NCBI GenBank assembly: GCA_022510845.1
Contig: JAFLSR010000011.1
Coordinates: 2,128-66,127 of the forward strand
Direction: 5' to 3'
From: Treponema sp.
GTDB taxonomy: Bacteria > Spirochaetota > Spirochaetia > Treponematales > Treponemataceae
Length of the DNA: 64,000 nucleotides
Shown here: in pieces, positions 1 to 64,000 of the stretch
Position numbering within the stretch: position 1 is the first letter of the stretch
Layout: every line of letters begins with the position of its first letter
The notes under the pieces: model-generated
Told to the model about the DNA's origin: nothing
What the model saw: the letters and a program-made list of their open reading frames with translations, nothing else
The model's database searches: none
Position numbers and translations under genes: made by a program

Positions 1-91
1 TCTGCCGCGCTTTCTTCTTTGGACGAAGCGGATGTGGAAAAAATCATTTCGGCACGAGATTTTTTACCGTTTATAAAGTCGAGGTTGCGAA

Positions 92-892
92 ATGGAACAG
101 GAGCGAAATGAGATTCAGGACGCGCAAGAAAATCTGCCAGGCAAAAAAACGAAAAGTTATTCCGCAGGAAAATTCGAAGGGCCGCTCGATTTGCTTTGGA
201 CTCTCATCCGCGACAGCAAAATCAACATATACGACATTCCCATCGCGCAAATCACCGACCAATACTTGGACTACCTCGACAGCATCGTTGACACGGATTT
301 GACCGACCTTTCCGAATTCTACAGCTGGGCATCCAAACTGGTCTACATAAAAAGCAGGATGCTTTTGCCGGTGGAAATCGCCTACGATGACGACGACATC
401 GAAGACCCGCGTCAGGAATTGGTGGACCATCTAATCGAATACCAGAAATTCAAGCGGCTTTCGGAACTGATGGAAGAGCAGGAAGACGATTCCGACTATG
501 TTTTCGAGCGCAAGAAAATCCAGCGGATGCTTCCGTTCGATGACGCGGAGTCGCAGTGGGAGCGCGTGGACACTTGGGAACTTTTGCAGCAGATGCAGAA
601 AATTTTCCGCAACATGATTGGCAAATATTCCAACGAAAAAATCCTCAATATGTACGAAGAAGTTTCGGTGAACGAAAAGATTACGCTGATGAACGAAAAA
701 CTCGAAGAATCGGGCGAATGTATGTTCACGGATTTGATTACGCGGCGCGGAAACAAGATGGACATAGTTTGCGCTTTCATGGCGATTTTGGAAGCCGCGA
801 AATTCAAGATGGCGATGATTTACCAAAGCCGTCTTTTCGGCGACATAAAAATCTGCAAAGTCAAAAACGACGGCGAAAAGGTAGTGGCATAG
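92..892 (+). CDS. scpA: Segregation and condensation protein A
   Basis: N-terminal FEGPLDLLWTLIRDSKINIYDIPIAQIT motif and DPRQELV motif; scpB lies downstream. Confidence 0.93.
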   Translation: MEQERNEIQDAQENLPGKKTKSYSAGKFEGPLDLLWTLIRDSKINIYDIPIAQITDQYLDYLDSIVDTDLTDLSEFYSWASKLVYIKSRMLLPVEIAYDDDDIEDPRQELVDHLIEYQKFKRLSELMEEQEDDSDYVFERKKIQRMLPFDDAESQWERVDTWELLQQMQKIFRNMIGKYSNEKILNMYEEVSVNEKITLMNEKLEESGECMFTDLITRRGNKMDIVCAFMAILEAAKFKMAMIYQSRLFGDIKICKVKNDGEKVVA

Positions 893-939
893 CGCGCCGC
901 GAGTTTTTCGCGCACGCATTTGGCTTGTGCGAAAGGTGC

Positions 940-976
940 GGCGGTAATTTTCAAAATGGTTTTGAAAACTGCCGCC
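940..976. terminator. Hairpin between convergent scpA and HNH gene (possible bidirectional terminator)
   Basis: GGCGGTA.TTTTCAAAA-tgg-TTTTGAAAA.TGCCGCC inverted repeat; no strong U-tract. Confidence 0.45.
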
Positions 977-984
977 GTCTGTGT

Positions 985-1488
985 TCAATGGTTTAGTTGG
1001 TTGTGCTGTTCTTTTGTCAGGTAAATCAAGTTTCCCACGCTGTTGTCGTAACCGTTGTTCGTAATGTGATGAATTTGATATTCCCCTGAATCGGGCTTTT
1101 CGAGGAAGGTTTCCGCGACCATTTGATAGACGAGCATTTTTGGAAGTTCCGCATTGTCCAAAACAAGGTAGCCCACTTCTTTGCCTTTTTCTTCGCTGTC
1201 TTTTTGCGGAATGATTTCTTTGTTGTAGCTGTAACGAACTCGCCCGTATGAACTCACTTCGAGCCCTTCGGTTTTGCCGGCTTTATAGGACTTCCAAATT
1301 TCGCCTTTCAATTCAGGTTCAAGGCAAAGGCTACCAAATTCTTTTGACTGCTCAATTCGTCTTGCGATTTCCGCGTTTTCCTTGTCCAATTTTCCGTTTG
1401 CTTTCAGGCGATTTTGATTCAAGTCCAAGATGTTTTGCAACCGCTCTTTCCATTCCGCGAATTCGATTTCTGTCAAAAAACTTTTCAA
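985..1488 (-). CDS. NUMOD4-motif HNH endonuclease family protein
   Basis: EIWK...LEVSSYGRVR (NUMOD4-like) then MVAETF...IHHITNNGYDNSVGNL (HNH_3-like); TTG start with AGGAG upstream. Confidence 0.8.
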   Translation of the reverse strand: MKSFLTEIEFAEWKERLQNILDLNQNRLKANGKLDKENAEIARRIEQSKEFGSLCLEPELKGEIWKSYKAGKTEGLEVSSYGRVRYSYNKEIIPQKDSEEKGKEVGYLVLDNAELPKMLVYQMVAETFLEKPDSGEYQIHHITNNGYDNSVGNLIYLTKEQHNQLNH

Positions 1489-1510
1489 TTTGCTTCTCCT
1501 TTTGATTTGT

Positions 1511-2443
1511 TTATTCTATAAGTCCAATTACTACAGGCGTGTGCAACGGTGCTTTTCCGCCGACAATGACGACAGATAGCGAAATTTCTATTGTTTTTCC
1601 CAAAAATATTGTTGAACTAGACTCAACTACCTCACCTTTAACCTTTTGGTTTATATAGCTAACGCTGACTGGGGAGCTTTGAGACGAAAATAAAAATCCG
1701 TCTGCTTGTTCAATGGAAGCCATGTTTCCGCTATGTTTTACTACAAAGCCTGGAATGTAATATGCGTGTCCTTCTTCCAATGCGCCACCTGAAAATAGTT
1801 TTTGGTTTCTTCTTGCTTCGGCGGTACCGTGGTATACATATCCCTTTGCAATTTCTTTTGCCTTCGCATCAATTTCGGCATTTCTTTGCGCTTCTTTTTT
1901 TGCCTTTTCTTCAGCTACCAGTCGTTGTCTTTCGGCTGCTTCTGCGGCGCGTTTTTCACCAATAAGTTTTTTATATTCCTCTGATATGCCAAGATTTAAT
2001 CTAACTCCGCCTAGTATTAATACTGAAAGAGTAAGTGAGTTTTCTGGTACTTCAGCTTCCACCGCATAGTGCGTGTATGTGTTGCTGTCACCATATAAAC
2101 TGACGGAGTTTCGTTGTGTTATTTCATAAAGTTGATATTGTCCCAATTTTTCCCATCCGCCCTTTCTTTTTTTCCATCCGTAAACCGCAATCGAAGAAGA
2201 TTTAAACATTTCTTCAAAATCAAAACTTATTCCGCGGTCAAAGCTAAGAGAAATAGGAGCAGTTTCGCTTTTATCATACTTGCATTGATAGACACTCGCA
2301 TTCGGATTTTCTGATTTGAAAGGCGTGTATTCGACAGAATTTTTAGGTTTTGCCCATAAATTCGTTGATGTAATCAACATTATGACAATCGCAATACCGA
2401 AAATACGCGATATGAACTTTGTATTTATTTTATGCTTTCCCAT
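1511..2443 (-). CDS. Hypothetical exported protein (signal peptide, central coiled coil), visibly AT-richer than flanks
   Basis: ATG at 2443 preceded by AAGGAG; basic N-terminus + hydrophobic stretch (FGIAIVIMLITSTNLWA); Ala/Glu/Lys helix AAEAAERQRLVAEEKAKK. Confidence 0.75.
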   Translation of the reverse strand: MGKHKINTKFISRIFGIAIVIMLITSTNLWAKPKNSVEYTPFKSENPNASVYQCKYDKSETAPISLSFDRGISFDFEEMFKSSSIAVYGWKKRKGGWEKLGQYQLYEITQRNSVSLYGDSNTYTHYAVEAEVPENSLTLSVLILGGVRLNLGISEEYKKLIGEKRAAEAAERQRLVAEEKAKKEAQRNAEIDAKAKEIAKGYVYHGTAEARRNQKLFSGGALEEGHAYYIPGFVVKHSGNMASIEQADGFLFSSQSSPVSVSYINQKVKGEVVESSSTIFLGKTIEISLSVVIVGGKAPLHTPVVIGLIE

Positions 2444-2454
2444 AACACACTCCT

Positions 2455-2709
2455 TCAATTTATTTTACATTCCTGCGAATGCAATTTCCAATGAAAATAT
2501 TTAAAACAAAGCGAGTGTTCCAAAACATTGATACTCTTGCTTTGTAGCGCAAAGCCATTGTGAGAAATTGAATTGTCTTTTAGAATTTTTACATAAGATG
2601 GATGACGGTGTTTTTGCTTGGCTGATGCTGTTAGAACGATGAATTCGCAATGTCGATTGGGGGGGGGTAGAAGCACTTGTGTTTTTTGTGAATTCTTGTG
2701 CATCTTCAT
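2455..2709 (-). CDS. Putative 84-aa leader ORF containing a C9 homopolymer (PPP)
   Basis: ATG 9 nt after a perfect sigma70 -10; open frame to TGA at 2455, overlapping the RBS region of the next gene; no recognisable domain. Confidence 0.35.
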   Translation of the reverse strand: MKMHKNSQKTQVLLPPPNRHCEFIVLTASAKQKHRHPSYVKILKDNSISHNGFALQSKSINVLEHSLCFKYFHWKLHSQECKIN

Positions 2710-2718
2710 ATATTGCGG

Positions 2719-2747
2719 ATTATAGCGAAGTACGGAGCATTTGTCAA
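2719..2747 (-). promoter_or_regulatory. Consensus sigma70 promoter driving the antisense cassette
   Basis: Minus strand TTGACA (2747-2742) - 17 nt - TATAAT (2724-2719). Confidence 0.8.
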
Positions 2748-2881
2748 TATCAATCTGAGTGGTTTTTGGCTCTAGGAAGAACTTGCGGGGGCTGGAAAAA
2801 ATAAAACTCCGTTTTTCTAAATAATGCCGCCCTTTCCATTCCTCGAATCCTTTTTCCGCTACGCCACGCCTTTCCCGCCCC

Positions 2882-2910
2882 TTGTAATTTATTGAATCTT
2901 GTGCTATTCT
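2882..2910 (+). promoter_or_regulatory. Possible sigma70 promoter for scpB-rluB-cmk-rpsA
   Basis: TTGTAA - 17 nt - TATTCT with extended TG at 2902-2903. Confidence 0.4.
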
Positions 2911-3003
2911 GACTTCGTATATTCCTGCGCTTTTGCCCTGTCGCGAAATCGCATTCTTTTTTCGGGAACTGGGTTTCCTGCAACACTGAAAATTTGTCGG
3001 AGA

Positions 3004-3558
3004 ATGTTTATGGCGGAAGTCTCTTTCGAATCCGAAGCGGCGTTGGTGGAGGCGGTTTTGTTTTTGGAAAGCGAGCCGCTCGCCGAAAAATCCATCGCGA
3101 ACATTTCGGAACTTTCCGAGGACGTGGTGAAAAAAAGCCTCGAAGTTCTGAAACAAAAATATGGGGAAAAAAATTCCGGGCTTGAACTCGTGATGATTGC
3201 GGGCGGCTGGGCGCTCACTCCCAAGAAAAAAATTTGGAACGTCCTCAAAGAACGCTACGGAAGCAAAACCGAAGGCCGCCTTTCGCGCTCGGCGATGGAA
3301 ACGCTTTCAATCATCGCGTACAGTCAGCCGATTACCCGCGCGGAAATCGAAGAAATCCGGGGCGTGAGCGCGGACAATATGATTCGCCTTTTGAGCGAGC
3401 GCAATTTGATAAAGGAAGTTGGAAAAAAGGACGTGCCCGGAAAGCCCGTGCAATTCGGCACGACTAAGGAATTCCTGAAATTTTTCCGGTTGAATTCCAT
3501 CGCGGATTTGCCGCGCCTCGAAGAAGAGGAAGCCGAGAGGTTCGAGCTTGCGAGATAG
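3004..3558 (+). CDS. scpB: SMC-Scp complex subunit ScpB
   Basis: ALVEAVLF, RLSRSAMETLSIIAYSQPITRAEIEEIRGV and PGKPVQFGTTKEFL motifs; start trimmed to ATG 3004 (3010 also possible). Confidence 0.95.
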   Translation: MFMAEVSFESEAALVEAVLFLESEPLAEKSIANISELSEDVVKKSLEVLKQKYGEKNSGLELVMIAGGWALTPKKKIWNVLKERYGSKTEGRLSRSAMETLSIIAYSQPITRAEIEEIRGVSADNMIRLLSERNLIKEVGKKDVPGKPVQFGTTKEFLKFFRLNSIADLPRLEEEEAERFELAR

Positions 3559-4327
3559 GATTTCTTTTCAAAGGTCGGAACTGCAGCGCGGCGAAAATTC
3601 TTTCAGTTCGGAAGAACGCTTGCAGGCGTTCTTGGCGCACGCGGGAATCGCAAGCCGCAGGGCTTCGGAAAAACTAATCTTGGAAGGCCGCGTCACGGTG
3701 AACGGCGAAGTCGTTACCGTGCTTGGAACGAAGGTGGGGCGGGGCGACAAGGTTTGCGTTGACGGCGTTCCCGTTTCCGCTTCGGAAGAAAAACGCTACG
3801 TCCTCCTCAATAAGCCGCAGGGCTATGTCTGCTCGATGAGCGATGAGAAAGGACGCCCCACCGCCGCCGATTTGATTCGCAGGAAGTACAGCGAGCGGCT
3901 CTACAATGTCGGCAGGCTTGACATGTATTCTGCGGGGCTTATAATTTTTACGAACGACGGCGATTTTGCAAAAACAATTTCGCATCCCTCCGCGCAAATC
4001 GAAAAGGAATACATCGTCGATACGAGCCTTCCCATTCCGCGCGGGCTTTGCGAAGACTTCGTTCGCGGCGTGAGGATTGAAAACGTCTTCTACAAGGCGG
4101 TGCGCGCGCGTGAACTCAATTCGCACAGGATGGCTGTCGTCCTCACCGAAGGCAAGAACCGCGAAATCCGCCGCATTTTCGAAGCCGCCGAAATCGGCAT
4201 AAAACGCCTCACGCGCGTGCGCATCGGCAACATCAACATCAACGATATGGCAGTGGGCGAAATGCGCGAACTTTACGAATACGAAGTGGGCGAACTTTTG
4301 GCACTTGCACGGAATCGAGAATTCTGA
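3548..4327 (+). CDS. rluB: 23S rRNA pseudouridine synthase, RluB/RsuA family
   Basis: S4 domain (RLQAFLAHAGIASRR), LLNKPQG, catalytic VGRLD, EGKNREIRR. Confidence 0.9.
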   Translation: MRDRISFQRSELQRGENSFSSEERLQAFLAHAGIASRRASEKLILEGRVTVNGEVVTVLGTKVGRGDKVCVDGVPVSASEEKRYVLLNKPQGYVCSMSDEKGRPTAADLIRRKYSERLYNVGRLDMYSAGLIIFTNDGDFAKTISHPSAQIEKEYIVDTSLPIPRGLCEDFVRGVRIENVFYKAVRARELNSHRMAVVLTEGKNREIRRIFEAAEIGIKRLTRVRIGNININDMAVGEMRELYEYEVGELLALARNREF

Positions 4328-4366
4328 TAAAATTCTACTCTATCGTCCAAAACAAACGGAGTTTTT

Positions 4367-5002
4367 ATGGTAATCGCAATCGACGGCCCTGCCGGAACCG
4401 GCAAAAGCACAATCGCTTCGCTCATCGCAAAAAGGCTCGGCGTAACATATTTGAACAGCGGCTCTTTTTATCGCGCCATCACGCTCGCGCTTTTGGAAAA
4501 CAAAATCGATTTGGCGGACAAGGACGCGGTGCTTGATTTCGCGAAAAAGCAAAAATTGGACTACGAGAATTCGCGCCTGGTCTTGAACGGCGTTGACGTG
4601 GAGGACCGCCTTCACGAAGATTCCGTGAGCGCGAACGCGGCGCAGGTGAGCGCGATTCCGGAAATCCGCCATTTGGTGAACGAGCGTCTCCACGAAATCA
4701 CCGGGCATCTCGACATCGTTTGCGAAGGCCGCGACATGACCACGGTCGTTTTTCCTTCCGCGGAACACAAATTCTACCTTGACGCTTCGATTGACGCGCA
4801 AGCCGAACGCCGTTTCAAGCAGGGCGTGAGCAAACTTTCCTTGGAAGAAATAAAAGCCGCGATTTTAAAGCGTGACGAAATCGACAAGAACAAAAAAGAA
4901 GGCGCGCTAAAAATTGCGAAAGATGCGAAATATATTGACACAACTCACTTGACAATAGATGAAGTTTGTGAAATAATAATTGGCAAAATCAAAGGCATAT
5001 AG
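4367..5002 (+). CDS. cmk: Cytidylate kinase
   Basis: IAIDGPAGTGKST P-loop, LNSGSFYRA, EGRDMTTVVFP. Confidence 0.95.
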   Translation: MVIAIDGPAGTGKSTIASLIAKRLGVTYLNSGSFYRAITLALLENKIDLADKDAVLDFAKKQKLDYENSRLVLNGVDVEDRLHEDSVSANAAQVSAIPEIRHLVNERLHEITGHLDIVCEGRDMTTVVFPSAEHKFYLDASIDAQAERRFKQGVSKLSLEEIKAAILKRDEIDKNKKEGALKIAKDAKYIDTTHLTIDEVCEIIIGKIKGI

Positions 5003-5025
5003 ATGCCAAAATAAGGTGTGTGAAG

Positions 5026-6720
5026 ATGGAAGTGGAAAAGGAAGAGTCAAAAGATTCAATCCAGACACAATTAGAAGAGTCTCTCAATAACTTCAAGCAG
5101 CTTGAAGACGGTCAGCTCGTCGATGGCTCAGTTATTGACGTAACAAACGAGTTTGTTTTCCTTGACATCGGATACAAGTCCGAAGGAAAAATCCCCGTGT
5201 CGGAATTCGCTGGCAATTTGCCCAAGGCAGGCGACACGGTAACTGTTGTTCTTCTTAAAAAAGACGGTAGAAACGGACCAGAAGTTTCTAAGGCAAAGGC
5301 TGACGCGAAGCAGGTTTGGAAAGTCGTGCGCAAGGCGTTCGACGAAAAGACTCCTGTCGAAGGCACAATCGAAAAGTCCGTAAAGGGCGGCTTCGATGTC
5401 TTGCTCGGCGGCGACCTCCATGCGTTCTTGCCAATCAGCCAGTCCGATTGCCAGAAAGTGGAAAATCCCGAAAGCCTTTTGGGAGTCAAAGGCAAATTTT
5501 ACATAGAGCGGCTTTATTCTGACAACAAGGCGAACATCGTGGTGAACCGCCGCAAATATCTCGAAGAGCAGACGAGCAGCGCGCGCGAGAAATTCTTCGC
5601 GGAAACGCAAATCGGCGACACCGTGAAAGGCGTTGTCAAGACGTTCACGAGTTTCGGCTCGTTCATCGACTTGGGCGGCTTCGACGGGCTTCTTCATATA
5701 AACGACATGAGTTGGGGACACGTCACGCGCCCCAAGGATTTCGTCAAAAAGGGCCAGGAAATCGAACTCAAAGTTATCCGCATGGATCCCGAAGAAAAGC
5801 GAATCAATCTTTCGCTCAAGCATTTTACCGAAGACCCATGGGTGCACTTCGAGGAAAAATACCATGTCGGCGACATCGTTGACGGAAAGGTGACCAAACT
5901 CACTGATTTCGGCGCGTTCATCGAACTTGAAGAAGGCATCGAAGGCTTGGCGCATATCAGCGAATTCAGTTGGACGAAAAAAGTGAGCAAAGCTTCCGAT
6001 GTCCTCAAAATCGGCGACGAAGTTAAGTGCGCCATTTTGGGCTACGACATTCAGGCGGGGCGCGTTTCGCTCGGACTCAAGCAGGCGGCGGAAAACCCGT
6101 GGAATTCCATCGCGCAAAAATATCCTGTTGGAACAAAGGTTCACGGAAAGGTCGTCAAAATCACGAATTCCGGAGCCTTCGTCGAAATCGAGGACGGCAT
6201 AGACGGCTTCTTGCACGGCGATGACATTTCTTGGACGAAAAAAGTAAAGCATCCGGGAAGCGAACTGAAGGTTGACCAGGAAATCGATGTCGTGGTCATC
6301 GAAAGCGATCCCGAAGCGCATCGAATCAAGGTCGGAATCAAGCAGCTCACCGAAGATCCGTGGCAGAAATTCGCGGAGCAGTACAAATCCGGCAGCACGC
6401 TCGAAGGCGAAATCACTTCGATTACAGATTTCGGCGTGTTCGTAAAGACACCGCTCGGCATTGAAGGGCTTATCAACAAGTCCAACTTGAGCGAAGACCG
6501 CGATACGCCGTTTGAAGAAGCCGTAAAAGCATACAAAGTCGGCGACAAAATCAATGTGTATGTCGTGGATGTGAAAAAGGACAAAGAGCAAGTGGCCTTT
6601 TCCGTTCGGGAATTAAAGAAAAAACAGCAGCGCGATGAAATTTCTCAGTATATGACTTCGGCGGCTGGAGACGGAGACGGCGCGTACACTTTGGGCGACG
6701 CGCTCAACGCGAAAAAATAA
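5026..6720 (+). CDS. rpsA: 30S ribosomal protein S1
   Basis: Six S1 repeats (FGSFIDLGGFDGLLHINDMSW, FGAFIELEEGIEGLAHISEFSW); follows cmk. Confidence 0.97.
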   Translation: MEVEKEESKDSIQTQLEESLNNFKQLEDGQLVDGSVIDVTNEFVFLDIGYKSEGKIPVSEFAGNLPKAGDTVTVVLLKKDGRNGPEVSKAKADAKQVWKVVRKAFDEKTPVEGTIEKSVKGGFDVLLGGDLHAFLPISQSDCQKVENPESLLGVKGKFYIERLYSDNKANIVVNRRKYLEEQTSSAREKFFAETQIGDTVKGVVKTFTSFGSFIDLGGFDGLLHINDMSWGHVTRPKDFVKKGQEIELKVIRMDPEEKRINLSLKHFTEDPWVHFEEKYHVGDIVDGKVTKLTDFGAFIELEEGIEGLAHISEFSWTKKVSKASDVLKIGDEVKCAILGYDIQAGRVSLGLKQAAENPWNSIAQKYPVGTKVHGKVVKITNSGAFVEIEDGIDGFLHGDDISWTKKVKHPGSELKVDQEIDVVVIESDPEAHRIKVGIKQLTEDPWQKFAEQYKSGSTLEGEITSITDFGVFVKTPLGIEGLINKSNLSEDRDTPFEEAVKAYKVGDKINVYVVDVKKDKEQVAFSVRELKKKQQRDEISQYMTSAAGDGDGAYTLGDALNAKK

Positions 6721-6726
6721 TTTTCG

Positions 6727-7410
6727 ATGGAACGGGGATTTGTTTCAAAAAGCGCGCTTCTTTCCGACTTGCTGAAAATCGTGGAAGTGGCGGCGAACAC
6801 CGCTTCTGCGGTTCTTTTGGCAGGAGAAGGCGCGCGTGAAAAAGAATTTTTTGCGCGGATGCTTCATTTTGACGGGGCGCGGCGCGAAAAACCTTTTGTG
6901 CGCGTGAATTGCGCGGCGAACGCGAATGCGCAGGAAGAAATTCTTGCGTCCGTTCGTAAAGCAGGCGACGGAACGATTTTCTTTGATGAGGTGGCGGCGT
7001 TTTCACAAGACGCGCAGTCGCTTTTGTTGCGCCTTGTTCAAAGTAAGGACGAGTGCGCGGCGAGAATCGTTGCTGCTAGTCGCATGAATCTTGAAGAGAT
7101 GGCGGCTTGCGGTCAGTTCAGCGGAGAACTGCTCTCTGCATTGAGTGCGGTTGTTCTGCGCGTGCCTGCTTTGGATTTCCGTCTTGACGCGAATGCGCTG
7201 GATGCGGATTTTCGCAACGATGAATTTCGTTTGATTTTTGAGAGCGAAGGTCATGTGCGTCTCAAAGATGCCGAAAATATTTTCAAGAGAAATTATCTTC
7301 GGAGCGTCCTTGAAACCACGCGCTACAATCAGACGAAGGCGGCGAGGATTTTGGAAATCCAGCGGACATACCTTTCGCGGCTTTTGGGAGAACTTGGAAT
7401 CCGCAACTGA
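6727..7410 (+). CDS. Degenerate sigma54-interaction (bEBP-like) domain protein with Fis-type HTH
   Basis: PFVRVNCAA, GTIFFDEV, RIVAAS and C-terminal YNQTKAARILEIQRTYL HTH; Walker A degenerate and GAFTGA loop absent. Confidence 0.75.
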   Translation: MERGFVSKSALLSDLLKIVEVAANTASAVLLAGEGAREKEFFARMLHFDGARREKPFVRVNCAANANAQEEILASVRKAGDGTIFFDEVAAFSQDAQSLLLRLVQSKDECAARIVAASRMNLEEMAACGQFSGELLSALSAVVLRVPALDFRLDANALDADFRNDEFRLIFESEGHVRLKDAENIFKRNYLRSVLETTRYNQTKAARILEIQRTYLSRLLGELGIRN

Positions 7411-7423
7411 AGGAAAATAGATT

Positions 7424-8128
7424 ATGGAGATTGTAAAGATGAACGCCGCTTTGAACGGCGAAACAAAATCTTCAAACTCGCAGAAATTGGGCGCGTTTTT
7501 GAGTAAAAACCGAATGGGCTTGCTCGTGTTTCTTTGCGTGCTTGTTGTGGGCGTTGTGGCTTACGCCGTGGCGTTCAGCATCCATTCCTCTTCTGTCAAA
7601 AAAAATCTTGATGTAGTGGAAATGATAGAATTTTCGCTGATGAAAGATGCTGTGGAATTGGAAGAAAGCGTGATTGCTTCACGCCAGGAAACGGCACTTT
7701 CCAATCTTGAACCGTATCTCAAAAAAGGCGGAATCGTTGGCGCGCGCGCGGATATGCTTGCCGCCGACATCAGAATGCAGCGGAAAGAATGGGATGCTTC
7801 GCGCGAACTGTGGCTTTCTGCCGCGGCAAAGCGCAAAAAAACTTATCTTGCCCCCATCTGCAATTTCAACGCGGCGGTGTGTTCGGAAGAACTTGGGGAT
7901 GCGGAAGCGGCTTTGGAATACTATCTGCTTGCGGCAGAGGACGTAGGATTCGCGGTGAGAAGCCGCGCGTATTTTGAGGGAGGTCGCCTTAAGGAAACTT
8001 TGGGCGATTTTGAGGGTGCGGCATCTTTGTACGAGCAAATCGCTTCGCTTGAATATTCAAGCGATGTTTGGAATGATTTGGCGCAGACAAGGCTTATCGC
8101 GCTCAGAACCGAAGGAAAAATCCAATAA
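7424..8128 (+). CDS. Membrane-anchored TPR protein (YfgM-like)
   Basis: One N-terminal TM helix followed by TPR-like helices (RAYFEGGRLKETLGDFEGAASLYEQI). Confidence 0.7.
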   Translation: MEIVKMNAALNGETKSSNSQKLGAFLSKNRMGLLVFLCVLVVGVVAYAVAFSIHSSSVKKNLDVVEMIEFSLMKDAVELEESVIASRQETALSNLEPYLKKGGIVGARADMLAADIRMQRKEWDASRELWLSAAAKRKKTYLAPICNFNAAVCSEELGDAEAALEYYLLAAEDVGFAVRSRAYFEGGRLKETLGDFEGAASLYEQIASLEYSSDVWNDLAQTRLIALRTEGKIQ

Positions 8129-8130
8129 GC

Positions 8131-8931
8131 GTGAGGCGGAATCGTCTGGGCAGGGTGTCAGATAATTCTCGAAGTTTTCCCAATCTCTTCTTTTTTTGTT
8201 TCTGTGTCTTTGCTTTTTTCGCGCTGTTCGTTTTTTGCGGTTGCGGACTTGATACATACTATGTTTTGGACCAGGCTCCGCGAGTGGGGCGCATTGTAAA
8301 TTATAATGAAGTTGACCCCGCTGTGCGATATTTTGAATTCTATGCTGCACCAAACTCAAACGCGGGGAATTCCGAATTCGGTTTTTTGGGAACATTCGTC
8401 TACTACAAAATTTATTCTAATCCTTCCACGATGACTTCCAACCACAATTCCATTGAGGCGGTGAACAATTCTTCAAATTATTCTGCCGCCGCCGAGCGAA
8501 TGATAGGACTTGGCTATAAGGAATTGTATACAAGCAATGGTAGCAGAAGTCCGCTTGTTTCTGAGTCCGTTGGAACTGCGTATGTGCGCATACGCTTGAC
8601 GAATAACGATGAAAATGGACATGGTGACATTGGACATACCGCGCAGATTGAGATTGGTGGAGTTAATGTTGGAATTCCGCGTCGGTCACGTGGGCAGAGT
8701 TATTCGTTCGATTTCGGAAGAAACGGTAAGGCTGAATACAGTGGCAGAGGCATAAATTATGATTTGCCAATCAACGATGAAGATTTTTATGGTGGTTCAC
8801 CTAGCGATGGAAAATACTATGTTGATATGTACGCCGTGGCAGCAGGCCGCGACACGACTTTCGCTAAATATTACAGCAATGTCACTTATCTAGGCTCAAT
8901 TACGATTAACGCGAACGAGGAAAACAATTAG
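8131..8931 (+). CDS. Hypothetical lipoprotein
   Basis: Basic N-terminus, hydrophobic stretch, lipobox-like FCGC-GLDTY. Confidence 0.65.
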   Translation: MRRNRLGRVSDNSRSFPNLFFFCFCVFAFFALFVFCGCGLDTYYVLDQAPRVGRIVNYNEVDPAVRYFEFYAAPNSNAGNSEFGFLGTFVYYKIYSNPSTMTSNHNSIEAVNNSSNYSAAAERMIGLGYKELYTSNGSRSPLVSESVGTAYVRIRLTNNDENGHGDIGHTAQIEIGGVNVGIPRRSRGQSYSFDFGRNGKAEYSGRGINYDLPINDEDFYGGSPSDGKYYVDMYAVAAGRDTTFAKYYSNVTYLGSITINANEENN

Positions 8932-8958
8932 TTTTGTGCGCCGCGCTCGCGCGAGGGC

Positions 8959-8987
8959 TTGCACTTTTTTTTTGTTTATGATATAAT
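8959..8987 (+). promoter_or_regulatory. sigma70 promoter of tRNA-Pro
   Basis: TTGCAC - 17 nt - TATAAT with extended TG. Confidence 0.75.
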
Positions 8988-9000
8988 CCATTTCACTTTA

Positions 9001-9073
9001 CGGGATGTAGCGCAGCTGGTAGCGCGTCTGCTTTGGGAGCAGAATGTCGCAGGTTCAAATCCTGTCATCCCGA
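9001..9073 (+). tRNA. tRNA-Pro (TGG), CCA not encoded
   Basis: Acceptor CGGGATG/CATCCCG, D-loop AGCTGGTA, anticodon arm TCTGC-TTTGGGA-GCAGA, T-loop GGTTCAAATC. Confidence 0.96.
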
Positions 9074-9137
9074 GATTTCCGTTCTGCGATATAGAAGCCC
9101 TTGTCCGCGCGAAGTTTGCGTTCGCTTTTCGGACTAC

Positions 9138-9166
9138 TTGAACTTTTTGCGGAATTCGCGTATTAT
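9138..9166 (+). promoter_or_regulatory. sigma70 promoter, likely leaderless transcript of the membrane-protein gene
   Basis: TTGAAC - 17 nt - TATTAT, then 6 nt, then ATG 9173. Confidence 0.6.
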
Positions 9167-9172
9167 GGCGTT

Positions 9173-9805
9173 ATGTTTTTGTTTTTATGCCTGCTTTTTC
9201 CTTTGGGATTTTTTATTTGGACGCGCTCGAATGACGATGGCGCGTTGAGATTTCTTGCGCCCGCTTTTTTCGGCGTTTTTGTTTCCGCAATTTTTTGCTC
9301 GTTCAAATATTTTTTCCTGCCGTTCTATTATTTGCCGCAGGATTCGTTTTTTAGGAATTTCTTGCACATATTCTTCGGTTATGTTTTCGTGCCGCTTGTG
9401 GCGATGTCCGTCCTGTGTTTTTTGCTTGAACGGCGCAGGGAGGTTTTTTCGCGCTTCGAAAACTTTTTTCCGCTTTGCACGGGATTTTATGCCATTTACC
9501 TTCCGTTCAGAATTTTGAGCGAAAAACTTCCGATTCCGTTTTTTTTGCTTTTCGCAAAACCCCTGATTTATTTTTTTATGATTCTCGGAGTTTCGAAAAT
9601 TCTCGTCGCGCTTTTTGAAAAGAATCGAACGAACATGACGAACGGCTCAAAAAAATTTTTTTTGGTTTATGCGCTTGTTTTTGCGGTTTTGTTTCCTGCT
9701 GTGCTTGAAGCGGCTTGGATGGTCGGCGCGAATGCCATTCTCACGATAATTTTGACGCTCGTGTATTTGGCTTTTGCCGCGGGAATTTCCGCGCTTGACA
9801 AATAG
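9173..9805 (+). CDS. Hypothetical polytopic membrane protein
   Basis: Several Phe/Leu-rich hydrophobic segments; start placed at ATG 9173 from the upstream promoter. Confidence 0.65.
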   Translation: MFLFLCLLFPLGFFIWTRSNDDGALRFLAPAFFGVFVSAIFCSFKYFFLPFYYLPQDSFFRNFLHIFFGYVFVPLVAMSVLCFLLERRREVFSRFENFFPLCTGFYAIYLPFRILSEKLPIPFFLLFAKPLIYFFMILGVSKILVALFEKNRTNMTNGSKKFFLVYALVFAVLFPAVLEAAWMVGANAILTIILTLVYLAFAAGISALDK

Positions 9806-9826
9806 GTTTTTGCGGCCCTCCGCGCC

Positions 9827-9853
9827 TAAACTTTTTTCTCGTTTTGCCGAAAA
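9827..9853 (+). promoter_or_regulatory. sigma28 (FliA)-type promoter of flgB
   Basis: TAAA (9827-30) - 15 nt - GCCGAAAA (9846-53), against consensus TAAA-N15-GCCGATAA. Confidence 0.7.
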
Positions 9854-9860
9854 TTATGGT

Positions 9861-10283
9861 ATGAACAGTTTTTCGCGGTCAATAGATTTGTTGCAAAAGG
9901 CTCTCGACGTGAATGCGTTGCGCTACCAAGTTACGGCGAACAATATCGCAAATGCCGAAGTGCCGAATTTCAAGCGTTCCACGGTGAATTTCGAAAGCGA
10001 GTTGAAGCGGGCGTTCGAGTCAAGGAAAAACGCGCGCAATTCGTTCGATCTGACTCGCACGAATTCAAAGCACGTTTCGATTCACAACGTAATCGACCCT
10101 GCTTCGGTGAAGCCGCGCCGCACGGTGGATTGGGCTTCCACAGAAAATTCGAACGGAAACAGCGTCAACATCGAAACCGAAGCGATGAACGTCATCAAAA
10201 TTCAGATGCAATACAGACTTTTGAGCCAGCTTGAGAATTTTGAATTCAGTCAAGTACGCACGGCGATGCAGCCGAACAGATAG
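9861..10283 (+). CDS. flgB: Flagellar basal body rod protein FlgB
   Basis: ANNIANAEVPNF motif and NGNSVNIETE; precedes flgC. Confidence 0.95.
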   Translation: MNSFSRSIDLLQKALDVNALRYQVTANNIANAEVPNFKRSTVNFESELKRAFESRKNARNSFDLTRTNSKHVSIHNVIDPASVKPRRTVDWASTENSNGNSVNIETEAMNVIKIQMQYRLLSQLENFEFSQVRTAMQPNR

Positions 10284-10432
10284 CGCGGTTGTGATGCGGC
10301 TTTTCGTTTGATTTAGTGGGAAGTCGGCGCAAAAATTTTGATATACTGCGCGTTCTCATTGCTTTGCGAACGCGCGTAAAAAAATATTTTGCAATTTTGA
10401 AAAATTGTAAAATATTTTTTTTGGAGGAGAAA

Positions 10433-10891
10433 ATGGGAATTTTTTCTAGCATAAACATCGCTTCCACAGGATTGAGCGCGGAGCGGCTTCGCACCGATGT
10501 CATTTCAAACAACATCGCGAACGCTTCCACGACACGCACCCAAGAAGGCGGCGCGTTCAAACGCTCGCGCGTGGTTTTCCAGCCGGTGAGCGATTCGAAT
10601 CCAACGTTCCGCACGCCATACCTTCCTTCGAATTTGGACAACGGTCCTGGAAAGGGCGTTAAAGTCCGCGAGATTGTGAAAGACACTTCGGAGGGAAAAC
10701 TCGTCTACGATCCCGACCATCCGGACGCGATAAAAAGCGGACCGAATGCGGGCTATGTGGAATACCCGAACGTCAACATTGTGAACGAAATGGTGGACTT
10801 GATTTCGGCATCGCGCGCATACGAAGCGAACACTACGGTAATCGAAGGTTCGAAAGATATGTTCAGCGCGGCGCTTGAAATCGCGAGATAA
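10433..10891 (+). CDS. flgC: Flagellar basal body rod protein FlgC
   Basis: ISNNIANASTT, YDPDHPDA, PNVNIVNEMVDLISASRAYEAN; GGAGGA RBS. Confidence 0.97.
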   Translation: MGIFSSINIASTGLSAERLRTDVISNNIANASTTRTQEGGAFKRSRVVFQPVSDSNPTFRTPYLPSNLDNGPGKGVKVREIVKDTSEGKLVYDPDHPDAIKSGPNAGYVEYPNVNIVNEMVDLISASRAYEANTTVIEGSKDMFSAALEIAR

Positions 10892-10941
10892 ATAAGATAT
10901 TCTGAAACCTTGAAAATTTTAATTGGGAGGAAACAAGGAAA

Positions 10942-11289
10942 ATGAAAATCAACGAAATGCAGGTCCTTCAGATGAAGGGCTTTGAAAACATTCAAAATAC
11001 AAACCCACTGAAAACTCCGGCATATCTCAACTTGAATTCTGCGGCGGAGGAAAGTCAGCGGCTCAATGAAAACTCTTTCGGCGAATTTCTCGCGGATGCC
11101 GTTTCGCAGATGAACAAGCAGCAGACGGAAGTTTCGGCGATGGAAGAGCAACTCATCACAGACCCCGATAGCCTTGACATTCATGATGTTACCACGGCGA
11201 TGGCGAAGGCGCAAATGTCGATGACGCTTGCGAAGACAGTCGTTGACCGAATCGTGACTGGCTGGAACGAGATTACTACTACAAGGTAA
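10942..11289 (+). CDS. fliE: Flagellar hook-basal body protein FliE
   Basis: SFGEFLADAV...DIHDVTTAMAKAQMSM...VDRIVTGWNEI; follows flgC. Confidence 0.9.
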   Translation: MKINEMQVLQMKGFENIQNTNPLKTPAYLNLNSAAEESQRLNENSFGEFLADAVSQMNKQQTEVSAMEEQLITDPDSLDIHDVTTAMAKAQMSMTLAKTVVDRIVTGWNEITTTR

Positions 11290-11333
11290 CTTTGAGTGAC
11301 AAGTGTTCGAAATCGGCGGGGCGCGTCTTGTAT

Positions 11334-11414
11334 GCAGGGCGATGCCCTGCTACCGAGTTTCGCATAGCGAAACTCGCGACGGCTCTGCATCGCAAGCCGT
11401 TGGCTTGCGATGCA
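11334..11414. repeat. Cluster of three perfect hairpins with 3-nt loops (REP-like)
   Basis: GCAGGGC-gat-GCCCTGC; CGAGTTTCGC-ata-GCGAAACTCG; TGCATCGCAAGCC-gtt-GGCTTGCGATGCA. Confidence 0.8.
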
Positions 11415-11572
11415 GGGGAATTGCGCTTCACAAAACATTCAAAAATGTTGTGTTGCTTTCTGTTCATGTCTTTCTGATTTGCTGGCAAATTCATTTTTGG
11501 CAATTCCAAATGCGCAAGGAGTTTGTTTTCTGAAACGGCTTTTCGTTTTGGAAAAAATGATGGGGAAATCAA

Positions 11573-12394
11573 ATGGAATCTAATGAGCACATTGTTCGGG
11601 AGGGGGTATACGTTCCTCCCACCGACACGGTTTGGCCTGAGAAGCCGGATGAGGCCGCCTTGCAGGTGAAAAAACTGCGCGAAGTAAAAGTTGACGAAAA
11701 CTATCCGTTTTTGGATAAGACGTTCAAAGGCTGGTTTTTCCGCAACATCATCTATTCCACGATTTTCACGCTCGTTTTTCTTTTGCAGCATCTTCGTTAT
11801 GGAATAAAAATCGAGGGAAAGAAAAATATCAGGCGCAACAAGGCGCTTTTCAAAAACGGCGCGCTCACTGTATGCAACCATGTCTACCGATGGGATTTTT
11901 TGGCGGTTGTGCAGGCTACAAGGAAGCGGGCGTATTTTCCGGCGCGCGCGGAAAACCTCGGCGGAAGCGATTCTCTTTTGATTCGTTCTGTGGGCGGAAT
12001 TCCCATCGCAGAAAATTTCGCGGGAATGAAAAAATTCTACGAAGCGTTCGACAAACTCCATGCGAAGAAAAAGTGGTTCCATGTTTTCCCCGAATCTTGC
12101 CGTTGGCAGTGGTATCAGCCGCTTCGCCCGTTCAAGCGCGGCGCATTCGAATTCGCACATCGGTACAACATTCCGGTCATTCCGATGGTGATTTCCTATC
12201 GCGAGCCGAAAGGTTGGCGAAAGCTGATTGGGATAAAGCATCCGCTTGTTACGCTGCGCGTAGGCGAGCCATTTTTGCCTGACCAAAGCATTTCTTCAAA
12301 GCAGGATTCAATTCGAATGCGAGAAATCGCGTTCGAAAAAATGCGCGAGATGGCTGGAATTGTTAAGAACAAGTGGCCGTGCGAAGGCGACTGA
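11573..12394 (+). CDS. Lysophospholipid acyltransferase (PlsC family)
   Basis: HxxxxD motif NHVYRWD; VFPES and PFKRGAF blocks. Confidence 0.85.
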   Translation: MESNEHIVREGVYVPPTDTVWPEKPDEAALQVKKLREVKVDENYPFLDKTFKGWFFRNIIYSTIFTLVFLLQHLRYGIKIEGKKNIRRNKALFKNGALTVCNHVYRWDFLAVVQATRKRAYFPARAENLGGSDSLLIRSVGGIPIAENFAGMKKFYEAFDKLHAKKKWFHVFPESCRWQWYQPLRPFKRGAFEFAHRYNIPVIPMVISYREPKGWRKLIGIKHPLVTLRVGEPFLPDQSISSKQDSIRMREIAFEKMREMAGIVKNKWPCEGD

Positions 12395-13516
12395 TTATTT
12401 GCAAGAAATCAAATCGTATTGCCGCGTTCCAAGCCCGATTTTTTCGCCGTGCTCAAGCGCGGTTTCCCAAACTGAGGCGTGGGTGGAATCGCGCCACAAG
12501 TCGTTCGTGGCTTTGTAGCCTGCCTTTATGTGGTCTCCGATTTGGGTGTCCTTGAAACGCTCCGCCTTTTGGCAGAGTTCGCTTGAAGCGGCATCCAACG
12601 CAACGGGGTCGAAACTTGCGAGCATTCCCAAATTCGGGATGAGCGGCGCGTCGTTATAGGCGTGGCAATCGCACCAAGGGCTTACGTCACGAATGATGTT
12701 TATGTGGAAGCACGGGCGGTCTGCGCAAACGGCGAGCGTATATTCTGCCATTTTGCGTCCCAAATCCTCGAACGCTCCTTCGTTCGGATTGTAGATTGCG
12801 TCGAAATTGCACGAGCCGATGCATCGTCCGCAGCCCTTGCATTTTTCTTGGTCGATTACTGCCTTTCTTTCGACGTATGAAATCGCGTCGCTTCCGCATT
12901 CCTTGGCGCACATTCGGCAGCCACGGCAGGCTTCCTTGTTTACAAGCGGCTTTCCGGCGTTGTGCTGAATCATCTTTCCGGCGCGGCTTCCGCAACCCAT
13001 TCCGATGTTTTTGATTGCCCCTCCGAATCCCGCTGCTTCGTGCCCTTTGAAGTGCGCGAGCGAGATGAAGATGTCGGCATCCATCACGGCGCGTCCGATG
13101 AGCGCAGTCTTGCAAAGTTCGCCGTTCGGAACTGGAACTTCGATGTCGTCAGTGCCTTTGAGACCGTCGCCGATTATTATGGGACAGCCCGTGGTGACGG
13201 AATTGAAGCCGTGCTTTTCGGCGCAGTGGAGGTGTTCGATTGCGTTTTTGCGCGAACCGGGATAAAGCGTGTTGCAGTCGGTGAGGAAGGGCTTTCCGCC
13301 CAATTCCTTGACAAGTTCCGCCACGGCGCGCGCGTAATCCGGGCGAAGGTACGACATATTGCCGTCTTCTCCGAAATGCATTTTTATTGCGACGAGTTTT
13401 TTGTCGAAGTCGATTTTTTCGATTCCGGTTGTTTTCAAAAGCCGCTTGAGCTTCCGTTCGATTCCGCCGTCTTCAGTAACGCGGAAATCCGCAAAAAAAA
13501 CCTTTGCCTTTTCCAT
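12395..13516 (-). CDS. DUF362 domain Fe-S protein with two [4Fe-4S] ferredoxin motifs
   Basis: VAIKMHFGE, HFKGHEAAGFGGAIKNIGMGC; CRGCRMCAKEC and CKGCGRCIGSC. Confidence 0.88.
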   Translation of the reverse strand: MEKAKVFFADFRVTEDGGIERKLKRLLKTTGIEKIDFDKKLVAIKMHFGEDGNMSYLRPDYARAVAELVKELGGKPFLTDCNTLYPGSRKNAIEHLHCAEKHGFNSVTTGCPIIIGDGLKGTDDIEVPVPNGELCKTALIGRAVMDADIFISLAHFKGHEAAGFGGAIKNIGMGCGSRAGKMIQHNAGKPLVNKEACRGCRMCAKECGSDAISYVERKAVIDQEKCKGCGRCIGSCNFDAIYNPNEGAFEDLGRKMAEYTLAVCADRPCFHINIIRDVSPWCDCHAYNDAPLIPNLGMLASFDPVALDAASSELCQKAERFKDTQIGDHIKAGYKATNDLWRDSTHASVWETALEHGEKIGLGTRQYDLISCK

Positions 13517-13668
13517 TACTACCTCTTTAAAAAACTCCGCGTTAGCGATTTTGGGTTATACGAGTTGCGTGTCTAATTAAACGCTGATTTGTGCGCGGCT
13601 CAGTAAAATCTTCAAGCGATAAAAATTCAATCATATTATAAATCAATTTGGCGAAAAAATCAACCTAC

Positions 13669-13697
13669 TTGGAACATTTTTTTGAATTCATTATAAT
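13669..13697 (+). promoter_or_regulatory. sigma70 promoter, likely leaderless MATE transcript
   Basis: TTGGAA - 17 nt - TATAAT, then 7 nt, then ATG 13705; no Shine-Dalgarno. Confidence 0.65.
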
Positions 13698-13704
13698 TGG
13701 CTAT

Positions 13705-15045
13705 ATGACGAAGGATTTGACAGAAGGAAAACCGCTCACGCTCATAGTGAAGTTTTCGTTTAGCATCCTTTTGGGATTGCTTTTCCAGCAATTCTACAAC
13801 ATCGTTGACACTGCGATTGTCGGGCGCGCTCTTGGACCTGAGGCTTTGGCGGCGGTGGGATGCACGGGAAGCGTCTGCTTTTTGCTTTTGGGATTTTGCA
13901 ACGGAGTGTCAGGCGGATTCACGCTTCCGATTGCGCAGAAATTCGGCGCGAAGGATTTTTCTTTGATGCGGACCTATGTTTGGAACGCCGCGTTTTTGTG
14001 CATAATTTTTTCCGTTGTGTTCACTGTGGGAACTGCGATTCTCTGCGGTCCGATTCTCGTCTTGATGAGGACGCCGGAAAGGATTTTGAATGATTCGGTC
14101 TCATACCTGCGCATCATTTTCCTCGGGATTCCGTTTTTGTTTCTGTACAATTTCATCGCGAATTTGATGCGCTCGCTTGGCGACAGCAAGACGCCGCTTT
14201 ATTTTTTGGTAGCCTCTTCAATCTTGAATATTTTGCTGGACTTGTTTTTCATACGAGTTTGTTCGATGGGAGTGGCGGGCGCGGCGTTGGCGACTGTGAT
14301 TTCGCAGGCGTTGCCGGGCTTGGTGAGCCTTGCTTTTTTGCTGAAGAATTTTTCGATTCTGAAAATGAGCCGCAAAGAAAAAGTCATCGCGAAAAAGCAT
14401 TGCTTCGAACTGTGCCGATTCGGAATTCCGATGGGCTTGCAATATTCGATTACGGCAATCGGAAGCGTGATATTGCAATCTTCGGTGAACGGACTTGGAC
14501 ATTATACCGTGACTGCGATTTCTGCTGGAATGAAAATCAATATGCTTTTTGCGAGTGTGTTCGATTCGTTCGGGCTTACGATGGCGACTTATGGCGGGCA
14601 GAACACTGGGGCTGCGAAGTACGACAGGCTTGTGCATGGCGTTCGCGACTGTATGCTGATTTCGGCGGTGTACAGTATTGTGGCGTTTGCGGCGGTTTTT
14701 TTCTTTGGAAAGAATTTTATCTACATCTTTTTGAAGAACCCTACCGAAAAAATTCTGGACGAAGCATATATTTTTCTTCTTGCGAATTTCGGATTCTACA
14801 TCACGCTCGCCGCGGTGAACATCTATCGCTTTATGATTCAGGGAATGGGATTTTCCGCGTTCTCGATGTTTTCGGGACTTGCGGAAATGCTTGCGCGCGC
14901 GGCGATGGGAATCTTCGCCGTTCCGCTTTTTGGAATATATGGCGCGGTTTTCGGAAGCCCCGCCGCATGGGTTTTGGCTGACTGCTTTTTGATTCCCGCG
15001 TTTTATCATTGCGTGAAAAAATTGAAAAGCGCGAAAAGAATTTGA
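13705..15045 (+). CDS. MATE family efflux transporter
   Basis: MTKDLTEGKP, FQQFYNIVDTAIVGR, GDSKTPLYFL, GVAGAALATVISQ. Confidence 0.93.
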   Translation: MTKDLTEGKPLTLIVKFSFSILLGLLFQQFYNIVDTAIVGRALGPEALAAVGCTGSVCFLLLGFCNGVSGGFTLPIAQKFGAKDFSLMRTYVWNAAFLCIIFSVVFTVGTAILCGPILVLMRTPERILNDSVSYLRIIFLGIPFLFLYNFIANLMRSLGDSKTPLYFLVASSILNILLDLFFIRVCSMGVAGAALATVISQALPGLVSLAFLLKNFSILKMSRKEKVIAKKHCFELCRFGIPMGLQYSITAIGSVILQSSVNGLGHYTVTAISAGMKINMLFASVFDSFGLTMATYGGQNTGAAKYDRLVHGVRDCMLISAVYSIVAFAAVFFFGKNFIYIFLKNPTEKILDEAYIFLLANFGFYITLAAVNIYRFMIQGMGFSAFSMFSGLAEMLARAAMGIFAVPLFGIYGAVFGSPAAWVLADCFLIPAFYHCVKKLKSAKRI

Positions 15046-15169
15046 GCGAATTGCGTTTTAAGCGGGCGGGATGCAGGAACGCGCGGTGTTGGAAAAGTGC
15101 GCCGCGAGTTTTGCCTTGCAAAAGTCGTTGGCAACTTTTTTCATTGCCTAAAATGTAGGAAGCGAATCA

Positions 15170-17629
15170 ATGGACACAACATCAAGAATCTCCATGCCCG
15201 CGATAATTGCGATGAGGCGGGAAATAGAACGCGCTGGCGGCAACGAAGTTTTTTTTGTGGGGAAGACAAACGAAAACGGAATCGTCACTTCCGTAAAGGC
15301 GCTTTCGCGCGGAAACGAGCACAGCGTGCCGATAAACTTTGCGGAAAGCCGCGAGCCTTGTGTGCTCATCCACAATCATCCCGGAGGAAACCTCACGCCC
15401 TCCGAGGCAGACCTTGCCGCCGCCTCTCGCGCCAACGAGAATTCCCAGGGATTTTATATTGTGAACAACTCCGTCACAGAAGTGTACGTGGTGATGGAGG
15501 CAGTTCCCGCGAAAAAACTCGAAATGATTGACGCAGAAGATGCCGCGTCCTATATAAGCGAAGGCGGCGCACTTTCGAAACTCTCAGAAAACTTCGAGGA
15601 AAGACCAGTTCAAGTGCGGCTTCTAAAGTCCATCGCGCAAGCGTTCAACAAAGGGCAAGTCGGCGCGTTCGAGGCGGGAACAGGAGTTGGTAAGAGTTAC
15701 GCGTATTTGATTCCCGCAATATTGTGGGCGCTCCAAAACAAGGAGCGCGTGGTGATTTCCACGGGCACGATAAACCTCCAGCAGCAGTTGAGCGAAAAGG
15801 ACATTCCCGCGGCGCAAAAAATCCTTGGAAAGAATGTGAAGGCGGTTTTGGTAAAGGGCCGCAACAATTATGTGTGCCTCAGAAGGCTTGAGGAATTGGG
15901 AAAGGAGCGAGACCTTTTTGACAATGAAAGCGAGGCTTTGGAAAAAATCCGCGAATGGGCAGAAGTTTCTCCGAGCGGAAGCCGCAGCGACCTTTCGTTC
16001 TTTCCGCCCGAAAATGTATGGGGACGGGTTTCGTCTGAAAGCGACGCTTGCATGGGGCTTCATTGTCCATTCCGCGACAAATGCTTTGTGATGGCTGTGA
16101 GGCGCGAGGCGAGCGACGCGCAGATTCTCGTGGTGAACCATCACTTGCTTTTTGCGGACATCGAGTCGCGCATGAACGGAGTTGGATACGATGACAGCGC
16201 GGTGCTCCCCCCATACAAGCGAATCGTGTTTGACGAAGCGCACGGAATCGAAAACGCCGCCACGAGTTTTTTCAGCGAGCAAATCACTAGGATGCGAATC
16301 ATCAAGCAGATGAATCTTTTGTTCCGCAAGCGACGGGGAAGTTACGCAGGATATGTTTTTACGCTCATCGCGCTTTCCACGCAGGAAGACACTTCGGATG
16401 AAGTTGCGGAATCTGTTGAGCGAATAAAGTCCGACATCGTGAATCTTGAGACTGCGGCTTTGGACATGATGCAAAGCGAATCCACGCTCCGCCTGTACGA
16501 AAAAACGCGGGCTTCATTTTCGCCCGTGATTTCGCTTTTGGGAACTTTGGCAGGGGATTTGGAGCGGCTTGTGGCTGCCGTGCGGAACATCATGGAGGGG
16601 CTTTCCGAAGAGGACAAGGTTGAGAACGCGTATTGGGAAACGAAGTCGATTCTGCGGAGGCTTGAGGAGGCGGCCATTCTTTGCAAGGATTTTTCGTTTT
16701 GGGATGAAAAGCGCGAAATGGTTTTTTGGATTCAAAAGCAGCGGCTTCCAGAAGGCTTTGCTTCCGAAGGCGGCTCGACTTATGTCGTTTTTTCGAGAAC
16801 CCCGCTTTATATCGCGCCGCTTATGAACAACGGAGTCTTTGAGCCGATGGAAAGCGTCGTGTGCACTTCCGCCACGCTGAAAATTGGCGCGAAATTTGGT
16901 TTTTGGATGCGGCACACAGGGCTTTCTTTGGTGGGGCAAGAGCGAATCGCTTCTGAAAGTTTTGAATCGCCTTTTCAATACGAAAAGAATGTGCTCCTTG
17001 CGGTGGCGCGCGACGTTCCGTTTCCGAACAGCATTGAATTTCAAAGTTGCATGGAACGCGCGATTTTGAAATTGATTCGCGCGAGCGGCGGAAGTTCGCT
17101 CGTCCTATTCACTTCATACGATTCGCTGAAAAACGCATACTCCCGAGTGAAGGACGGCCTTTCCGAACTTGGAATAAACGTCATGCGGCAGGGCGACGAC
17201 GACCGCTTCCGCCTTTTGGACAAATTCAAAAACGACAAGACGAGCGTGCTTTTTGCGACGGATTCGTTTTGGCAGGGAATAGACGTTCCGGGGGATTCGC
17301 TTCGACAGGTGATTATCGTAAAACTTCCTTTCCCGGTTCCGTCCGAGCCAGTGTTCGCGGCGCGTGCGCAGGAAATCGATGAGCGCGGAGGCTCTTCGTT
17401 TATGGAACTTTCTGTTCCGGAAGCCGTGATAAAATTTCGGCAGGGATTCGGCCGCCTTGTCCGTCGCAGCGATGACAGGGGAGCGGTGGTGGTGCTCGAC
17501 CGCCGAATTATCGAAAAGCCCTATGGCAGCGTTTTTATGAAAAGCCTCCCGAAGACGCGCGTGGCTTATGACGGCGTGGACAATATAGCGGAACAAGTGC
17601 GGCTTTATGCGCGTGGTGATGGGCTATAA
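15170..17629 (+). CDS. DinG/YoaA family Fe-S helicase with N-terminal JAB/MPN (RadC-like) domain
   Basis: JAMM-type HNHPGGNLTPSEAD; Walker A EAGTGVGKS; four Fe-S Cys; DEAH; FWQGIDVPG; QGFGRLVR. Confidence 0.9.
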   Translation: MDTTSRISMPAIIAMRREIERAGGNEVFFVGKTNENGIVTSVKALSRGNEHSVPINFAESREPCVLIHNHPGGNLTPSEADLAAASRANENSQGFYIVNNSVTEVYVVMEAVPAKKLEMIDAEDAASYISEGGALSKLSENFEERPVQVRLLKSIAQAFNKGQVGAFEAGTGVGKSYAYLIPAILWALQNKERVVISTGTINLQQQLSEKDIPAAQKILGKNVKAVLVKGRNNYVCLRRLEELGKERDLFDNESEALEKIREWAEVSPSGSRSDLSFFPPENVWGRVSSESDACMGLHCPFRDKCFVMAVRREASDAQILVVNHHLLFADIESRMNGVGYDDSAVLPPYKRIVFDEAHGIENAATSFFSEQITRMRIIKQMNLLFRKRRGSYAGYVFTLIALSTQEDTSDEVAESVERIKSDIVNLETAALDMMQSESTLRLYEKTRASFSPVISLLGTLAGDLERLVAAVRNIMEGLSEEDKVENAYWETKSILRRLEEAAILCKDFSFWDEKREMVFWIQKQRLPEGFASEGGSTYVVFSRTPLYIAPLMNNGVFEPMESVVCTSATLKIGAKFGFWMRHTGLSLVGQERIASESFESPFQYEKNVLLAVARDVPFPNSIEFQSCMERAILKLIRASGGSSLVLFTSYDSLKNAYSRVKDGLSELGINVMRQGDDDRFRLLDKFKNDKTSVLFATDSFWQGIDVPGDSLRQVIIVKLPFPVPSEPVFAARAQEIDERGGSSFMELSVPEAVIKFRQGFGRLVRRSDDRGAVVVLDRRIIEKPYGSVFMKSLPKTRVAYDGVDNIAEQVRLYARGDGL

Positions 17630-17732
17630 TTTTTGCACATCATTTTGTCGAAGCGACTTTGTGTGAATGATTGGACGCGATAGAATATTTTTCGGTGATG
17701 TTTGTGCAAAATCGAATTGCTTGCGAAAAAAC

Positions 17733-19787
17733 TTACGAGCCATTGTTTGCGAGCATTTTCCGCATATTCGCCAAAATGTCTGCGGCTTTCTTTGCGTCCA
17801 CGGCTTTGGAAGGCTCGTGGTATGTCACCAAGTTCGCGGGGATTTCGTCCAAAAATCGCGAAGGCTCGCATTCTGCAACGCTTTGCATTTTGCGCCGCTT
17901 TTTGCATGATGAAATGAAAAGTTTTTCCCGAGCGCGAGTTATCGCCACATAAAAAAGCCTGCGCTCTTCTTCCAAATTGTTTTCGTCTTCTTCCAACGAG
18001 CGGGCGTGCGGAATGATTCCGTCTTCCGCGCCTGCGATGAACACCACGGGAAATTCAAGTCCTTTCGAAGCGTGAATCGTCATCAAATTGACGCTGCCTT
18101 TTTTTTCATCGTCGTCGCCGTCATCGCGATTTATGAGCGTGATCCGGTTCAAATAATCATAGAGGCTTGCCTCGCCTTCGTTGTCGGGGTCTTTTTCCCA
18201 AACCTCGATTGAGCGGATGAGACTTTCGATGTTCATGTATTTGAATCGCGCTGCCTTTTCGCTTTTCGGGTTTTCCAAAATCAAATGATCCCAATAATTT
18301 ATTTCGTCCACCAGCGCGCGCACTTTTTTTGCAAGGTCTTTTCCGCCGAGCATCGAAGAATTGTTTTCGATGATTTTCGTAAAGTCCTCCAAATCCGAAA
18401 TGGATTTTTGGGGAAGCGCGCTTTCTCCAAGCGCGAATTCTTCGAACGATTTTATCGTCTGCCACAGCGATTTTTTTTCTTCCGCCGCCGCATCGTTCAA
18501 AATGGAAAGGGTCGCGCGTCCGATTCCGCGCCGCGGCACGTTCAGGATTCTGCGCAGGTTCACGTCGTCATCGTGGTTTGCGATTACGCGAAGATAACTC
18601 AAAATGTCCTTGATTTCCCTGCGCTCAAAAAAACTCGTTCCGCCGCTCATCGTGTACGGAATGTTCGCAGCGAGAAAGGCTTCTTCGATTTGGCGGCTTT
18701 GCGTGTTGGCGCGCATGAGCACTCCGAAATCGCCGTACTTGAGGCCTTCTTCGGCGCAAAGTCCCTGAATCGATTCCGCGATGAATTCCGCTTCTTCGGT
18801 TTCGTTTTCGGGCATGAAGATTTCAATCGGCTTTCCCGAAACTTTTGAAGACCAAAGTTTTTTTTCCTTGCGGTTCGTGTTGTGGCTTATCACTCCGTTC
18901 GCCGCTTCCAAAATCGTTTCGGTGGAACGGTAATTGTGCTCAAGGCGGATTTCCTGCACGTCCGGAAAATCCTTTTCAAAGTTTACGATGTTTTGGTAAT
19001 CCGCGCCGCGCCAACTGTAGATGGACTGGTCGTCGTCTCCGACAACTGCGATGTTCGCGCGGGGATTTTCGTTTTGCTCGCCTGGAATTCCTTTCGCCAA
19101 AATCCGCATCATTTCATACTGCTGGTGGCTCGTGTCTTGGAATTCGTCCACCATGATGTATTTGTAGCGCGAGCGGTATTTTTCGAGCGCGTCCGGGAAT
19201 TCGCGGAAAATCCTTATCGGAAGTACGATGAGGTCGTCGAAGTCCACGGCGTTGTAAAGCTTCAAGCCTTCCTGATACGATTTATAAAGTTCGCGGTAAA
19301 TGTCGGTTTCCGCCTTCCATTCTTTTCGCCCCGTCTTGATGTCGGAAAAAAGAATCGCGATTTTATAGCAGTCCAGCGCGTCGGCGGACATTTTGAGTTC
19401 GCGCCCGCTTTCTTTTATCAACGCGATTTTGTCGCTTTCGTCATAAATCGTAAAATTCTCGCGCCAGCCCAGCCGTGCGATTTCCTGCCTGAGAATCTTT
19501 ACGCCGAAAGCGTGGAAAGTGGAGACGGTGATGTTTTTGAGTTTTTGCCCGGTGATTTCCTTTATGCGCCCTTCCATTTCCCGCGCCGCCTTGTTCGTGA
19601 ATGTGAGGGCGAGAATTTGGCTTTGCGGAATTCCTTTTTCAAGCATGTGCGCGATGCGGTATGTGATTACGCGAGTTTTTCCGCTGCCCGCGCCCGCGAT
19701 AATAAGGAGCGCGCCTTCCGTGGTGGTGACGGCTCGGAATTGCTCGGGATTGAGTTCGGCTTTCAAGGTTTCAAGATTCAGTGGCAT
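17733..19787 (-). CDS. UvrD/Rep/PcrA superfamily-1 DNA helicase
   Basis: AGAGSGKT, VDEFQDT, VGDDDQSIYSWRGA, NYRST, HASKGLEF, EERRLFYVAITRA. Confidence 0.95.
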   Translation of the reverse strand: MPLNLETLKAELNPEQFRAVTTTEGALLIIAGAGSGKTRVITYRIAHMLEKGIPQSQILALTFTNKAAREMEGRIKEITGQKLKNITVSTFHAFGVKILRQEIARLGWRENFTIYDESDKIALIKESGRELKMSADALDCYKIAILFSDIKTGRKEWKAETDIYRELYKSYQEGLKLYNAVDFDDLIVLPIRIFREFPDALEKYRSRYKYIMVDEFQDTSHQQYEMMRILAKGIPGEQNENPRANIAVVGDDDQSIYSWRGADYQNIVNFEKDFPDVQEIRLEHNYRSTETILEAANGVISHNTNRKEKKLWSSKVSGKPIEIFMPENETEEAEFIAESIQGLCAEEGLKYGDFGVLMRANTQSRQIEEAFLAANIPYTMSGGTSFFERREIKDILSYLRVIANHDDDVNLRRILNVPRRGIGRATLSILNDAAAEEKKSLWQTIKSFEEFALGESALPQKSISDLEDFTKIIENNSSMLGGKDLAKKVRALVDEINYWDHLILENPKSEKAARFKYMNIESLIRSIEVWEKDPDNEGEASLYDYLNRITLINRDDGDDDEKKGSVNLMTIHASKGLEFPVVFIAGAEDGIIPHARSLEEDENNLEEERRLFYVAITRAREKLFISSCKKRRKMQSVAECEPSRFLDEIPANLVTYHEPSKAVDAKKAADILANMRKMLANNGS

Positions 19788-19793
19788 TGGAAA

Positions 19794-19822
19794 ATTATAG
19801 CAGGTTTCGCAATGTTAGTTAA
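19794..19822 (-). promoter_or_regulatory. Extended -10 promoter, likely leaderless helicase transcript
   Basis: Minus strand TTAACT - 17 nt - TATAAT with TG extension; 6 nt to ATG 19787. Confidence 0.6.
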
Positions 19823-19895
19823 TAGCAAAAATGAAAAACCATTCGTCGCCGATTTTTTTCTCATCACTCAATTTTATTTTTCCGATAATTAAAAA

Positions 19896-21044
19896 GTGAA
19901 ACCATTTTTCAAAATCTTGATTTCGTTTTTTCTTGCTAACGCATTTTTCGCCGCGGCACAAGTTTCATCGGGCAATTTTTTGCTCGGCGTGCCGGACGCC
20001 TTTGCGGGGCTTTGGGAGCGGGACGACCGTTTTGTGATGTTCGCGGAAAGCGAGGATTTTTTGGAAAGCCGTGTGCAGGAATTTCTTTCAAGTCCCGAAG
20101 CGAGCGATGATGAAAAAAACGCGGTGCGCAATCAGGCGAAATACGTTTCGATTTTGCTGAAAACTTTTTACGGCTGGTATTTGGACCGCACGGCGGAGCC
20201 GGAATCTTTTTCATCCGAAGCGCGTTTTGTGAACGATTCGACTTGCCCCGAAGCCGAACGGATTCGAGTGGAGTTCCGCCCGCTTTTGCGCATGGCTGAT
20301 GTAGTCGGCGCGGATCAGGGCGAAGGTTCTGTTTGGGAAATTTTCATACGCTATCCCGGAGTGCGCGAGCCTGCTATAATTCCGCTTGCGATAATCGGCG
20401 GAAATTTGTATTTGAATTTCGCGATAAAATTGAACACTGAGAATGACGAAAGCCGTGAAGTTACGGACGATGAAACTGGCGAAAATCCGCCTGACGAACT
20501 TTTGGGATTTTGGTGTTCGCTCGTTCCCACTGACGGAGTGAAGGTCTCGCTTCCTGCGAGCGGCGAAAACATTTATTCAACCTACATCACGCGCGATTCG
20601 GTTTACACGATTCGATATTGGAAAACCGATATGGAATATTCGCAGGAGCGGGCGTTCTTTTCGGATGGCGGAAAAACTTTTTCCGTGGTGAAGCACATTC
20701 AAAGCGGGGGGAAGAATTTTTCTTGCACGAACGGACGCAGCGTAACGATTCGCAACGTGCAAAAAACAAGCGCGCTCCCGGAAGTCTACGAACTTGATTC
20801 TTCAGCCACAATATGCGGACTCGGCGAGCCGTATTTGAGGCGCGTCCAAAACGAAAACAGCGTTCAAACTGTGGCGCGTCTTGTGCGTGATGCGATGTCG
20901 AAAAAAGCCCCAAACCCAGATCCTCCTTTTCCGCCTAGCAACCTTGATTTTCACATGGAAGAAATTTACAGGCTCGAAGAGGGCAACCTCATAATACAAT
21001 CACTTCGCAAGCGAAACAAAGATTTCGGAAAGCTGTCGCAATAA
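19896..21044 (+). CDS. Hypothetical exported protein
   Basis: Signal-peptide-like MKPFFKILISFFLANAFFAAAQ; no recognised domain. Confidence 0.7.
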   Translation: MKPFFKILISFFLANAFFAAAQVSSGNFLLGVPDAFAGLWERDDRFVMFAESEDFLESRVQEFLSSPEASDDEKNAVRNQAKYVSILLKTFYGWYLDRTAEPESFSSEARFVNDSTCPEAERIRVEFRPLLRMADVVGADQGEGSVWEIFIRYPGVREPAIIPLAIIGGNLYLNFAIKLNTENDESREVTDDETGENPPDELLGFWCSLVPTDGVKVSLPASGENIYSTYITRDSVYTIRYWKTDMEYSQERAFFSDGGKTFSVVKHIQSGGKNFSCTNGRSVTIRNVQKTSALPEVYELDSSATICGLGEPYLRRVQNENSVQTVARLVRDAMSKKAPNPDPPFPPSNLDFHMEEIYRLEEGNLIIQSLRKRNKDFGKLSQ

Positions 21045-21077
21045 ATATCGGGTTTTGAAAAATCGAAGTTAAAATCG

Positions 21078-21142
21078 CCGCCGCCGCGAGTTTCCGCGAT
21101 TTCAGTAGCGCAGCGAAACTCGGCGGCAAGCCAAAGGCTTGC
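21078..21142. repeat. REP-like hairpin pair related to 11334-11414
   Basis: GCCGCCGCGAGTTTCCGC...GCGAAACTCGGCGGC followed by GCAAGCC-aaa-GGCTTGC. Confidence 0.65.
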
Positions 21143-21256
21143 TATAAAATGCGAGCCTTGCGAGCAAGCAAAACGATGGCAAAACATTGGCTTGCGTTTA
21201 AATCCCGCGTGCAAATCGGCAGTTTTTTTTCAAATTTTTGCGAATTCCTGAAAATA

Positions 21257-21354
21257 TTTGCGGAAAAACGCAAACGTATTTCCGCAAATAAATTTTCGAA
21301 TTACCGCAAAAATTCACGCCGATTTGCGGAAATAAATTCACGTATTTCCGCAAA
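21257..21354. repeat. Two TTTGCGG-N18-CCGCAAA units, 66 bp apart, upstream of ileS
   Basis: Units at 21257-21288 and 21323-21354; CGTATTTCCGCAAATA directly repeated at 21275 and 21341. Confidence 0.8.
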
Positions 21355-21481
21355 TATTTTTTGGATGTGCGTTTCGCGTTGATTCTTTACTATATAAATT
21401 TTCCGTTTTCACCAGTAGAACAAATTTTCTTTTTGTGGTATAATTCTTCAGCAAAGTATCTAAATTTTCAGGAGAAAAGAT

Positions 21482-24400
21482 TTGTATACGCCCGTTGATC
21501 CCAAAGCGGAGTTTCCGAAGCAGGAAGAAGAAGTCTTAAAATATTGGAAAGAAAACGACACGTTTAGGAAATCAGTTTCGCAGCGCGAAGGCCGCGAGGA
21601 ATTCGTTTTTTATGACGGTCCGCCTTTTGCCACGGGACTTCCTCATTTCGGGCATTTCATTCCCTCGACAATCAAGGACATAATTCCGCGCTATCAGACG
21701 ATGCGTGGCAAGCACGTTCCGCGAAGGTTCGGCTGGGACTGCCACGGGCTTCCCGTAGAGAACCTCATCGAAAAGGAACTCGGAATAAATTCCAAGCACG
21801 AAATCGAAGCATACGGAGTTGCGGCGTTCAACGAAAAGTGCAAGGATTCCGTCTTGAAGTACACTGCCGAATGGCGAAAGACGATTACGCGCATGGGACG
21901 CTGGGTTGATTTCGACGACGACTACAAAACGATGTCGCCCGATTATATGGAATCGATTTGGTGGGTGGCAAAGTCGCTTTGGGACAAAGGCTTGGTCTAC
22001 GAAGGAAAATACATCCTTCCTTATTGCCCGCGCTGTTCGACCGTTCTTTCCACGCACGAACTTTCGCAGGGCTACAAGGAAAGACAGGACCCGGCGATTA
22101 CCATTCGCTTTAAGGCGAAATCTTCCCCCGAAAAATTCACCGACGAGGACATGGATGCGGGCCGCGTCTATTTCCTTGCGTGGACAACAACGCCTTGGAC
22201 GCTCCCTTCGAATTTGGGTCTTACGATGGGGCCTGAAATCGAATATGTCAAAGTGCGCGACGTGCGCTCCGGCGATTTTTATGTGCTTGCCTCTTCGCGG
22301 CTTTCGGCGTATTACAAAGATGAGTCTGAATATGTAATCATCTATGCAAAAAAAGGAAGCGAGTTTTGCGGCGCGAAGTACGAGCCGATTTTCCCTTATT
22401 TTGCATCGCTTGAAAAATGCAAGGACGGCTCTGACGGCGCGTTCCGAATCTTCAACGCTGACTACGTTTCCACCGAAGACGGAACCGGCATTGTGCACAC
22501 CGCGCCAGCGTTCGGCGAAGACGACAGCAATGTTTTCAAAAAGGCCAACGAGGGAAAATTCGAAGACGGCATGATTCCTTTTGTCGAGCCGATTGACGCG
22601 GAATGCAAATTCACCGAAGAGGTGCCGGATTTTGCGGGCCGCTTCGTAAAGGACTGCGACAAGGACATTATGGATAGGCTCAAGCGCGAAGGAAAACTCA
22701 TAAAGCGCGACACGATTATGCACCAGTATCCGCATTGTTGGCGATGTTCTTCGCCTCTGATTTATCGCGGAATTGGCTCTTGGTTCGTAAAAGTCGCGGG
22801 GCACAACGACGCGCTCCTCAAATCGAATTCGCAAATCAAATGGCAGCCCTCCCACATAAAAGAAGGCCGCTTCGGAAAATGGCTTTCCGGCGCGCGCGAT
22901 TGGGCAGTCAGCCGCAACCGCTATTGGGGAAATCCGATTCCGATTTGGAAATGCGAAAAGTGCGGAGACGCGGTGTGCGTTGGAAGCCGAAACGAATTGA
23001 AGGAATTGAGCGGTGTCTATCCGGAAGACTTGCACAAGCAGTTCGTGGACGAAATCACGTTCGCCTGCAAAAAATGTTCCGGCACGATGCGGCGCATTCC
23101 CGAAGTATTCGACTGCTGGTTCGAGTCCGGCTCGATGCCTTACGCGCAGAATCACTATCCGTTTGAAAACAAGGAATACTTCGAAAATCATTTTCCCGCG
23201 GACTTCATAAGCGAAGGGCTTGACCAGACGCGCGGATGGTTCTACACGCTCACGGTTTTGGCGACGCATCTTTTTGAAAAGCCCGCTTTTTTGAATTGCA
23301 TCGTGAGCGGACTTGTGCTCGCAAGCGACGGACGGAAAATGTCGAAGTCGCTTCGCAATTATACCGACCCCGAGGAGGCGATTGCCAAATTCGGCGCGGA
23401 CGCGATTCGGCTTTTTTTGATGCATTCGACTGTGGTCAAGGCGGACGACTTGCGCTATTCCGATGACGGCGTTCGCGAAGTTCTGAAATCGATTTTGATT
23501 CCGCTTTGGAATTCCTATTCATTTTTCGTGACTTACGCCAACATCGACGGCATTGTCGCGACGGGACGCGAGTTCGAACGCTCGCTTCCGCAGAATCCGC
23601 TCGACCGATGGATTTTGTCCGTAACGCAGTCGCTCGTAAAGAACGTGAGCGCGGCTTTGGACGACTACGACCTTTCTGGCGCGATTGACCCGATTGTGGA
23701 TTTTATCGAGCAACTCAACAATTGGTACATCCGCCGAAGCCGCCGCCGCTTTTGGAAAAGCGAAAATGACGCGGACAAACGCGAGGCTTATGAGTCGCTT
23801 TACATCGCGCTGAAAACTTTCGCGCAGGTTTCCGCTCCGTTCATTCCGTTCGTCACGGAAAACATTTGGCAGAACCTCAAGACCGCAGACGATGCGCCGA
23901 GCGTCCATCTTTCCGATTATCCGCGCTGCAATGAGGCGTGGCACGATGAGGAACTCGAATTCAAGATGGCGACCGTGCAAAAGGCGGTTTCCATGGGGCG
24001 CAGTTTGAGGAATCAGTTCAACATAAAAAATCGCCAGCCGCTTTCTTCTGTCGCTCTCGTCACTCGCAACGATGACGAAAAGCGCGTGCTTGCCGAAATG
24101 GAAGATTCCGTGCGCGAGGAACTCAACGTGAAGCGAGTGGTTTTCCATGCCCGCGAGGAAGAACTTGTGGAGTACAGGGCAAAGGCGAATTTCCGCACGC
24201 TCGGAAAGGAACTCGGGCCTTTGATGAAGAATGCGGCGCAAAAAATCGCCGCCCTTTCGCAGGAAGAAATTCAGACCGTGCTTGAAGGCTCGCATCTCGC
24301 GCTTGACATCGATGGAACGCCTGTGGAACTCACGGAAGAAAAAATCGTCATCGAGCGAATTGAAAAGGCGGGTCTGAAAGTGATAAACGACGGAACTTTG

Positions 24401-24691
24401 ACCGTGGGCCTTGACACGAATGTTACGGACGACCTCAAAAAAGAAGGGCTTGCGCGCGACCTTGTTCGCGGAATTCAAAATCTCCGCAAAGAGGCTGGAT
24501 TTTCCGTTACGGACAGAATCGCATTGCAGGTTTTCGGCGATGAGGAACTTAAACGCGCGTATGAAATGTTTTCGGATTTCATCGCTGGCGAAACGCTTTG
24601 CGCGAAAATCGAATTCACTGAAAATGCCAAGGGCGGCTCGACTATCGAAGCCGATGAAAAAATATGGAGTGTGAAAATTGAAAAAGCCTGA
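21482..24691 (+). CDS. ileS: Isoleucine--tRNA ligase, type 2
   Basis: FYDGPPFATGLPHFGH, WTTTPWTLPSN, GRKMSKS, long type-2 C-terminus (RQPL, EGLARDLVRGIQNLRK); TTG start with AGGAG; extended -10 at 21436-21444. Confidence 0.97.
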   Translation: MYTPVDPKAEFPKQEEEVLKYWKENDTFRKSVSQREGREEFVFYDGPPFATGLPHFGHFIPSTIKDIIPRYQTMRGKHVPRRFGWDCHGLPVENLIEKELGINSKHEIEAYGVAAFNEKCKDSVLKYTAEWRKTITRMGRWVDFDDDYKTMSPDYMESIWWVAKSLWDKGLVYEGKYILPYCPRCSTVLSTHELSQGYKERQDPAITIRFKAKSSPEKFTDEDMDAGRVYFLAWTTTPWTLPSNLGLTMGPEIEYVKVRDVRSGDFYVLASSRLSAYYKDESEYVIIYAKKGSEFCGAKYEPIFPYFASLEKCKDGSDGAFRIFNADYVSTEDGTGIVHTAPAFGEDDSNVFKKANEGKFEDGMIPFVEPIDAECKFTEEVPDFAGRFVKDCDKDIMDRLKREGKLIKRDTIMHQYPHCWRCSSPLIYRGIGSWFVKVAGHNDALLKSNSQIKWQPSHIKEGRFGKWLSGARDWAVSRNRYWGNPIPIWKCEKCGDAVCVGSRNELKELSGVYPEDLHKQFVDEITFACKKCSGTMRRIPEVFDCWFESGSMPYAQNHYPFENKEYFENHFPADFISEGLDQTRGWFYTLTVLATHLFEKPAFLNCIVSGLVLASDGRKMSKSLRNYTDPEEAIAKFGADAIRLFLMHSTVVKADDLRYSDDGVREVLKSILIPLWNSYSFFVTYANIDGIVATGREFERSLPQNPLDRWILSVTQSLVKNVSAALDDYDLSGAIDPIVDFIEQLNNWYIRRSRRRFWKSENDADKREAYESLYIALKTFAQVSAPFIPFVTENIWQNLKTADDAPSVHLSDYPRCNEAWHDEELEFKMATVQKAVSMGRSLRNQFNIKNRQPLSSVALVTRNDDEKRVLAEMEDSVREELNVKRVVFHAREEELVEYRAKANFRTLGKELGPLMKNAAQKIAALSQEEIQTVLEGSHLALDIDGTPVELTEEKIVIERIEKAGLKVINDGTLTVGLDTNVTDDLKKEGLARDLVRGIQNLRKEAGFSVTDRIALQVFGDEELKRAYEMFSDFIAGETLCAKIEFTENAKGGSTIEADEKIWSVKIEKA

Positions 24692-25661
24692 AAAAAAATC
24701 CAGTTTGTTGTCCGCGCCGTTCTGCGCGGGGTTGCGTTCGCTCGCCAGAAATTGCGCAGTGATTGCCATGGCTGTCTTTGCTGTGGCGGCGTTCTCATCC
24801 TGCGCCTCGGTTTTGGGCGGCACAAGCGTAAAGGTGAACGCCTTCGACACGCTAGAGCGAGATTCGAATGCCTACATACGCATTCCCGTGAACGTTCATT
24901 CCGAACTCACGAACAATCTTTTGAAAGCCGTCATCGGAAGCGACATTTCTGAAAAGTATGTGAAGAACATCACCGACAGCATCGACATGATTTATCTCGG
25001 TGTCGGCTCTTCGTCAGACAAGGGGCGGCTGCAAGTCGCTTGCGACGGAAACATTTCCAGCGCGACTAAATTGGCTCTTTCTTCGATGGAAAATTGGAAG
25101 AAGGAAATCAAGAATGTGAACACTGCCGGAATGTACACGGTCTACACCGAAGCCAATTCCAAAATACAACTTTGCGTTCCCGGAAGCAACTTGATTTGCC
25201 TTTCCAAAAACTTGACGCCGCAACTCACGCTTTACGACAAGGAAGCGTCTTCGCAGGGAATCGCTTCGGTTTTGACCGGCAACACTTCGAACAAGAACGC
25301 CACGGAATGGAAGTCGAGCGAAGTCTACAATTTTGTCGGAGACACAAATACAAACAATGTGCGGATTTACATGGACACGCCGATTGCGTTTGTTACGAAC
25401 CTTTTGGGAGTTTCGCTTTCCACTTCGATTTTCCAACTGAATTTCTTGGAAGCGGAGTTGAAACTTTTGCCGACTGGAAAATATTCGATTGACATCGACA
25501 TGGAATTCCAAAAAGATGGGCTTGTTGCGAAGGCCGCGGCGTTCTTGAACGTGGCTCTCCTTCTTGCCGATTCAAAGGTTTCGATTACGGACAACAGCCA
25601 CCTCAAATTGAGCGGCATCCAAGTTTCGATAGCGCAACTCCAGAAAATGCTCTCTTTGTAA
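24678..25661 (+). CDS. Hypothetical lipoprotein
   Basis: Hydrophobic stretch ending in lipobox-like AFSSC. Confidence 0.65.
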   Translation: MKKPEKKSSLLSAPFCAGLRSLARNCAVIAMAVFAVAAFSSCASVLGGTSVKVNAFDTLERDSNAYIRIPVNVHSELTNNLLKAVIGSDISEKYVKNITDSIDMIYLGVGSSSDKGRLQVACDGNISSATKLALSSMENWKKEIKNVNTAGMYTVYTEANSKIQLCVPGSNLICLSKNLTPQLTLYDKEASSQGIASVLTGNTSNKNATEWKSSEVYNFVGDTNTNNVRIYMDTPIAFVTNLLGVSLSTSIFQLNFLEAELKLLPTGKYSIDIDMEFQKDGLVAKAAAFLNVALLLADSKVSITDNSHLKLSGIQVSIAQLQKMLSL

Positions 25662-25679
25662 ATTAGTTTGGGAGAAAGG

Positions 25680-26729
25680 ATGGCGGACGGAAAAATCATA
25701 CTGAAAGCCGAAGACCTTGACGGCTATCTCACATCTCGTGATTTGGAAGATTTGGCGCGGCTTTCTGGAATGTATGAAGAGGCGATGAAGAAATTCTCGC
25801 CGCTCGACACGCCCGCCATCATCGAGCATTTCGAAAAAATGGGACACGCGATGCAGGAAATCCTTGCCGCGCATCCTTCGATAAAAGTTTTTTCTTTTGA
25901 GACTAGCGAAGAGGGAAGCCACGCCGAGGCAAGTCGCGTGATTTCAAAACTGCGCAATGTCGAAACAGACACGCATGAATTCATCTACTACACGCAGCGT
26001 GCCTACGAAATGCTTTTCCGCCTTGCCTATACCGAATCGCATTCCAAAAATAAAAATTACATCGTTGTGCCCACGCCGGTAAATTCTCCCGTGCAAAATT
26101 TTTCTGTCCACAAAATCCCGAACATTGATTCTGAAATCGAAAATTCCGTGATGTGCGTGATGCTTCGCGGCGCACTTTTGCCGAGCATAATAATGTCAAA
26201 GGAAATCGAAGAATATTCTTCGCACGGCTACGTCACGCCGTTCGCGCTTTTTAAAATCAACCGTGACGACACCAAGGGCGAAGTGGATATGCAATACATC
26301 CTCGACTTGAAAAAATCCTATTTCAATTTTGAGGAACTGGACGGAAAGGATTTGATTTTCGCCGACCCGATGAACGCCACCGGCGGCTCCATCGTAACCG
26401 TCGTAAAATATCTTTTGGCGCAAGGCGTGCGCCCGCGTTCGATAAAATTCTTCAACATAATTTCCGCGCTCAAAGGCAGCCTACGAGTTTCGCGCGCGCT
26501 CGAAAACTGCACGTGCTACACGCTTTGGATGGATCCCGCGCTCAATTCTTCGGCGTACATCATGCCGGGCTTGGGCGATGCGGGCGACCGCTTGAACGGA
26601 ATGGACAAAAAGGAAAATCCGCGCAACATCATCCGCCTGATTGCGAATTACGGAAGCACGATTAACGGCTTGTACAGTTCGCAACTTTCCAAAATCGAAT
26701 CCGTGGTTTTGGAAGGAAGTGCGCGATGA
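25680..26729 (+). CDS. upp: Uracil phosphoribosyltransferase, long form with N-terminal extension
   Basis: MLRGAL, PRPP motif [12 protein letters not shown]-terminal [12 protein letters not shown]. Confidence 0.85.
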
Positions 26730-27373
26730 AAAAACACGAGTCGCCGAAAATGGATTTTTTTCGCTTTTCGAAAATTCTTGCAGGAATTTTTTTTGTGTGC
26801 TTGTGCGGTTGCAAAAGCACGCGGATTTATGTTCCGGGTGAAAAAAAGACGATTATCGAAAACATTTACGGTGAATATTACGCCATCGCGGACGAGTATT
26901 TCAAGATGAAGAATTATTCGAAGGCCGCAGAATTCTACACAAAGGCCTCGTCATCGGAAAATTTGCACAACGCCGCTTATTTCAACGCCGCGCGCTCTTT
27001 CGCGCTCGCGAAAAATTGGGACGAGGCGAAGAAAATCTATTTGGAAATCGAAGCGGCAGACGGCGAGAATTCCGAAGTGAAGCAAGGACTCGCATACATC
27101 TACGCGATGAACGGCGAGTTCGAAAAGGCCGAATCGTTGTATGAAAATCTGCTCGAAGCGAATCCAAATGTGAGCGAGGTTCTTGTAAATTACACGGTGC
27201 TTTTGCTCACGCAGGAAAAATATGACAAGGCTGAATCGTGTCTTGCGCAAATAAAAGAGAAATTCCCCGACGAAAAAAAAATAAAATCAATCCAAGAAAA
27301 AATCGATTCATGGAAGGAACAAAATTCTTCCGATGACGGCGCGGATATTCCCGATGAACTAAAATCGATGTAA
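26726..27373 (+). CDS. TPR-repeat lipoprotein
   Basis: Lipobox-like LCGC; TPR helices ([33 protein letters not shown]). Confidence 0.75.
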
Positions 27374-27584
27374 AAAACGCGACAAGTTTTGCACAACGAA
27401 GCCGCAATGCGAAGTTTCCAGCATATTTTCTTCACTGCCAAAAAATACGGAACGAGTTTGATGGGGTAAATTGATTGAAATGGCATACCCCATACGGGTA
27501 TGCCATTGTCGCGGCTTTTCAACGACTTTTGATTTTCAAAGTTTAACGAAATTTCGATTTCGGCAAACTTTGAAAACGCAGTTT

Positions 27585-29000
27585 TTAATGGCCGCTTATA
27601 TATTTCCTGTATTTTTCGGGATTCACTCTGAACGCAACAATTGGAGAATCTGCGTCCTCGCTTGCGTGGAACAAAGCTTGCTCGGCTTCCGTCTTGAGTC
27701 GGTCCACGGAAATCAGTCGCAGCGAACGGCTTGAAATTCCGATGACGGGCTTCGCATTTTGCTTTGCTTCTTTTAGAATGTTTGCGAGTGCCGCATACAA
27801 TTTTTCTGCGCTTTGCATCGCGTCATCAACGTCCTTGTCTTGAATGATTGCCGCAAAGCCGTCCGTCTTGTATTCAAAAATAAAATCCTTGTATTGAAAA
27901 GTATCCAATAACGCTTCGCAGATTTTTGGATGGCATTCGTGCTTTGAAGTGATTCCCGGAATTCGAACAAGGACAAGCGCCAAATCTTGCTCGCTGGAAG
28001 CGGCGCGGACGAGTTCGCTTTCAAGGCGTTGCGAAAGATATGATTCCCATCCGAATCCGCTTGCGGGCGAAAACAAACCTTGCTCATCGCTTCCGTTGGT
28101 TTGGGAAATTTGTTTTGGACCGAGCGTTTGGCCGGGCGATGTGGAATCCTGCTCTTCATCTTCTTGCGCCTCATTTTCTGCTGGCTCTTCCTGCGCAACG
28201 GTTTTTTCATTTTCGAAATCTGGCTCAGGCAAAACAGGATTTTCAGGAAGCGCGGCATTTGAGTTTTCAACAGAATCTTTTGCGCCAACTTCGACTGCGG
28301 TTTTTTCTTCTTCGGTCTTTTCCTCGGAAACTTGCGAATTGCTTTCGTCCGAAAATTTTGGCTCGTCCTCTTCCTGCGAATCGATTTCTTCTTCAAGCAA
28401 GTCTTCTTCCGGCAAGTCGATGTCGTCTTCAAGCGAATTCTCTTCGCCAAAATCATCGTCATCAAAAAGCGACTTTTGTGCCTCGTCGCTTTTCTTTGTC
28501 TTCATTTCGGAGTCCGAAAGATAAAGGTACATCAGCAAAATGCAAGTTGTAAGAGTTCCTGCCAAAATTACGATGAACGCGATTTTCGCGCGGTCGAAAA
28601 TCATCGTCGGCGAAAGCGCGTAGATGTTCGCGAAAAGTTCGATTCGTGAGCCGTCGCCGCCTGCGATTCGCGTGCTGAAAGTTTTTACAAAAAACGAATT
28701 TGATTTTGTGGGAACGGAAGGATAGAGGTAAACTTCTGTTCCGTCAACTTCAAGTCTGAGCAGTTCGTAGAAATTGGGCGCGCCCACTGCGGAATTGAAT
28801 GCGTCGATGAATTCTTTCGAGCCGGAAGGATAGATGCCGCTCGTTTCTGCCGTCTTGGAAGAAAGTTTTTCAAATCTTGTGGCGGCACTTTCTGCGCCAG
28901 ATTTATAATCGTTATAAACGCTTGCTGCAAAAGCCGCGATGGTCAGAACAAAAACACAGGCAATCAAAATCGCCGCAATGGAAATACCGCTCTTTCTCAT
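27585..29000 (-). CDS. Membrane protein with acidic linker and degenerate GGDEF-like C-terminal domain
   Basis: Two TM helices, Asp/Glu-rich middle, C-terminal RLESELVRAA...LALVLVRI...FEYKTDGFAAII...VIGIS fold pattern without a GG(D/E)EF motif. Confidence 0.65.
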   Translation of the reverse strand: MRKSGISIAAILIACVFVLTIAAFAASVYNDYKSGAESAATRFEKLSSKTAETSGIYPSGSKEFIDAFNSAVGAPNFYELLRLEVDGTEVYLYPSVPTKSNSFFVKTFSTRIAGGDGSRIELFANIYALSPTMIFDRAKIAFIVILAGTLTTCILLMYLYLSDSEMKTKKSDEAQKSLFDDDDFGEENSLEDDIDLPEEDLLEEEIDSQEEDEPKFSDESNSQVSEEKTEEEKTAVEVGAKDSVENSNAALPENPVLPEPDFENEKTVAQEEPAENEAQEDEEQDSTSPGQTLGPKQISQTNGSDEQGLFSPASGFGWESYLSQRLESELVRAASSEQDLALVLVRIPGITSKHECHPKICEALLDTFQYKDFIFEYKTDGFAAIIQDKDVDDAMQSAEKLYAALANILKEAKQNAKPVIGISSRSLRLISVDRLKTEAEQALFHASEDADSPIVAFRVNPEKYRKYISGH

Positions 29001-30622
29001 AAATTCTTATTATACCATAAAATTTTATTCAGTGCAAGCAGAAAATCGCGCCTAGCGCAAAATGTTTCGGTTTTTTTGTTGCGAAGGAACGCGAGGTAGG
29101 GAAGGGCGATTTTTGAAAAAGGCGAGTTCGTGTCGATTTCGCATTCGCAGGAATTCATTTTTGCGATTTCGGATTCGATTCCTTTGGAAAGCGCGTCTTT
29201 GAATGAGTTCATATTGAAGCGTGGCGAAAAAAAATCTGCTTGCAATGTCGAGGCTTTTTTGAGATTCGCGCTCCAGAGAAAATTTTTGTATTCAAAAAAT
29301 TCCGCGTTGACTGAAAGCCATTGCGTGAAACTGTTTTTATACGAATCGAGCACTTGGTTTTTTGCGGCGGAATTTTTATCAAGCGAAATTTTTTCAAGGG
29401 GAGTGCGGAACATCAGGCTTGAGAATTTTTTTTCCGCGCTTTCGATTTTGTCTTCCGTGGCGCGGTAAAGTTCATCCAAATAAGTTCCGAGCGCGTAAGG
29501 CTTTCCCCGAGAGTAGGCGAAGTCCGCGCCGAATACCTGAATTTTTTCAAAGCCGCATTTTTTGGCGAAGTCCGCCGCGGCGATTGTGACTGTTCCGCTT
29601 CCGCTTTCAAGGAGGGGGAATGGCGTTTCGCAGAATCGGGCGGCGAAAGAGGCGAGCGGGTGGTGCGACGCGCAAAAAATTATTTTTGACGAATTTTCAT
29701 ACAGCGCGTTTGCGATGCTCGCATCGGAATCCAAACTCAATACGAAAATCGTGTCGCGTGATTTTTTGCCGATGAAATGGTTCGCGCTCAAAGATTGCGC
29801 GTCAATCGAAACTGCCGCGTCCGGAACAATTCCGGTTCTCATCAAAGCCTTGAAACTCGTGTCGGTGGCGATGACAAAATATTTTTCCCGCGCGTCTTTT
29901 ATTTTTTTCGCGCTTCCATCGAGACTTGGGCCTGCGGCGATTATCGCGGCGATTTTTTTTGTGTCGATTTTTGCGGAGTTTGTCTCGCTCGCATATCGAA
30001 GGTTGGCTTGCATTTTTTGAAGCGTCTTCAAATTGCAAAAAATATTTTTTTGCCACAACGCGCCGAAATGCGACTGCACTGAAAAATCCGCAGCGATTTT
30101 TTTTAACGAGCCTTCGATTTCCTGCGAAATTTTTTCGTAAAGAATTTTATCCTCGTCCGCCCAAGCGCGCATCGTCAAAATGCTCAGGTCGCCGTGGACT
30201 GCCGGAAAATAGTTTTTGAAAATTTCTTCCTGCAAATTTTCAGGAAAAGCGACGGAGAAATTTTCGCGCATGGAAATTTCTTTTACACAAGGTATTTCGC
30301 TTTTTAAAAAATCGTAGTCTTCGCGCGATTTTTCTATGCAAAGAATTTTGCATTTTTGATTTCGTTCCAAAAAAGATTTTATGTGGTAGCCGCCTGCGAT
30401 TCCCAAAATCATGGTAAATTTCGCGCCATCGCTTTCCGCGCCGAAATTCCTTGCCTCGCGCTCTGGGGCGTATTTTGAGTGCGCCGCCTTTCCCGAAGCG
30501 AATACGGGAATTCTTTGAGAATTTTTTGCTGCGATAATTTCTTTGTAAAACAAATCTTTTCCTGTCCTGCCAACGAGTTTTTGTGAAACAAAAAACTCCC
30601 GTGTTAAAAACTGCGGCGGCAT
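28997..30622 (-). CDS. Motility-associated factor (Maf/DUF115) family protein
   Basis: HSKYAPEREA, IIAAGPSL, VIATDT, PDAAVSIDAQ, SGSGTV, FGADFAY; start uncertain. Confidence 0.8.
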   Translation of the reverse strand: MPPQFLTREFFVSQKLVGRTGKDLFYKEIIAAKNSQRIPVFASGKAAHSKYAPEREARNFGAESDGAKFTMILGIAGGYHIKSFLERNQKCKILCIEKSREDYDFLKSEIPCVKEISMRENFSVAFPENLQEEIFKNYFPAVHGDLSILTMRAWADEDKILYEKISQEIEGSLKKIAADFSVQSHFGALWQKNIFCNLKTLQKMQANLRYASETNSAKIDTKKIAAIIAAGPSLDGSAKKIKDAREKYFVIATDTSFKALMRTGIVPDAAVSIDAQSLSANHFIGKKSRDTIFVLSLDSDASIANALYENSSKIIFCASHHPLASFAARFCETPFPLLESGSGTVTIAAADFAKKCGFEKIQVFGADFAYSRGKPYALGTYLDELYRATEDKIESAEKKFSSLMFRTPLEKISLDKNSAAKNQVLDSYKNSFTQWLSVNAEFFEYKNFLWSANLKKASTLQADFFSPRFNMNSFKDALSKGIESEIAKMNSCECEIDTNSPFSKIALPYLAFLRNKKTETFCARRDFLLALNKILWYNKNL

Positions 30623-30688
30623 TTTTCGACGCTGTTTTTAAACATCGAATTCAAAATCTGCAACGACATTCGCTTGCGATTTTAGCAT

Positions 30689-32200
30689 CTATTCCAATTT
30701 TTCAAAAATCTCTTTCAAAAGCCTCTCGCTTTTTTCAAAAATCGCATTTGAATGGCTTTGCCGCTCTTTTTCGTTTGAAGCGCGGTCGTGCAAAATGCAT
30801 TTGCTCGGAAAAAGTTCTCTCTGCCATTTTTCGTCCTTGGAAAATTCATTGAGCGTCTTTTTTATCGCGTCGATTCGGTTTGGATTTTCTGGAAGTTTTT
30901 CTTGTCGAATCGCATCGCATGAATTTTTTTCGACATGATTTTCAAGAATCTTTTCCGCGTCCATCGCCGTGATGTCGCTGATTCTTCCGAGTGAATTTTT
31001 GGGAGAATCTTCGCCGCAAATGCGGAAAACTTTTTGTCTGCCCTTCCATGAAAAATTCGCAAACCATGCGGCGTAGATTTCAAGGCTGGGGGAGGGGAGC
31101 GATGCCCTCGCCACGCGCGAAGCCTTTGTCCGTAGCCGAAAATCTTTTTGCGCCGCGTCCGTTTCGAGCGCGTTTGGCTGGGCGTGCGCGAACGTATTTC
31201 CGGAAGCCAAATCCAGTCCTGCAAAAAAGATTTCTGTTTCGGCGTTCGCAAGAAAAAATTCCAACGCCGTGCCGCTCACAGTTCCGTTTCGCCTTGCCTG
31301 CATATAAGGAATGTCTAGCGCGGCGAAAAGTTTTTGCGAAAGCGCATCGTCATCGTAACACAAAGGAAGAATCGCGCTTCTGCGGAAAATGGCGGCGGCG
31401 CATTCTGCTTCGGTCGTGAGCGCAAGTGGAATTTTTTGGACGCGCCCGAGTGGGTGTAAGTGCGCTCTCGCCCAAAATCCTCCGTCCGTGGAAAAACAAA
31501 TGTCGGGAAAAATTCCTTCGTGGAGCAAGACTGAAATCGACGAAGAAAGGGCTGCTAAAAAAATTTTTTCGCGCGTCTTTTTTATGAGAGGGATTGCGGA
31601 TTTGAGGCTTGGTCCTGAAGCGCAAACAAAAATCGGTGCTGTGATTTTTTCAAGACGCGCGATGCCGTTTATTCTGAGAAAAAAATTGATTTTGTTTTTG
31701 AGCCATTTTTTTTCGAAATGTTCGCGCGTCGCAAGAATCGCGCGGGCTTTTTCTGTCGCGGATTTTATTTCATGCCATGCGAATTTTGTTGCTTCGGGAA
31801 AGGCGCGCGCGCTTGGCGGCCATTCCAAAAAGAGCGTCTTGAAAACGCCCTCTTCTCCGAGCGCGCCGAAAATTTTTTCGGAAAGCGAATGGGCGTTTTC
31901 CCCCTCCCGCGCGAAATCCGTAGCGTCAATTACAAAATCGAATTCGCCGTTCCACGGAAAAAAATCTTTGGAAATTCGAATCGTTCCGATTTTCGCGCCG
32001 GGAAATTTTTTCTTCAAAGCAATACATGCATAACCGAGCGCACCTTCGATGACGACTATTTTTTCGGGTATAAAATTCGCGCTCGCGTTCTCGGCGAATC
32101 GCTCCGCTTCGATTTGAGGATTGTATTGCGAATGCAGGAAGATTCCGTTCGATTTCGCACAGCGGCTTCCGTTTTTTGCATTTAAAAATTCAGTCGTCAA
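30689..32200 (-). CDS. Motility-associated factor (Maf/DUF115) family protein, second paralogue
   Basis: FLHSQYNPQIEA, CASGPSL, PDICFSTDGG, NGTVSGTA, AGLDLA. Confidence 0.8.
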   Translation of the reverse strand: MTTEFLNAKNGSRCAKSNGIFLHSQYNPQIEAERFAENASANFIPEKIVVIEGALGYACIALKKKFPGAKIGTIRISKDFFPWNGEFDFVIDATDFAREGENAHSLSEKIFGALGEEGVFKTLFLEWPPSARAFPEATKFAWHEIKSATEKARAILATREHFEKKWLKNKINFFLRINGIARLEKITAPIFVCASGPSLKSAIPLIKKTREKIFLAALSSSISVLLHEGIFPDICFSTDGGFWARAHLHPLGRVQKIPLALTTEAECAAAIFRRSAILPLCYDDDALSQKLFAALDIPYMQARRNGTVSGTALEFFLANAETEIFFAGLDLASGNTFAHAQPNALETDAAQKDFRLRTKASRVARASLPSPSLEIYAAWFANFSWKGRQKVFRICGEDSPKNSLGRISDITAMDAEKILENHVEKNSCDAIRQEKLPENPNRIDAIKKTLNEFSKDEKWQRELFPSKCILHDRASNEKERQSHSNAIFEKSERLLKEIFEKLE

Positions 32201-33057
32201 ACTTCGCCTCGCAAAATATACGAAATTATTTCTTCCGCGTCGAATGTCTGTGCCGCAATTTCCACTGCGATTTGCGTTGCGTGCGGCGCTTTAAAAATCT
32301 CTTTCCCCGCGTCAAAAATTTTTTCGCGCATGGTTTCCTCGCGTTTTTTTCGCGTGAGAATCGAAACGATTTTTATTTTTGAAAAATCCTTCGCGTATAC
32401 GAAATCAGGCCATAGAAAGTGCTTTTTTGTCGCGAAAAAAAATTCTTCAAAAATCGTGTTCGAAAGAATTTTTTTTGCTTCGGGATTTTCCGAAAAAAAA
32501 TTCTTTTCTTCGCCTGAAAAAATCTTTTTGAACAAAGGCTCAAGCGATGCCGTAAGCACAAGTGCGCCAGAATTTCCTACGAGACCTGAGATTTTTTTTT
32601 CGTCGCCTTGGCGGAAGAAAAAACTTTTTTTGCTTTCCAAAATCGCAAGCACTTCGCGCCGAAAATTTTCCTCGCTCGGAAGTTTTGGGAATTCGTTCGA
32701 TGTGTATGCGAAAAAAAATGTCGTGGGATTTTCGCTCAATTTCAAAATTGCAAAGCGCGCGGCGTTTTCTTTTTCATCGTTTTCCAAAAATTGCAGGAAT
32801 GCCGCGAACCGCTCGTTGCCGCGTTCTGGCAAAATCCATTCATCGCCCGCCGCGCTTCCCCTCCAAAAGTCGTTCGTGGAAATCGATTTGAGGACGCTTT
32901 CGCAGGGAATGCCGTAGGCGTGTTTTAAAAGCATGAATTTTGATTGTGCGCAGAAAACGCCACAATGGGCAAAGTGCGAAAACTCTGCCCATTGTTGAAA
33001 ACTGGAAGGAGGCGATTTTTCAGGCGGCGTTTCGGCCGCCCGTTCGAAAAGCCCCAT
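32197..33057 (-). CDS. Hypothetical protein
   Basis: 286-aa ORF coupled at both ends (TAATG and GTGA/ATGA-type overlaps) within the operon; no recognised motif. Confidence 0.6.
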   Translation of the reverse strand: MGLFERAAETPPEKSPPSSFQQWAEFSHFAHCGVFCAQSKFMLLKHAYGIPCESVLKSISTNDFWRGSAAGDEWILPERGNERFAAFLQFLENDEKENAARFAILKLSENPTTFFFAYTSNEFPKLPSEENFRREVLAILESKKSFFFRQGDEKKISGLVGNSGALVLTASLEPLFKKIFSGEEKNFFSENPEAKKILSNTIFEEFFFATKKHFLWPDFVYAKDFSKIKIVSILTRKKREETMREKIFDAGKEIFKAPHATQIAVEIAAQTFDAEEIISYILRGEV

Positions 33058-35690
33058 TATGAAAGACCGAGTTCGTCGAAAAGTTTTTTATATGTCGCGA
33101 AGTGTTCGGACTTTGCGAATTCGGTGATTTTTTCTTCTGGAAGATTTTCAAGAAGTTGGTCCATATACGAAAGCACCGAAATCACTTCTTCCCTCAAGTT
33201 TTTGGGAATCGAAGACTGTTGAGCGTTTTCGTTCGCGTCAGAATCAGCGGCTGCGATTGTTGGCTCTTCCACCGAAGTTTCTTCCGCCTCTTCTTCCAAA
33301 GGTTCCGCGACGGATGGTGTTTCTGCAATGGTTTCTTCTGCAGGCGCGTCTTCGATTACAGGCTCTTCGAATTCCGCTGGCGCTTCGATGTCATCGCCGC
33401 TTTCTTGCACTTGGCTTTCTTCGGCAGTGGGCAGTTCTTCCGTAATCGCAATGGTTTCCTCGGCAGGTTCTTCCAATGTTTCAGCGATAGAAGGCTCTTC
33501 TGTGGGCGCATCTTCGATTACAGGCTCTTCAAATTCCACAGGTCCTTGCTCGTCGTCGATGTTCTTGTTGATTTCCTGCTCATAGGCATCTTTTTTGGCG
33601 AGGGAATCGTCCAAAATGTCGGACTCTGTGGCATCCGCTTCTTCAAACGCGGCGTTTATGTCGCTTTCGATTCCGACCGAAGCCTCTTCGTCTTCTTGGT
33701 TCGAGATGTTTTCTTTTATGATTCCTGAAACCGAATTTTCAAAATTGTCCTTCGCCGCAAGGGAATCGTCCAAAATATCGGACTCCGTGGCATCCGCCTC
33801 TTCGAACGCCGCGTTTGTGTCATCGGCAATTTCGATTGAAGCCTCGTCGCCTTCTTTGAGCGAAATATTGTCCTGCATGATCTCATTGACATTCGGGGCG
33901 TTTTCCTGCGAATCTTGCGCGTTTTCTTCAAGATAGTTGAGGTTTTCTTCCGTGAGCGAATTTTCTATTGAAATGTCTTCGCTCATATAGTCATCCACCG
34001 CCTCGTCATTGAACGCTCCGCTTGTGGGAACGCTGATTTCATTGGGAAGGGAAAGTTCTCCTTGAACTTCGGTCGAATTTGGCGTGGGCATGATGTAGTC
34101 ATCGGAAAGTCCTTCCAGCGTCGGGTCTGGAATTCCGAGTTCGTCCTCGGAAATCGAGGTTTCTTCCATTTCCTGCTCGATGTTTTCTTCGACTTGCGGC
34201 TCTTCTATTGAATCGCTTTCGATTTGTGGCTCGCCTTCGGGTTCTGCTTCGGTCAAAGCGTCGGAACTTTCCTCCGCCTGCGTTATCTCTACGGAATTCA
34301 GAATGTCCGTCATTTCGCTCCCGGAAAGCGCGATTGTGTCGTCGCCGTCATCGCTCCCGAAAAAACCTTCCGAATCGTCATCTTCGGAGGCCTCCTCGGA
34401 TGGCGCGGTTTGCGGAATTTCTTGTGCTGAGGGAGCGGCTGGCTCTGTCGAACGGCTTTGTATGTCGGCGAATTCGGCTTTGATATTTTTTATTTCATCT
34501 CTGAGCGATGAAAGTTGCGTCATGATTTCTTCAAGGATTTCCTTGCCTTTTTCGCTGATTTCCGGAGAAACAGCGTTTTCAGTTGTGTTTTCCATAGTGT
34601 TCGTAATGTAATCCTCCTCGGAATCAGTTTCATTTGAGTCCGCAGAAATTTTCCCGTATATGACATCCTTGACCGAAGGCGTTTCTGTGTCGCCGTCAGC
34701 GGTAACTTTCATGACATAATTTACTACTTCTTTCTTTATCGGGTTCGAGCCGTCAGGTCCTTCCGTCATTCCGATTTTGGAATCGTCATCGTCAAATCCG
34801 AATTCGGAAAGGTCGATTTCGTCGCTGGAAGAGGAGACCTGCGGAGCTGCCCCGCTGTCTGGAGCGGATTCGGGAATGCCCTGCGCCGCCACCGCCGCGT
34901 CGAACGAACTGAACATCTCGTCGTCCGTGCCGCCCTGCGTGGTGGTTTCGCTCGGTGCGGCAGGGGGATTCATTTTGGCTTCATTTTCCGGCGTGTCTTC
35001 TAGGGCGATGGCTTCGGCATCTTTGTCAAAATCCACGTTGATTTCGAGTGTCTGCTCGTCATTTATTTCCGCAGGTTCTTTGGAAGGACTGCTCGAAGAA
35101 AAGTCGCCGCCCATAAAATCATCGAGGTCGATTTCGCCGTCTTCGAACGATATTTCCTGCGAGCCATCGGAATCGCCCATGAATGAGCCTAAGTCGATTT
35201 CACCGTCTTCAAATGAGATTTCCATTTCTTCGGATTTGGTTTCTGCGACAGGCTCTGGCTCGGGAGGAATCTCTTCTGCCACTTCGATTTTTTCAGGCTC
35301 GATTTCGCCTGTTTCGAAATTCGCGTCGTCCAAAGAATCTTCTTCCGGCAAATCCGAATCGTCGGAAAAAAACGCGCCGCTCAACGCCGCGGTCTCTTCG
35401 TCAGTTATGCCTTCGTTTTGGGTAATCTCTTCTTCGGGAGCAGGCTCTGCTTCCATGACGATGTTCGCGAGTTCGTCGGGATTGAGCGAAGTCTCTCCAT
35501 CGTCAAGGCTGTCGTTCTGCGAGTCGGAGGAAAAATCATCCAATGCGCTTTCGTCAAAATCCGGCAATTCGAACTCTTCGACGGCGTTGTCGGAAGAATT
35601 TGAGGATTCGTCATTTATGTCAAGAGGCGAGTTTTTTACCCAAACCCCATAGCGGTCCAATTCGTTAGAATCATCTTTTTTGTCGCTCAT
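33057..35690 (-). CDS. Large highly acidic, largely low-complexity protein with internal repeats
   Basis: 877 aa rich in Asp/Glu; ordered-looking termini (ELDRYGVWVK; LREEVISVLSYMDQLLENLPEEKITEFAKSEHFATYKKLFDELGL); AGGGGA RBS. Confidence 0.8.
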   Translation of the reverse strand: MSDKKDDSNELDRYGVWVKNSPLDINDESSNSSDNAVEEFELPDFDESALDDFSSDSQNDSLDDGETSLNPDELANIVMEAEPAPEEEITQNEGITDEETAALSGAFFSDDSDLPEEDSLDDANFETGEIEPEKIEVAEEIPPEPEPVAETKSEEMEISFEDGEIDLGSFMGDSDGSQEISFEDGEIDLDDFMGGDFSSSSPSKEPAEINDEQTLEINVDFDKDAEAIALEDTPENEAKMNPPAAPSETTTQGGTDDEMFSSFDAAVAAQGIPESAPDSGAAPQVSSSSDEIDLSEFGFDDDDSKIGMTEGPDGSNPIKKEVVNYVMKVTADGDTETPSVKDVIYGKISADSNETDSEEDYITNTMENTTENAVSPEISEKGKEILEEIMTQLSSLRDEIKNIKAEFADIQSRSTEPAAPSAQEIPQTAPSEEASEDDDSEGFFGSDDGDDTIALSGSEMTDILNSVEITQAEESSDALTEAEPEGEPQIESDSIEEPQVEENIEQEMEETSISEDELGIPDPTLEGLSDDYIMPTPNSTEVQGELSLPNEISVPTSGAFNDEAVDDYMSEDISIENSLTEENLNYLEENAQDSQENAPNVNEIMQDNISLKEGDEASIEIADDTNAAFEEADATESDILDDSLAAKDNFENSVSGIIKENISNQEDEEASVGIESDINAAFEEADATESDILDDSLAKKDAYEQEINKNIDDEQGPVEFEEPVIEDAPTEEPSIAETLEEPAEETIAITEELPTAEESQVQESGDDIEAPAEFEEPVIEDAPAEETIAETPSVAEPLEEEAEETSVEEPTIAAADSDANENAQQSSIPKNLREEVISVLSYMDQLLENLPEEKITEFAKSEHFATYKKLFDELGLS
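33350..33880 (-). repeat. Intragenic duplications in the acidic protein gene
   Basis: CTTCGATTACAGGCTCTTC at 33350 and 33512 (162-nt period); GGGAATCGTCCAAAAT block at 33602 and 33761 (159-nt period); both in frame. Confidence 0.8.
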
Positions 35691-35790
35691 AGATTCCCCT
35701 TGAAAAAAGAAAACATTCTTTATAATTCAATATAATCTCATTCATTTAATTATCGGAAAATGGCTGAATTTCCGCAATATATTCCAAACA

Positions 35791-35820
35791 ATTATATCAT
35801 ACTTTAAAAAAAATTCCAAC
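35791..35820 (-). promoter_or_regulatory. sigma70 promoter of the acidic-protein/maf operon
   Basis: Minus strand TTGGAA - 18 nt - TATAAT with extended TG. Confidence 0.55.
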
Positions 35821-36121
35821 TAAAATTTTGATTTTTATCGAAAACAAATGAAAAACTGTGCGGCATCGAAAATGGGCGAGGTAAAAAAAATGCGAATTTC
35901 GCGTGAAAAATTCCTCTGCTGCGGAAATCTTCGGAGAAAATTTCCTGCGTGGCGGTGAAAAACGATGTCAGCGCGGCATTCGTCAAAAGTCTAGTGGTTT
36001 TGCAATTTCTGCTTGACCTATTTGGTTTTATGCTTTAAAATGATTTAAAATGTACGCGCGTTGGAATTCTTCGGAAATCCGAGGCGTTTTCGGCGCGAAT
36101 TTCATTTGAAAAATCGAGTGC

Positions 36122-37861
36122 TTGAAAATGACACAAAAAAATGGCGACCTTGCGGGCGCGAACGCCTTGCAGGAAAAAAACAGATTTTGGTTTTCGTTTA
36201 AGAAGAGCCTTCCCCTTGTGACAACTTGCATTGTCGCGTATTTGGCGGCGGCTTTGATGGCTCTTTTCGGAGTGAGCAGGGATGCTACCGTGGCTTCGTT
36301 CGCGCTTGACGAATACGAAGTGGGGCAGATTGCCGACCGCACGATAATCGCGGATCGCGGCCTTCCGAGCACGATGGAATATCCCACTGCCGTCCGCGAA
36401 GGCGAAAAGGTCATCAGAAAGGGCTTTCCAATCACGGAAGAGGGCTACCGCAAACTTGAAAAGATGGCGCACACGCGCGAGTACATCGACTACCTTGCGT
36501 TCGGCGGCACTTTGATTTACCTCGCGCTTGTTTTGGCGTTGTGGATTTTTTTGTATTCGCCTGCGCTTTTGGGAAGGAAGCCGCCACTCAAAGAAATAAT
36601 AACGCAGATAGTTTTTTTTCTCGCGCTTTATTCCGCGACAATGTTCGCGCATAAATTGCCGTTCGCGGCGAACAGCCCGTATTTGCTTTGCATTTTCATT
36701 CCGTGCGTTCTGTTCGTGCTTTTGAGTTCGATTCTTTTCGGGGAAAAGTCCGCGCTTTTCTTTTCGCTGATTTCGACACTGGGAATTCTGAATGCGTCGA
36801 ACTACGAAGTCAAGACCTTCCTTTTCGTGCTCATCGTGAGCCTTGCCTGCTGCCGCATCGTCCGAAAAATCGAAAACCGAATACAGATGGTCTTTGTCGC
36901 GATAACGACCGCCATACTGAACGTCGTGGTGGCTTTCGTGCTCAAAGTGGTTTTCAACGACGCGATGAACGACATGCCGCGTCTTCTTTCCGCGCTGGCT
37001 GGCAACGGATTTTTGTGCGGAATACTTGCCATGGGATTTTTGACGCTGCTCGAACACATTCTGAACACGGCCTCGGTTTTCCGCCTCATCGATTTGAGCG
37101 ACTTGAACAATCCACTCATGCAAAAAATGCTCCTCAACGCGAGCGGCACTTACAACCATTCGCTCATGGTGGCGCAGCTTGCGGAAAACGCTTGCAAGGC
37201 AATCGGCGCGAATTCTCTTTTGGCTCGCGTGGGCGCGTATTATCACGACATCGGCAAAATCGACCAGAGCGAATATTTTGTGGAGAACCAGTCCGGCGAA
37301 AACAAGCACGACGAAATCAATCCCGCGCTTTCTGTTTCGATAATCCGAAGCCACGTAAAAAAAGGTGTGGAAATGGCGAGGCAGATGCGCCTTCCTCCGC
37401 AGGTAATCGACATCATCGCGGAGCACCACGGAAACGGCGTGATTGGATATTTTTACGCCGAGGCGCTCAAAAAAGACCCGAACGCCAACGCCGAAGATTT
37501 TTCGTATTACGGGAATCCGCCTTCAAGCAAGGAAAGCGGCGTGGTGATGATTGCGGACACGGTGGAAGCCGCCTGCCGCACTTTGGAAAAGCCTTCCGTC
37601 CCGCGCCTCGAAAAATTCATCCAGACTTTGATTGACGGCAAATTGCAAAACCATCTTTTGGACAACTGCGCGCTCACGTTCGCGGACTTGGCGAAAATCA
37701 AGGCTTCGTTCGTTTCGATTTTGGCAGGCTACTATCACAGCCGCATCGAATATCCGAACCAAAAGGACCCTGACGCCGAAAAAGAAGGCGATGCCGCCAA
37801 AAAGGCGGAAAAAGCGGATTCCGGCGCGAAATCCAAACGAGGCAAGGAAAATGGCAAATAG
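36122..37861 (+). CDS. 7TM-HD (HDIG) phosphohydrolase, PgpH-like
   Basis: Seven TM cluster, ASGTYNHSLMVA, YYHDIGK, IIAEHHG, MIADTVEAA; start may be ATG 36128. Confidence 0.9.
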   Translation: MKMTQKNGDLAGANALQEKNRFWFSFKKSLPLVTTCIVAYLAAALMALFGVSRDATVASFALDEYEVGQIADRTIIADRGLPSTMEYPTAVREGEKVIRKGFPITEEGYRKLEKMAHTREYIDYLAFGGTLIYLALVLALWIFLYSPALLGRKPPLKEIITQIVFFLALYSATMFAHKLPFAANSPYLLCIFIPCVLFVLLSSILFGEKSALFFSLISTLGILNASNYEVKTFLFVLIVSLACCRIVRKIENRIQMVFVAITTAILNVVVAFVLKVVFNDAMNDMPRLLSALAGNGFLCGILAMGFLTLLEHILNTASVFRLIDLSDLNNPLMQKMLLNASGTYNHSLMVAQLAENACKAIGANSLLARVGAYYHDIGKIDQSEYFVENQSGENKHDEINPALSVSIIRSHVKKGVEMARQMRLPPQVIDIIAEHHGNGVIGYFYAEALKKDPNANAEDFSYYGNPPSSKESGVVMIADTVEAACRTLEKPSVPRLEKFIQTLIDGKLQNHLLDNCALTFADLAKIKASFVSILAGYYHSRIEYPNQKDPDAEKEGDAAKKAEKADSGAKSKRGKENGK

Positions 37862-38345
37862 AATTCTCGTTTCCGTTGAAGAAGCGATGGCAGAGCCTTC
37901 CTGGATTTGCAAAGTAGAGCCATTTTTGAAAAAATCGCTTTCCGCGCTCGGACTTGACGGGCGCGAGATTTCGGTTTTGTTTTGCGGCGATGATTTTATA
38001 AAGACTCTCAACAGCGAATACCGTAACGTTCCCGCGCCCACCGATGTTCTTTCATTTGAAAGCGGCGAAAAATATTCGGACGACGAGGGCGAATGGCTGA
38101 ACATGGGCGACATCGTCATAAGCGTTCCGATGCTTTGTCAGAACGCGCGCAATTTTTCTACGGATGAAAACGCCGAGCTCAAGCGGCTTTTGCTTCACGG
38201 CGCGCTTCACTTGAACGGAATGGATCACGGAGACGAGCACATCGAGGCGGGAAAAACACCCGAATGCGAGATGCTCCGTTTGCAGGAAAAAATTCTTTTG
38301 GAACTGGAAGAGGAGGAAATTGTGCCGGTCAAGTCGGCATCTTGA
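37851..38345 (+). CDS. ybeY: rRNA maturation endoribonuclease YbeY
   Basis: LNSEYR...PTDVLSF, GDIVIS, HGALHLNGMDH (H3xH5xH). Confidence 0.93.
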   Translation: MANRILVSVEEAMAEPSWICKVEPFLKKSLSALGLDGREISVLFCGDDFIKTLNSEYRNVPAPTDVLSFESGEKYSDDEGEWLNMGDIVISVPMLCQNARNFSTDENAELKRLLLHGALHLNGMDHGDEHIEAGKTPECEMLRLQEKILLELEEEEIVPVKSAS

Positions 38346-38354
38346 ATTCGATAT

Positions 38355-39149
38355 ATGGGTATCTTTGGTTTTAAGCGCAAAAAAGAAGACTCCGAGCGGG
38401 AAAATGAGCAGCGTCAGATTCTGAACGAAGAAAAAAAGGACATGATTCGCGGCATAGAAGATTTGTCGGAAACCAGCGTCAAGGAAGTGATGGTCCCGCG
38501 AATCGACGTGGATTTCATCAACATAAACACGCCGCAAGACGAACTCATGGAAAAAATCGCCCAAAGCGGGCATTCGCGCTTTCCCGTCTACAGCGATTCC
38601 ATCGACAATGTGGTGGGAATCCTCTATGTCAAGGATTTGATTCGAAACATTTCCAAAAAAGAAGAGTCCGCTTTGGACAAAGTGATTCGAAAGCCGTTTT
38701 TCGTGCCCGAATCCAAGCGAATCGACAGCCTTTTGCGCGAATTCAAGCGTCGCCACGTCCACATCGCGATTTCCGTGGACGAATACGGCGGAGTTTCAGG
38801 CATAGTCTGCATGGAAGACATAATCGAAGAAATCGTGGGCGACATTCAGGATGAATTCGACAACGAGCGCGAAGACATAATTCCGCTCGGAAGCAACGCA
38901 TGGCTTTGCGACGCCCGCACGAATTTGGACGACTTGAACGAAGAAATCGGCTCGGAATTTCCTTCCGGCGAATTCGACACTCTCGGCGGATTCGTCTTCG
39001 ACTTGTTCGGGAAAATTCCTGTGAAATACGAGAAAATTTCATGGGGCGCATACGATTTCATCGTGCAAGACATGGAAGGGCACAGAATCAATGTCATAAA
39101 GATAATCTTGCGCGGCGAAAAGGACGATACTAAAAATGAAGAAACTTAA
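38355..39149 (+). CDS. CBS-pair/CorC_HlyC protein (CorC/TlyC family)
   Basis: VKEVMVPR, GHSRFPVY, DEYGGVSGIVCMEDIIEEIVGDIQDEFD, TLGGFV. Confidence 0.9.
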   Translation: MGIFGFKRKKEDSERENEQRQILNEEKKDMIRGIEDLSETSVKEVMVPRIDVDFININTPQDELMEKIAQSGHSRFPVYSDSIDNVVGILYVKDLIRNISKKEESALDKVIRKPFFVPESKRIDSLLREFKRRHVHIAISVDEYGGVSGIVCMEDIIEEIVGDIQDEFDNEREDIIPLGSNAWLCDARTNLDDLNEEIGSEFPSGEFDTLGGFVFDLFGKIPVKYEKISWGAYDFIVQDMEGHRINVIKIILRGEKDDTKNEET

Positions 39150-39209
39150 TTCGCGCGTTGAGATTTGCTGATTCGCAAGGAGTTTCGTCGTCAAAACTTG
39201 GGGGTGGGA

Positions 39210-41363
39210 ATGAAACTTATCTTAAAAATAACGCTTTGTGCGGCCGCGTTCTTTTGCATGGCGGAAATTTTCGCGCAGACAAGGCGAAACGCGCAGGAGC
39301 TTTTCGCGCAGGGAATCGAAGCGGAGGACGACCGTGACTGGTGGGCGGCTAGCGAAAGGTTTCAGGAAGCCGTTCGCGCGAACCCTGCCTATGCCGACGC
39401 TTGGTTTCACCTTGCGAAATGTGTCTATCAAATGCAAAGTTTCGAACTTGCTTTGCGGCATCTCCAGGAAGCAAAAAAATATTCGCCCGAACGCACGGAC
39501 ATCCTCAATCTTGAGGGAATGTCGCTCATTTCGCTTGGGCGATTTGACGAGGCGGAAAAGATTTTTTCGCAAATCCAAAAAAAATATCCGAACGATATCG
39601 GCTCAAGGTTCGGACTTGCGGAACTCAACCTTTTGAAGGGGCGCACGACCGTCGCGGAAGGCCTTTATTCGGACGCGCTTTCGAAAAATCCCGGGAATGT
39701 AAAGGCGCTTCTTTCGCTCGCGCTTTTAAAATCCGAGGCGAAGGATTCTCCGAGGGCGGAACGCTATGTTAACGAAGCGTTGCGGGTGGGAAGCGCGGAC
39801 CCGCAGGTTTATTACATCGCCGCCTTCCTCGACTTCAAAAACGGAAAACTCGGCTCGGCGGAAAAACGCTGCCTTTCCGCGCTCCAACTCGACGGAAACT
39901 ACGACGCGGTGTACGAACTTTTGTCGTTGATTTATTTCGCGCAGGGCAAATTTTCCGATGTCATCGATTTGGCGGATTTTGCAATTTCCCGCGACCGCGA
40001 AAACGGAAAGGCGTGGTATGTCAAAGGACTCGCCCAGCAAAAACTCGGGCGCGATGAAGACGCCATCGAAACCTGGGAATTGGGACTTGACGCGGTGGGT
40101 GACGACGAGATAATGCGGGCGGCTTTCGAACTTTTGGTTTTGCGGACGCTTCCTTTGGAAGACCCGCGCCGCGTGGACTGGGCGAAATTCCATGTGCAAA
40201 AAGGTTTGGAACATTCAAAGCGTTATTCCGGCCGTGCGATGCGCTATGAATATCAGGCGGCGCTGCGCATCGACCCGCAGAATTTCCAGGCGAGAAACGC
40301 ATTTTCGAATTTGCTTCGCGCGGAAGGCTACAGCGAAAACTATCTTTCGCAAATGCGCTTTATGCATGAAAACGAAATCTTGCAAAGCGGAATTCAGGCG
40401 ATGAAGGACGAAGGAAAGAAAATCAGTCCCGATGATGAAAAATTCGCGCTCGTAAAACTTTCTGACACGGTTGAAGGCTACGAATCGCTTTTGGAAAACA
40501 CGCTCGCAAGAAAGTGGGATGTGAATCCTTTTTTCCTGGACAAGAACCGCTGGAATTTGCGGATTTACTATATGAATTCTTCCGCGCCGCTTGCCCATCC
40601 CGAACTGAGCCGCGTGGCTGCCGAACATCTTTGCATTTTGTTCAACGGAGTTTTGGGAAAAAGTGTCGAGATTTCCGCTCGCCCTGCCAAAGATTTTTCT
40701 GCGGCGTATTCCGATGCCTACAATGGCGGCTTCGACTATTTCATTGTTTTGAACGCCACGGAGGACGACCGCGACATCAAGTTTGAGGCGACGATGTATT
40801 CGGGACGAAACGGAACCGAAGCGAAAAAATTCTCCACTTTCAAAACCGGAAACGACAGCTACGCTTCGTCTCTTTTGAATTTGCGTTCCGGCATTTTGGC
40901 GTCGCTTCCGATTCGCGCGAAAATTTTGAACCGCTCTGGAAAGGACATCCTTGTAGACATCGGGCGCACGGAAGGAATGGTGAAGGGCGCGAAATTCGCC
41001 GTAGTAAAACGCGGTGCTCTGCGCACCACAGATATGGGCGTGGGCGTTTCCTATTCCGAAGATGATTTTCTGGGAACTGTCACTCTTTCCAATGTGGGCG
41101 AAGATATTTCCGAGGGCGTTTTGGGCGACACCGGATTTTACGACAGGGTGAACGCGCGCGATGAAATAGTTTTGGTGGAAATTCCTGGGGCTGAAAGCGC
41201 GTCGGCAAACAAAGTCGCCGAAGACACTTCGCCTGCCGCAAACCAAAAAGGCGTTCCAGTTTTGGCTGAAATGCCGGAAATCGGCGGAGACCCGCTACGC
41301 GGTGCTTTGAGCACGGGAAAAAAGAATTCGGCTCTCGTCGATATGATTCGCAAGATTCGCTAG
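39210..41363 (+). CDS. Exported multi-TPR protein (candidate flagellar-collar FlcB-like)
   Basis: Signal peptide, many TPR repeats, C-terminal beta region ILVDIGRTEGMVKGAKF; downstream of ybeY-corC. Confidence 0.7.
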   Translation: MKLILKITLCAAAFFCMAEIFAQTRRNAQELFAQGIEAEDDRDWWAASERFQEAVRANPAYADAWFHLAKCVYQMQSFELALRHLQEAKKYSPERTDILNLEGMSLISLGRFDEAEKIFSQIQKKYPNDIGSRFGLAELNLLKGRTTVAEGLYSDALSKNPGNVKALLSLALLKSEAKDSPRAERYVNEALRVGSADPQVYYIAAFLDFKNGKLGSAEKRCLSALQLDGNYDAVYELLSLIYFAQGKFSDVIDLADFAISRDRENGKAWYVKGLAQQKLGRDEDAIETWELGLDAVGDDEIMRAAFELLVLRTLPLEDPRRVDWAKFHVQKGLEHSKRYSGRAMRYEYQAALRIDPQNFQARNAFSNLLRAEGYSENYLSQMRFMHENEILQSGIQAMKDEGKKISPDDEKFALVKLSDTVEGYESLLENTLARKWDVNPFFLDKNRWNLRIYYMNSSAPLAHPELSRVAAEHLCILFNGVLGKSVEISARPAKDFSAAYSDAYNGGFDYFIVLNATEDDRDIKFEATMYSGRNGTEAKKFSTFKTGNDSYASSLLNLRSGILASLPIRAKILNRSGKDILVDIGRTEGMVKGAKFAVVKRGALRTTDMGVGVSYSEDDFLGTVTLSNVGEDISEGVLGDTGFYDRVNARDEIVLVEIPGAESASANKVAEDTSPAANQKGVPVLAEMPEIGGDPLRGALSTGKKNSALVDMIRKIR

Positions 41364-41367
41364 GAAG

Positions 41368-42393
41368 TCAGAAATCGTCTTCCATCAAGTCAAGGCTTGA
41401 GTCGAGCCATTTTTTTGTGAGCGCGGGAAAAATTTCCTGCACGGAAAGAAAGCATTGCACGGCGTTTTTGTATTCGCCGCAAAAATAAAAGCTTTCGCCC
41501 AGGTAGAATTCCGCGCGGTTCGTGGTGTCGGCATCTCGGTTCACGCTCAAAAAGTCGATTAAGAGCCTTGCGCTTTCGCGGTACTTTCTCTGCACAAGTC
41601 CTTCTCGCAACGTTTCGAACAGAATGTATTCATCGCCTCCGTCCGGCGCGAACATATCGTCCTCAAAAAAATACGGAGTTTTGAAAGGCTCTGCTTTCTT
41701 TTTGCCGCTGGGGTTCGCCAAATTCGCAACGCTTTGCTTCGCCTCGTCGCTCGTCTTGTGCGCCTCATCCCCAAATCCCAAAATGTCGGCTGGAAGTGGA
41801 AGCGGCATTCCGCGCATTCGGAATTCATCTTCTTGCGAAAGAAACGGAAGGTGCGACTTTTTTTTCTCCGGATTCTGCGCAACCTCAGGTTCCGCGGCGG
41901 GTTTTTGTGAAGTATCTTCTGACTCTTCGAAATCATCTTCCGCGTCTTCTTGCAAAGCCACAAAATCATTTTTTTCGTCTTTTTTTTGATAATCCTCGCT
42001 CTTTTCAGAAATTCTCGCGTGCGCACCCTTTGTCGTGACATTCATTCCGGGAATCACCGCCTTGTAGTCGCCGTAAGATGTGACCGCGATGACCGCATAA
42101 AAATAATCGCCCGCCTTTTGAATGAAGTCCGTGTGCCGCGTTTCGCTCAGCACCGCGATGGGGGAGTCCGCTTCGATTTCCTTGTAAGAAGTGATTGGCT
42201 TTGAAGCGCGGTAAAGTTTCGCGCCGACTATTTCCGGCACTGTTTGTTTCGGAAAATTCCATTCTATTTCGATAGTCCTGTCCGCGCCCGATTTTGCGGA
42301 AATCGCGTTCGCGATGGGGCGTGTTTGCGAAATCACGTTCGCGGAGCACAAAAAAATTGGCAGGAAGACCGCCGCGCTTTTTAAAAATTTCAT
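41368..42393 (-). CDS. Hypothetical exported protein with C-terminal TPR-like helices
   Basis: MKFLKSAAVFLPIFLCSANVIS signal; RAEFYLGESFYFCGEYKNAVQCF TPR-like; start trimmed to ATG 42393. Confidence 0.7.
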   Translation of the reverse strand: MKFLKSAAVFLPIFLCSANVISQTRPIANAISAKSGADRTIEIEWNFPKQTVPEIVGAKLYRASKPITSYKEIEADSPIAVLSETRHTDFIQKAGDYFYAVIAVTSYGDYKAVIPGMNVTTKGAHARISEKSEDYQKKDEKNDFVALQEDAEDDFEESEDTSQKPAAEPEVAQNPEKKKSHLPFLSQEDEFRMRGMPLPLPADILGFGDEAHKTSDEAKQSVANLANPSGKKKAEPFKTPYFFEDDMFAPDGGDEYILFETLREGLVQRKYRESARLLIDFLSVNRDADTTNRAEFYLGESFYFCGEYKNAVQCFLSVQEIFPALTKKWLDSSLDLMEDDF

Positions 42394-42399
42394 TCTTCC

Positions 42400-42428
42400 A
42401 TAATATCGCCAGAATCGATTTTTTGCAA
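42400..42428 (-). promoter_or_regulatory. sigma70 promoter, likely leaderless transcript
   Basis: Minus strand TTGCAA - 17 nt - TATTAT, then 6 nt, then ATG 42393. Confidence 0.65.
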
Positions 42429-42471
42429 GCAATTCCGCGCAAGCACTTCAATAAAAAATTGAAAAAAAGTA

Positions 42472-42500
42472 TTGCGCAAATCAAGCATTTCCGCTATAAT
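42472..42500 (+). promoter_or_regulatory. sigma70 promoter of rpmF-acpP-rnc
   Basis: TTGCGC - 17 nt - TATAAT; a second candidate (TTGACA 42504, TGnTATGTT) follows. Confidence 0.6.
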
Positions 42501-42573
42501 TGATTGACATCAGGGGTAGAAATGTGATATGTTCAGCAGCAATACTTCTGTGAAAAAAAAGTGAGGTTGGATA

Positions 42574-42759
42574 ATGGCAGTACCCAGAGCGAAAACTTCA
42601 AAAGCCAGAACCCGCAGACGACGCAGCATAAATATGCGCCTTGAGGCTCCGAACCTTGTTCCCTGCAACAATTGCGGAAACCCGGTGAGGTCGCATTATG
42701 TTTGCCCGAAATGTGGATTCTATCGCGGTCGCCAGGTGATTATACCTGAGGCGAACTAA
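42574..42759 (+). CDS. rpmF: 50S ribosomal protein L32 (zinc-binding form)
   Basis: MAVPRAKTSKAR; CNNC and CPKCGFY. Confidence 0.96.
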   Translation: MAVPRAKTSKARTRRRRSINMRLEAPNLVPCNNCGNPVRSHYVCPKCGFYRGRQVIIPEAN

Positions 42760-42791
42760 AATTAAATTCTTTTGTTTTACGGAGAAAAAAA

Positions 42792-43031
42792 ATGGACGAA
42801 TTGTTTGAAAAAATCAAAAAACTCATCGCGGACAAGTTGGAAATTGACGAAAGCAAAATCGAACTTGGCTCGTCATTCCGAGGAGACTTGGGCGCGGACA
42901 GCCTCGACACCTACGAGTTGGTCTATGCCATCGAAGAGGAATTGGGCGTTTCCATTCCCGATGAAAAGGCCAATGAATTCGAGACCGTTCAGGACGCTTA
43001 CGACTTCATCAAGTCCGAGCAGTCAAAGTAA
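42792..43031 (+). CDS. acpP: Acyl carrier protein
   Basis: DLGADSLD phosphopantetheine site. Confidence 0.96.
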   Translation: MDELFEKIKKLIADKLEIDESKIELGSSFRGDLGADSLDTYELVYAIEEELGVSIPDEKANEFETVQDAYDFIKSEQSK

Positions 43032-43069
43032 GCGGTCGTCCGCTTTTTTAGTGAAAATTCTCAAATAAA

Positions 43070-43846
43070 ATGGATCGGCCCGGATTCTTTTCGGGCTGGT
43101 TTTGTTTCGTTGTGGGGGATTTTTTGGGCGTTTCAAAGGGGATTTCTCCCGAGCGCAAAAAGGCGTTGCTGGAATTTTGCAAGCCGCTTGATTTGCGTTT
43201 CAAAGATTTGGCTTTGCTGGACTTGGCTTTTCATCATCGTTCTTATTCCAACGAGGATTCTGACTACAAGCACAGGAACAACGAGCGCCTTGAATTTTTG
43301 GGCGACAGCGTTTTGGGCTTGGTGACGGCGGCGTTCCTGTACAAGGACATGGCAGAAAATCCCGAAGGCGACCTCGCCAAGATAAAAAGCAGCGTCGTTA
43401 GCGAAAAGGCGTTGGCACCCGTCGCGCTTGAATTCGGAATCGACAAGATGCTCGTTTTGGGAAAGGGCGAAGAAGGCGGAGGAGGGCGGAAAAAGCCCGC
43501 GATTTTGGCGGATTGCATGGAAGCCGTAATCGGCGCGTATTATTTGGATTCGGGCTATGCCGCCGCCGAAAGTTACGTTTTGCGCTTCATCGTTCCCGCG
43601 GTTCGAGCCGTCCAGCAGGACAAGGGCGAGCGGGATTGCAAGAGCCTTTTGCAAGAGGCGTATCAAAAAAAATGCAAGTCCATTCCGCGCTACGAATTGT
43701 TGAAGGTTTCGGGACCGGACCACGACCAGGCTTTTTTTGTGAGCGTGCATTTGGGCGATGCCGTCTATGGACCTGCGCAGGGAAAAAGCAAAAAACAGGC
43801 AGAACAGAACGCCGCGCGCATGGCGTTGGAACACTGGAAAAGTTGA
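43070..43846 (+). CDS. rnc: Ribonuclease III
   Basis: NERLEFLGDSVLG signature, ADCMEAVIGA, dsRBD GPDH...GKSKKQAEQNAA; start uncertain. Confidence 0.96.
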   Translation: MDRPGFFSGWFCFVVGDFLGVSKGISPERKKALLEFCKPLDLRFKDLALLDLAFHHRSYSNEDSDYKHRNNERLEFLGDSVLGLVTAAFLYKDMAENPEGDLAKIKSSVVSEKALAPVALEFGIDKMLVLGKGEEGGGGRKKPAILADCMEAVIGAYYLDSGYAAAESYVLRFIVPAVRAVQQDKGERDCKSLLQEAYQKKCKSIPRYELLKVSGPDHDQAFFVSVHLGDAVYGPAQGKSKKQAEQNAARMALEHWKS

Positions 43847-43865
43847 CTTTTTTTCGCAAAAGCAC

Positions 43866-43894
43866 TTGACAATTTTTTTTGCGCGTGGTATATT
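43866..43894 (+). promoter_or_regulatory. sigma70 promoter of tRNA-Gly
   Basis: TTGACA - 17 nt - TATATT with extended TG. Confidence 0.8.
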
Positions 43895-43906
43895 TTCTGC
43901 ATATAC

Positions 43907-43979
43907 GCGGTAGTCATATAACGGCTTATTATCTCAGCCTTCCAAGCTGATGACGAGGGTTCGACTCCCTTCTACCGCT
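43907..43979 (+). tRNA. tRNA-Gly (TCC), CCA not encoded
   Basis: Acceptor GCGGTAG/CTACCGC, anticodon arm TCAGC-CTTCCAA-GCTGA, T-arm GAGGGTTCGACTCCCT. Confidence 0.95.
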
Positions 43980-43983
43980 GCAG

Positions 43984-44012
43984 GCGCTTCCGTTTTCGGA
44001 GGCGCTTTTTTT
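43984..44012 (+). terminator. Intrinsic terminator after tRNA-Gly
   Basis: GCGCTTCCG-tttt-CGGAGGCGC followed by T7. Confidence 0.85.
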
Positions 44013-44048
44013 GTGCCCGTGTTTTTCGCTTTTTTTTCTTGAAAATAC

Positions 44049-44078
44049 TTGACAAACTTTGCGATGTCGAAGTATAAT
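44049..44078 (+). promoter_or_regulatory. sigma70 promoter of the flaA pair
   Basis: TTGACA - 18 nt - TATAAT. Confidence 0.7.
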
Positions 44079-44163
44079 AATCTAATTATTTTTGTAAAAA
44101 AAATTTCCGATAATCCGAGAAGATAAAAAAAAGTTCGTTTCAAACGGGCTGAAGGAGTTTTTA

Positions 44164-44934
44164 ATGAAAAGAGGCTTATTTGTCCTTGCTGGTTTGGCTC
44201 TGCTTTTTGTCATCGGCGGTGTGGCATTCGGCCAACCCAATTCAAAGAGTATGTCAACAGTTACAATCGATGATTTTGACTCTGTAGGCGAGCAAAAGTA
44301 TCGGGTGTGGGAAAAAGGAAAAATCGTCGAGCGCAGTTGGGAATGGAAGACCCAGGCAAGCCGTTTCGTGACAGAAGGCTATCCTACGGAGCCGAAAGTC
44401 TTTGAAGCCATACCGAATTCGTTGCGCGTGATACGCACAGACGACGAAAAGCCCGCTACGGTTTTGGGTGTAAAAGTTAAATTTGACCGCAAAGGTGACA
44501 ACTGGTTCGAAGTTTTCCCGTCGGACGGCGACAAGCCGATTGAAATTCCGCTTGAGGGAACTGTGAGCCAGTTTGATTTTTGGGTTTGGGGAGCGAATTA
44601 CCTCTATTTCCTTGATTTGCTTGTGCGCGATGCGGAAGGCGCTGTGCACATCCTTCCTGCGGGAAATCTCGCTTTTAACGGTTGGAAAAATGTCATAGTG
44701 AAAATCCCCGGCTGGTTGAGGCAGCGTTCAAGGCTTCGCTCTGGTCCTGCCAAGATGACCTTTGTCGGATTCCGAATCAGAACAGACCCCGCCGAATTCG
44801 TGGATGACTTTCTCATTTACTTTGATGACTTCAAATATATGACATATACTCTCAGCAATGTGTTTGACGGCTACGAACTCAAGGACCAGGATTTTGGTGA
44901 CGAAGAGGAAACTTCTTCAGGAGATGAACAATGA
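44164..44934 (+). CDS. flaA: Flagellar filament outer layer (sheath) protein, FlaA family
   Basis: Signal peptide; LGVKVKFDRKGDNW, WVWGANY, GNLAFNGWKN, FLIYFDDFK. Confidence 0.85.
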   Translation: MKRGLFVLAGLALLFVIGGVAFGQPNSKSMSTVTIDDFDSVGEQKYRVWEKGKIVERSWEWKTQASRFVTEGYPTEPKVFEAIPNSLRVIRTDDEKPATVLGVKVKFDRKGDNWFEVFPSDGDKPIEIPLEGTVSQFDFWVWGANYLYFLDLLVRDAEGAVHILPAGNLAFNGWKNVIVKIPGWLRQRSRLRSGPAKMTFVGFRIRTDPAEFVDDFLIYFDDFKYMTYTLSNVFDGYELKDQDFGDEEETSSGDEQ

Positions 44935-45656
44935 AAAAACTTCTTTTTATGATTTTGGCGGCGTCTTTGGCCGCGTCGTTTGTGTTCGCGCAGCAGGAGG
45001 AGGGGCGTTCTCTCAGCGATCCTGATCCGAACACTGTTGGAAGTGATTCTGCCGCAACTGCCCTGCGCGAAGTTTCGCTTGACAAAATGGAGCGCGACGG
45101 TGCTTGGAACATACACGTTTCTCCGGATGTGGGTGTTGCGTCAATACGCTTGTTCGAAGGAAGCCCTGCGGCGAAAGTTCCTCTTGAAGGCGAAGAAGAG
45201 CAGGAAGACATCATGGCGTTGGGTTGCAAAATCGAATTCTATCGCCGCGGCGTGAACCCCATTTATATCACTGCGGTTCGCCCGATTCCGATTGAAGGAA
45301 TTACGAAAACCGTGAGCGTTTGGATTGCGGGACGCAATCAGAACCACGATATTTACCTTTTGGTGCAGGATTATTATGGCTCGAATTTCGAACTGTATCT
45401 TGGAAATCTCGGCTTTAGCGGTTGGAAGAAGTTGACGACTGCGATTCCTCCTTCGCCGGACGGAGAGCACGGAATTGTTCAGTCAAGTCCTTATCACGGA
45501 GACCGCCCCGGTTTGCGCATTGTGGGCTTCCGCATTGACTGCAATCCGATGCTTGCCCGCGGAACTTACTATGTCTACTTTGACGATTTGCGTGCCGTAA
45601 CTGACTTGTACGACATGGAAAATCGCGACGAAGACGACATGGTTGACAACTGGTAA
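44931..45656 (+). CDS. flaA: Flagellar filament outer layer protein, FlaA family paralogue
   Basis: Signal peptide; LGCKIEFYRRG, VSVWIAGRN, LGNLGFSGWKKL, YYVYFDDLRAVTD. Confidence 0.85.
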   Translation: MKKLLFMILAASLAASFVFAQQEEGRSLSDPDPNTVGSDSAATALREVSLDKMERDGAWNIHVSPDVGVASIRLFEGSPAAKVPLEGEEEQEDIMALGCKIEFYRRGVNPIYITAVRPIPIEGITKTVSVWIAGRNQNHDIYLLVQDYYGSNFELYLGNLGFSGWKKLTTAIPPSPDGEHGIVQSSPYHGDRPGLRIVGFRIDCNPMLARGTYYVYFDDLRAVTDLYDMENRDEDDMVDNW

Positions 45657-45707
45657 TTCTTCTTTGTGAACAGTTTCATTTGATAAAATGGCGCGGCTTT
45701 TGTCGCG

Positions 45708-46412
45708 CTATTTTTTTTGCCTATAATAAAACAGCCTGCCTTTTTTTTCCATGCGTTCGATGAGGTTCATTTTGTGCAAGAGCCACAAAATCAAATTGGC
45801 GTATGGCTTGCCTTCTTTTTCCAGCGAATGAGACAGTTCGGCGGACGAAAATTCTTCGGGAAGAGCCGCGGGCAAAAGCGCGATGTAATTTTCCTTGCCG
45901 CGAAAATTTATCTCTCCTTCAATCGAAACTAGCGACTTGTCCGTTTTTTGCCACGCCTTTTTGAAGCGGCGACGGCCGTTTTTGGATTGCTCTGGCTCTT
46001 CGGTTTGGACGCGCTTTTCGTCCGTCGTGATGAGCGGGCAGACTAGCGAAAAATTTTCGTGCAGGAGAATGTCGCAAAGCCCTGTGAGTTCGCGCAGCAT
46101 TGAATAGACGCTTTCTTTTTTGGGGCTTGTTTTCGCATAAATTTCCTTGCCGCTTGCGTCGAATGTGCGGATTTTCTTTCGCGTTATGATTGGATGCACG
46201 ATTATGACTTTTTTTCCGCGCGCGAGAAGGGCGGCTGCCTTTTTGTGAAGTGAACTCACGCTTTTTGTCTGAATTTCGATTACTGTTTTTTCATCGCAAA
46301 CGATGTCGCAAATCCATTGTTCCACTTGCACTTCGGTTTTTCCGCCGTAGCGTTCGGCGTAGAAAATCTTCAGGCTTTTGTGGAGCGCGCTTTCATTTAG
46401 TGTCGAAAACAT
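45708..46412 (-). CDS. Putative PD-(D/E)XK-fold nuclease with C-terminal winged helix
   Basis: NESALHKSLK helix, ICDIV...VIEIQT catalytic-like pattern; FSSAELS...LILWLLHKMNLIER wHTH-like. Confidence 0.55.
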   Translation of the reverse strand: MFSTLNESALHKSLKIFYAERYGGKTEVQVEQWICDIVCDEKTVIEIQTKSVSSLHKKAAALLARGKKVIIVHPIITRKKIRTFDASGKEIYAKTSPKKESVYSMLRELTGLCDILLHENFSLVCPLITTDEKRVQTEEPEQSKNGRRRFKKAWQKTDKSLVSIEGEINFRGKENYIALLPAALPEEFSSAELSHSLEKEGKPYANLILWLLHKMNLIERMEKKGRLFYYRQKK

Positions 46413-46513
46413 TTTACTGTCCAATACACGTGGCAAACAAAAATATAGTAGACGCAATTTTCAATTTTTTTCGAAAAAAAATCAAAATATTTTCATTTTC
46501 GGCATTTTTTCTA

Positions 46514-46585
46514 TTGACTTTATTAAAAAAGCGGTTAAAATGGTAGTTGCGTGGGAAATTGTGGCATATTGTGGGATTTGGTGGT
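46514..46585 (+). promoter_or_regulatory. dcw promoter and MraZ-binding direct repeats
   Basis: TTGACT - 16 nt - TAAAAT, then GTGGG/GTGGC/GTGGG/GTGGT at 46551, 46561, 46571 and 46581 (10-nt period). Confidence 0.8.
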
Positions 46586-47029
46586 ATGAAGCGACTGTCC
46601 GGGGAATATTTCAACACCCTCGATGAAAAAGGCAGAATCTCTTTTCCTGCGAAAATTCGCGGCGATTTGCCCGGCAATTCGCTTTTTGTGACGAAGGCGT
46701 TGGACCACTGCCTTTGGCTTTTCGCGCCCGAAGAATGGGAAAAAGTTCGCGAAAGCATCGAAGGAAAGGCTTCGCTTTTTAAGCAGAATTCGCGCCTTGT
46801 TTCGCGCGTGCTTTGCGCTCCCGCTGTGGAAGTGGAATTCGACAAGAGCGGAAGGCTTTTGGTGCCGCCGTCTTTGCGCGAATACGCGGGGCTTTCCAAG
46901 GATTGCGTGATTTTGGGCTTGGGAAATTACATCGAACTTTGGGATGCGGCGGCGTACAAGCAGTACATGGACGACAATGCAGATTCTTTGGCGAAGGCCG
47001 CCGAGGAATTGGGCGCGATTGGGTTTTAG
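46586..47029 (+). CDS. mraZ: Transcriptional regulator MraZ
   Basis: TLDEKGRISFP and EFDKSGRLLVPPSLREYA duplicated motifs; GNYIELWD. Confidence 0.96.
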   Translation: MKRLSGEYFNTLDEKGRISFPAKIRGDLPGNSLFVTKALDHCLWLFAPEEWEKVRESIEGKASLFKQNSRLVSRVLCAPAVEVEFDKSGRLLVPPSLREYAGLSKDCVILGLGNYIELWDAAAYKQYMDDNADSLAKAAEELGAIGF

Positions 47030-47124
47030 TTTTTTGGAAGCAGGTTTTTTGAAAAATTGACTTTTGCGATGCGCAAGGGTTTTGAAAATGGAATTAAATC
47101 GGCGGCGTTGTGCTTCCGATTTTG

Positions 47125-47157
47125 AGAATTCCGCTGGGTGGGGCGGAATTCTTTTTT
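47125..47157 (+). terminator. Terminator-like hairpin between mraZ and rsmH
   Basis: AGAATTCCGC-tgggtggg-GCGGAATTCT followed by a T run. Confidence 0.6.
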
Positions 47158-47192
47158 GAAAAATTCTCCGCTTGCGGAGGCGAGGTGGGAAA

Positions 47193-48176
47193 TTGCAGCC
47201 GATTCATGTTCCGGTTCTTCTTGAAGAATGCGTCGAACTGCTTTCTCCTCGCGGCGAGGCGTTCGAAAAAGACGCTCTGATGATTGATTCGACTTTGGGT
47301 GAGGGCGGACATTCGCAGGCGTTTTTGGAACGGTACGAGAATTTGCGGGTTTGCGGAATTGACGCTGACGGCGCGATTCAAACTCGGGCGAAGGAGCGGC
47401 TTTCTCGCTTTGGTGGCCGCGTGGAATTTTTCAACGGATGGTTCGATGCGTTCTACGCGAATTATCCTTTGGGAGCGCGAAAACCGAATCTGATTTTGTT
47501 CGATTTGGGCATCTCGATTTTTCACTACGAACTTTCGGGGAGGGGATTTTCGTTTCGAGGCGAAGAGCCGCTTGATATGCGGCTTGACGGCGCGAACGAA
47601 CTGAACGCGGCTTCGATTGTGAATGGCTTCGACGAAGAGCGGCTTGCGGATTTGATTTTTTTGTACGGCGAGGAAAAATTCAGCAGGAGAATCGCGCGTG
47701 AAATTTGCGAACGCCGCTCCGTGAAAAAGATTGAAACGAGCGCGGAACTTGCGGATTTGATTTATGGCGCAGTTCCGCAGAGCGCGCGGCACGGAAAAAT
47801 CCATCCTGCCACGCGGACGTTTCAGGCGTTGCGCATCGCGGTGAACGGAGAGCTTTCGCGGCTTCCTTCTGCGCTGTTTGACGCGTTCAATGTTTTGGAA
47901 GCCGGCGGAAAAATGGGCGTGATTACGTTCCATTCGCTTGAGGACAGAATCGTGAAAAATTTCTTCCGCAATTTGGGAAGGGATTGTGTCTGTCCGCCGA
48001 ACGTCGCTTCTTGCGTTTGCGAAGGAAGGGCGTGCGCTGAAATTTTGACGAGGAAGCCTGTCGTTCCAAGCGATGTTGAGGTGAAAATGAATCCGCCTTC
48101 AAGGAGCGCGAAACTCCGGGTGGTGCGGAAAATTGCGGACGCAGGAAAAATGCGCCTTTCTGGAGTGGGGTTGTAA
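47193..48176 (+). CDS. rsmH: 16S rRNA m4C1402 methyltransferase RsmH
   Basis: HVPVLL, DSTLGEGGHS, FDLGIS, PLDMRLD, HPATRTFQALRIAVNGEL, NPPSRSAKLR; TTG start with GAGGTG. Confidence 0.96.
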   Translation: MQPIHVPVLLEECVELLSPRGEAFEKDALMIDSTLGEGGHSQAFLERYENLRVCGIDADGAIQTRAKERLSRFGGRVEFFNGWFDAFYANYPLGARKPNLILFDLGISIFHYELSGRGFSFRGEEPLDMRLDGANELNAASIVNGFDEERLADLIFLYGEEKFSRRIAREICERRSVKKIETSAELADLIYGAVPQSARHGKIHPATRTFQALRIAVNGELSRLPSALFDAFNVLEAGGKMGVITFHSLEDRIVKNFFRNLGRDCVCPPNVASCVCEGRACAEILTRKPVVPSDVEVKMNPPSRSAKLRVVRKIADAGKMRLSGVGL

Positions 48177-48178
48177 AA

Positions 48179-48466
48179 ATGAAAAAGGTTGGCTATAGGA
48201 TATTCGTAATCGTGTGCGCTGTTTTGGTGCCCGCGCTTTTTGTTCTGAACGCGATTCAGGCGGACCGCTACATGAAGGTACAGAACGAAATCAAGGCGCT
48301 TGAGCAAAAACAGGCTGCGCTTGTTGAGGAAAACAAGCGTTTGATTACGGATATAAGCCTTCTTTCTAGCGGCGAAAGAATACAGAAGATTGCGGAAAAC
48401 GAACTCGGTATGCACAAGGCCGAGTCTGAAGACATTGTGCGAGTTGAAATGCGGCGGAAGCAGTAA
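48179..48466 (+). CDS. ftsL: Cell division protein FtsL/DivIC-like
   Basis: TM helix + coiled coil + ERIQKIAENELGM; position after rsmH. Confidence 0.8.
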   Translation: MKKVGYRIFVIVCAVLVPALFVLNAIQADRYMKVQNEIKALEQKQAALVEENKRLITDISLLSSGERIQKIAENELGMHKAESEDIVRVEMRRKQ

Positions 48467-48478
48467 GTCGGAAAAAAG

Positions 48479-49969
48479 ATGGGTGGGGAAGAGGAAAGCC
48501 TTTTGACATTTGACGAACTCGTCTGCGCAGTTGGCGGAAACCGAATAGCGGGGGGGGCGGATAACGCGCTCTGCTTTACTTCGGTTGCCACTGACAGCCG
48601 CAATGTAAAGGACGGCTCGCTTTTTGTTCCTCTCATCGGTCAAAATCAAGACGGACACAAATTCATTCCGCAGGCGTTGGCGGCTGGCGCGCGCGCGTTT
48701 TTTGTTACGAAGTCAGTTTATGAAAATTCTCTGCGCGAGTTCGATGCGCTTGCCGAAAAAAAATCCGACAAATTTTTCATATTGGTGAAAGACAATCTGC
48801 GCGCTTTGCAGGATGCCGCGCGTGCTTATGTCGATAAGTTCCCCTCCCTTTTAAAAATCGGAATCACGGGGTCAAGCGGAAAGACTACGACGAAAGAAAT
48901 TCTTTCTTCGGTGCTTGCTCAAAAGTTTCGCGTTGTTTCGACTGTGGGGAATTTGAATTCGGAAAGCGGACTTCCGCTAAGCGTTTTTGAAATTCGAAAA
49001 GAGCACGAGGCGGGCGTTTTTGAAATGGGAATGAACCGCGAAGATGAGATTGCGGAAATTGCCTCCGTGCTTCGTCCAAATTTCGCGATTGTTACGAATG
49101 TGGGAACGGCGCACATCGGCATTTTAAAGACGCGTGAAAAAATTGCCGCCGAAAAGAAAAAGATTTTTTCGCACATCACGGAAAGCGGAATCGCGCTTGT
49201 TCCGGAGGACGATGACTTTGCCGATTTTTTGGCGGCGGATGTTCGTGGAAAAGTCGTGCGCTTCGGAAAAAAATCCGCGGAAAATTTCGGCGTTAAATTT
49301 TTGGAAGACTTGGGAGTCGGCGGCACTCGATTTGAAATTGACGGCAAGGAAGCGCACCTTAAAATTCCTGGAAGCCATAATTTTCAAAACGCGCTTTCTT
49401 GCATCGCGCTTGCAAAGGAACTTGGGCTTTCGGCAGAAGAAATAATTCGCGGAATTGAAAATGTGAAGTTGCCTGCGGGAAGAAGTCAGGTGCAAAAAGT
49501 GCGCGTAAAAGGCGGCGCGGAAATTCTTTTGATGCAGGATTGCTACAATGCGAATCCCGAATCGATGCGGAAGGCTTTGGAGTTTTGCGCTTCGATTAAA
49601 ATTCCTGGAAGAAAATTTTTCGTGTTGGGCGATATGAAAGAATTGGGCGAGCATTCCGAAAGTGAGCACGCGCAAATTGGAGAAGCGGCGGCGCGTTCTG
49701 GTGCGGACTTTGTTTTTTTTGTGGGAAGCGAAATGCGCGCGGCGTTCTGTGCCGTGGAAAAAATGCGCGGAAATTCTTTGCGCGATTTTTCTGCGAAATA
49801 TTTTTCGGGCGAAGGGAATTGGATTGAGGAAATTTGCCGCGCGATTTTGGATGAAATTCGCGAAGGGGATTTTCTGCTTTTAAAGGCTTCCCATTCGATG
49901 GAATTTGAAAAAATTGCCGAAGGTTTGCTTGAAGTTCAAGGTGCGCCGCTTGGCGTGGAGGGGGATTGA
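48479..49969 (+). CDS. murF: UDP-MurNAc-tripeptide--D-Ala-D-Ala ligase
   Basis: TDSR, GITGSSGKTTTKE, EMGMN, DCYNANPES, LGDMKELG, KASH. Confidence 0.95.
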   Translation: MGGEEESLLTFDELVCAVGGNRIAGGADNALCFTSVATDSRNVKDGSLFVPLIGQNQDGHKFIPQALAAGARAFFVTKSVYENSLREFDALAEKKSDKFFILVKDNLRALQDAARAYVDKFPSLLKIGITGSSGKTTTKEILSSVLAQKFRVVSTVGNLNSESGLPLSVFEIRKEHEAGVFEMGMNREDEIAEIASVLRPNFAIVTNVGTAHIGILKTREKIAAEKKKIFSHITESGIALVPEDDDFADFLAADVRGKVVRFGKKSAENFGVKFLEDLGVGGTRFEIDGKEAHLKIPGSHNFQNALSCIALAKELGLSAEEIIRGIENVKLPAGRSQVQKVRVKGGAEILLMQDCYNANPESMRKALEFCASIKIPGRKFFVLGDMKELGEHSESEHAQIGEAAARSGADFVFFVGSEMRAAFCAVEKMRGNSLRDFSAKYFSGEGNWIEEICRAILDEIREGDFLLLKASHSMEFEKIAEGLLEVQGAPLGVEGD

Positions 49970-49970
49970 A

Positions 49971-51167
49971 ATGGGTGGATATAATTTTTATCCTGCCAAG
50001 CCGATTTCGGATTACAGAAGAAGCGACCTCGGTCTGATTGTTTCGGTCATCTTGTTTTGGGGAATCGGAATGTGCACGCTTTATGTGTGCTCTTCGGCGT
50101 ATTGTGACAAAGTTTGGGGCGACCCGTTTTTGTTGATAAAGCGACAGATGGGCGCTTCGATTTTTGGGTTTGCAGGACTTTTGCTTTTTGCGTTTTTGCC
50201 TCTTGCGAAGATACGAAAAATGCTTCCGTTCATAATTCTTGTGACTGTCGTGCTTTTGCTTTGCACGTTCGTTCCCGCGTTCAGCGAAGAGCGTAACGGC
50301 GCGAAACGATGGGTGAAACTTCCGTTTATGCGGTTTCAGCCTTCGGAACTTGCGAAATTCGCAATCATACTGTACCTTGCAAATTTCTTCGACAAGTATC
50401 AGCGTGAGCGCGACTTGGAAGAGCGCACAGTTTTTCCTGCCGTCGTCGTGACGATGATTTTTGTTGTGCTTGTTTTTGGCGAAAAGGATTTTTCTACGGG
50501 AATGTTTTTGTTCCTGCTTGCCCTTTTGCTCTTTTTTATCAGCGGAAGCAAATTGCTTTGGCTTTTTCCGATGGCGCTGATAGGGATTCCTGCTTTGGCG
50601 ATGATGATTATGTGGGAGCCGTATCGAATGGAACGAATCGAGGGATATTTGAATCCTGGGCAATATTCGCAGGGAGTGAACTATCAGACAAATGCTTCGA
50701 TTCGAGCAATCAGTACGGGCGGCTTTTGGGGGCAGGGAATCGGAAGCGGGCTTACGAAATTGAACAGTATTCCCGAAGTCCAAGCCGACTATATTTTTGC
50801 AGGCTGGGTGGAAGCGATGGGGCTTTTCGGCGTGATTCTATATTTTCTGCTTTTGGGGGCGTTTGCGTACAAAGCCTACAGGTGCGCATTCAATTGTCCC
50901 GACCGTTTTGGTTCGATTGGAATTTTCGGATGCGCCTCTGCGATTTTTTTTCAGTCCATCGCGAACCTTGCCGTCGTATGCGGCGCGATTCCTTCGACGG
51001 GAATTCCGCTTCCGTTTTTTTCGGCTGGTGGCTCTTCGATAGTGGTCACGCTTTGCATGTGCGGCTTTATGATAAATGCGGCTCGTGCCGAAAGCGATTC
51101 CTATGACGAGGTGCTTGAAAACGATTCAAGAAATTACGAAGTTGTTACGAGGATGGAAAAAATATGA
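49971..51167 (+). CDS. ftsW: Peptidoglycan glycosyltransferase FtsW
   Basis: NGAKRW, FQPSELAK, IPEVQADYIF, TGIPLPFFSAGGSS. Confidence 0.93.
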   Translation: MGGYNFYPAKPISDYRRSDLGLIVSVILFWGIGMCTLYVCSSAYCDKVWGDPFLLIKRQMGASIFGFAGLLLFAFLPLAKIRKMLPFIILVTVVLLLCTFVPAFSEERNGAKRWVKLPFMRFQPSELAKFAIILYLANFFDKYQRERDLEERTVFPAVVVTMIFVVLVFGEKDFSTGMFLFLLALLLFFISGSKLLWLFPMALIGIPALAMMIMWEPYRMERIEGYLNPGQYSQGVNYQTNASIRAISTGGFWGQGIGSGLTKLNSIPEVQADYIFAGWVEAMGLFGVILYFLLLGAFAYKAYRCAFNCPDRFGSIGIFGCASAIFFQSIANLAVVCGAIPSTGIPLPFFSAGGSSIVVTLCMCGFMINAARAESDSYDEVLENDSRNYEVVTRMEKI

Positions 51168-52021
51168 GCGATATTGTTCAAGAGTCTTACATCGACATCG
51201 ATGATTTTGGTCGCCATGCGGAAGCGGATAATTCGAGCGAGAAATCCGACTACAAATTTTTTCGCGGCATAAAAATTTTCATCGCGATTTTGGTGGGCGC
51301 GCTCGCGCTGGAACTTGTTTTGTACAAATTCGTCAAGCCTAGCATCGGAGTTCCGCGTCTTGTCTACAGCGGATTGAAGAATTACACGGAAGAAGAATTG
51401 ACGGCCGCCATCGCGCCGATTTATCGTGGCAACTGGTTCAGTTTCGACACGAACACGATTGCGTCCAAAATTTCTGCCGTGAGCGGGATTGAGTCCGTGG
51501 AAATCGAAAAGCATTTTCCGGACAAAATTTTGATTAACGTAAAGGAGCGCGAAAGCGTTGCAATGACATTTGTGAGCGACGGCGGGCGCACCGTTCCTGT
51601 TCAAATCGACAAGAACTGCGTTTTGTTTGAAGTGGAAAACACGGAGATTGCCGCGGACAATTCCATTCCTATAATTTCCGGGCTTCCCGTAGAATTTCTT
51701 TCCGGTGGAATGCGCATTCCTTCTAAGTACCGTTCGCTGATTGAGCAGATAAAAAAAATTCGCGAATTGCCGCAAAAATATTTTGCCGCCATAAGCGAAA
51801 TATGCGTGTTGCCGAAAAAATATGGCAACTACGAACTGATGATAATTCCTGTGAATTCGAAAGCGCGTGTCCTCACCGACAGGGTCTTGAATGAAGACGT
51901 GCTTCAGTATATGATTGTTGCATTGGAAGTTGTGAATTCGATTGAACCTGACGCAAAGCAAATTGACTTGCGCTATGGCTCGGTTTCCTGCAGAACTTCT
52001 GACGGAGGAAATCTTGAGTGA
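51164..52021 (+). CDS. ftsQ: Cell division protein FtsQ/DivIB
   Basis: TM helix, POTRA (IESVEIEKHFPDKILINVKERE), terminal IDLRY. Confidence 0.88.
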   Translation: MSDIVQESYIDIDDFGRHAEADNSSEKSDYKFFRGIKIFIAILVGALALELVLYKFVKPSIGVPRLVYSGLKNYTEEELTAAIAPIYRGNWFSFDTNTIASKISAVSGIESVEIEKHFPDKILINVKERESVAMTFVSDGGRTVPVQIDKNCVLFEVENTEIAADNSIPIISGLPVEFLSGGMRIPSKYRSLIEQIKKIRELPQKYFAAISEICVLPKKYGNYELMIIPVNSKARVLTDRVLNEDVLQYMIVALEVVNSIEPDAKQIDLRYGSVSCRTSDGGNLE

Positions 52022-53273
52022 AAAAATTGTCGGTCTTGATATCGGCACTAGCATGATTCGCGTGGCAGTTGGAGAATTGGACGCGGATTCAAATATCGAA
52101 ATAATCGGTCTCGCCTCGAAAAAATCGCAAGGGCTTAAGAACGGCGCGATTTTGAATTTGAAGGCGGCGAGCGCGGTGATAAAAGAAGCCATTGAAGCCG
52201 TGGAGCAAAATGCCGGTACGGAAGTGGTTTCATGTGTGGCTGCTTTGGGCGGACCACAAATCGAAACGCTCAACTCGCGCGGGCAGTCTGCCATCGCAAA
52301 GCACGGCAAGGCTGGCGGCGAAATCACTCGTGCTGACATCGAGCGCGTAATCGAGGCGGCGCGTTCCGTTCCGCTTCCGCTCGACAGGGAAATCCTGCAT
52401 GTGATTCCGAAGGATTACATGGTGGATGGCGGCGAATGCGTAAAAGACCCGATTAACATGATTGGAGTTCGGCTTGAAACCGAAGTCCACATCGTAACCG
52501 CTTCCAAAACTTCGATACAAAATGAGCGCGAATGCATAAACCGCGCGGGCTACGATTTGGAGCGGATAATGCAGAAAACGCTCGCGGCAACGCAAGCCGT
52601 GGTACACCAAGATGAAATGGACTTGGGCTCGATTTTGATTGACTTGGGAGCAGGAACTACGGATGTGTTGGTGCTTTACGGCGGCGCTCCTTTTGTGGGC
52701 TTTTCCATAAAAGTTGGCGGAAACCTTGTTACGAACGACATCGCGATTGTAAAAGGAATTCCGATTGCCGCCGCGGAAGAAATCAAAATCAATTCGGGTT
52801 GCTGCTACATCGATATGCTTGACAATCCCCGCGATGTTGCGATTCCTGGAGTTGGTGGACGACCACCTGAACTTACGACGCAGAGCGAAATCTGCCAAAT
52901 TATCCAGCCTCGCATGGAAGAAATTTTTATGATGACGTTGCGCGAAATTCGAAGACGAACCGACCTCACTCGTTTGAGCGGCAACATCATTCTGACTGGG
53001 GGAGGGGCGCAGATGGAAGGCGTCCTCGAACTTGCCAAGGATGTTTTTGGAACTAGCGCGGTTCGTCTCGGCATTCCGGAAAGCATCGGTGGCGATGAGG
53101 AGGCTTATCGCAAGCCAGAATTTGCCACGGTGATTGGACTTGTCGTTTCGCAAAAAGGCATGACTGTGGCAAGTTTGGAATCAGACGGCGCGGGGAAATC
53201 TGCTTCGGTGCGGAGAAAGAATTCGGCAAAAAGCGAAGGCATTTTGCAAAAGATGAAAAAAGCGTTTTTTTAA
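52014..53273 (+). CDS. ftsA: Cell division protein FtsA
   Basis: VGLDIGTS, LIDLGAGTT, GGNLVTNDIA, LTGGGAQ; TTG start with GGAGG. Confidence 0.96.
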   Translation: MSEKIVGLDIGTSMIRVAVGELDADSNIEIIGLASKKSQGLKNGAILNLKAASAVIKEAIEAVEQNAGTEVVSCVAALGGPQIETLNSRGQSAIAKHGKAGGEITRADIERVIEAARSVPLPLDREILHVIPKDYMVDGGECVKDPINMIGVRLETEVHIVTASKTSIQNERECINRAGYDLERIMQKTLAATQAVVHQDEMDLGSILIDLGAGTTDVLVLYGGAPFVGFSIKVGGNLVTNDIAIVKGIPIAAAEEIKINSGCCYIDMLDNPRDVAIPGVGGRPPELTTQSEICQIIQPRMEEIFMMTLREIRRRTDLTRLSGNIILTGGGAQMEGVLELAKDVFGTSAVRLGIPESIGGDEEAYRKPEFATVIGLVVSQKGMTVASLESDGAGKSASVRRKNSAKSEGILQKMKKAFF

Positions 53274-53415
53274 AAACAACGCAATTCGGCGTGTCGGATT
53301 TTTTTGATATTGATGCGATGTCGAAATGCCGCCACTGAAATTGCTTCGAGTTTTTTGCTACGAAAAAAAAACTCGCTTATTGAATGCCGTTTCTCACTTC
53401 GTTGCGAAACGGCGT

Positions 53416-53457
53416 TTCCAAAAAAATCAGAAATTTCAATTTCTGATTTTTTTGGAA
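53416..53457. repeat. Perfect 19-bp inverted repeat just upstream of the ftsZ RBS
   Basis: TTCCAAAAAAATCAGAAAT-ttca-ATTTCTGATTTTTTTGGAA followed by T7 then GGGAGG. Confidence 0.9.
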
Positions 53458-53477
53458 TTTTTTTGGGAGGAAAAAAT

Positions 53478-54860
53478 ATGGCTTTGATGAACCATTCTTT
53501 GGTGAACGAGGAAGGCGCGTCGCTTTCGAATCCAAGTCCAACGATAATAAAGGTTATCGGCTGCGGGGGGGGCGGCTCTAACGCGGTGAACCGCATGATT
53601 GACGCTGGAATTCCCAACGTGGATTTTATCGTGCTCAACACCGACTTGCAGGCTTTGAACAGTTCTCGCGCTTCAACTAAACTTGCGATTGGGCAGAAAG
53701 TTACGGGCGGACTTGGCGCTGGCGGAAACCCGGAAGTGGGGCAGGAAGCGGCCGAAGAAGACACCGAAATCATACAGAATATTTTGAAAGGCGCGAACAT
53801 GGTTTTTGTTACTGCCGGAATGGGCGGCGGAACTGGAACCGGTTCAGCTCCGGTAGTTGCGAAAATCGCGCGGGAAATGGGCGCGCTCACTGTGGGCGTG
53901 GTCACCACTCCGTTTGAATTTGAAGGACCAGTCCGAATGGATTTGGCGCGTGAAGGAATCGAACGGCTTCACAAAGAAGTCGATTCGCTGATTGTGATTC
54001 CGAACCAGCAGCTTTTGAAAATCGTGGACAAAAAGGCTCCTGCTCGCCAGGCGTTCCTCGTTGCCGACGATGTTTTGCGACAAGGCGTTGAAGGCATTTC
54101 AAACATCATCACTAAGGCGGGCGACGTGAACACGGATTTCGCTGATGTTACCGCTGCGATGAAGGGACAGGGTGATGCGATTCTCGGCGTTGGAGTTGGC
54201 TCTGGCGAAAACCGCGCGGTAGATGCCGCCACCAATGCGATTCGAAATCCGCTTTTGGAAGATTCCAATATCGATGGCGCGAAAAACATCCTCATCAATG
54301 TTTGCTCAAACGGAGGCATCTCGCTTTCTGAAACTGCCGAAATCGCAAAAATCGTAACGGCTTCTGCCGCTCCTCGCCACAAAGTTTTCTGGGGCAATGT
54401 CACGGATTCATCAATGTCGGAAGACGAAGTGAGCGTCACTGTGATTGCGACTGGCTTCAGCCAAGCGCAAACCGAGCACGAGGAAAAGCCGCTTCAGCAC
54501 GAAATCAAATTGGAGAAAAACGAAAGCAACATCGTTGACATAGACGAGTTTGACGGGCTTCTGCACGGAAAGGGCTCTTATCGCCATCACAGCGAGGAAC
54601 TTTTTGATGAAGGCGAATTTGTGAAAGTTCCGGTCGCGGAAAAAGTCGCGGCGGAAAAAGAGACGCTTTCTGTTGCCGCGTCTTCGGAAGGAAGCGATGG
54701 CGGAAGTTTGGGACGCGACTTGGCTTCGTCATCATATTTGTCGCGCAGACCGACTTTTGCTTCCGCTCCGCAGGGCTTTGCAGATAGCGACAATCTTGAA
54801 GTCCCAACGCTTTACAGGCTTGGAAAAACTGCGCTCACACGCGAAATAAATTTGCGCTAG
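53478..54860 (+). CDS. ftsZ: Cell division protein FtsZ
   Basis: [14 protein letters not shown], tubulin signature [18 protein letters not shown]-terminal LEVPTLYR. Confidence 0.98.
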
Positions 54861-54883
54861 GTTCTGACTCGGATTTGATTTGA

Positions 54884-55783
54884 ATGGAAAAATTCGAAAG
54901 GCTTTTGCGGCAGTTCCACGCGAATCTGATTATGGTCGAAGGAAGGGCGGAGCTTACCGCCCAAACTTACGGAACGGCCGTAAAGGAATTTTTGTCGTGG
55001 CTCTGCACGAAGAGCCTTGAACTTGAAAGTGTCGCGCTCAAGGATTTGCTCTACTATCTTTCGTGGCGAAAGTCGCTTGGGAATTCCGAGTTGACAATCG
55101 CGAAGGACATAAGCGCGCTTCGTGCTTTTGGCGCATTCCTCACGAGGGAGGGGCTGTGGCAGGAAAACCTCGCGCTTGTCTTGGACAGGCCGCGCGCTTC
55201 TCGCGCGCTTCCAAGGGTTTTGAGCGTGGAGCAGGTGGATGAGCTTCTTTCTTGCATCGACACTTCCGACGCGCTCGGAATCCGCGATCGCACGCTTTTT
55301 GAACTCGTCTATTCTTGCGGGCTTCGAATCAGCGAAGCGTGTTCGCTTTTGATGGGAAATGTTCACCTGAAAGAAAAAATTCTTCTCGTGCGCGGAAAGG
55401 GCGACAAGGAGAGAATCCTTCCGTTCGGCGATGCGGCAAAAGAATGGCTTTCCCGCTATTTTGACGAAGTGCGTCCGAGCCTTGTGGGAAAAAAAATCGT
55501 GCCACAGGTTTTCGTGAACTACAAGGGCGATGCGATTTCGCGCAAAGGTGTGTGGAAGCGTTTCAAAGAATTGGAAAGTTTTACAGGAATCGATTGCAAG
55601 GTTCACACGCTTCGCCATTCGTTTGCCACGCACTTGCTTTCAGGCGGCGCGGACTTACGAAGCGTTCAGGCGTTGCTCGGTCATGCTGATTTGGCTACAA
55701 CTCAAATCTACACGCATGTCGCTACGGGCGAACTTGGCGACTACCACAAAGAATTTTTTCCTGGCCACAAAACACCCCAATAG
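54884..55783 (+). CDS. xerD: XerC/D family tyrosine recombinase
   Basis: RDRTLFELVYSCGLRISE, GKGDKER, HTLRHSFATHLL, LLGH, TTQIY. Confidence 0.88.
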   Translation: MEKFERLLRQFHANLIMVEGRAELTAQTYGTAVKEFLSWLCTKSLELESVALKDLLYYLSWRKSLGNSELTIAKDISALRAFGAFLTREGLWQENLALVLDRPRASRALPRVLSVEQVDELLSCIDTSDALGIRDRTLFELVYSCGLRISEACSLLMGNVHLKEKILLVRGKGDKERILPFGDAAKEWLSRYFDEVRPSLVGKKIVPQVFVNYKGDAISRKGVWKRFKELESFTGIDCKVHTLRHSFATHLLSGGADLRSVQALLGHADLATTQIYTHVATGELGDYHKEFFPGHKTPQ

Positions 55784-55847
55784 TTGCGAGCAGATTGATG
55801 GAATTGCGCCTTCCTTGCTTGAGCTTTTGCATTTTTCAAAAAACTTG

Positions 55848-55876
55848 TTGACACGATTTTGTTTTTTTGCTAGACT
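55848..55876 (+). promoter_or_regulatory. sigma70 promoter of rimP-nusA-infB
   Basis: TTGACA - 17 nt - TAGACT with extended TG. Confidence 0.75.
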
Positions 55877-55905
55877 TGATTTGTACATTTTAATTAGTTT
55901 AAAGT

Positions 55906-55932
55906 GGACTCGCTAAAAAGCGGGTCTTTTTT
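55906..55932 (+). promoter_or_regulatory. rimP leader hairpin with U-tract (attenuator-like)
   Basis: GGACTCGC-taaaaa-GCGGGTCT then TTTTT in the 5' UTR; similar leader hairpins are known upstream of rimP-nusA operons. Confidence 0.55.
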
Positions 55933-55943
55933 GTAGGCGGCGA

Positions 55944-56399
55944 ATGGAATATCTTCCGTTGGACAAGATACCTCATTTTTCGGAATGCGAGCCTTTGGTG
56001 CGCGGCATGGGCTATGTGCTCGTGGATTTGAAAATCATTCCACAAAAGTCCGTGGTACGAATCAGCGCAGTCATCGCGTGCAAGGATGCGGGAGCGTCGC
56101 TCGGCGTGGACGAATGTTCCAAAGTGCACCGCGCGCTTTTGCCGCGAATCCAAGCCTTGCTCGGAACCGACCAAACTTACATGGAACTTACTTCGCCGGG
56201 CACAGACCGCAACATAAAGAATGCCGCCGAGTTCGCGCTATTTGAGGGCCGCGAAATCCGTGTTTGGGACAGAAATGTTTCGGATTGGATTTCCGGAAAA
56301 ATCCTGCGCTCGGACGAAAGCGCCGTGGTGCTTGAAGTGGACGGGCAGGAAAAGGAATTTCGTTTCGAGGACATCGCCAAGGCGAAATTCTGCGACTGA
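55944..56399 (+). CDS. rimP: Ribosome maturation factor RimP
   Basis: GVDECSKVHR, YMELTSPGTDR, DIAKAK; first gene before nusA. Confidence 0.9.
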   Translation: MEYLPLDKIPHFSECEPLVRGMGYVLVDLKIIPQKSVVRISAVIACKDAGASLGVDECSKVHRALLPRIQALLGTDQTYMELTSPGTDRNIKNAAEFALFEGREIRVWDRNVSDWISGKILRSDESAVVLEVDGQEKEFRFEDIAKAKFCD

Positions 56400-56442
56400 A
56401 TTTGAATTGATGAAAAAAATATAGTTTTTACAGGAGGCTTCT

Positions 56443-57918
56443 ATGTCAGAGATGGCGGAGGCTATAAAGGAACTTATCGAGCAAAAGGGACTTTCCGCAG
56501 AGTCTGTTATGAGCACAATCGAGAATATGCTGAAGGCGGCGTACAAGCGCACCTACGGCACGAACGCGAACGCAGTCGTTGTTTTTGAAAAGGACGAAAA
56601 CGATATTCCCGTGGATGTGACAATCTATTCGCGCAAAGAAGTAATCGAAGGCGGCGAGGACATCGACGATGTTTTCGACCCAGTTACGGAAGTGCCGCTC
56701 GGATATGCGCGTAAGCTCAGCCCCGATTGCGAGATTGGAGATGAACTCGACATTCCCGAAGATCCGAAAACTTTTGAACGCTCTTCGGTTTCCACGGGAA
56801 AACAGACCGCGCAGCAAGGACTCAATGAAAGTTACAAAGACAATCTCTACAAAGAATACAAGGACAAGGTGGGCGGAATCATAATCGGCTACTACCAGCG
56901 CGAGCGCAACGGAACAATTTATGTGGATCTCGGAAAAATCGAAGGAGTGCTTCCGCAAAAATACCAGTCTCCGCGCGAGAGTTACGAAAAGGGCGACAGA
57001 ATCCGCGCTTATGTAGCCGACATTTCCAAGAACAGCAACGGAATCCAGTTGATTCTTTCGAGGAGCGCGCCGGAACTCGTGCGCTCGATTTTGGAGACGG
57101 AAGTTCCGGAAGTGGCGGATGGTAGCGTCGAGATAACGAAGATTGTACGCGAGGCAGGCTACCGCACGAAAATCGCCGTTTCTTCGCAGCGCGAGGACAT
57201 AGACCCCGTGGGCGCGTGCGTCGGTCTCAAAGGCGTGCGAATCCAAAACGTGATACAGGAATTGCTCGGCGAAAAAATCGATGTTCTTCGCTATGACTCA
57301 AATCCTGTCACTTTCATCAAGAACGCGCTTTCGCCTGCGGAAATTTCTCGCGTGATAATTTTGGACGAGAATAAAAAGCAGGCTTTGGCAATCGCGTCTG
57401 AATCGCAGTTTTCGCTTGCCATCGGAAAGCAGGGGTTGAATGTCCGCCTTGCGAACCGTCTTTGCGATTGGAGTATTGATGTCAAGACAGAAGAGCAGGC
57501 GGCGGAAATGGATTTGAGCGAATTCACTTCACGGCAGACTGCGCAGAATTTGTTCCGCGACGACGAAGTGGAAGTCACAAAAATTTCGGACTTGCCTGGC
57601 GTGGACGTGCGCGTGGCAGACTTGCTCGGCGCGGCGGGAATCGAAGACGTGCGGCAGTTTGTGGACAACTACGATTCGATTTCCGTGGAAGGCGTTTCTG
57701 CGGAAGACTTGGAAAAATTGAACGCGCTCATAAACGAAAACATTGAATTCGTGGATGAGAAAGAAGTTCCTGAACAAGGCGAAGTTGCGCAAGCGGAAAA
57801 CACCGCCGCCGATGAGGAAGAGTATTTCTGCCCTGAGTGCGGCGCGAAGATAACTCTCGACATGACACATTGTCCTAAGTGCGGTGTCGAATTCGAATTT
57901 CAAGAGGACGAGGAATAG
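56443..57918 (+). CDS. nusA: Transcription factor NusA with C-terminal zinc ribbon
   Basis: S1 + KH domains (REAGYRTKIAV, GACVGLKG, LAIGKQGLNVRLA); terminal CPECG...CPKCG. Confidence 0.97.
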   Translation: MSEMAEAIKELIEQKGLSAESVMSTIENMLKAAYKRTYGTNANAVVVFEKDENDIPVDVTIYSRKEVIEGGEDIDDVFDPVTEVPLGYARKLSPDCEIGDELDIPEDPKTFERSSVSTGKQTAQQGLNESYKDNLYKEYKDKVGGIIIGYYQRERNGTIYVDLGKIEGVLPQKYQSPRESYEKGDRIRAYVADISKNSNGIQLILSRSAPELVRSILETEVPEVADGSVEITKIVREAGYRTKIAVSSQREDIDPVGACVGLKGVRIQNVIQELLGEKIDVLRYDSNPVTFIKNALSPAEISRVIILDENKKQALAIASESQFSLAIGKQGLNVRLANRLCDWSIDVKTEEQAAEMDLSEFTSRQTAQNLFRDDEVEVTKISDLPGVDVRVADLLGAAGIEDVRQFVDNYDSISVEGVSAEDLEKLNALINENIEFVDEKEVPEQGEVAQAENTAADEEEYFCPECGAKITLDMTHCPKCGVEFEFQEDEE

Positions 57919-57921
57919 GAT

Positions 57922-60684
57922 TTGATGGCGGAAGAAAGCGAAAAGAAAATCGTGTTGCACAAAAAATCAGCGACTCAGAATGCACCCGAGCAAAATCCGG
58001 GAACGCAGGCGGAACACGCTCAGCCTGTCACGGAAAAAAAGAAGAAAGTTGTCTTGGTGAAAAAGAAAGTGCAATCTCCGACGGCAGAGCAAGCGCAGAA
58101 AGTGCATCCAAAGCCCATGCCGCAAACTTCCGCCGAAGAACCCGAAGCGAAAAAGACTCTTCCCGAAGATGCAGAAAAAAAGGACATAGCGCAATCCTCT
58201 CCCGAACAATCGGCGGAAAAGCCAGCAGCAAAGAAGCAAGTTCCGTTCAAGTTGGTTTCTTCGCGTCCTAACGTCAAGGCAGGCAATCTTTCTGATCGCC
58301 CGAAAGGTCAGTGGAAGCCTCGAAACGGATTTGGCGGAAATCAAGGTCGCCCACAAGGATTCACTGGTGCGCAGGCGCGTGCCGGCTATCAAAACCGCGA
58401 GCGCGATGGAAATCGGCAAGGCTTTGCACGGCAAGGACAACAAGGCGGATTTCCGCGGCAGGGCGGCTTCAACAGAAACGGAGCGCAAGGCTCGGCTGGC
58501 GGATTTCCACGCCAAGGTTTTGGAGGACGGCCTGGTTTTGGCGGCGGATTCAATTCCGGTGCGGATATGTCCGCGGGCGGAAAGCCTTCCCAGGGTCAGC
58601 AGAAAAAATCTTTCAAAGGAAAGAAGCAAGTCTACAGCCGCAAGGACAAGGAAGCCGCGTTCGACGAGGACAAGTTTTACGAAACGCAACGCAAGGTTGA
58701 ATCCAGCGTTTCAGTCGTGCCTCCCAAAATCGACATCATGGAAACTGTTTCGATTCAGGATTTGGCGCGAAAGATGAATCTCAAGGCGAGCGAAATCATC
58801 GCAAAGCTTATGTCGATGGGACAGATGGTCACAATCACGCAGTCCATCGACAGCGACACTGCGACGATTTTGGCTGCCGAATACAATTGCGAAGTGCATC
58901 TCGTGAGCCTCTACGATGAGACCGTCATCGCCGCAGACACTTCCAACGAAGACAAGGCTTTGCCGCGTCCACCGATTGTAACCGTGATGGGACACGTTGA
59001 CCACGGAAAGACGAAGACGCTTGACGCAATCCGAAAGAGCCATGTTGCCGAGGGCGAAGTCGGCGGAATCACGCAGCGCATCGGCGCGTATGTCGTGGAA
59101 AACGAAAAGGGAAAAATCACTTTCCTCGATACTCCCGGTCACGAAGTCTTTACGATGATGCGCGCGCGCGGAGCGCAAATCACCGACATCGTTGTGCTTG
59201 TTGTGGCGGCGGACGATGGCGTTATGCCGCAGACTCTTGAAGCGATAAACCATGCCAAAGATGCGAAAGTTCCGATTATCGTGGCTGTGAACAAAATCGA
59301 CAAGCCCGATGCGAATCCCGAGCGAGTGCGCACTCAACTTTCCGAACTCGGACTCACTCCGGAAGATTGGGGAGGGGACACGCAGTATGTCAATATCAGC
59401 GCATTGAAAGGCGAAGGAATCGACGACCTTTTGGATGCGATTCTCCTTCAGGCGGAAATCCTCGAACTGAAAGCCGTGTGGGAGTGCAGGGCGCAGGGAA
59501 AGATTTTGGAAAGCAGAATCGACCAAGGGCGCGGTGTCGTTTCTTCCATTGTTGTGGAGCGTGGAACTTTGCGTCAGGGAGATCCGTTCGTCGCAGGAAT
59601 TTATGCCGGACGTGTTCGCGCGATGTTCAACGACCGCGGAAAGCGGATTCAGGAAGCAACGCCCAGTATGCCAGTTGAAGTGATTGGAATTGAAGGAATG
59701 CCGAATGCGGGCGACCCGTTCCAAGTGACTGAAAGCGAAAAAGAAGCGAGGGCGTTCAGCGCGAAACGCGTTGAGTTGAAGAGGTTCGAGGACGCGAAGG
59801 CCGTAAAGAAAGTTACGCTTGACAATCTTTACCAGACCATCGACGAGCACGAAGTGAAGGAACTCAAAGTCGTAATCAAGGCCGACTTGCAGGGAAGCGC
59901 CGAGGCACTCAAACTTTCGTTGGAAAAACTTTCCACCAAGGACATTCGCCTAGTCGTTATACATTCTTCCGCCGGCGCGATTAACGAAAGCGATGTAATT
60001 TTGGCAGCCGCCGATGACAATTCAATCATTGTCGGATTCAACGTGCGTCCCACTCCAAAGGCAAAACTTTTGGCGGAGCAGGAAAAAGTCGAAATCCGAA
60101 AATACAGCATCATCTACGAAGCGGTAAACGAAATCACCGCGGCGATGGAAGGAATGCTTTCTCCCGATACGAAAGAAAAAATCATCGGAACGGCGGAAGT
60201 GCAGAACACGTTCAAAGTTCCGAAAATCGGCACGATTGCGGGCTGCTATGTTTCAAGCGGCTCAATCAAGCGGAATTGCGGAGTGCGCCTCATTCGCGAG
60301 GGAATCGTCATATACACTGGAAAAATTTCTTCGCTCAAACGGTTCAAGGACGATGCCAAGGAAGTGGCGAAAGGCTTTGAATGCGGAATGGGTCTTGAGG
60401 ATTGGCAGGACATCAAACTCGGTGACCAAATCGAGGCGTTCGAATATGTCGAAGTGGCGCGAAAATTAGGCGACGAAAAAATCGACGACAAGGCAAAGAA
60501 CGAGGCCGCCGCAAGCGAGCAGCGTTCTCAGGCGCAGGCCAAGGCGGAAGCCGCCGCAGCAGCGGAAGCCGAAAAGATTGCCGCCGAAAAGGCCGCCGCC
60601 CGCGCCAAAAAAGAAGCCGCGGAAGCGCGTCCTGGCGCGCATGGAATTCGTCCGCAGTCGGAAGGCGAGAATGGGGCAGTATAG
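57922..60684 (+). CDS. infB: Translation initiation factor IF-2
   Basis: [31 protein letters not shown]; long Ala/Glu/Lys C-terminal tail. Confidence 0.98.
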
Positions 60685-61042
60685 GCTTTTGAAACTGGGA
60701 GAGCAGATTCGCGGCGAAATCGCGACGATGCTTTTGCGCGGGGAAATAAAAGATCCGCGTGTTTCCAATTTTCTCACGATAAACCGCGTGGATGTTTCCG
60801 CCGATCTCGCCCACGCAAAAGTCTATGTTTCCACTTTTATGACTGAATCGGAATTGGCACGCGGAGTGGAAGGCTTGTGCAGCGCGGCTGGCTACATTCA
60901 ATCCACAATCGCGAAGAAACTCACAATCCGCCAATTCCCGCATTTGCATTTTGTCGCCGACACTTCGATTCGCGACGGATTCGAGATGGTGAAAAAAATC
61001 GACGAGATTGTGAAGGATGACGAATCGAAGGCTGGAAAATGA
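60671..61042 (+). CDS. rbfA: Ribosome-binding factor A
   Basis: IKDPRV, VDVSADLAHAKVYVS, RQFPHLHFVAD; overlaps the infB end. Confidence 0.95.
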   Translation: MGQYRLLKLGEQIRGEIATMLLRGEIKDPRVSNFLTINRVDVSADLAHAKVYVSTFMTESELARGVEGLCSAAGYIQSTIAKKLTIRQFPHLHFVADTSIRDGFEMVKKIDEIVKDDESKAGK

Positions 61043-62129
61043 AAGCAAGGACGCGATTGTGCTTTTGGCAAAGCGTCCGGGCGTTACGAGTTTTTCTTCG
61101 CTTAAAATCATAAAGAAGATTTTGGGCACGAAAAAAATCGGGCACACTGGAACGCTCGACAGTTTCGCGCAAGGACTTTTGGTTTGCTGTTCAGGCGCAC
61201 TCACGCGGCTTGCGGGGTTGATAACCGAATTTGACAAGACCTATGAAGCGGTAATCGAATTTGGAAGCGAGACCGACACGCTTGACCCGACTGGCGAGGT
61301 GGTAAAACGCGCCCCGCTTCCGACACTTCACGCTTTTTTGAACTCGCTTAAAAAATTTTCTGGAAAGATGAATCAGACTCCGCCCGCGTTCAGCGCGATA
61401 AAAATCGGAGGTGCGCGTGCAAGCGACATTCTTCGAAAAGGCGAGCGTGTTGAAATTCCCACGCGTGAGATTTTTGTCTATGGCTCGAAATTGAAAGAAA
61501 TCCAATTTGAGGATGATGGTTCGAAAACTTTTTCTTGCGAAACTTCCGATGACTTTTTGTGCCCGGAAAACGAAAAAAACTTGGCGCGAAAGATAAAGTA
61601 TGCTCGTGTTGAATTCCGCGTGAGCAAGGGCACATACATACGAAGCCTTGCGCGCGACATCGGCTGCGATTGCGAAAGCGCGGCGCACCTTGCGGGACTT
61701 TTGAGGACGAGCGTGGGCGCGTTCAGTTTGCGCGATGCGGCCTTTTGCGGAGAACTCACGCCTTTTACGATTCAAAGCGTCGTGCGCGCGCTTGAAAGCG
61801 GATGCGCGGAGCGCGACATCGACATGGAATCCGCCGAAAAAGAAGTTATGGAAAAACTTCAAGGAATGTCGCCTGATTTGGCGCGCGCCTGCGGATTCGG
61901 TGTGGCACTTCTCAAGGCGGAACGCGCGGATGATTTTTTTCACGGAAGGCCAGTAAAAAAATCATCCTTTGCTTCGTTGCAGGAAAATTGCGAGGCGGAA
62001 AAAACGCGCGAGCAGGATTGCGGAAAATATGCCGTCTTTCTTGAAAAAAGCGCGGCCGCGTTTTGTGGCGTTGTGCGCAGGGAAGGCGAGAGATTTTTCT
62101 ATGAGTTCGTGCTTTCGGGAAAGCAGTGA
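61017..62129 (+). CDS. truB: tRNA pseudouridine(55) synthase TruB
   Basis: KIGHTGTLDSFAQG, PPAFSAIKIGG, SKGTYIRSLARDIG. Confidence 0.95.
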   Translation: MTNRRLENESKDAIVLLAKRPGVTSFSSLKIIKKILGTKKIGHTGTLDSFAQGLLVCCSGALTRLAGLITEFDKTYEAVIEFGSETDTLDPTGEVVKRAPLPTLHAFLNSLKKFSGKMNQTPPAFSAIKIGGARASDILRKGERVEIPTREIFVYGSKLKEIQFEDDGSKTFSCETSDDFLCPENEKNLARKIKYARVEFRVSKGTYIRSLARDIGCDCESAAHLAGLLRTSVGAFSLRDAAFCGELTPFTIQSVVRALESGCAERDIDMESAEKEVMEKLQGMSPDLARACGFGVALLKAERADDFFHGRPVKKSSFASLQENCEAEKTREQDCGKYAVFLEKSAAAFCGVVRREGERFFYEFVLSGKQ

Positions 62130-62185
62130 AGTTCGAGGCGAAGGGCGCTCCTAGGTTTCTGCTTGGCGCGCATCGCCTTTCATAA

Positions 62186-63286
62186 TTAGTCTTCTTTCAG
62201 CCGGTAGTTCGTGCTGCGTCCGCCCGCTGTCGGCACGCGCTCTAGAATGCCTTTTTCGATGAGGTCGGTGATGTCGCGCAGAGCGGTGTCGGCGGAGCAT
62301 TTTGCGATTTTCGCCCATTTCGACGAGTTCAATACGCCGAACCAGTCGCCGCCTGTGAGCCGCTCCAGCATGTGCGACTGCCGCTCGTTCAGAGGAACGC
62401 CCACAGTCTTTTGGCGGAACGAGTATTTTTTGAGGACGTTTTCCGTTTCCACGATGCTTTCGTCCAAGGCTTTTTGCAGACAGTCCAAGAACCACACGAG
62501 CCAGTTTGTGATGTCAGGCGAGCCGTGTTGCGCGCGCTCCAGAGCATTGTAGTATTTTTTCTTTTCGAGCGAGATTTGGCTTGACATGCTGTAGAAGCGG
62601 AGATTCGTGCGGTCGCTGCGGCAGAGCATCATGTCGGAAATCGTCCGCGCGATTCGTCCGTTCCCATCCTCAAATGGATGGATGGTGACGAACCAGAGGT
62701 GCGCTATTGCGGCGGCTATGAGTGAGTCCTCCGCTTTTTTCGGGGAATTTAGCCAGCCGAGAAATGCGTCCATCTCTTTCGGAACGCGCCTTGCGGGCGG
62801 TGCTTCGTAATGCACTTTTTCCTTGCCGATTCTGCCTGAGACCACTTGCATCGCGCCCGAGCGATATTGCGCCACCTCGATTCTGCTCATGCCGCTGTAG
62901 CCCGTGGGAAAAAGGCAGGCGTGCCATGCGAAGAGCCGTTCCTTGGTGAGAGGTTTTCCGTATTTCTGCGTTGCGTCAAGCATCATTTCCACGATCGCGT
63001 CCACGTTCCTGTCTGTTTTCACTGGCTTCCGCAAATGGATTCCGAGCCTCCTCGCGATTGACGAGCGCACTTGATCCGAATTGAGCAAAAATCCTTCGAT
63101 TTCGCTTGACTTGATGACATCGTTCGCAATTGTGAGCAGGGTTTTGTCTTCCTTTTGAGAAAGCCCTAGAAGTTCCATCTTCGCGAGCAGCCGCCCCTGC
63201 GTCATGTGACAACCCTCTAGCAGCGGAGTGAGCCTTTTCGAGTCATACGAAAAACTAGGCCATTCGGCGTACTCATAGATATACAT
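62186..63286 (-). CDS. Fic family protein (DUF4172-like N-terminus, C-terminal HTH)
   Basis: Complete Fic motif HPFEDGNGRIAR; inhibitory-type SSEIEG motif; C-terminal SSKWAKIAKCSADTALRDITDL HTH. Confidence 0.93.
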   Translation of the reverse strand: MYIYEYAEWPSFSYDSKRLTPLLEGCHMTQGRLLAKMELLGLSQKEDKTLLTIANDVIKSSEIEGFLLNSDQVRSSIARRLGIHLRKPVKTDRNVDAIVEMMLDATQKYGKPLTKERLFAWHACLFPTGYSGMSRIEVAQYRSGAMQVVSGRIGKEKVHYEAPPARRVPKEMDAFLGWLNSPKKAEDSLIAAAIAHLWFVTIHPFEDGNGRIARTISDMMLCRSDRTNLRFYSMSSQISLEKKKYYNALERAQHGSPDITNWLVWFLDCLQKALDESIVETENVLKKYSFRQKTVGVPLNERQSHMLERLTGGDWFGVLNSSKWAKIAKCSADTALRDITDLIEKGILERVPTAGGRSTNYRLKED

Positions 63287-63292
63287 GAGATT

Positions 63293-63321
63293 ATTGTAGG
63301 ATTTTTTGCGGAGATTGTCAA
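63293..63321 (-). promoter_or_regulatory. sigma70 promoter, leaderless Fic transcript
   Basis: Minus strand TTGACA - 17 nt - TACAAT, then 6 nt, then ATG 63286. Confidence 0.8.
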
Positions 63322-63402
63322 TCTATTCGCCGCAAAATTTGCGGTGAATAATGAAATAAACACCGCATATTTTGCGGCGATTACGCGGATATTCACCGCA
63401 TG
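63305..63402. repeat. Three TTTGCGG-N18-CCGCA units at 33-bp period over the Fic promoter
   Basis: TGCGG at 63307, 63340, 63373; CCGCA at 63330, 63363, 63396. Confidence 0.88.
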
Positions 63403-63411
63403 ACGCTTTTT

Positions 63412-63849
63412 TCACATCGTCTTTCTGAACTGCATCTGCTCCTTCACCCGCGCGTAGCCGCACGAAGCGTAGAACTCATGCGCTTCTTTTCTTTCCATGC
63501 CGGAACAGAGCCGCACGGATTTGCCGCCGATTCCGCGCGTCCATTCTTCTGCTGCTTGCAGCAAGGCGCGCCCGATTCCTTTTCGTCTGAAATTTTCTGC
63601 GACGGCGATTCCCATTATGTTTGAAGCGAGCGGAGAAAATGTCGTGGCGTAGGTGCACACATGGATGTAGCCTGCGACCGCGCCGCAGTATTCCGCGACG
63701 AAAACGGCATTGTTTGCGTCTCCGAGAATTTCAGAAAGGACATCGCGCGTTTTTTCTATGCCGAATTCGTATCCGAGGGCGCGGGCGTTTAGGCAAGCGA
63801 TTTTCTCCGCGTCAGAAATTTCCGCAGTCCTGATTGTGATTTTTTGCAT
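63412..63849 (-). CDS. GNAT family N-acetyltransferase
   Basis: IAVAENFRRKGIGRALL acetyl-CoA motif; AHEFYASCGY. Confidence 0.9.
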   Translation of the reverse strand: MQKITIRTAEISDAEKIACLNARALGYEFGIEKTRDVLSEILGDANNAVFVAEYCGAVAGYIHVCTYATTFSPLASNIMGIAVAENFRRKGIGRALLQAAEEWTRGIGGKSVRLCSGMERKEAHEFYASCGYARVKEQMQFRKTM

Positions 63850-64000
63850 GATGATTTTCGCGGTGTTGCCCGCATTCTCCTTCTGTGCAATTTATTTCTT
63901 ATAATTTCAGACAATGAGAAAAGTGTCAAGTTTTTCATCATTGAAAAACCGCAATAAATAGGCGAGGTTTGTCGTAATGCAAATGTTTTTTCGCAACATT

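Follow-up and report, generated by a model that had tools for sequence, protein, structure and literature searches.

Two modes of translation initiation very probably operate side by side in the genome of this gut Treponema, with about 300 genes at the heads of transcription units predicted to produce leaderless mRNAs from sigma-70 promoters. Most genes, including operon-internal genes and those for ribosomal, division and flagellar-rod proteins, carry an AGGAGG-type Shine-Dalgarno (SD) site. In the approximately 300 unit-heading genes that lack an SD site, a predicted sigma-70 promoter (TTGaaa and TAtAAT separated by 17 nt, often with TGn) stops 6 nt 5' of the ATG or, less frequently, 7–9 nt from it. 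RNA polymerase would initiate on the A of this ATG or 1–3 nt before it, yielding an mRNA with no leader and, by analogy with leaderless mRNAs elsewhere, a ribosome carrying the initiator tRNA would bind the 5'-terminal AUG. The transcription start and the mode of ribosome binding are the parts of this scheme that we infer.

Promoters adjacent to start codons in the window

A sequence-only reading of the window (the whole 64-kb stretch of DNA analysed) had proposed five leaderless genes and three weaker cases. All eight sites were found in the sequence and were laid out as claimed, and an SD motif was present at none of the eight. The five main sites (ATG 9173, 13705, 19787, 42393 and 63286) are predicted leaderless genes (Table 1). 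The strict form of the pattern, with exactly 6 nt between the -10 box and the ATG (d=6), was found three times in the window compared with 0.26 expected, and none of 100 shuffles reached three.

Table 1. Promoter and start-codon features in the window, numbered from its first base
Feature	Coordinates	Strand	Elements and remarks
Consensus promoter and incidental ATG	2707–2747	-	TTGACA-17-TATAAT; 9 nt; ATG 2709; most likely leads to an SD-led gene
Promoter and start, 210-aa membrane protein	9138–9175	+	-35 TTGAAC 9138-9143; 17 nt; -10 TATTAT 9161-9166; 6 nt; ATG 9173
Sigma-28-type promoter of flgB	9827–9863	+	TAAAC-N15-GCCGAAAA (9827-9853); 7 nt; ATG 9861
Promoter and start, MATE transporter	13669–13707	+	-35 TTGGAA 13669-13674; 17 nt; -10 TATAAT 13692-13697; 7 nt; ATG 13705
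Promoter and start, UvrD helicase	19785–19822	-	-35 TTAACT 19822-19817; 17 nt including TGc; -10 TATAAT 19799-19794; 6 nt; ATG 19787
Start of signal-peptide protein	19884–19898	+	GATAAT; 6 nt; GTG 19896; leaderless status unsupported
Near-leaderless internal promoter, probable	28998–29037	-	TTGCAC 29037-29032; 17 nt; TGgTATAAT; 8 nt; ATG 29000
Promoter and start, 341-aa secreted or lipoprotein-like protein	42391–42428	-	-35 TTGCAA 42428-42423; 17 nt; -10 TATTAT 42405-42400; 6 nt; ATG 42393
Promoter and start, Fic/DUF4172 protein	63284–63321	-	-35 TTGACA 63321-63316; 17 nt; -10 TACAAT 63298-63293; 6 nt; ATG 63286

Promoter-to-ATG spacing across the genome

Matches to TTGNNN-17-TANNNT-Nd-ATG were counted genome-wide for each spacing d, without any gene calling. 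A peak at 6–7 nt, which had been set beforehand as the test of the arrangement, was present, and internal ATGs showed no peak. The counts for d=0 to d=15 were 20, 14, 15, 11, 18, 29, 126, 54, 44, 31, 26, 28, 29, 21, 12 and 18. The peak is one base wide, with 126 matches at d=6 compared with 11–29 at d=0–5 and d=10–15, and the reversed-pattern control gave only nine. Of the 126 ATGs at d=6, 104 opened ORFs of 100 codons or more (median 267), compared with roughly 7–27 % at the control spacings d=2, 4, 10, 11 and 13 (median 14–24 codons). Chance, base composition or a start-calling artefact is a negligible prospect as an explanation. It would fit only the small number of sites initially visible, and it is refuted by the window shuffles, the reversed-pattern control, the lack of a peak at internal ATGs and the appearance of the same peak in a count made without a gene caller.

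To size the class, a promoter-plus-ATG score with a threshold of at least 6 was applied to early in-frame ATGs, using internal ATGs as the null; 298 gene starts reached the threshold compared with 9.6 expected. The leaderless-type class comprised 296 of 1764 genes (about 1 in 6), a share that depends on our home-made gene calls and thresholds and ranges from 10 % for d=6 alone to 17 % for d=5–9. Of the 428 genes whose upstream neighbour is divergent, 149 (35 %) were leaderless-type and 159 had a strong SD, giving an estimate of about a third of transcription units. The upstream neighbour was known for 274 leaderless-type genes, and in 254 of them it was divergent or separated by a gap of more than 40 nt; leaderless-type genes appear to head transcription units rather than to lie within operons. 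Those with d=8–9 may have leaders of 1–3 nt. The codon-bias score was slightly lower in leaderless-type genes (0.477) than in SD-led operon heads (0.531). Leaderless-type genes may be modestly expressed, and could be hard to confirm for that reason.

Nature of the motif and SD use

When starts were selected on TANNNT at d=6 alone, 200 of the 240 were ATG. A TTGaaa -35 box with a spacing of exactly 17 nt emerged unselected, as did a TGn extended -10. Position -1 was T in 47 % of cases and G in 5 %. The unselected -35 at 17 nt, the TGn and the T at -1 point to a sigma-70 promoter rather than a ribosome-binding signal. The -10 hexamer of a promoter spans -12 to -7, and with six intervening bases +1 would fall on the A of the ATG. 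Promoter geometry therefore supports the earlier proposal that this spacing would put the transcription start at the start codon.

The box might instead act in translation, as an A/U-rich signal other than an SD (one used by ribosomal protein S1, for example), with a promoter further upstream giving a longer mRNA. A/U-rich bias upstream of starts has been raised as a candidate S1 signal (PMC5397173), and the genome has a full-length S1 gene (window positions 5026–6720). This reading is nevertheless highly improbable, because the -35 TTG at exactly 17 nt and the TGn appear without selection, the peak is so narrow, and the same spacing logic is seen with a different box, the sigma-28 GCCGAnAA.

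An SD-like motif was found in only eight of the 296 leaderless-type starts. Almost all of these starts are ATG, which is consistent with SD-independent initiation at a 5'-terminal AUG. In the other genes, GGAG/AGGAG motifs peak 5–8 nt upstream of the start and most use an AGGAGG-type site. The companion claim on SD use by ribosomal, division and rod genes also held, with GGAG- or GGAGG-type SDs at flgC, fliE, rsmH, a Mur ligase gene, ftsW, ftsZ and nusA.

Loss of S1 as a correlate of the leaderless class was rejected, as rpsA is full-length (629.9 bits, five S1 repeats). No special downstream signal was found in leaderless genes, and A-richness after the ATG did not exceed that of SD-led genes.

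Protein N-termini and gene calls

The reading had implied that several longest-ORF starts lie too far upstream, and this was borne out for TTG 9101/9116 (replaced by ATG 9173), TTG 13648 (ATG 13705) and TTG 42432 (ATG 42393). The NCBI protein on the same contig begins at TTG 9116, which is 5' of the -35 box and within the terminator hairpin of tRNA-Pro. In the ATG 13705 protein, called as 446 aa by NCBI, the MatE domain begins at residue 21, and MATE homologues align from query residue 1–5. The UvrD domain begins at residue 12 of the ATG 19787 protein, and residues 2–83 of the ATG 63286 protein correspond to positions 1–82 of the DUF4172 model. The ATG 42393 protein, which is 341 aa in all public calls among those listed, has the N-terminus MKFLKSAAVFLPIFLC, a signal peptide beginning at that ATG. 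Signal peptides start at the proposed Met. Together the domains, signal peptides and orthologue alignments from residue 1 agree, indirectly, with proteins that start at the predicted ATG.

These N-termini also bear on a reading in which the promoters are real and the adjacent ATGs incidental, with the true starts further downstream behind an SD and the mRNAs leadered. ATG 2709 is such a case, with a non-coding ORF and the SD-led ATG 2443 downstream, and four more matches with short ORFs elsewhere in the window are probably further cases. As a general account it is very unlikely, given the long ORFs at d=6 and the Pfam domains, signal peptides and orthologue alignments that begin at these Met.

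An in-frame start candidate lies upstream in 109 of the 296 leaderless-type genes. Public calls disagree on the length of the 9173 gene product (147, 200, 210 or 229 aa) and of the MATE protein (446, 448 or 465 aa). Start-sensitive work on the many Treponema assemblies recovered from gut and rumen metagenomes, such as signal-peptide, lipoprotein and antigen prediction, would be affected.

Weaker sites and other promoter matches

Of the three weaker cases, ATG 29000 was found to be plausible, leaderless status for GTG 19896 was unsupported and ATG 2709 was not a gene start. ATG 29000 is a probable near-leaderless start from an internal promoter. This start and the stop codon of the preceding gene overlap by 4 nt (ATGA), and termination-reinitiation is reported to be commonly supported by overlaps of this type (PMC6728339). 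It is possible, if rather doubtful, that translation of this gene alone is coupled to the upstream gene and that the promoter-like match in the 3' end of the latter is functionless. However, TTGCAC-17-TGgTATAAT is a strong match, genuine gene starts are enriched at d=8 (26 of the 44 matches open long ORFs), and coupling and an internal promoter could act together.

Leaderless status for GTG 19896 lacks support because GATAAT does not conform to TANNNT and is paired with a poor -35. Genome-wide, GTG starts showed marginal enrichment, with 11 matches at d=6 and eight at d=7 compared with about three. The start region is kept in one relative only, which is too close to be informative (uvrD 94 % identical).

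The 84-codon ORF from ATG 2709 was rejected as a small leaderless gene on its coding log-likelihood of -25.7, and the coding score is negative in all three frames. AAGGAG precedes ATG 2443 downstream, and the most likely role of the promoter is to transcribe this SD-led gene with a leader of about 270 nt. The strong promoter-plus-ATG matches at 2709, 36050, 30669, 19864 and 44858, which all have short ORFs, are not gene starts. The mraZ gene (ORF from TTG 46547) was also rejected as leaderless, as its start is probably an internal ATG (MKRLSGEYF...); this lies about 40 nt past a TTGACT-17-TAAAAT promoter, which would make the gene leadered.

Comparison with known leaderless systems

The reading had suggested that the trait is undescribed in gut treponemes, which proved only partly right. 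Our literature search found no paper on a leaderless trait in Treponema, but leaderless mRNAs are known in other spirochaetes and in other bacteria, and the result does not reveal a new mechanism. A close match is 'group C' of GeneMarkS-2 (Actinobacteria and Deinococcus-Thermus; PMC6028130), with which this genome shares a genome-wide -10 peak, starts without an SD at unit-heading genes, and SD sites at the other genes. In group C the Pribnow box lies 6–8 nt from first-in-operon starts, compared with 6–9 nt here, and the predicted leaderless share is 25–50 % of operons, compared with about 35 % of unambiguous operon heads here. The present genome differs in the almost exclusive use of ATG and in a clear -35 and extended -10, and the lineage, Treponema (Spirochaetota), is not mentioned in the main text of that paper.

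Within the phylum, experimental maps placed primary 5' ends on the start codon or no more than 10 nt from it for about 440 genes of Leptospira interrogans, exactly on it for 184 of them (PMC5243855), and for 85 genes of Borrelia burgdorferi (PMC5314773). In contrast, our evidence is drawn from sequence, with the promoter geometry explicit; the Leptospira work did not yield a sigma-70 motif (PMC5243855), whereas a sigma-70 promoter geometry is seen here. In the in silico survey of Zheng et al. (2011), which relied on a TA-rich signal located about 10 nt before the start, six of 18 spirochaete genomes were positive for leaderless genes (PMC3160421). Their spirochaete shares of 1.8–6.9 % of genes compare with about 10 % (d=6) to 17 % (d=5–9) here, although the methods differ and the values are not strictly comparable. 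Our estimate is close to their mean for Actinobacteria of 19.2 % (PMC3160421).

flgB and sigma-28-type promoters

The leaderless layout was also found behind sigma-28-type promoters, at flgB and a few cell-envelope genes. A TAAA-N15-GCCGATAA-type box lies upstream of flgB, and the genome encodes FliA (287.6 bits, cut-off 189.6). The Flg_bb_rod domain was found in the protein read from ATG 9861. Transcription of flgB would rely on an alternative sigma factor and yield a leaderless mRNA. Most of the 30 flgB loci of relatives show such a box, either complete or reduced to its -10 half. The sigma-28 promoter elements of T. denticola are TTAA and CCGATAA (PMC9481697), and its PflaB2 promoter is alike in having TTAA/TAAA, about 15 nt and CCGATAA, with a FliA homologue here too. 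However, the transcription start mapped for flaB2 in T. denticola lies 124 nt away from the start codon (PMC9481697), whereas the box here is separated from the flgB ATG by 7 nt.

Conservation and distribution

The layout is conserved across the genus. In the family of the 9173 gene, 24 of the 27 orthologues from the genus (24–42 % amino-acid identity) have TANNNT 6–9 nt before the aligned ATG, at exactly 6 nt in 17 of these 24. For uvrD, the box was found 6–9 nt before the ATG in 47 of 70 Treponema orthologues. A scan for the pattern gave 28–243 matches in every one of 24 same-genus and 16 same-order genomes, compared with 0–37 for the reversed control. Putative Leptospira-like and Borrelia-like families showed no excess of TTG-17-TANNNT-6-ATG in the scan. 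As the scan detects only sigma-70-consensus promoters, and the Leptospira-like blank contradicts the mapped data, absence in the scan does not equate to absence of leaderless mRNAs.

We put at about even the chances that Treponema and its order form a further major leaderless-rich lineage alongside Actinobacteria and Deinococcus-Thermus, with about a third of units leaderless and the layout kept gene by gene across deep divergence (24–42 % identity), including behind sigma-28-type promoters, and toggled by spacing. As part of the same reading, small spacing changes in flgB and uvrD orthologues would repeatedly toggle the start to a short SD-bearing leader. If this is correct, evolution could use promoter-to-ATG spacing to switch genes between the two initiation modes. 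The result moreover supplies a natural set of orthologues whose only difference is a leaderless or SD-led start.

The predictions provide a concrete gene list for 5'-end mapping in cultured treponemes. In the cultured T. parvum ATCC 700773, 82 matches were found compared with 16 in the reversed control, and positions d=6–9 were enriched in a 400-kb sample.

Promoters adjoining start codons in the window

The genome that contains the window (positions 2128–66127 of its contig) is a 2.21 Mb assembly of 86 contigs with 47.5% GC. Its closest UvrD relatives are encoded by uncultured gut-metagenome Treponema genomes (90–95% identity), followed by rumen and gut Treponema genomes (69–79%) and the cultured T. 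parvum ATCC 700773 (70%). The eight promoter and start codon arrangements proposed in the sequence-only reading were all found as described (table), and none of the eight sites included a Shine-Dalgarno (SD) motif. Matches to the strict pattern TTGN3-N17-TAN3T-N6-ATG number three in the window, compared with 0.26 in dinucleotide-preserving shuffles, and none of 100 shuffles reached three.

Promoter and start codon arrangements at the eight sites in the window
Start	Strand	Product	Arrangement
ATG 9173	+	membrane protein	TTGAAC-17-TATTAT-6-ATG
ATG 13705	+	MATE	TTGGAA-17-TATAAT-7-ATG
ATG 19787	-	UvrD	TTAACT-17-TGcTATAAT-6-ATG
ATG 42393	-	secreted/lipoprotein-like	TTGCAA-17-TATTAT-6-ATG
ATG 63286	-	Fic/DUF4172	TTGACA-17-TACAAT-6-ATG
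ATG 29000	-		TTGCAC-17-TGgTATAAT-8-ATG
GTG 19896	+		GATAAT-6-GTG
ATG 2709	-		TTGACA-17-TATAAT-9-ATG

CCGCAAA/TTTGCGG half-sites flank and interrupt the Fic promoter (window 63293–63345), with ccgcaaattttgcgg on the 5' side of the -35 and ccgcaaa within the spacer, and the spacer of the 9173 promoter (9144–9160) likewise contains TTTGCGG. These half-sites may be the operator of a regulator.

Genome-wide spacing of promoters and start codons

The pattern TTGNNN-17-TANNNT-Nd-ATG, where d is the number of nucleotides between the end of the -10 box and the start codon, was tallied genome-wide, on either strand, without gene calls. For d=0 to 15 the tallies were 20, 14, 15, 11, 18, 29, 126, 54, 44, 31, 26, 28, 29, 21, 12 and 18, giving the peak at 6–7 nt that had been proposed as a check. 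ORFs of 100 codons or more begin at 104 of the 126 ATGs with d=6 (median 267 codons), and at 37/54 with d=7, 26/44 with d=8 and 21/31 with d=9. At d=2, 4, 10, 11 and 13 the proportion is just ~7–27%, with medians of 14–24 codons.

A crude home-built dicodon gene caller yielded 1764 ORFs, each 100 codons or longer. In this gene set, TANNNT ended 6 nt from 240 early in-frame start candidates, compared with ~90 at other spacings, and no spacing peak was found at internal ATGs in the same genome. ATG accounted for 200 of the 240 starts, compared with 45% of all start candidates; GTG starts showed a small excess at most (11 and 8 at d=6 and 7 versus ~3) and TTG starts showed none in the genome-wide count. 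The aligned sequences upstream of the 240 starts revealed features that had not been selected for, namely TTGaaa at exactly 17 nt, TG two bases 5' of the -10 box and T at -1. The -10 hexamer of a promoter occupies -12 to -7. The d=6 motif has the anatomy of a sigma-70 promoter with a predicted +1 on the A of the ATG, which supports the earlier proposal that this spacing would set +1 on or next to the start codon.

Two predicted initiation modes

A combined promoter and ATG score was calibrated against 11,117 internal ATGs, and a cut-off of at least 6 was reached by 298 early in-frame ATGs versus 9.6 expected. On this score 296 of the 1764 genes are of leaderless type. Of the 428 genes whose upstream neighbour is divergent, 149 (35%) are of this type and 159 have a strong SD; such percentages are estimates that depend on home-made gene calls and thresholds. 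The value of d was 6 in 172 leaderless-type genes, 7 in 55, 8 in 34, 9 in 18 and 5 in 17. An SD-like motif of any kind was present at just 8 of the 296 starts, and where the upstream neighbour is known, 254 of 274 leaderless-type genes stand first in their transcription unit. GGAG, AGGAG or GGAGG peaks 5–8 nt from the starts of other genes, and the genome therefore appears to run two initiation modes. In the window, flgC, fliE, rsmH, the Mur ligase gene, ftsW, ftsZ and nusA are all SD-led, as had been claimed.

The codon-bias score was slightly lower in leaderless-type genes than in SD-led operon heads (0.477 versus 0.531, p=1e-7), and no special downstream composition was found in the leaderless-type genes. 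Ribosomal protein S1 is intact, encoded by a full-length rpsA (window 5026–6720) with five S1 repeats. The adjoining cmk (4367–5002) is a separate gene.

Start codons and annotation

The N-termini of the predicted products were examined. In the Fic protein, residues 2–83 correspond to positions 1–82 of the DUF4172 model. The N-terminal domain of UvrD begins at residue 12 and the MatE domain of the MATE protein at residue 21, and alignments of MATE homologues begin at query residue 1–5. The 42393 product begins with MKFLKSAAVFLPIFLC, a signal or lipoprotein-type peptide.

Public calls were 341 aa in all matches listed for the 42393 gene, 446 aa (NCBI) as well as 448 and 465 aa for MATE, and 147, 200, 210 and 229 aa for the 9173 gene. 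The NCBI protein on the source contig for the 9173 gene is the 229 aa form starting at TTG 9116, which lies 5' of the -35 and within a terminator-like hairpin (9107–9121) that follows tRNA-Pro (9001–9073), so this call probably includes 19 codons too many. For 9101/9116, 13648 and 42432, the public calls and the position of TTG 9116 bear out the earlier proposal that such longest-ORF starts lie too far upstream. Across the genome, an in-frame start candidate also lies upstream of the predicted start in 109 of the 296 leaderless-type genes.

Conservation and distribution

Among 70 Treponema uvrD loci with an identifiable start (69–95% identity), TAnnnT was found 6–9 nt from the aligned ATG in 47, and by inspection most of these have TTGnnn ~17 nt further upstream despite diverged surroundings. 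In a few lineages (loci L025, L030, L031, L037, L038 and L042) an AGGA/GGAG leader replaces this layout. L025 is labelled Desulfovibrionaceae yet its UvrD is 71% identical to that of Treponema, which suggests a mis-binned contig. Orthologues of the 9173 gene within the genus share just 24–42% identity; 24 of the 27 have the box 6–9 nt from the aligned ATG, and in 17 the distance is exactly 6 nt. RNA data aside, no argument for the predicted leaderless starts is stronger than this retention of the position where the sequence itself has diverged.

The d=6 pattern had 28–148 matches per genome in 24 genomes of the same genus and 33–243 in 16 of the same order, while a reversed-pattern control gave 0–37 across both sets. 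Matches and control numbered 126 and 9 in the source genome, 82 and 16 in T. parvum ATCC 700773, 159 and 8 in a close mouse-gut relative, and 10 and 7 in a 1,139,633-bp genome of the same family. In a 400-kb sample of T. parvum, matches opening long ORFs numbered 7, 7, 3 and 7 at d=6–9 and elsewhere mostly 0–1, apart from 3 each at d=0 and d=12. The layout extends across the lineage and is not specific to the window. The consensus-promoter scan found no excess in families tentatively resembling Borreliaceae and Leptospiraceae; it detects consensus promoters only, so leaderless mRNAs are under-reported where promoters differ.

Comparison with known leaderless systems

The source genome has the same layout as GeneMarkS-2 group C, typical of Actinobacteria and Deinococcus-Thermus, in which the Pribnow box lies 6–8 nt from the start and 25–50% of operons are leaderless (PMC6028130). 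In the survey by Zheng et al., 6 of the 18 spirochaete genomes had predicted leaderless genes (1.8–6.9% of genes; PMC3160421). Mapped examples include 85 leaderless mRNAs in Borrelia (PMC5314773) and, by dRNA-seq, ~440 short-leader mRNAs in L. interrogans, where a sigma-70 motif was not recovered (PMC5243855). The view that this is not a described trait holds for Treponema, for which our literature search found no publication on leaderless mRNAs, but not for spirochaetes more broadly, given the mapped mRNAs of Borrelia and Leptospira. The observation is confirmed and the leaderless interpretation of these predicted starts is supported. Such organisation is already known in other bacteria and spirochaetes, to which the Treponema lineage adds.

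flgB and sigma-28-type promoters

The flgB start is ATG 9861 (MNSFSRSIDLL...), not TTG 9774 of the longer ORF, and the product contains a Flg_bb_rod domain. Upstream (window 9827–9863) is TAAAC-N15-GCCGAAAA, a sigma-28-type box 7 nt from the ATG, in keeping with the earlier remark that flgB has no SD. The box agrees with the elements shown to make up a sigma-28 promoter in T. denticola (PMC9481697), and a FliA gene is present in the source genome. Of 80 such boxes across the genome, 9 are followed 5–10 nt downstream by an ATG that opens at least 80 codons, versus ~3.2 expected. Among the products are an RlpA-like protein, an OmpA-family protein and a LysM-M23 peptidase, whose signal peptides begin at the Met. 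A full box or its -10 half is visible in most flgB loci of relatives, and its distance from the ATG is 7 nt in 6 of 30 loci (source locus included), ~13 nt, or 18–23 nt with an AGG/GGA motif. These classes suggest that flgB switches between leaderless and SD-led forms. With modest statistics, the sigma-28 leaderless class is a secondary observation.

Weaker cases and other matches

The three weaker cases fared differently. ATG 29000 overlaps the stop codon of the preceding gene (ATGA) and its strong promoter lies within the 3' end of that gene; the ATG may be served by this promoter, internal and near-leaderless, or be translationally coupled to the preceding gene. GTG 19896 probably marks where a signal-peptide protein begins, but its box is GATAAT and its -35 is poor; its start region is kept in one relative only, which is too close to inform.

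ATG 2709 did not hold as a gene start. Its 84-codon ORF has a coding score of -25.7 and looks non-protein, and AAGGAG precedes ATG 2443, so the consensus promoter most likely makes a ~270-nt leader. A run of nine C (2659–2667, minus strand) lies inside this predicted leader, between the promoter (2747–2719) and ATG 2443. In T. pallidum, homopolymer tracts near promoters act as phase-variation switches (PMC7864442).

Four more strong promoter and ATG matches in the window open just 19–55 codons; the closeness of a promoter to an ATG does not suffice to define a leaderless gene. The mraZ ORF (window 46514–46590) opens at TTG 46547, but an internal ATG is where the conserved MraZ N-terminus MKRLSGEYFNTLDEKGR starts. 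A TTGACT-17-TAAAAT promoter lies ~40 nt upstream of this ATG, so transcripts of the division cluster appear to carry a leader.

What the first reader, a model, noticed from the sequence alone, without database searches (positions are those of the whole stretch)
63293..63402. Phased 33-bp operator-like array on a leaderless Fic-HTH promoter
Three tandem TTTGCGG-N18-CCGCA(A/T) units have conserved ends and three different 18-nt cores. The period is exactly 33 bp (about three helical turns), and the junctions form CCGCA-N5-TGCGG palindromes. Unit 1 brackets the -35 of a near-consensus promoter whose +1 falls on the Fic ATG. The Fic has a C-terminal HTH, so cooperative, phased autorepression is plausible. 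With the same element upstream of ileS, this is the best candidate here for an undescribed Fic-centred regulatory system.
Basis: partly seen in the sequence, partly recalled or inferred. Interest (0 to 1): 0.72.

Follow-up and report, generated by a model that had tools for sequence, protein, structure and literature searches.

The report
Self-operator array of a Fic enzyme
Six 10-bp DNA words laid at a 33-bp period over the promoter of a Treponema Fic (protein-AMPylating) gene are most likely where the enzyme's own DNA-binding tail shuts the gene off. This kind of circuit is known, but the DNA word of this widespread subfamily is in no paper I could find.

Summary
Three TGCGG-N18-CCGCA units lie at 63307, 63340 and 63373, exactly 33 bp apart. 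They sit between a GNAT gene and a minus-strand DUF4172-Fic-wHTH gene. Its promoter is TTGACA-17-TACAAT, with the ATG 6 nt after the -10, so the mRNA is probably leaderless.

The true repeat is a 10-bp half-site, TGCGGnGA(A/T)T, in six alternating copies. The same half-sites, with the same 18-19 and 14-15 bp spacings, lie upstream of nearly every homologous Fic gene across many phyla: 79 of 81 loci, a 43-fold local enrichment. No neighbouring gene is conserved.

The half-site sequence changes together with residues of the Fic recognition helix. This helix-to-site covariation points to the Fic protein itself as the binder, that is, to autorepression. The principle is published for CccR of Yersinia pseudotuberculosis and suggested for SoFic. 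The closest solved relative, CbFic2, was tested only with random DNA.

New here are the subfamily's operator word and layout. The Treponema-clade version differs from the common one: a continuous 33-bp chain, the -35 inside the proximal unit, and a leaderless start.

The claimed "same element upstream of ileS" is a different, species-specific dispersed repeat that shares only the outer skeleton.

The parts
62186..63286 (-). Fic gene, 366 aa: DUF4172 N-terminal domain with inhibitory motif SSEIEG (residues 60-65), Fic motif HPFEDGNGRIAR (203-214), C-terminal winged HTH (301-363)
   Evidence: ORF. Pfam DUF4172 E 5.5e-28 and Fic E 6.2e-18. Full-length match to PDB 8CIL (CbFic2), E 6.9e-92. AF2 model, pLDDT 91.6.
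63284..63286 (-). ATG start codon, probable transcription start (leaderless mRNA)
   Evidence: The -10 ends at 63293, followed by 6 nt (AATCTC) and the ATG. The same -10 / 6 nt / ATG geometry holds in 8 spirochaete loci. The TSS has not been mapped.
63293..63298 (-). -10 hexamer TACAAT
63316..63321 (-). -35 hexamer TTGACA, inside the 8-bp centre of the proximal unit
   Evidence: The equivalent position in L001, L002, L082-L084, L086 and L089 holds TTGCTA, TTGCCT, TTGATT or TTGACC.
63307..63334 (.). Unit 1 (promoter-proximal): half-sites 63307-63316 (TGCGGAGATT, + strand) and 63325-63334 (ATTCGCCGCA). The first lies in the -35/-10 spacer.
   Evidence: PWM scores 16.6 and 16.1 bits.
63340..63367 (.). 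Unit 2: half-sites 63340-63349 (TGCGGTGAAT) and 63358-63367 (AAACACCGCA, the weakest site, 10.7 bits)
63373..63400 (.). Unit 3 (distal): half-sites 63373-63382 (TGCGGCGATT) and 63391-63400 (ATTCACCGCA). It ends 12 bp from the GNAT stop codon.
63325..63349 (.). Junction palindrome ATTCGCCGCA-N5-TGCGGTGAAT, the alternative candidate for a dimer site
   Evidence: Zero mismatches to the family junction pattern; such junctions lie only at Fic promoters in the Fic-bearing relatives.
63358..63382 (.). Second junction palindrome AAACACCGCA-N5-TGCGGCGATT. On the minus strand it also reads as a terminator-like hairpin followed by TTTATTTCAT.
63412..63849 (-). Upstream GNAT acetyltransferase gene. It is not conserved next to Fic in other genomes.
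   Evidence: Neighbour analysis.
21256..21354 (.). ileS-upstream array of TTTGCGGAAATA / TATTTCCGCAAA words: a different, dispersed repeat, not part of the conserved Fic operator

Best explanation
The array is the self-operator of the Fic gene.

[quoted passage not shown] The recognition helix (residues 332-344, ...CS-A-D-T-A-L-R-D...) reads 10-bp half-sites, TGCGGnGA(A/T)T. Six half-sites alternate in orientation. They are 18 bp apart within a unit and 15 bp apart across a junction, which gives the 33-bp period, close to three helical turns.

The proximal unit holds the -35 hexamer in its centre, and its downstream half-site fills the -35/-10 spacer. Bound Fic should therefore keep RNA polymerase off a strong, leaderless promoter (negative autoregulation). 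The two upstream units would raise occupancy by neighbour contacts.

Shown here: the anatomy; the link of the motif to Fic genes across phyla; the conserved spacings; the helix-to-site covariation; the absence of any other conserved linked gene.

Inferred: that binding occurs, that it represses, that it is cooperative, and which pair of half-sites one dimer holds.
For: 1. Link to the gene. In 81 homologous loci from Spirochaetota, Bacteroidota, Proteobacteria, Verrucomicrobiota, Acidobacteriota, Chloroflexota and others, the half-site (up to 1 mismatch) has 19.8 sites per kb at -200..+10 against 0.46 per kb in the rest of the loci. 79 of 81 loci have at least one site and 66 have at least three.

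2. Rigid geometry. The start-to-start spacing of > < pairs is 19 (105 cases) or 18 (16 cases). That of < > pairs is 15 (91) or 14 (20). In 41 loci with the common > < > > < > layout the gaps are 19 / 15 / variable / 19 / 15, and all six sites score 13-15.6 bits.

3. Covariation with the protein's own helix.
- S-x-D-T-A goes with TGCGG in 92 of 92 loci. A non-Asp residue at the Asp position goes with A at base 3 (TGAAG, TGAGT, TGACC) in 19 of 19.
- CSKD(T/S)A(I/V)R goes with TGC(A/G)AC.
- R to N goes with TTCGG.
- Residue x sets base 6: Q gives A in 79% of half-sites; S, T and N give T or C in 80-96%. Ala, as in this window, gives a mix, and the window's six sites do read T, C, T, T, C, A at base 6. 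Fisher test p = 2e-10. Of 8 phylogenetically independent pairs, about 6 go the same way and none the opposite way; sign test median p = 0.03.
- These residues lie in the first turns of helix 332-344 of the AF2 model, pLDDT 91.6. That helix aligns with the third wHTH helix of CbFic2 (PMC10628234).

4. No other candidate binder. The most common neighbouring gene family occurs in only 5 of 81 loci.

5. Specificity in this genome and its relatives. Units and junctions with up to 1 mismatch occur only at the Fic promoter in this genome. In relatives they lie just upstream of Fic.

6. Promoter overlap is conserved in the spirochaete clade.

7. Precedent. CccR autorepresses through 10-bp boxes at -35/-10, shown by footprint, EMSA, ITC and reporter (PMC9755527). 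The SoFic dimer binds the first 100 bp upstream of its gene (10.64898/2026.07.09.737422). CbFic2 binds DNA through its HTH domain (PMC10628234).
Against: There is no binding or expression data for this protein or this subfamily's motif.

CbFic2, the closest characterised relative, bound random DNA with nanomolar affinity, partly outside the HTH domain (PMC10628234). Sequence specificity is therefore inferred from genomes alone.

The covariation has few independent events for the large specificity switches: 4 changes on the tree, 2 on supported branches.

The stoichiometry is unclear. The common layout has three half-sites per module, an odd number for a symmetric dimer.

A period of 33 bp is 3.1 turns, not an exact multiple.

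The TSS is predicted, not mapped.
Confidence: 0.8

Rival explanations
1. The half-sites are bound by another trans-acting factor (a host regulator or nucleoid protein), not by Fic. Fic genes would merely share a common regulatory input.
For: No direct binding data exist. A skeleton-sharing motif (TTTGCGG-N18-CCGCAAA) also lies upstream of ileS, nrd-like and nadE-like genes in this genome, which could hint at a wider regulon.
Against: The motif follows the Fic gene across a dozen phyla in unrelated genomic contexts with no conserved neighbour. It covaries with Fic's own recognition helix. The ileS-type repeat is absent from Fic-bearing congeners and scores about 5 bits lower per half-site.
Confidence: 0.06
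2. The array acts mainly at the RNA level or as a terminator. As the 3' end of the GNAT transcript it folds into hairpins that stop read-through into Fic.
For: The minus-strand RNA folds at -48.4 kcal/mol, z = -5.4. The junction hairpin CGCCGCA-AAATA-TGCGGTG is followed by TTTATTTCAT. The array starts 12 bp after the GNAT stop codon.
Against: The strong fold follows automatically from any array of inverted repeats. No U-run follows the full hairpin. Arrays with the same words and spacings occur where the upstream gene differs or points the other way. Half-site bases are conserved beyond what pairing needs, and they covary with a protein helix. A secondary terminator role for the one junction hairpin is not excluded.
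Confidence: 0.05
3. The array is chiefly an allosteric DNA platform, not a transcriptional brake. It assembles Fic dimers and sets the AMPylase/deAMPylase balance, and repression is a side effect.
For: In CbFic2, DNA of 20 bp or more induces dimerisation and changes activity (PMC10628234). The operator offers six high-quality sites, more than simple occlusion of one promoter needs.
Against: Promoter overlap is conserved in every layout: the -35 or -10 lies inside a unit, and in the common layout a site abuts the ATG. This is what repression predicts. No data exist on the enzyme activity of this protein. The two roles are compatible rather than exclusive.
Confidence: 0.08

Closest known systems
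CccR of Yersinia pseudotuberculosis (Fic + C-terminal HTH autorepressor; PMC9755527; PDB 7XUX appears among the weak hits)
   Same: Same domain plan: N-terminal dimerisation helix, Fic core, C-terminal HTH. The protein represses its own promoter through 10-bp boxes near -35 and -10, and dimerisation is needed for binding.
   Different: Only the Fic core of 7XUX (named only 'Fido domain-containing protein' in the hit table) aligns with this protein (E 4.9e-8). The CccR operator is two boxes (AGATAATCAT ... ATGATAATCT) 26 bp apart. Here there are six TGCGGnGAAT half-sites at 18/15-bp spacings. CccR is a T6SS-delivered effector; nothing of that kind is seen here.
CbFic2 of Coxiella burnetii (PDB 8CIL; PMC10628234)
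   Same: Closest solved relative, aligned over the full length including the wHTH (E 6.9e-92, residues 2-363). It has the same class II inhibitory motif and Fic motif. DNA binding through the HTH domain and DNA-induced dimerisation are shown experimentally.
   Different: Only random DNA was tested, and the authors leave open whether a specific site exists. Its recognition helix reads S-R-T-T-A-Y-R-E where the window has S-A-D-T-A-L-R-D, so by the covariation table it should prefer another word. I did not fetch its locus. It is studied as a host-directed effector; this one is a gene of a rumen-type Treponema.
SoFic of Shewanella oneidensis (PDB 3EQX; bioRxiv 10.64898/2026.07.09.737422)
   Same: A class II Fic with a wHTH. 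The dimer, but not the monomer, binds the first 100 bp upstream of its own gene, and autoregulation is proposed.
   Different: A distant relative: only the Fic core aligns (E 7e-7). No motif has been defined for it.
Common six-site operator of this Fic subfamily (> < > [-35] > < > ATG), as seen in 41 of the loci analysed here
   Same: Same half-site word, same 18-19 and 14-15 bp spacings, and six sites in all.
   Different: In the window and its Treponema relatives the chain is continuous (> < > < > <). The -35, not the -10, lies inside the proximal unit. No site abuts the ATG, and the mRNA is leaderless. The window is the only spirochaete locus seen with three full units.

Membership tests
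Class II Fic AMP-transferase with DUF4172 and C-terminal wHTH (CbFic2 / SoFic / CccR architecture) | Fic active-site motif HPFx[D/E]GN[G/K]R | tested here: met
   HPFEDGNGRIAR at residues 203-214 (translation). H203, P204, D207, G208, N209, G210 and R211 are invariant in 40 homologues.
Class II Fic AMP-transferase with DUF4172 and C-terminal wHTH (CbFic2 / SoFic / CccR architecture) | N-terminal inhibitory helix motif (S/T)xxxE(G/N) | tested here: met
   SSEIEG at residues 60-65. I63, E64 and G65 are invariant. It aligns with TSAIEG of CbFic2 (PMC10628234).
Class II Fic AMP-transferase with DUF4172 and C-terminal wHTH (CbFic2 / SoFic / CccR architecture) | DUF4172 N-terminal domain | tested here: met
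   PF13776, E 5.5e-28, residues 2-83 matching positions 1-82 of the 82-position profile.
Class II Fic AMP-transferase with DUF4172 and C-terminal wHTH (CbFic2 / SoFic / CccR architecture) | [quoted passage not shown] | tested here: met
   AF2 model, pLDDT 91.6: helices 301-311, 321-328 and 332-344, then strands 348-351 and 360-363. The alignment to 8CIL runs through its HTH domain.
Class II Fic AMP-transferase with DUF4172 and C-terminal wHTH (CbFic2 / SoFic / CccR architecture) | AMPylation / deAMPylation activity | not testable with these tools
   Needs biochemistry.
Fic-wHTH autorepressor circuit (as shown for CccR) | The protein binds palindromic boxes in its own promoter | not testable with these tools
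   Indirect support only: covariation of the recognition helix with the half-site, and no other conserved linked gene.
Fic-wHTH autorepressor circuit (as shown for CccR) | Boxes overlap the -35/-10 elements | tested here: met
   The -35 lies in the centre of unit 1, and half-site 63307-63316 lies in the spacer. This is conserved in the clade.
Fic-wHTH autorepressor circuit (as shown for CccR) | Same box sequence and spacing as CccR (10-bp boxes, 26-bp spacer) | tested here: not met
   The word here is TGCGGnGAAT, with 8-bp and 5-bp spacers. CccR has AGATAATCAT-N26-ATGATAATCT (PMC9755527).
Operator of the CbFic2-like subfamily (defined here from 168 loci) | Half-site TGCGGnGA(A/T)T, or a variant matched to the helix, with > < spacing 18-19 and < > spacing 14-15 | tested here: met
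   The six window sites score 10.7-16.6 bits on a PWM trained without the window. Their spacings are 18 / 15 / 18 / 15 / 18.
Operator of the CbFic2-like subfamily (defined here from 168 loci) | Common layout > < > > < > with the -10 inside the proximal unit and a site at the ATG | tested here: not met
   The window has > < > < > < with the -35 inside the proximal unit. This variant is shared with Treponema relatives, and the > < > < class holds 14 loci.
Leaderless mRNA | Transcription starts at or within a few nt of the start codon, with no Shine-Dalgarno sequence | tested here: inconclusive
   The sequence geometry fits: -10, 6 nt, ATG, no SD. It recurs in 8 spirochaete loci.
Intrinsic terminator (of the upstream GNAT gene) | GC-rich hairpin followed by a U-run | tested here: inconclusive
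   One junction hairpin with a TTTATTT tail fits the scan. The full-array hairpin has no U-run after it.

The most novel reading that the evidence does not exclude
The operator is more than a brake. It may be the specific DNA ligand that dimerises this Fic and sets its AMPylase/deAMPylase state.

In this one Treponema species, weaker operator-like units (TGCGGAAATA-N8-TATTTCCGCA, same unit geometry, about 11 bits per half-site) have been spread by a dispersed repeat of about 110-125 bp to the upstream regions of ileS, an nrd-like gene, a nadE-like gene and others. This would give the enzyme a species-specific set of secondary docking sites, acting as a regulon or as a DNA sink.
Probability: 0.1. 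Interest if true: 0.8.

Novelty: new variant of a known kind. Interest (0 to 1): 0.6.

Why it matters
Fic enzymes with a DNA-binding tail are widespread. The SoFic preprint cites more than 1,500 species for this domain plan. Their physiological DNA target is defined for only one distant member, CccR. For the CbFic2-like subfamily the published work used random DNA and left open whether a specific site exists.

The genomes answer that question in outline. They give a 10-bp word, a fixed six-site layout on the gene's own promoter, and a simple helix-to-base code: residue x sets base 6, and Asp333 goes with C3-G4-G5. This makes several things directly testable with oligonucleotides:
- autorepression;
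- stoichiometry on a three-half-site module;
- DNA-dependent switching of enzyme activity.

The Treponema version also shows how the same operator was refitted onto a leaderless promoter.

Tried and rejected
- Rfam search of the region (E up to 10) and of the whole window (gathering scores): only chance miRNA/snoRNA hits and two tRNAs. No known RNA family.
- "Same element at ileS": rejected. The ileS-type units need 4 mismatches to the Fic unit pattern. Their junction geometry differs: about 26 bp against 15 bp between 10-mer starts, derived. They are absent from 60 relatives. TTTGCGG is a common word in this genome, 1,276 copies on both strands, which makes a shared skeleton less surprising.
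- A second Fic or wHTH paralogue that might read the ileS-type word: none found by tblastn at E up to 10.
- A conserved neighbour (antitoxin or regulator) as the binder: none.
- Metagenome scan with a single distant protein found nothing. It was repeated with an alignment.
- Literature search for the motif words found only unrelated miR-124 target sites. No further Fic-operator paper turned up.
- Compositional island: there is no clear GC anomaly around the gene.
- The CRISPR-like and iteron readings were considered at the start. I dropped them because the repeat is a palindromic half-site array tied to one promoter.

Full report
**1. What is there**

The window is part of a 2.2-Mb, 47.5% GC draft genome (86 contigs). 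Its closest Fic loci are in rumen-type Treponema MAGs.

Minus-strand ORF 62186-63286 encodes a 366-aa protein with DUF4172 (E 5.5e-28) and Fic (E 6.2e-18) domains. A GNAT acetyltransferase gene (63412-63849, minus strand) lies upstream. The finding sits in the 125-bp gap between the two genes.

Three exact TGCGG-N18-CCGCA units start at 63307, 63340 and 63373. CCGCA-N5-TGCGG junctions lie at 63330 and 63363.

On the minus strand the scan finds TTGACA-17-TACAAT (63321..63293; 11 of 12 consensus matches), followed by AATCTC and the ATG. No alternative in-frame start lies upstream. The DUF4172 profile starts at residue 2, so the start codon is right and there is no room for a leader or a Shine-Dalgarno sequence.

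Read more closely, the repeat is a 10-bp half-site, TGCGGnGA(A/T)T. It occurs six times in alternating orientation, 18 bp apart within a unit and 15 bp apart across a junction. The correction is that the "different cores" are only the central 8 bp.

**2. The motif belongs to the gene, not to the genome**

A scan of one genome per species found more than 596 relatives of the protein. I read the best 80, which share 51-78% identity. Upstream of almost all of them stand several copies of the same word, in Bacteroidota, Alpha-, Beta- and Gammaproteobacteria, Verrucomicrobiota, Acidobacteriota, Chloroflexota, Nitrospinota and Treponema.

| Measure | Value |
|---|---|
| Half-site density at -200..+10 (up to 1 mismatch) | 19.8 per kb |
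| Half-site density in the rest of the loci (chance level) | 0.46 per kb |
| Loci with at least one site | 79 of 81 |
| Loci with at least three sites | 66 of 81 |
| > < spacing, start to start | 19 (105 cases) or 18 (16) |
| < > spacing, start to start | 15 (91 cases) or 14 (20) |

The commonest layout (41 loci) is > < > [-35] > < > ATG. Its gaps are 19 / 15 / variable 18-22 / 19 / 15, and all six sites are about equally conserved at 13-15.6 bits.

No flanking gene is conserved. The largest neighbour family is present in 5 of 81 loci.

In the window's own genome, units and junctions with up to 1 mismatch exist only at this promoter. There is only one such Fic gene in the genome.

The gene is patchy: 6 of 37 genomes of the genus carry it, this one included. 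In 61 related genomes the junction palindrome (up to 1 mismatch) lies just upstream of Fic in the Fic-bearing genomes that use the N5 spacing. Otherwise there are five single one-mismatch hits in about 140 Mb.

**3. Who reads it**

The protein aligns over its whole length with CbFic2 (PDB 8CIL; E 6.9e-92), including that protein's HTH domain.

An AlphaFold2 model built on 40 homologues (pLDDT 91.6, pTM 0.85) gives a winged HTH: helices 301-311, 321-328 and 332-344, followed by a beta hairpin. Helix 332-344 begins A332-D333-T334-A335-L336-R337. It aligns with the third helix of the CbFic2 wHTH, the one bearing Y341 (PMC10628234).

I added 80 more distant loci from metagenomes and 7 from related spirochaetes. 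I then called half-sites de novo as inverted 10-mers at the family spacing. This needed no TGCGG assumption and gave calls for 117 of 168 loci. The word changes with this helix, while the spacing stays the same in every class:

| Recognition-helix signature | Half-site word |
|---|---|
| (C/T)S-x-D-T-A-L-R | TGCGGnGAAT |
| CSKD(T/S)A(I/V)R | TGC(A/G)ACGAAT |
| (V/T)SQ(A/P)TA-R | TGA(A/C)GnGAAT |
| (V/T)SRATA(F/Y)R | TGAAGCGATT |
| VSRATAQR | TGAGTCGATT |
| VSRETVKR / VSAASAKR | TGACCCnATT |
| CSTDTALN (R to N) | TTCGGnGAAT |

Asp at position 333 goes with C at base 3 in 92 loci, and a non-Asp residue goes with A in 19 loci. There are no exceptions, but only 4 changes on the tree.

Within the Asp class, residue 332 sets base 6. 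The shares below are of half-sites:

| Residue at position 332 | Base 6 |
|---|---|
| Gln | A 79% |
| Ser | T or C 87% |
| Thr | T or C 96% |
| Asn | T 80% |
| Ala (as in the window) | A 43%, T 38%, C 16% |

The window's six sites do read T, C, T, T, C, A at base 6, as the Ala row predicts.

At locus level the Fisher p is 2e-10. I built a tree without the wHTH columns. On it, 8 independent pairs on supported branches differ in residue class. Base 6 goes the same way in about 6 of them and never the other way (sign test median p = 0.03).

This is the pattern expected if the Fic wHTH itself reads the word.

**4. The Treponema version**

In the window and in spirochaete relatives (41-78% protein identity) the layout is rearranged. 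The chain is continuous (> < > <). The proximal unit carries the -35 (TTGACA, TTGCTA, TTGCCT, TTGATT or TTGACC) in its 8-bp centre. The -10 follows after 16-17 bp, and the ATG follows the -10 by exactly 6 nt in the eight loci where the scan found this geometry; in two of them the ATG picked lies 3 or 6 nt upstream of the aligned start.

The period is 33 bp in these loci (18+15 or 19+14), or 32 in one locus. The window is the only one seen with a third complete unit.

**5. Mechanism**

Most likely (0.8): Fic binds the six half-sites through its wHTH and occludes its own strong promoter. The half-site at 63307-63316 fills the -35/-10 spacer, and the -35 lies between the two half-sites of unit 1. 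The upstream units add occupancy.

The following remain inferences:
- that binding occurs;
- that it represses;
- that it is cooperative;
- whether a dimer holds a unit (centres 18 bp apart) or a junction (centres 15 bp apart).

The odd number of half-sites per module in the common layout is unexplained.

Published precedent:
- CccR autorepresses through two 10-bp boxes at -35/-10 (PMC9755527).
- The SoFic dimer binds the first 100 bp upstream of its gene (10.64898/2026.07.09.737422).
- CbFic2 binds DNA through its HTH domain, and DNA of 20 bp or more induces dimerisation and changes its activity. Only random DNA was used, and the authors state that a specific site may exist (PMC10628234).

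**6. Rivals**

- Another factor binds the sites (0.06). Covariation with Fic's own helix and the lack of a conserved partner argue against it.
- A terminator or RNA structure for the GNAT gene (0.05). The RNA would fold strongly (-48.4 kcal/mol, z = -5.4), and one junction hairpin has a T-rich tail. But any inverted-repeat array folds well, and the array persists in unrelated upstream contexts. A secondary terminator role is possible.
- An allosteric platform rather than a brake (0.08, and not exclusive of the main reading).

**7. The ileS element**

Upstream of ileS (21256-21354) lie TTTGCGGAAATA / TATTTCCGCAAA words. Two of them form TGCGG-N18-CCGCA units.

They are part of a repeat of about 110-125 bp, whose three most similar copies (upstream of ileS, of an nrd-like gene and of a nadE-like gene) are near-identical. 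Related arrays lie at three further intergenic sites. Several copies break contigs.

The genome holds 13 such palindromic units. None of 60 related genomes holds a convincing match, including the five congeners with Fic; six of them have single three-mismatch hits only.

The half-sites score 10.7-11.4 bits on the family PWM, against 15-16.6 for five of the six sites at the Fic promoter. The junction geometry differs. TTTGCGG is a frequent word in this genome.

So this is not the same element and not a conserved Fic regulon. Weak binding by Fic cannot be excluded (novel case, probability 0.1).

**8. Novelty**

The kind of circuit is known. I found no paper that gives the operator word, the six-site layout or the helix-to-base code of the CbFic2-like subfamily.

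Earlier notes of this scan on other genomes reach the same reading. They are not independent evidence, and I reached mine before reading them.

Verdict: a new variant of a known kind. Interest 0.6.

Noticed in passing
window 21256-21354; also G000 C36:18-114, C51:18-114, C32:7787-7913, C45:45906-46023, C45:76581-76677, C34:1-45: A dispersed repeat of about 110-125 bp made of TTTGCGGAAATA / TATTTCCGCAAA words, with termini that are themselves inverted. It lies upstream of ileS, an nrd-like gene, a nadE-like gene, a TetR-like gene and others. Several copies end contigs. It has 13 palindromic units in this genome and none in 60 relatives. It could be MITE-like or a species-specific regulatory module.
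   Followed up: partly
G000 C34:45-250 (outside the window): About five tandem copies of a 22-23-bp unit (CACCCCTCTCCGTGTACTGTCAG) lie directly beside one copy of the dispersed repeat. A similar GTGCTCA(A/G)CAC-type tandem lies at C41:800-900.
   Followed up: no
L012:4110-4160 and L074 (about 1110-1150 nt after the Fic match start): Two of 81 loci carry an extra > < > operator module immediately after the Fic stop codon. L074 largely lacks the upstream module.
   Followed up: no
L086 / L091 (G033 C17:265947-267176); L085 (G040): The Fic homologue of one congener matches in two overlapping pieces (query residues 1-161 and 156-364), with no stop reported, so it may be frameshifted. Another homologue has an in-frame TAG. 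Both keep intact operator units and a leaderless-type promoter.
   Followed up: no
window 63901-63929 (minus strand): Promoter-like TTGACA-17-AATTAT with a TG extension, about 50 nt upstream of the GNAT start codon.
   Followed up: no
whole genome G000: The most frequent 12-mers are T7-8 runs flanked by GC (GCGATTTTTTTT, GCGGATTTTTTT and their complements), 25-37 copies each. TTTGCGG occurs 1,276 times on both strands.
   Followed up: no
L090 (G039 C19) and metagenome loci L099-L116: In the SRATA-helix subfamily the operator is often a single unit or > < > module lying downstream of a TATAAT box, with a normal Shine-Dalgarno leader in L090. Here the same protein family appears to use a roadblock position rather than promoter occlusion.
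   Followed up: partly
window 28365-28445: A 36-bp tandem repeat, 2.2 copies, 77% matches, reported by Tandem Repeats Finder. It is probably inside a coding region.
   Followed up: no
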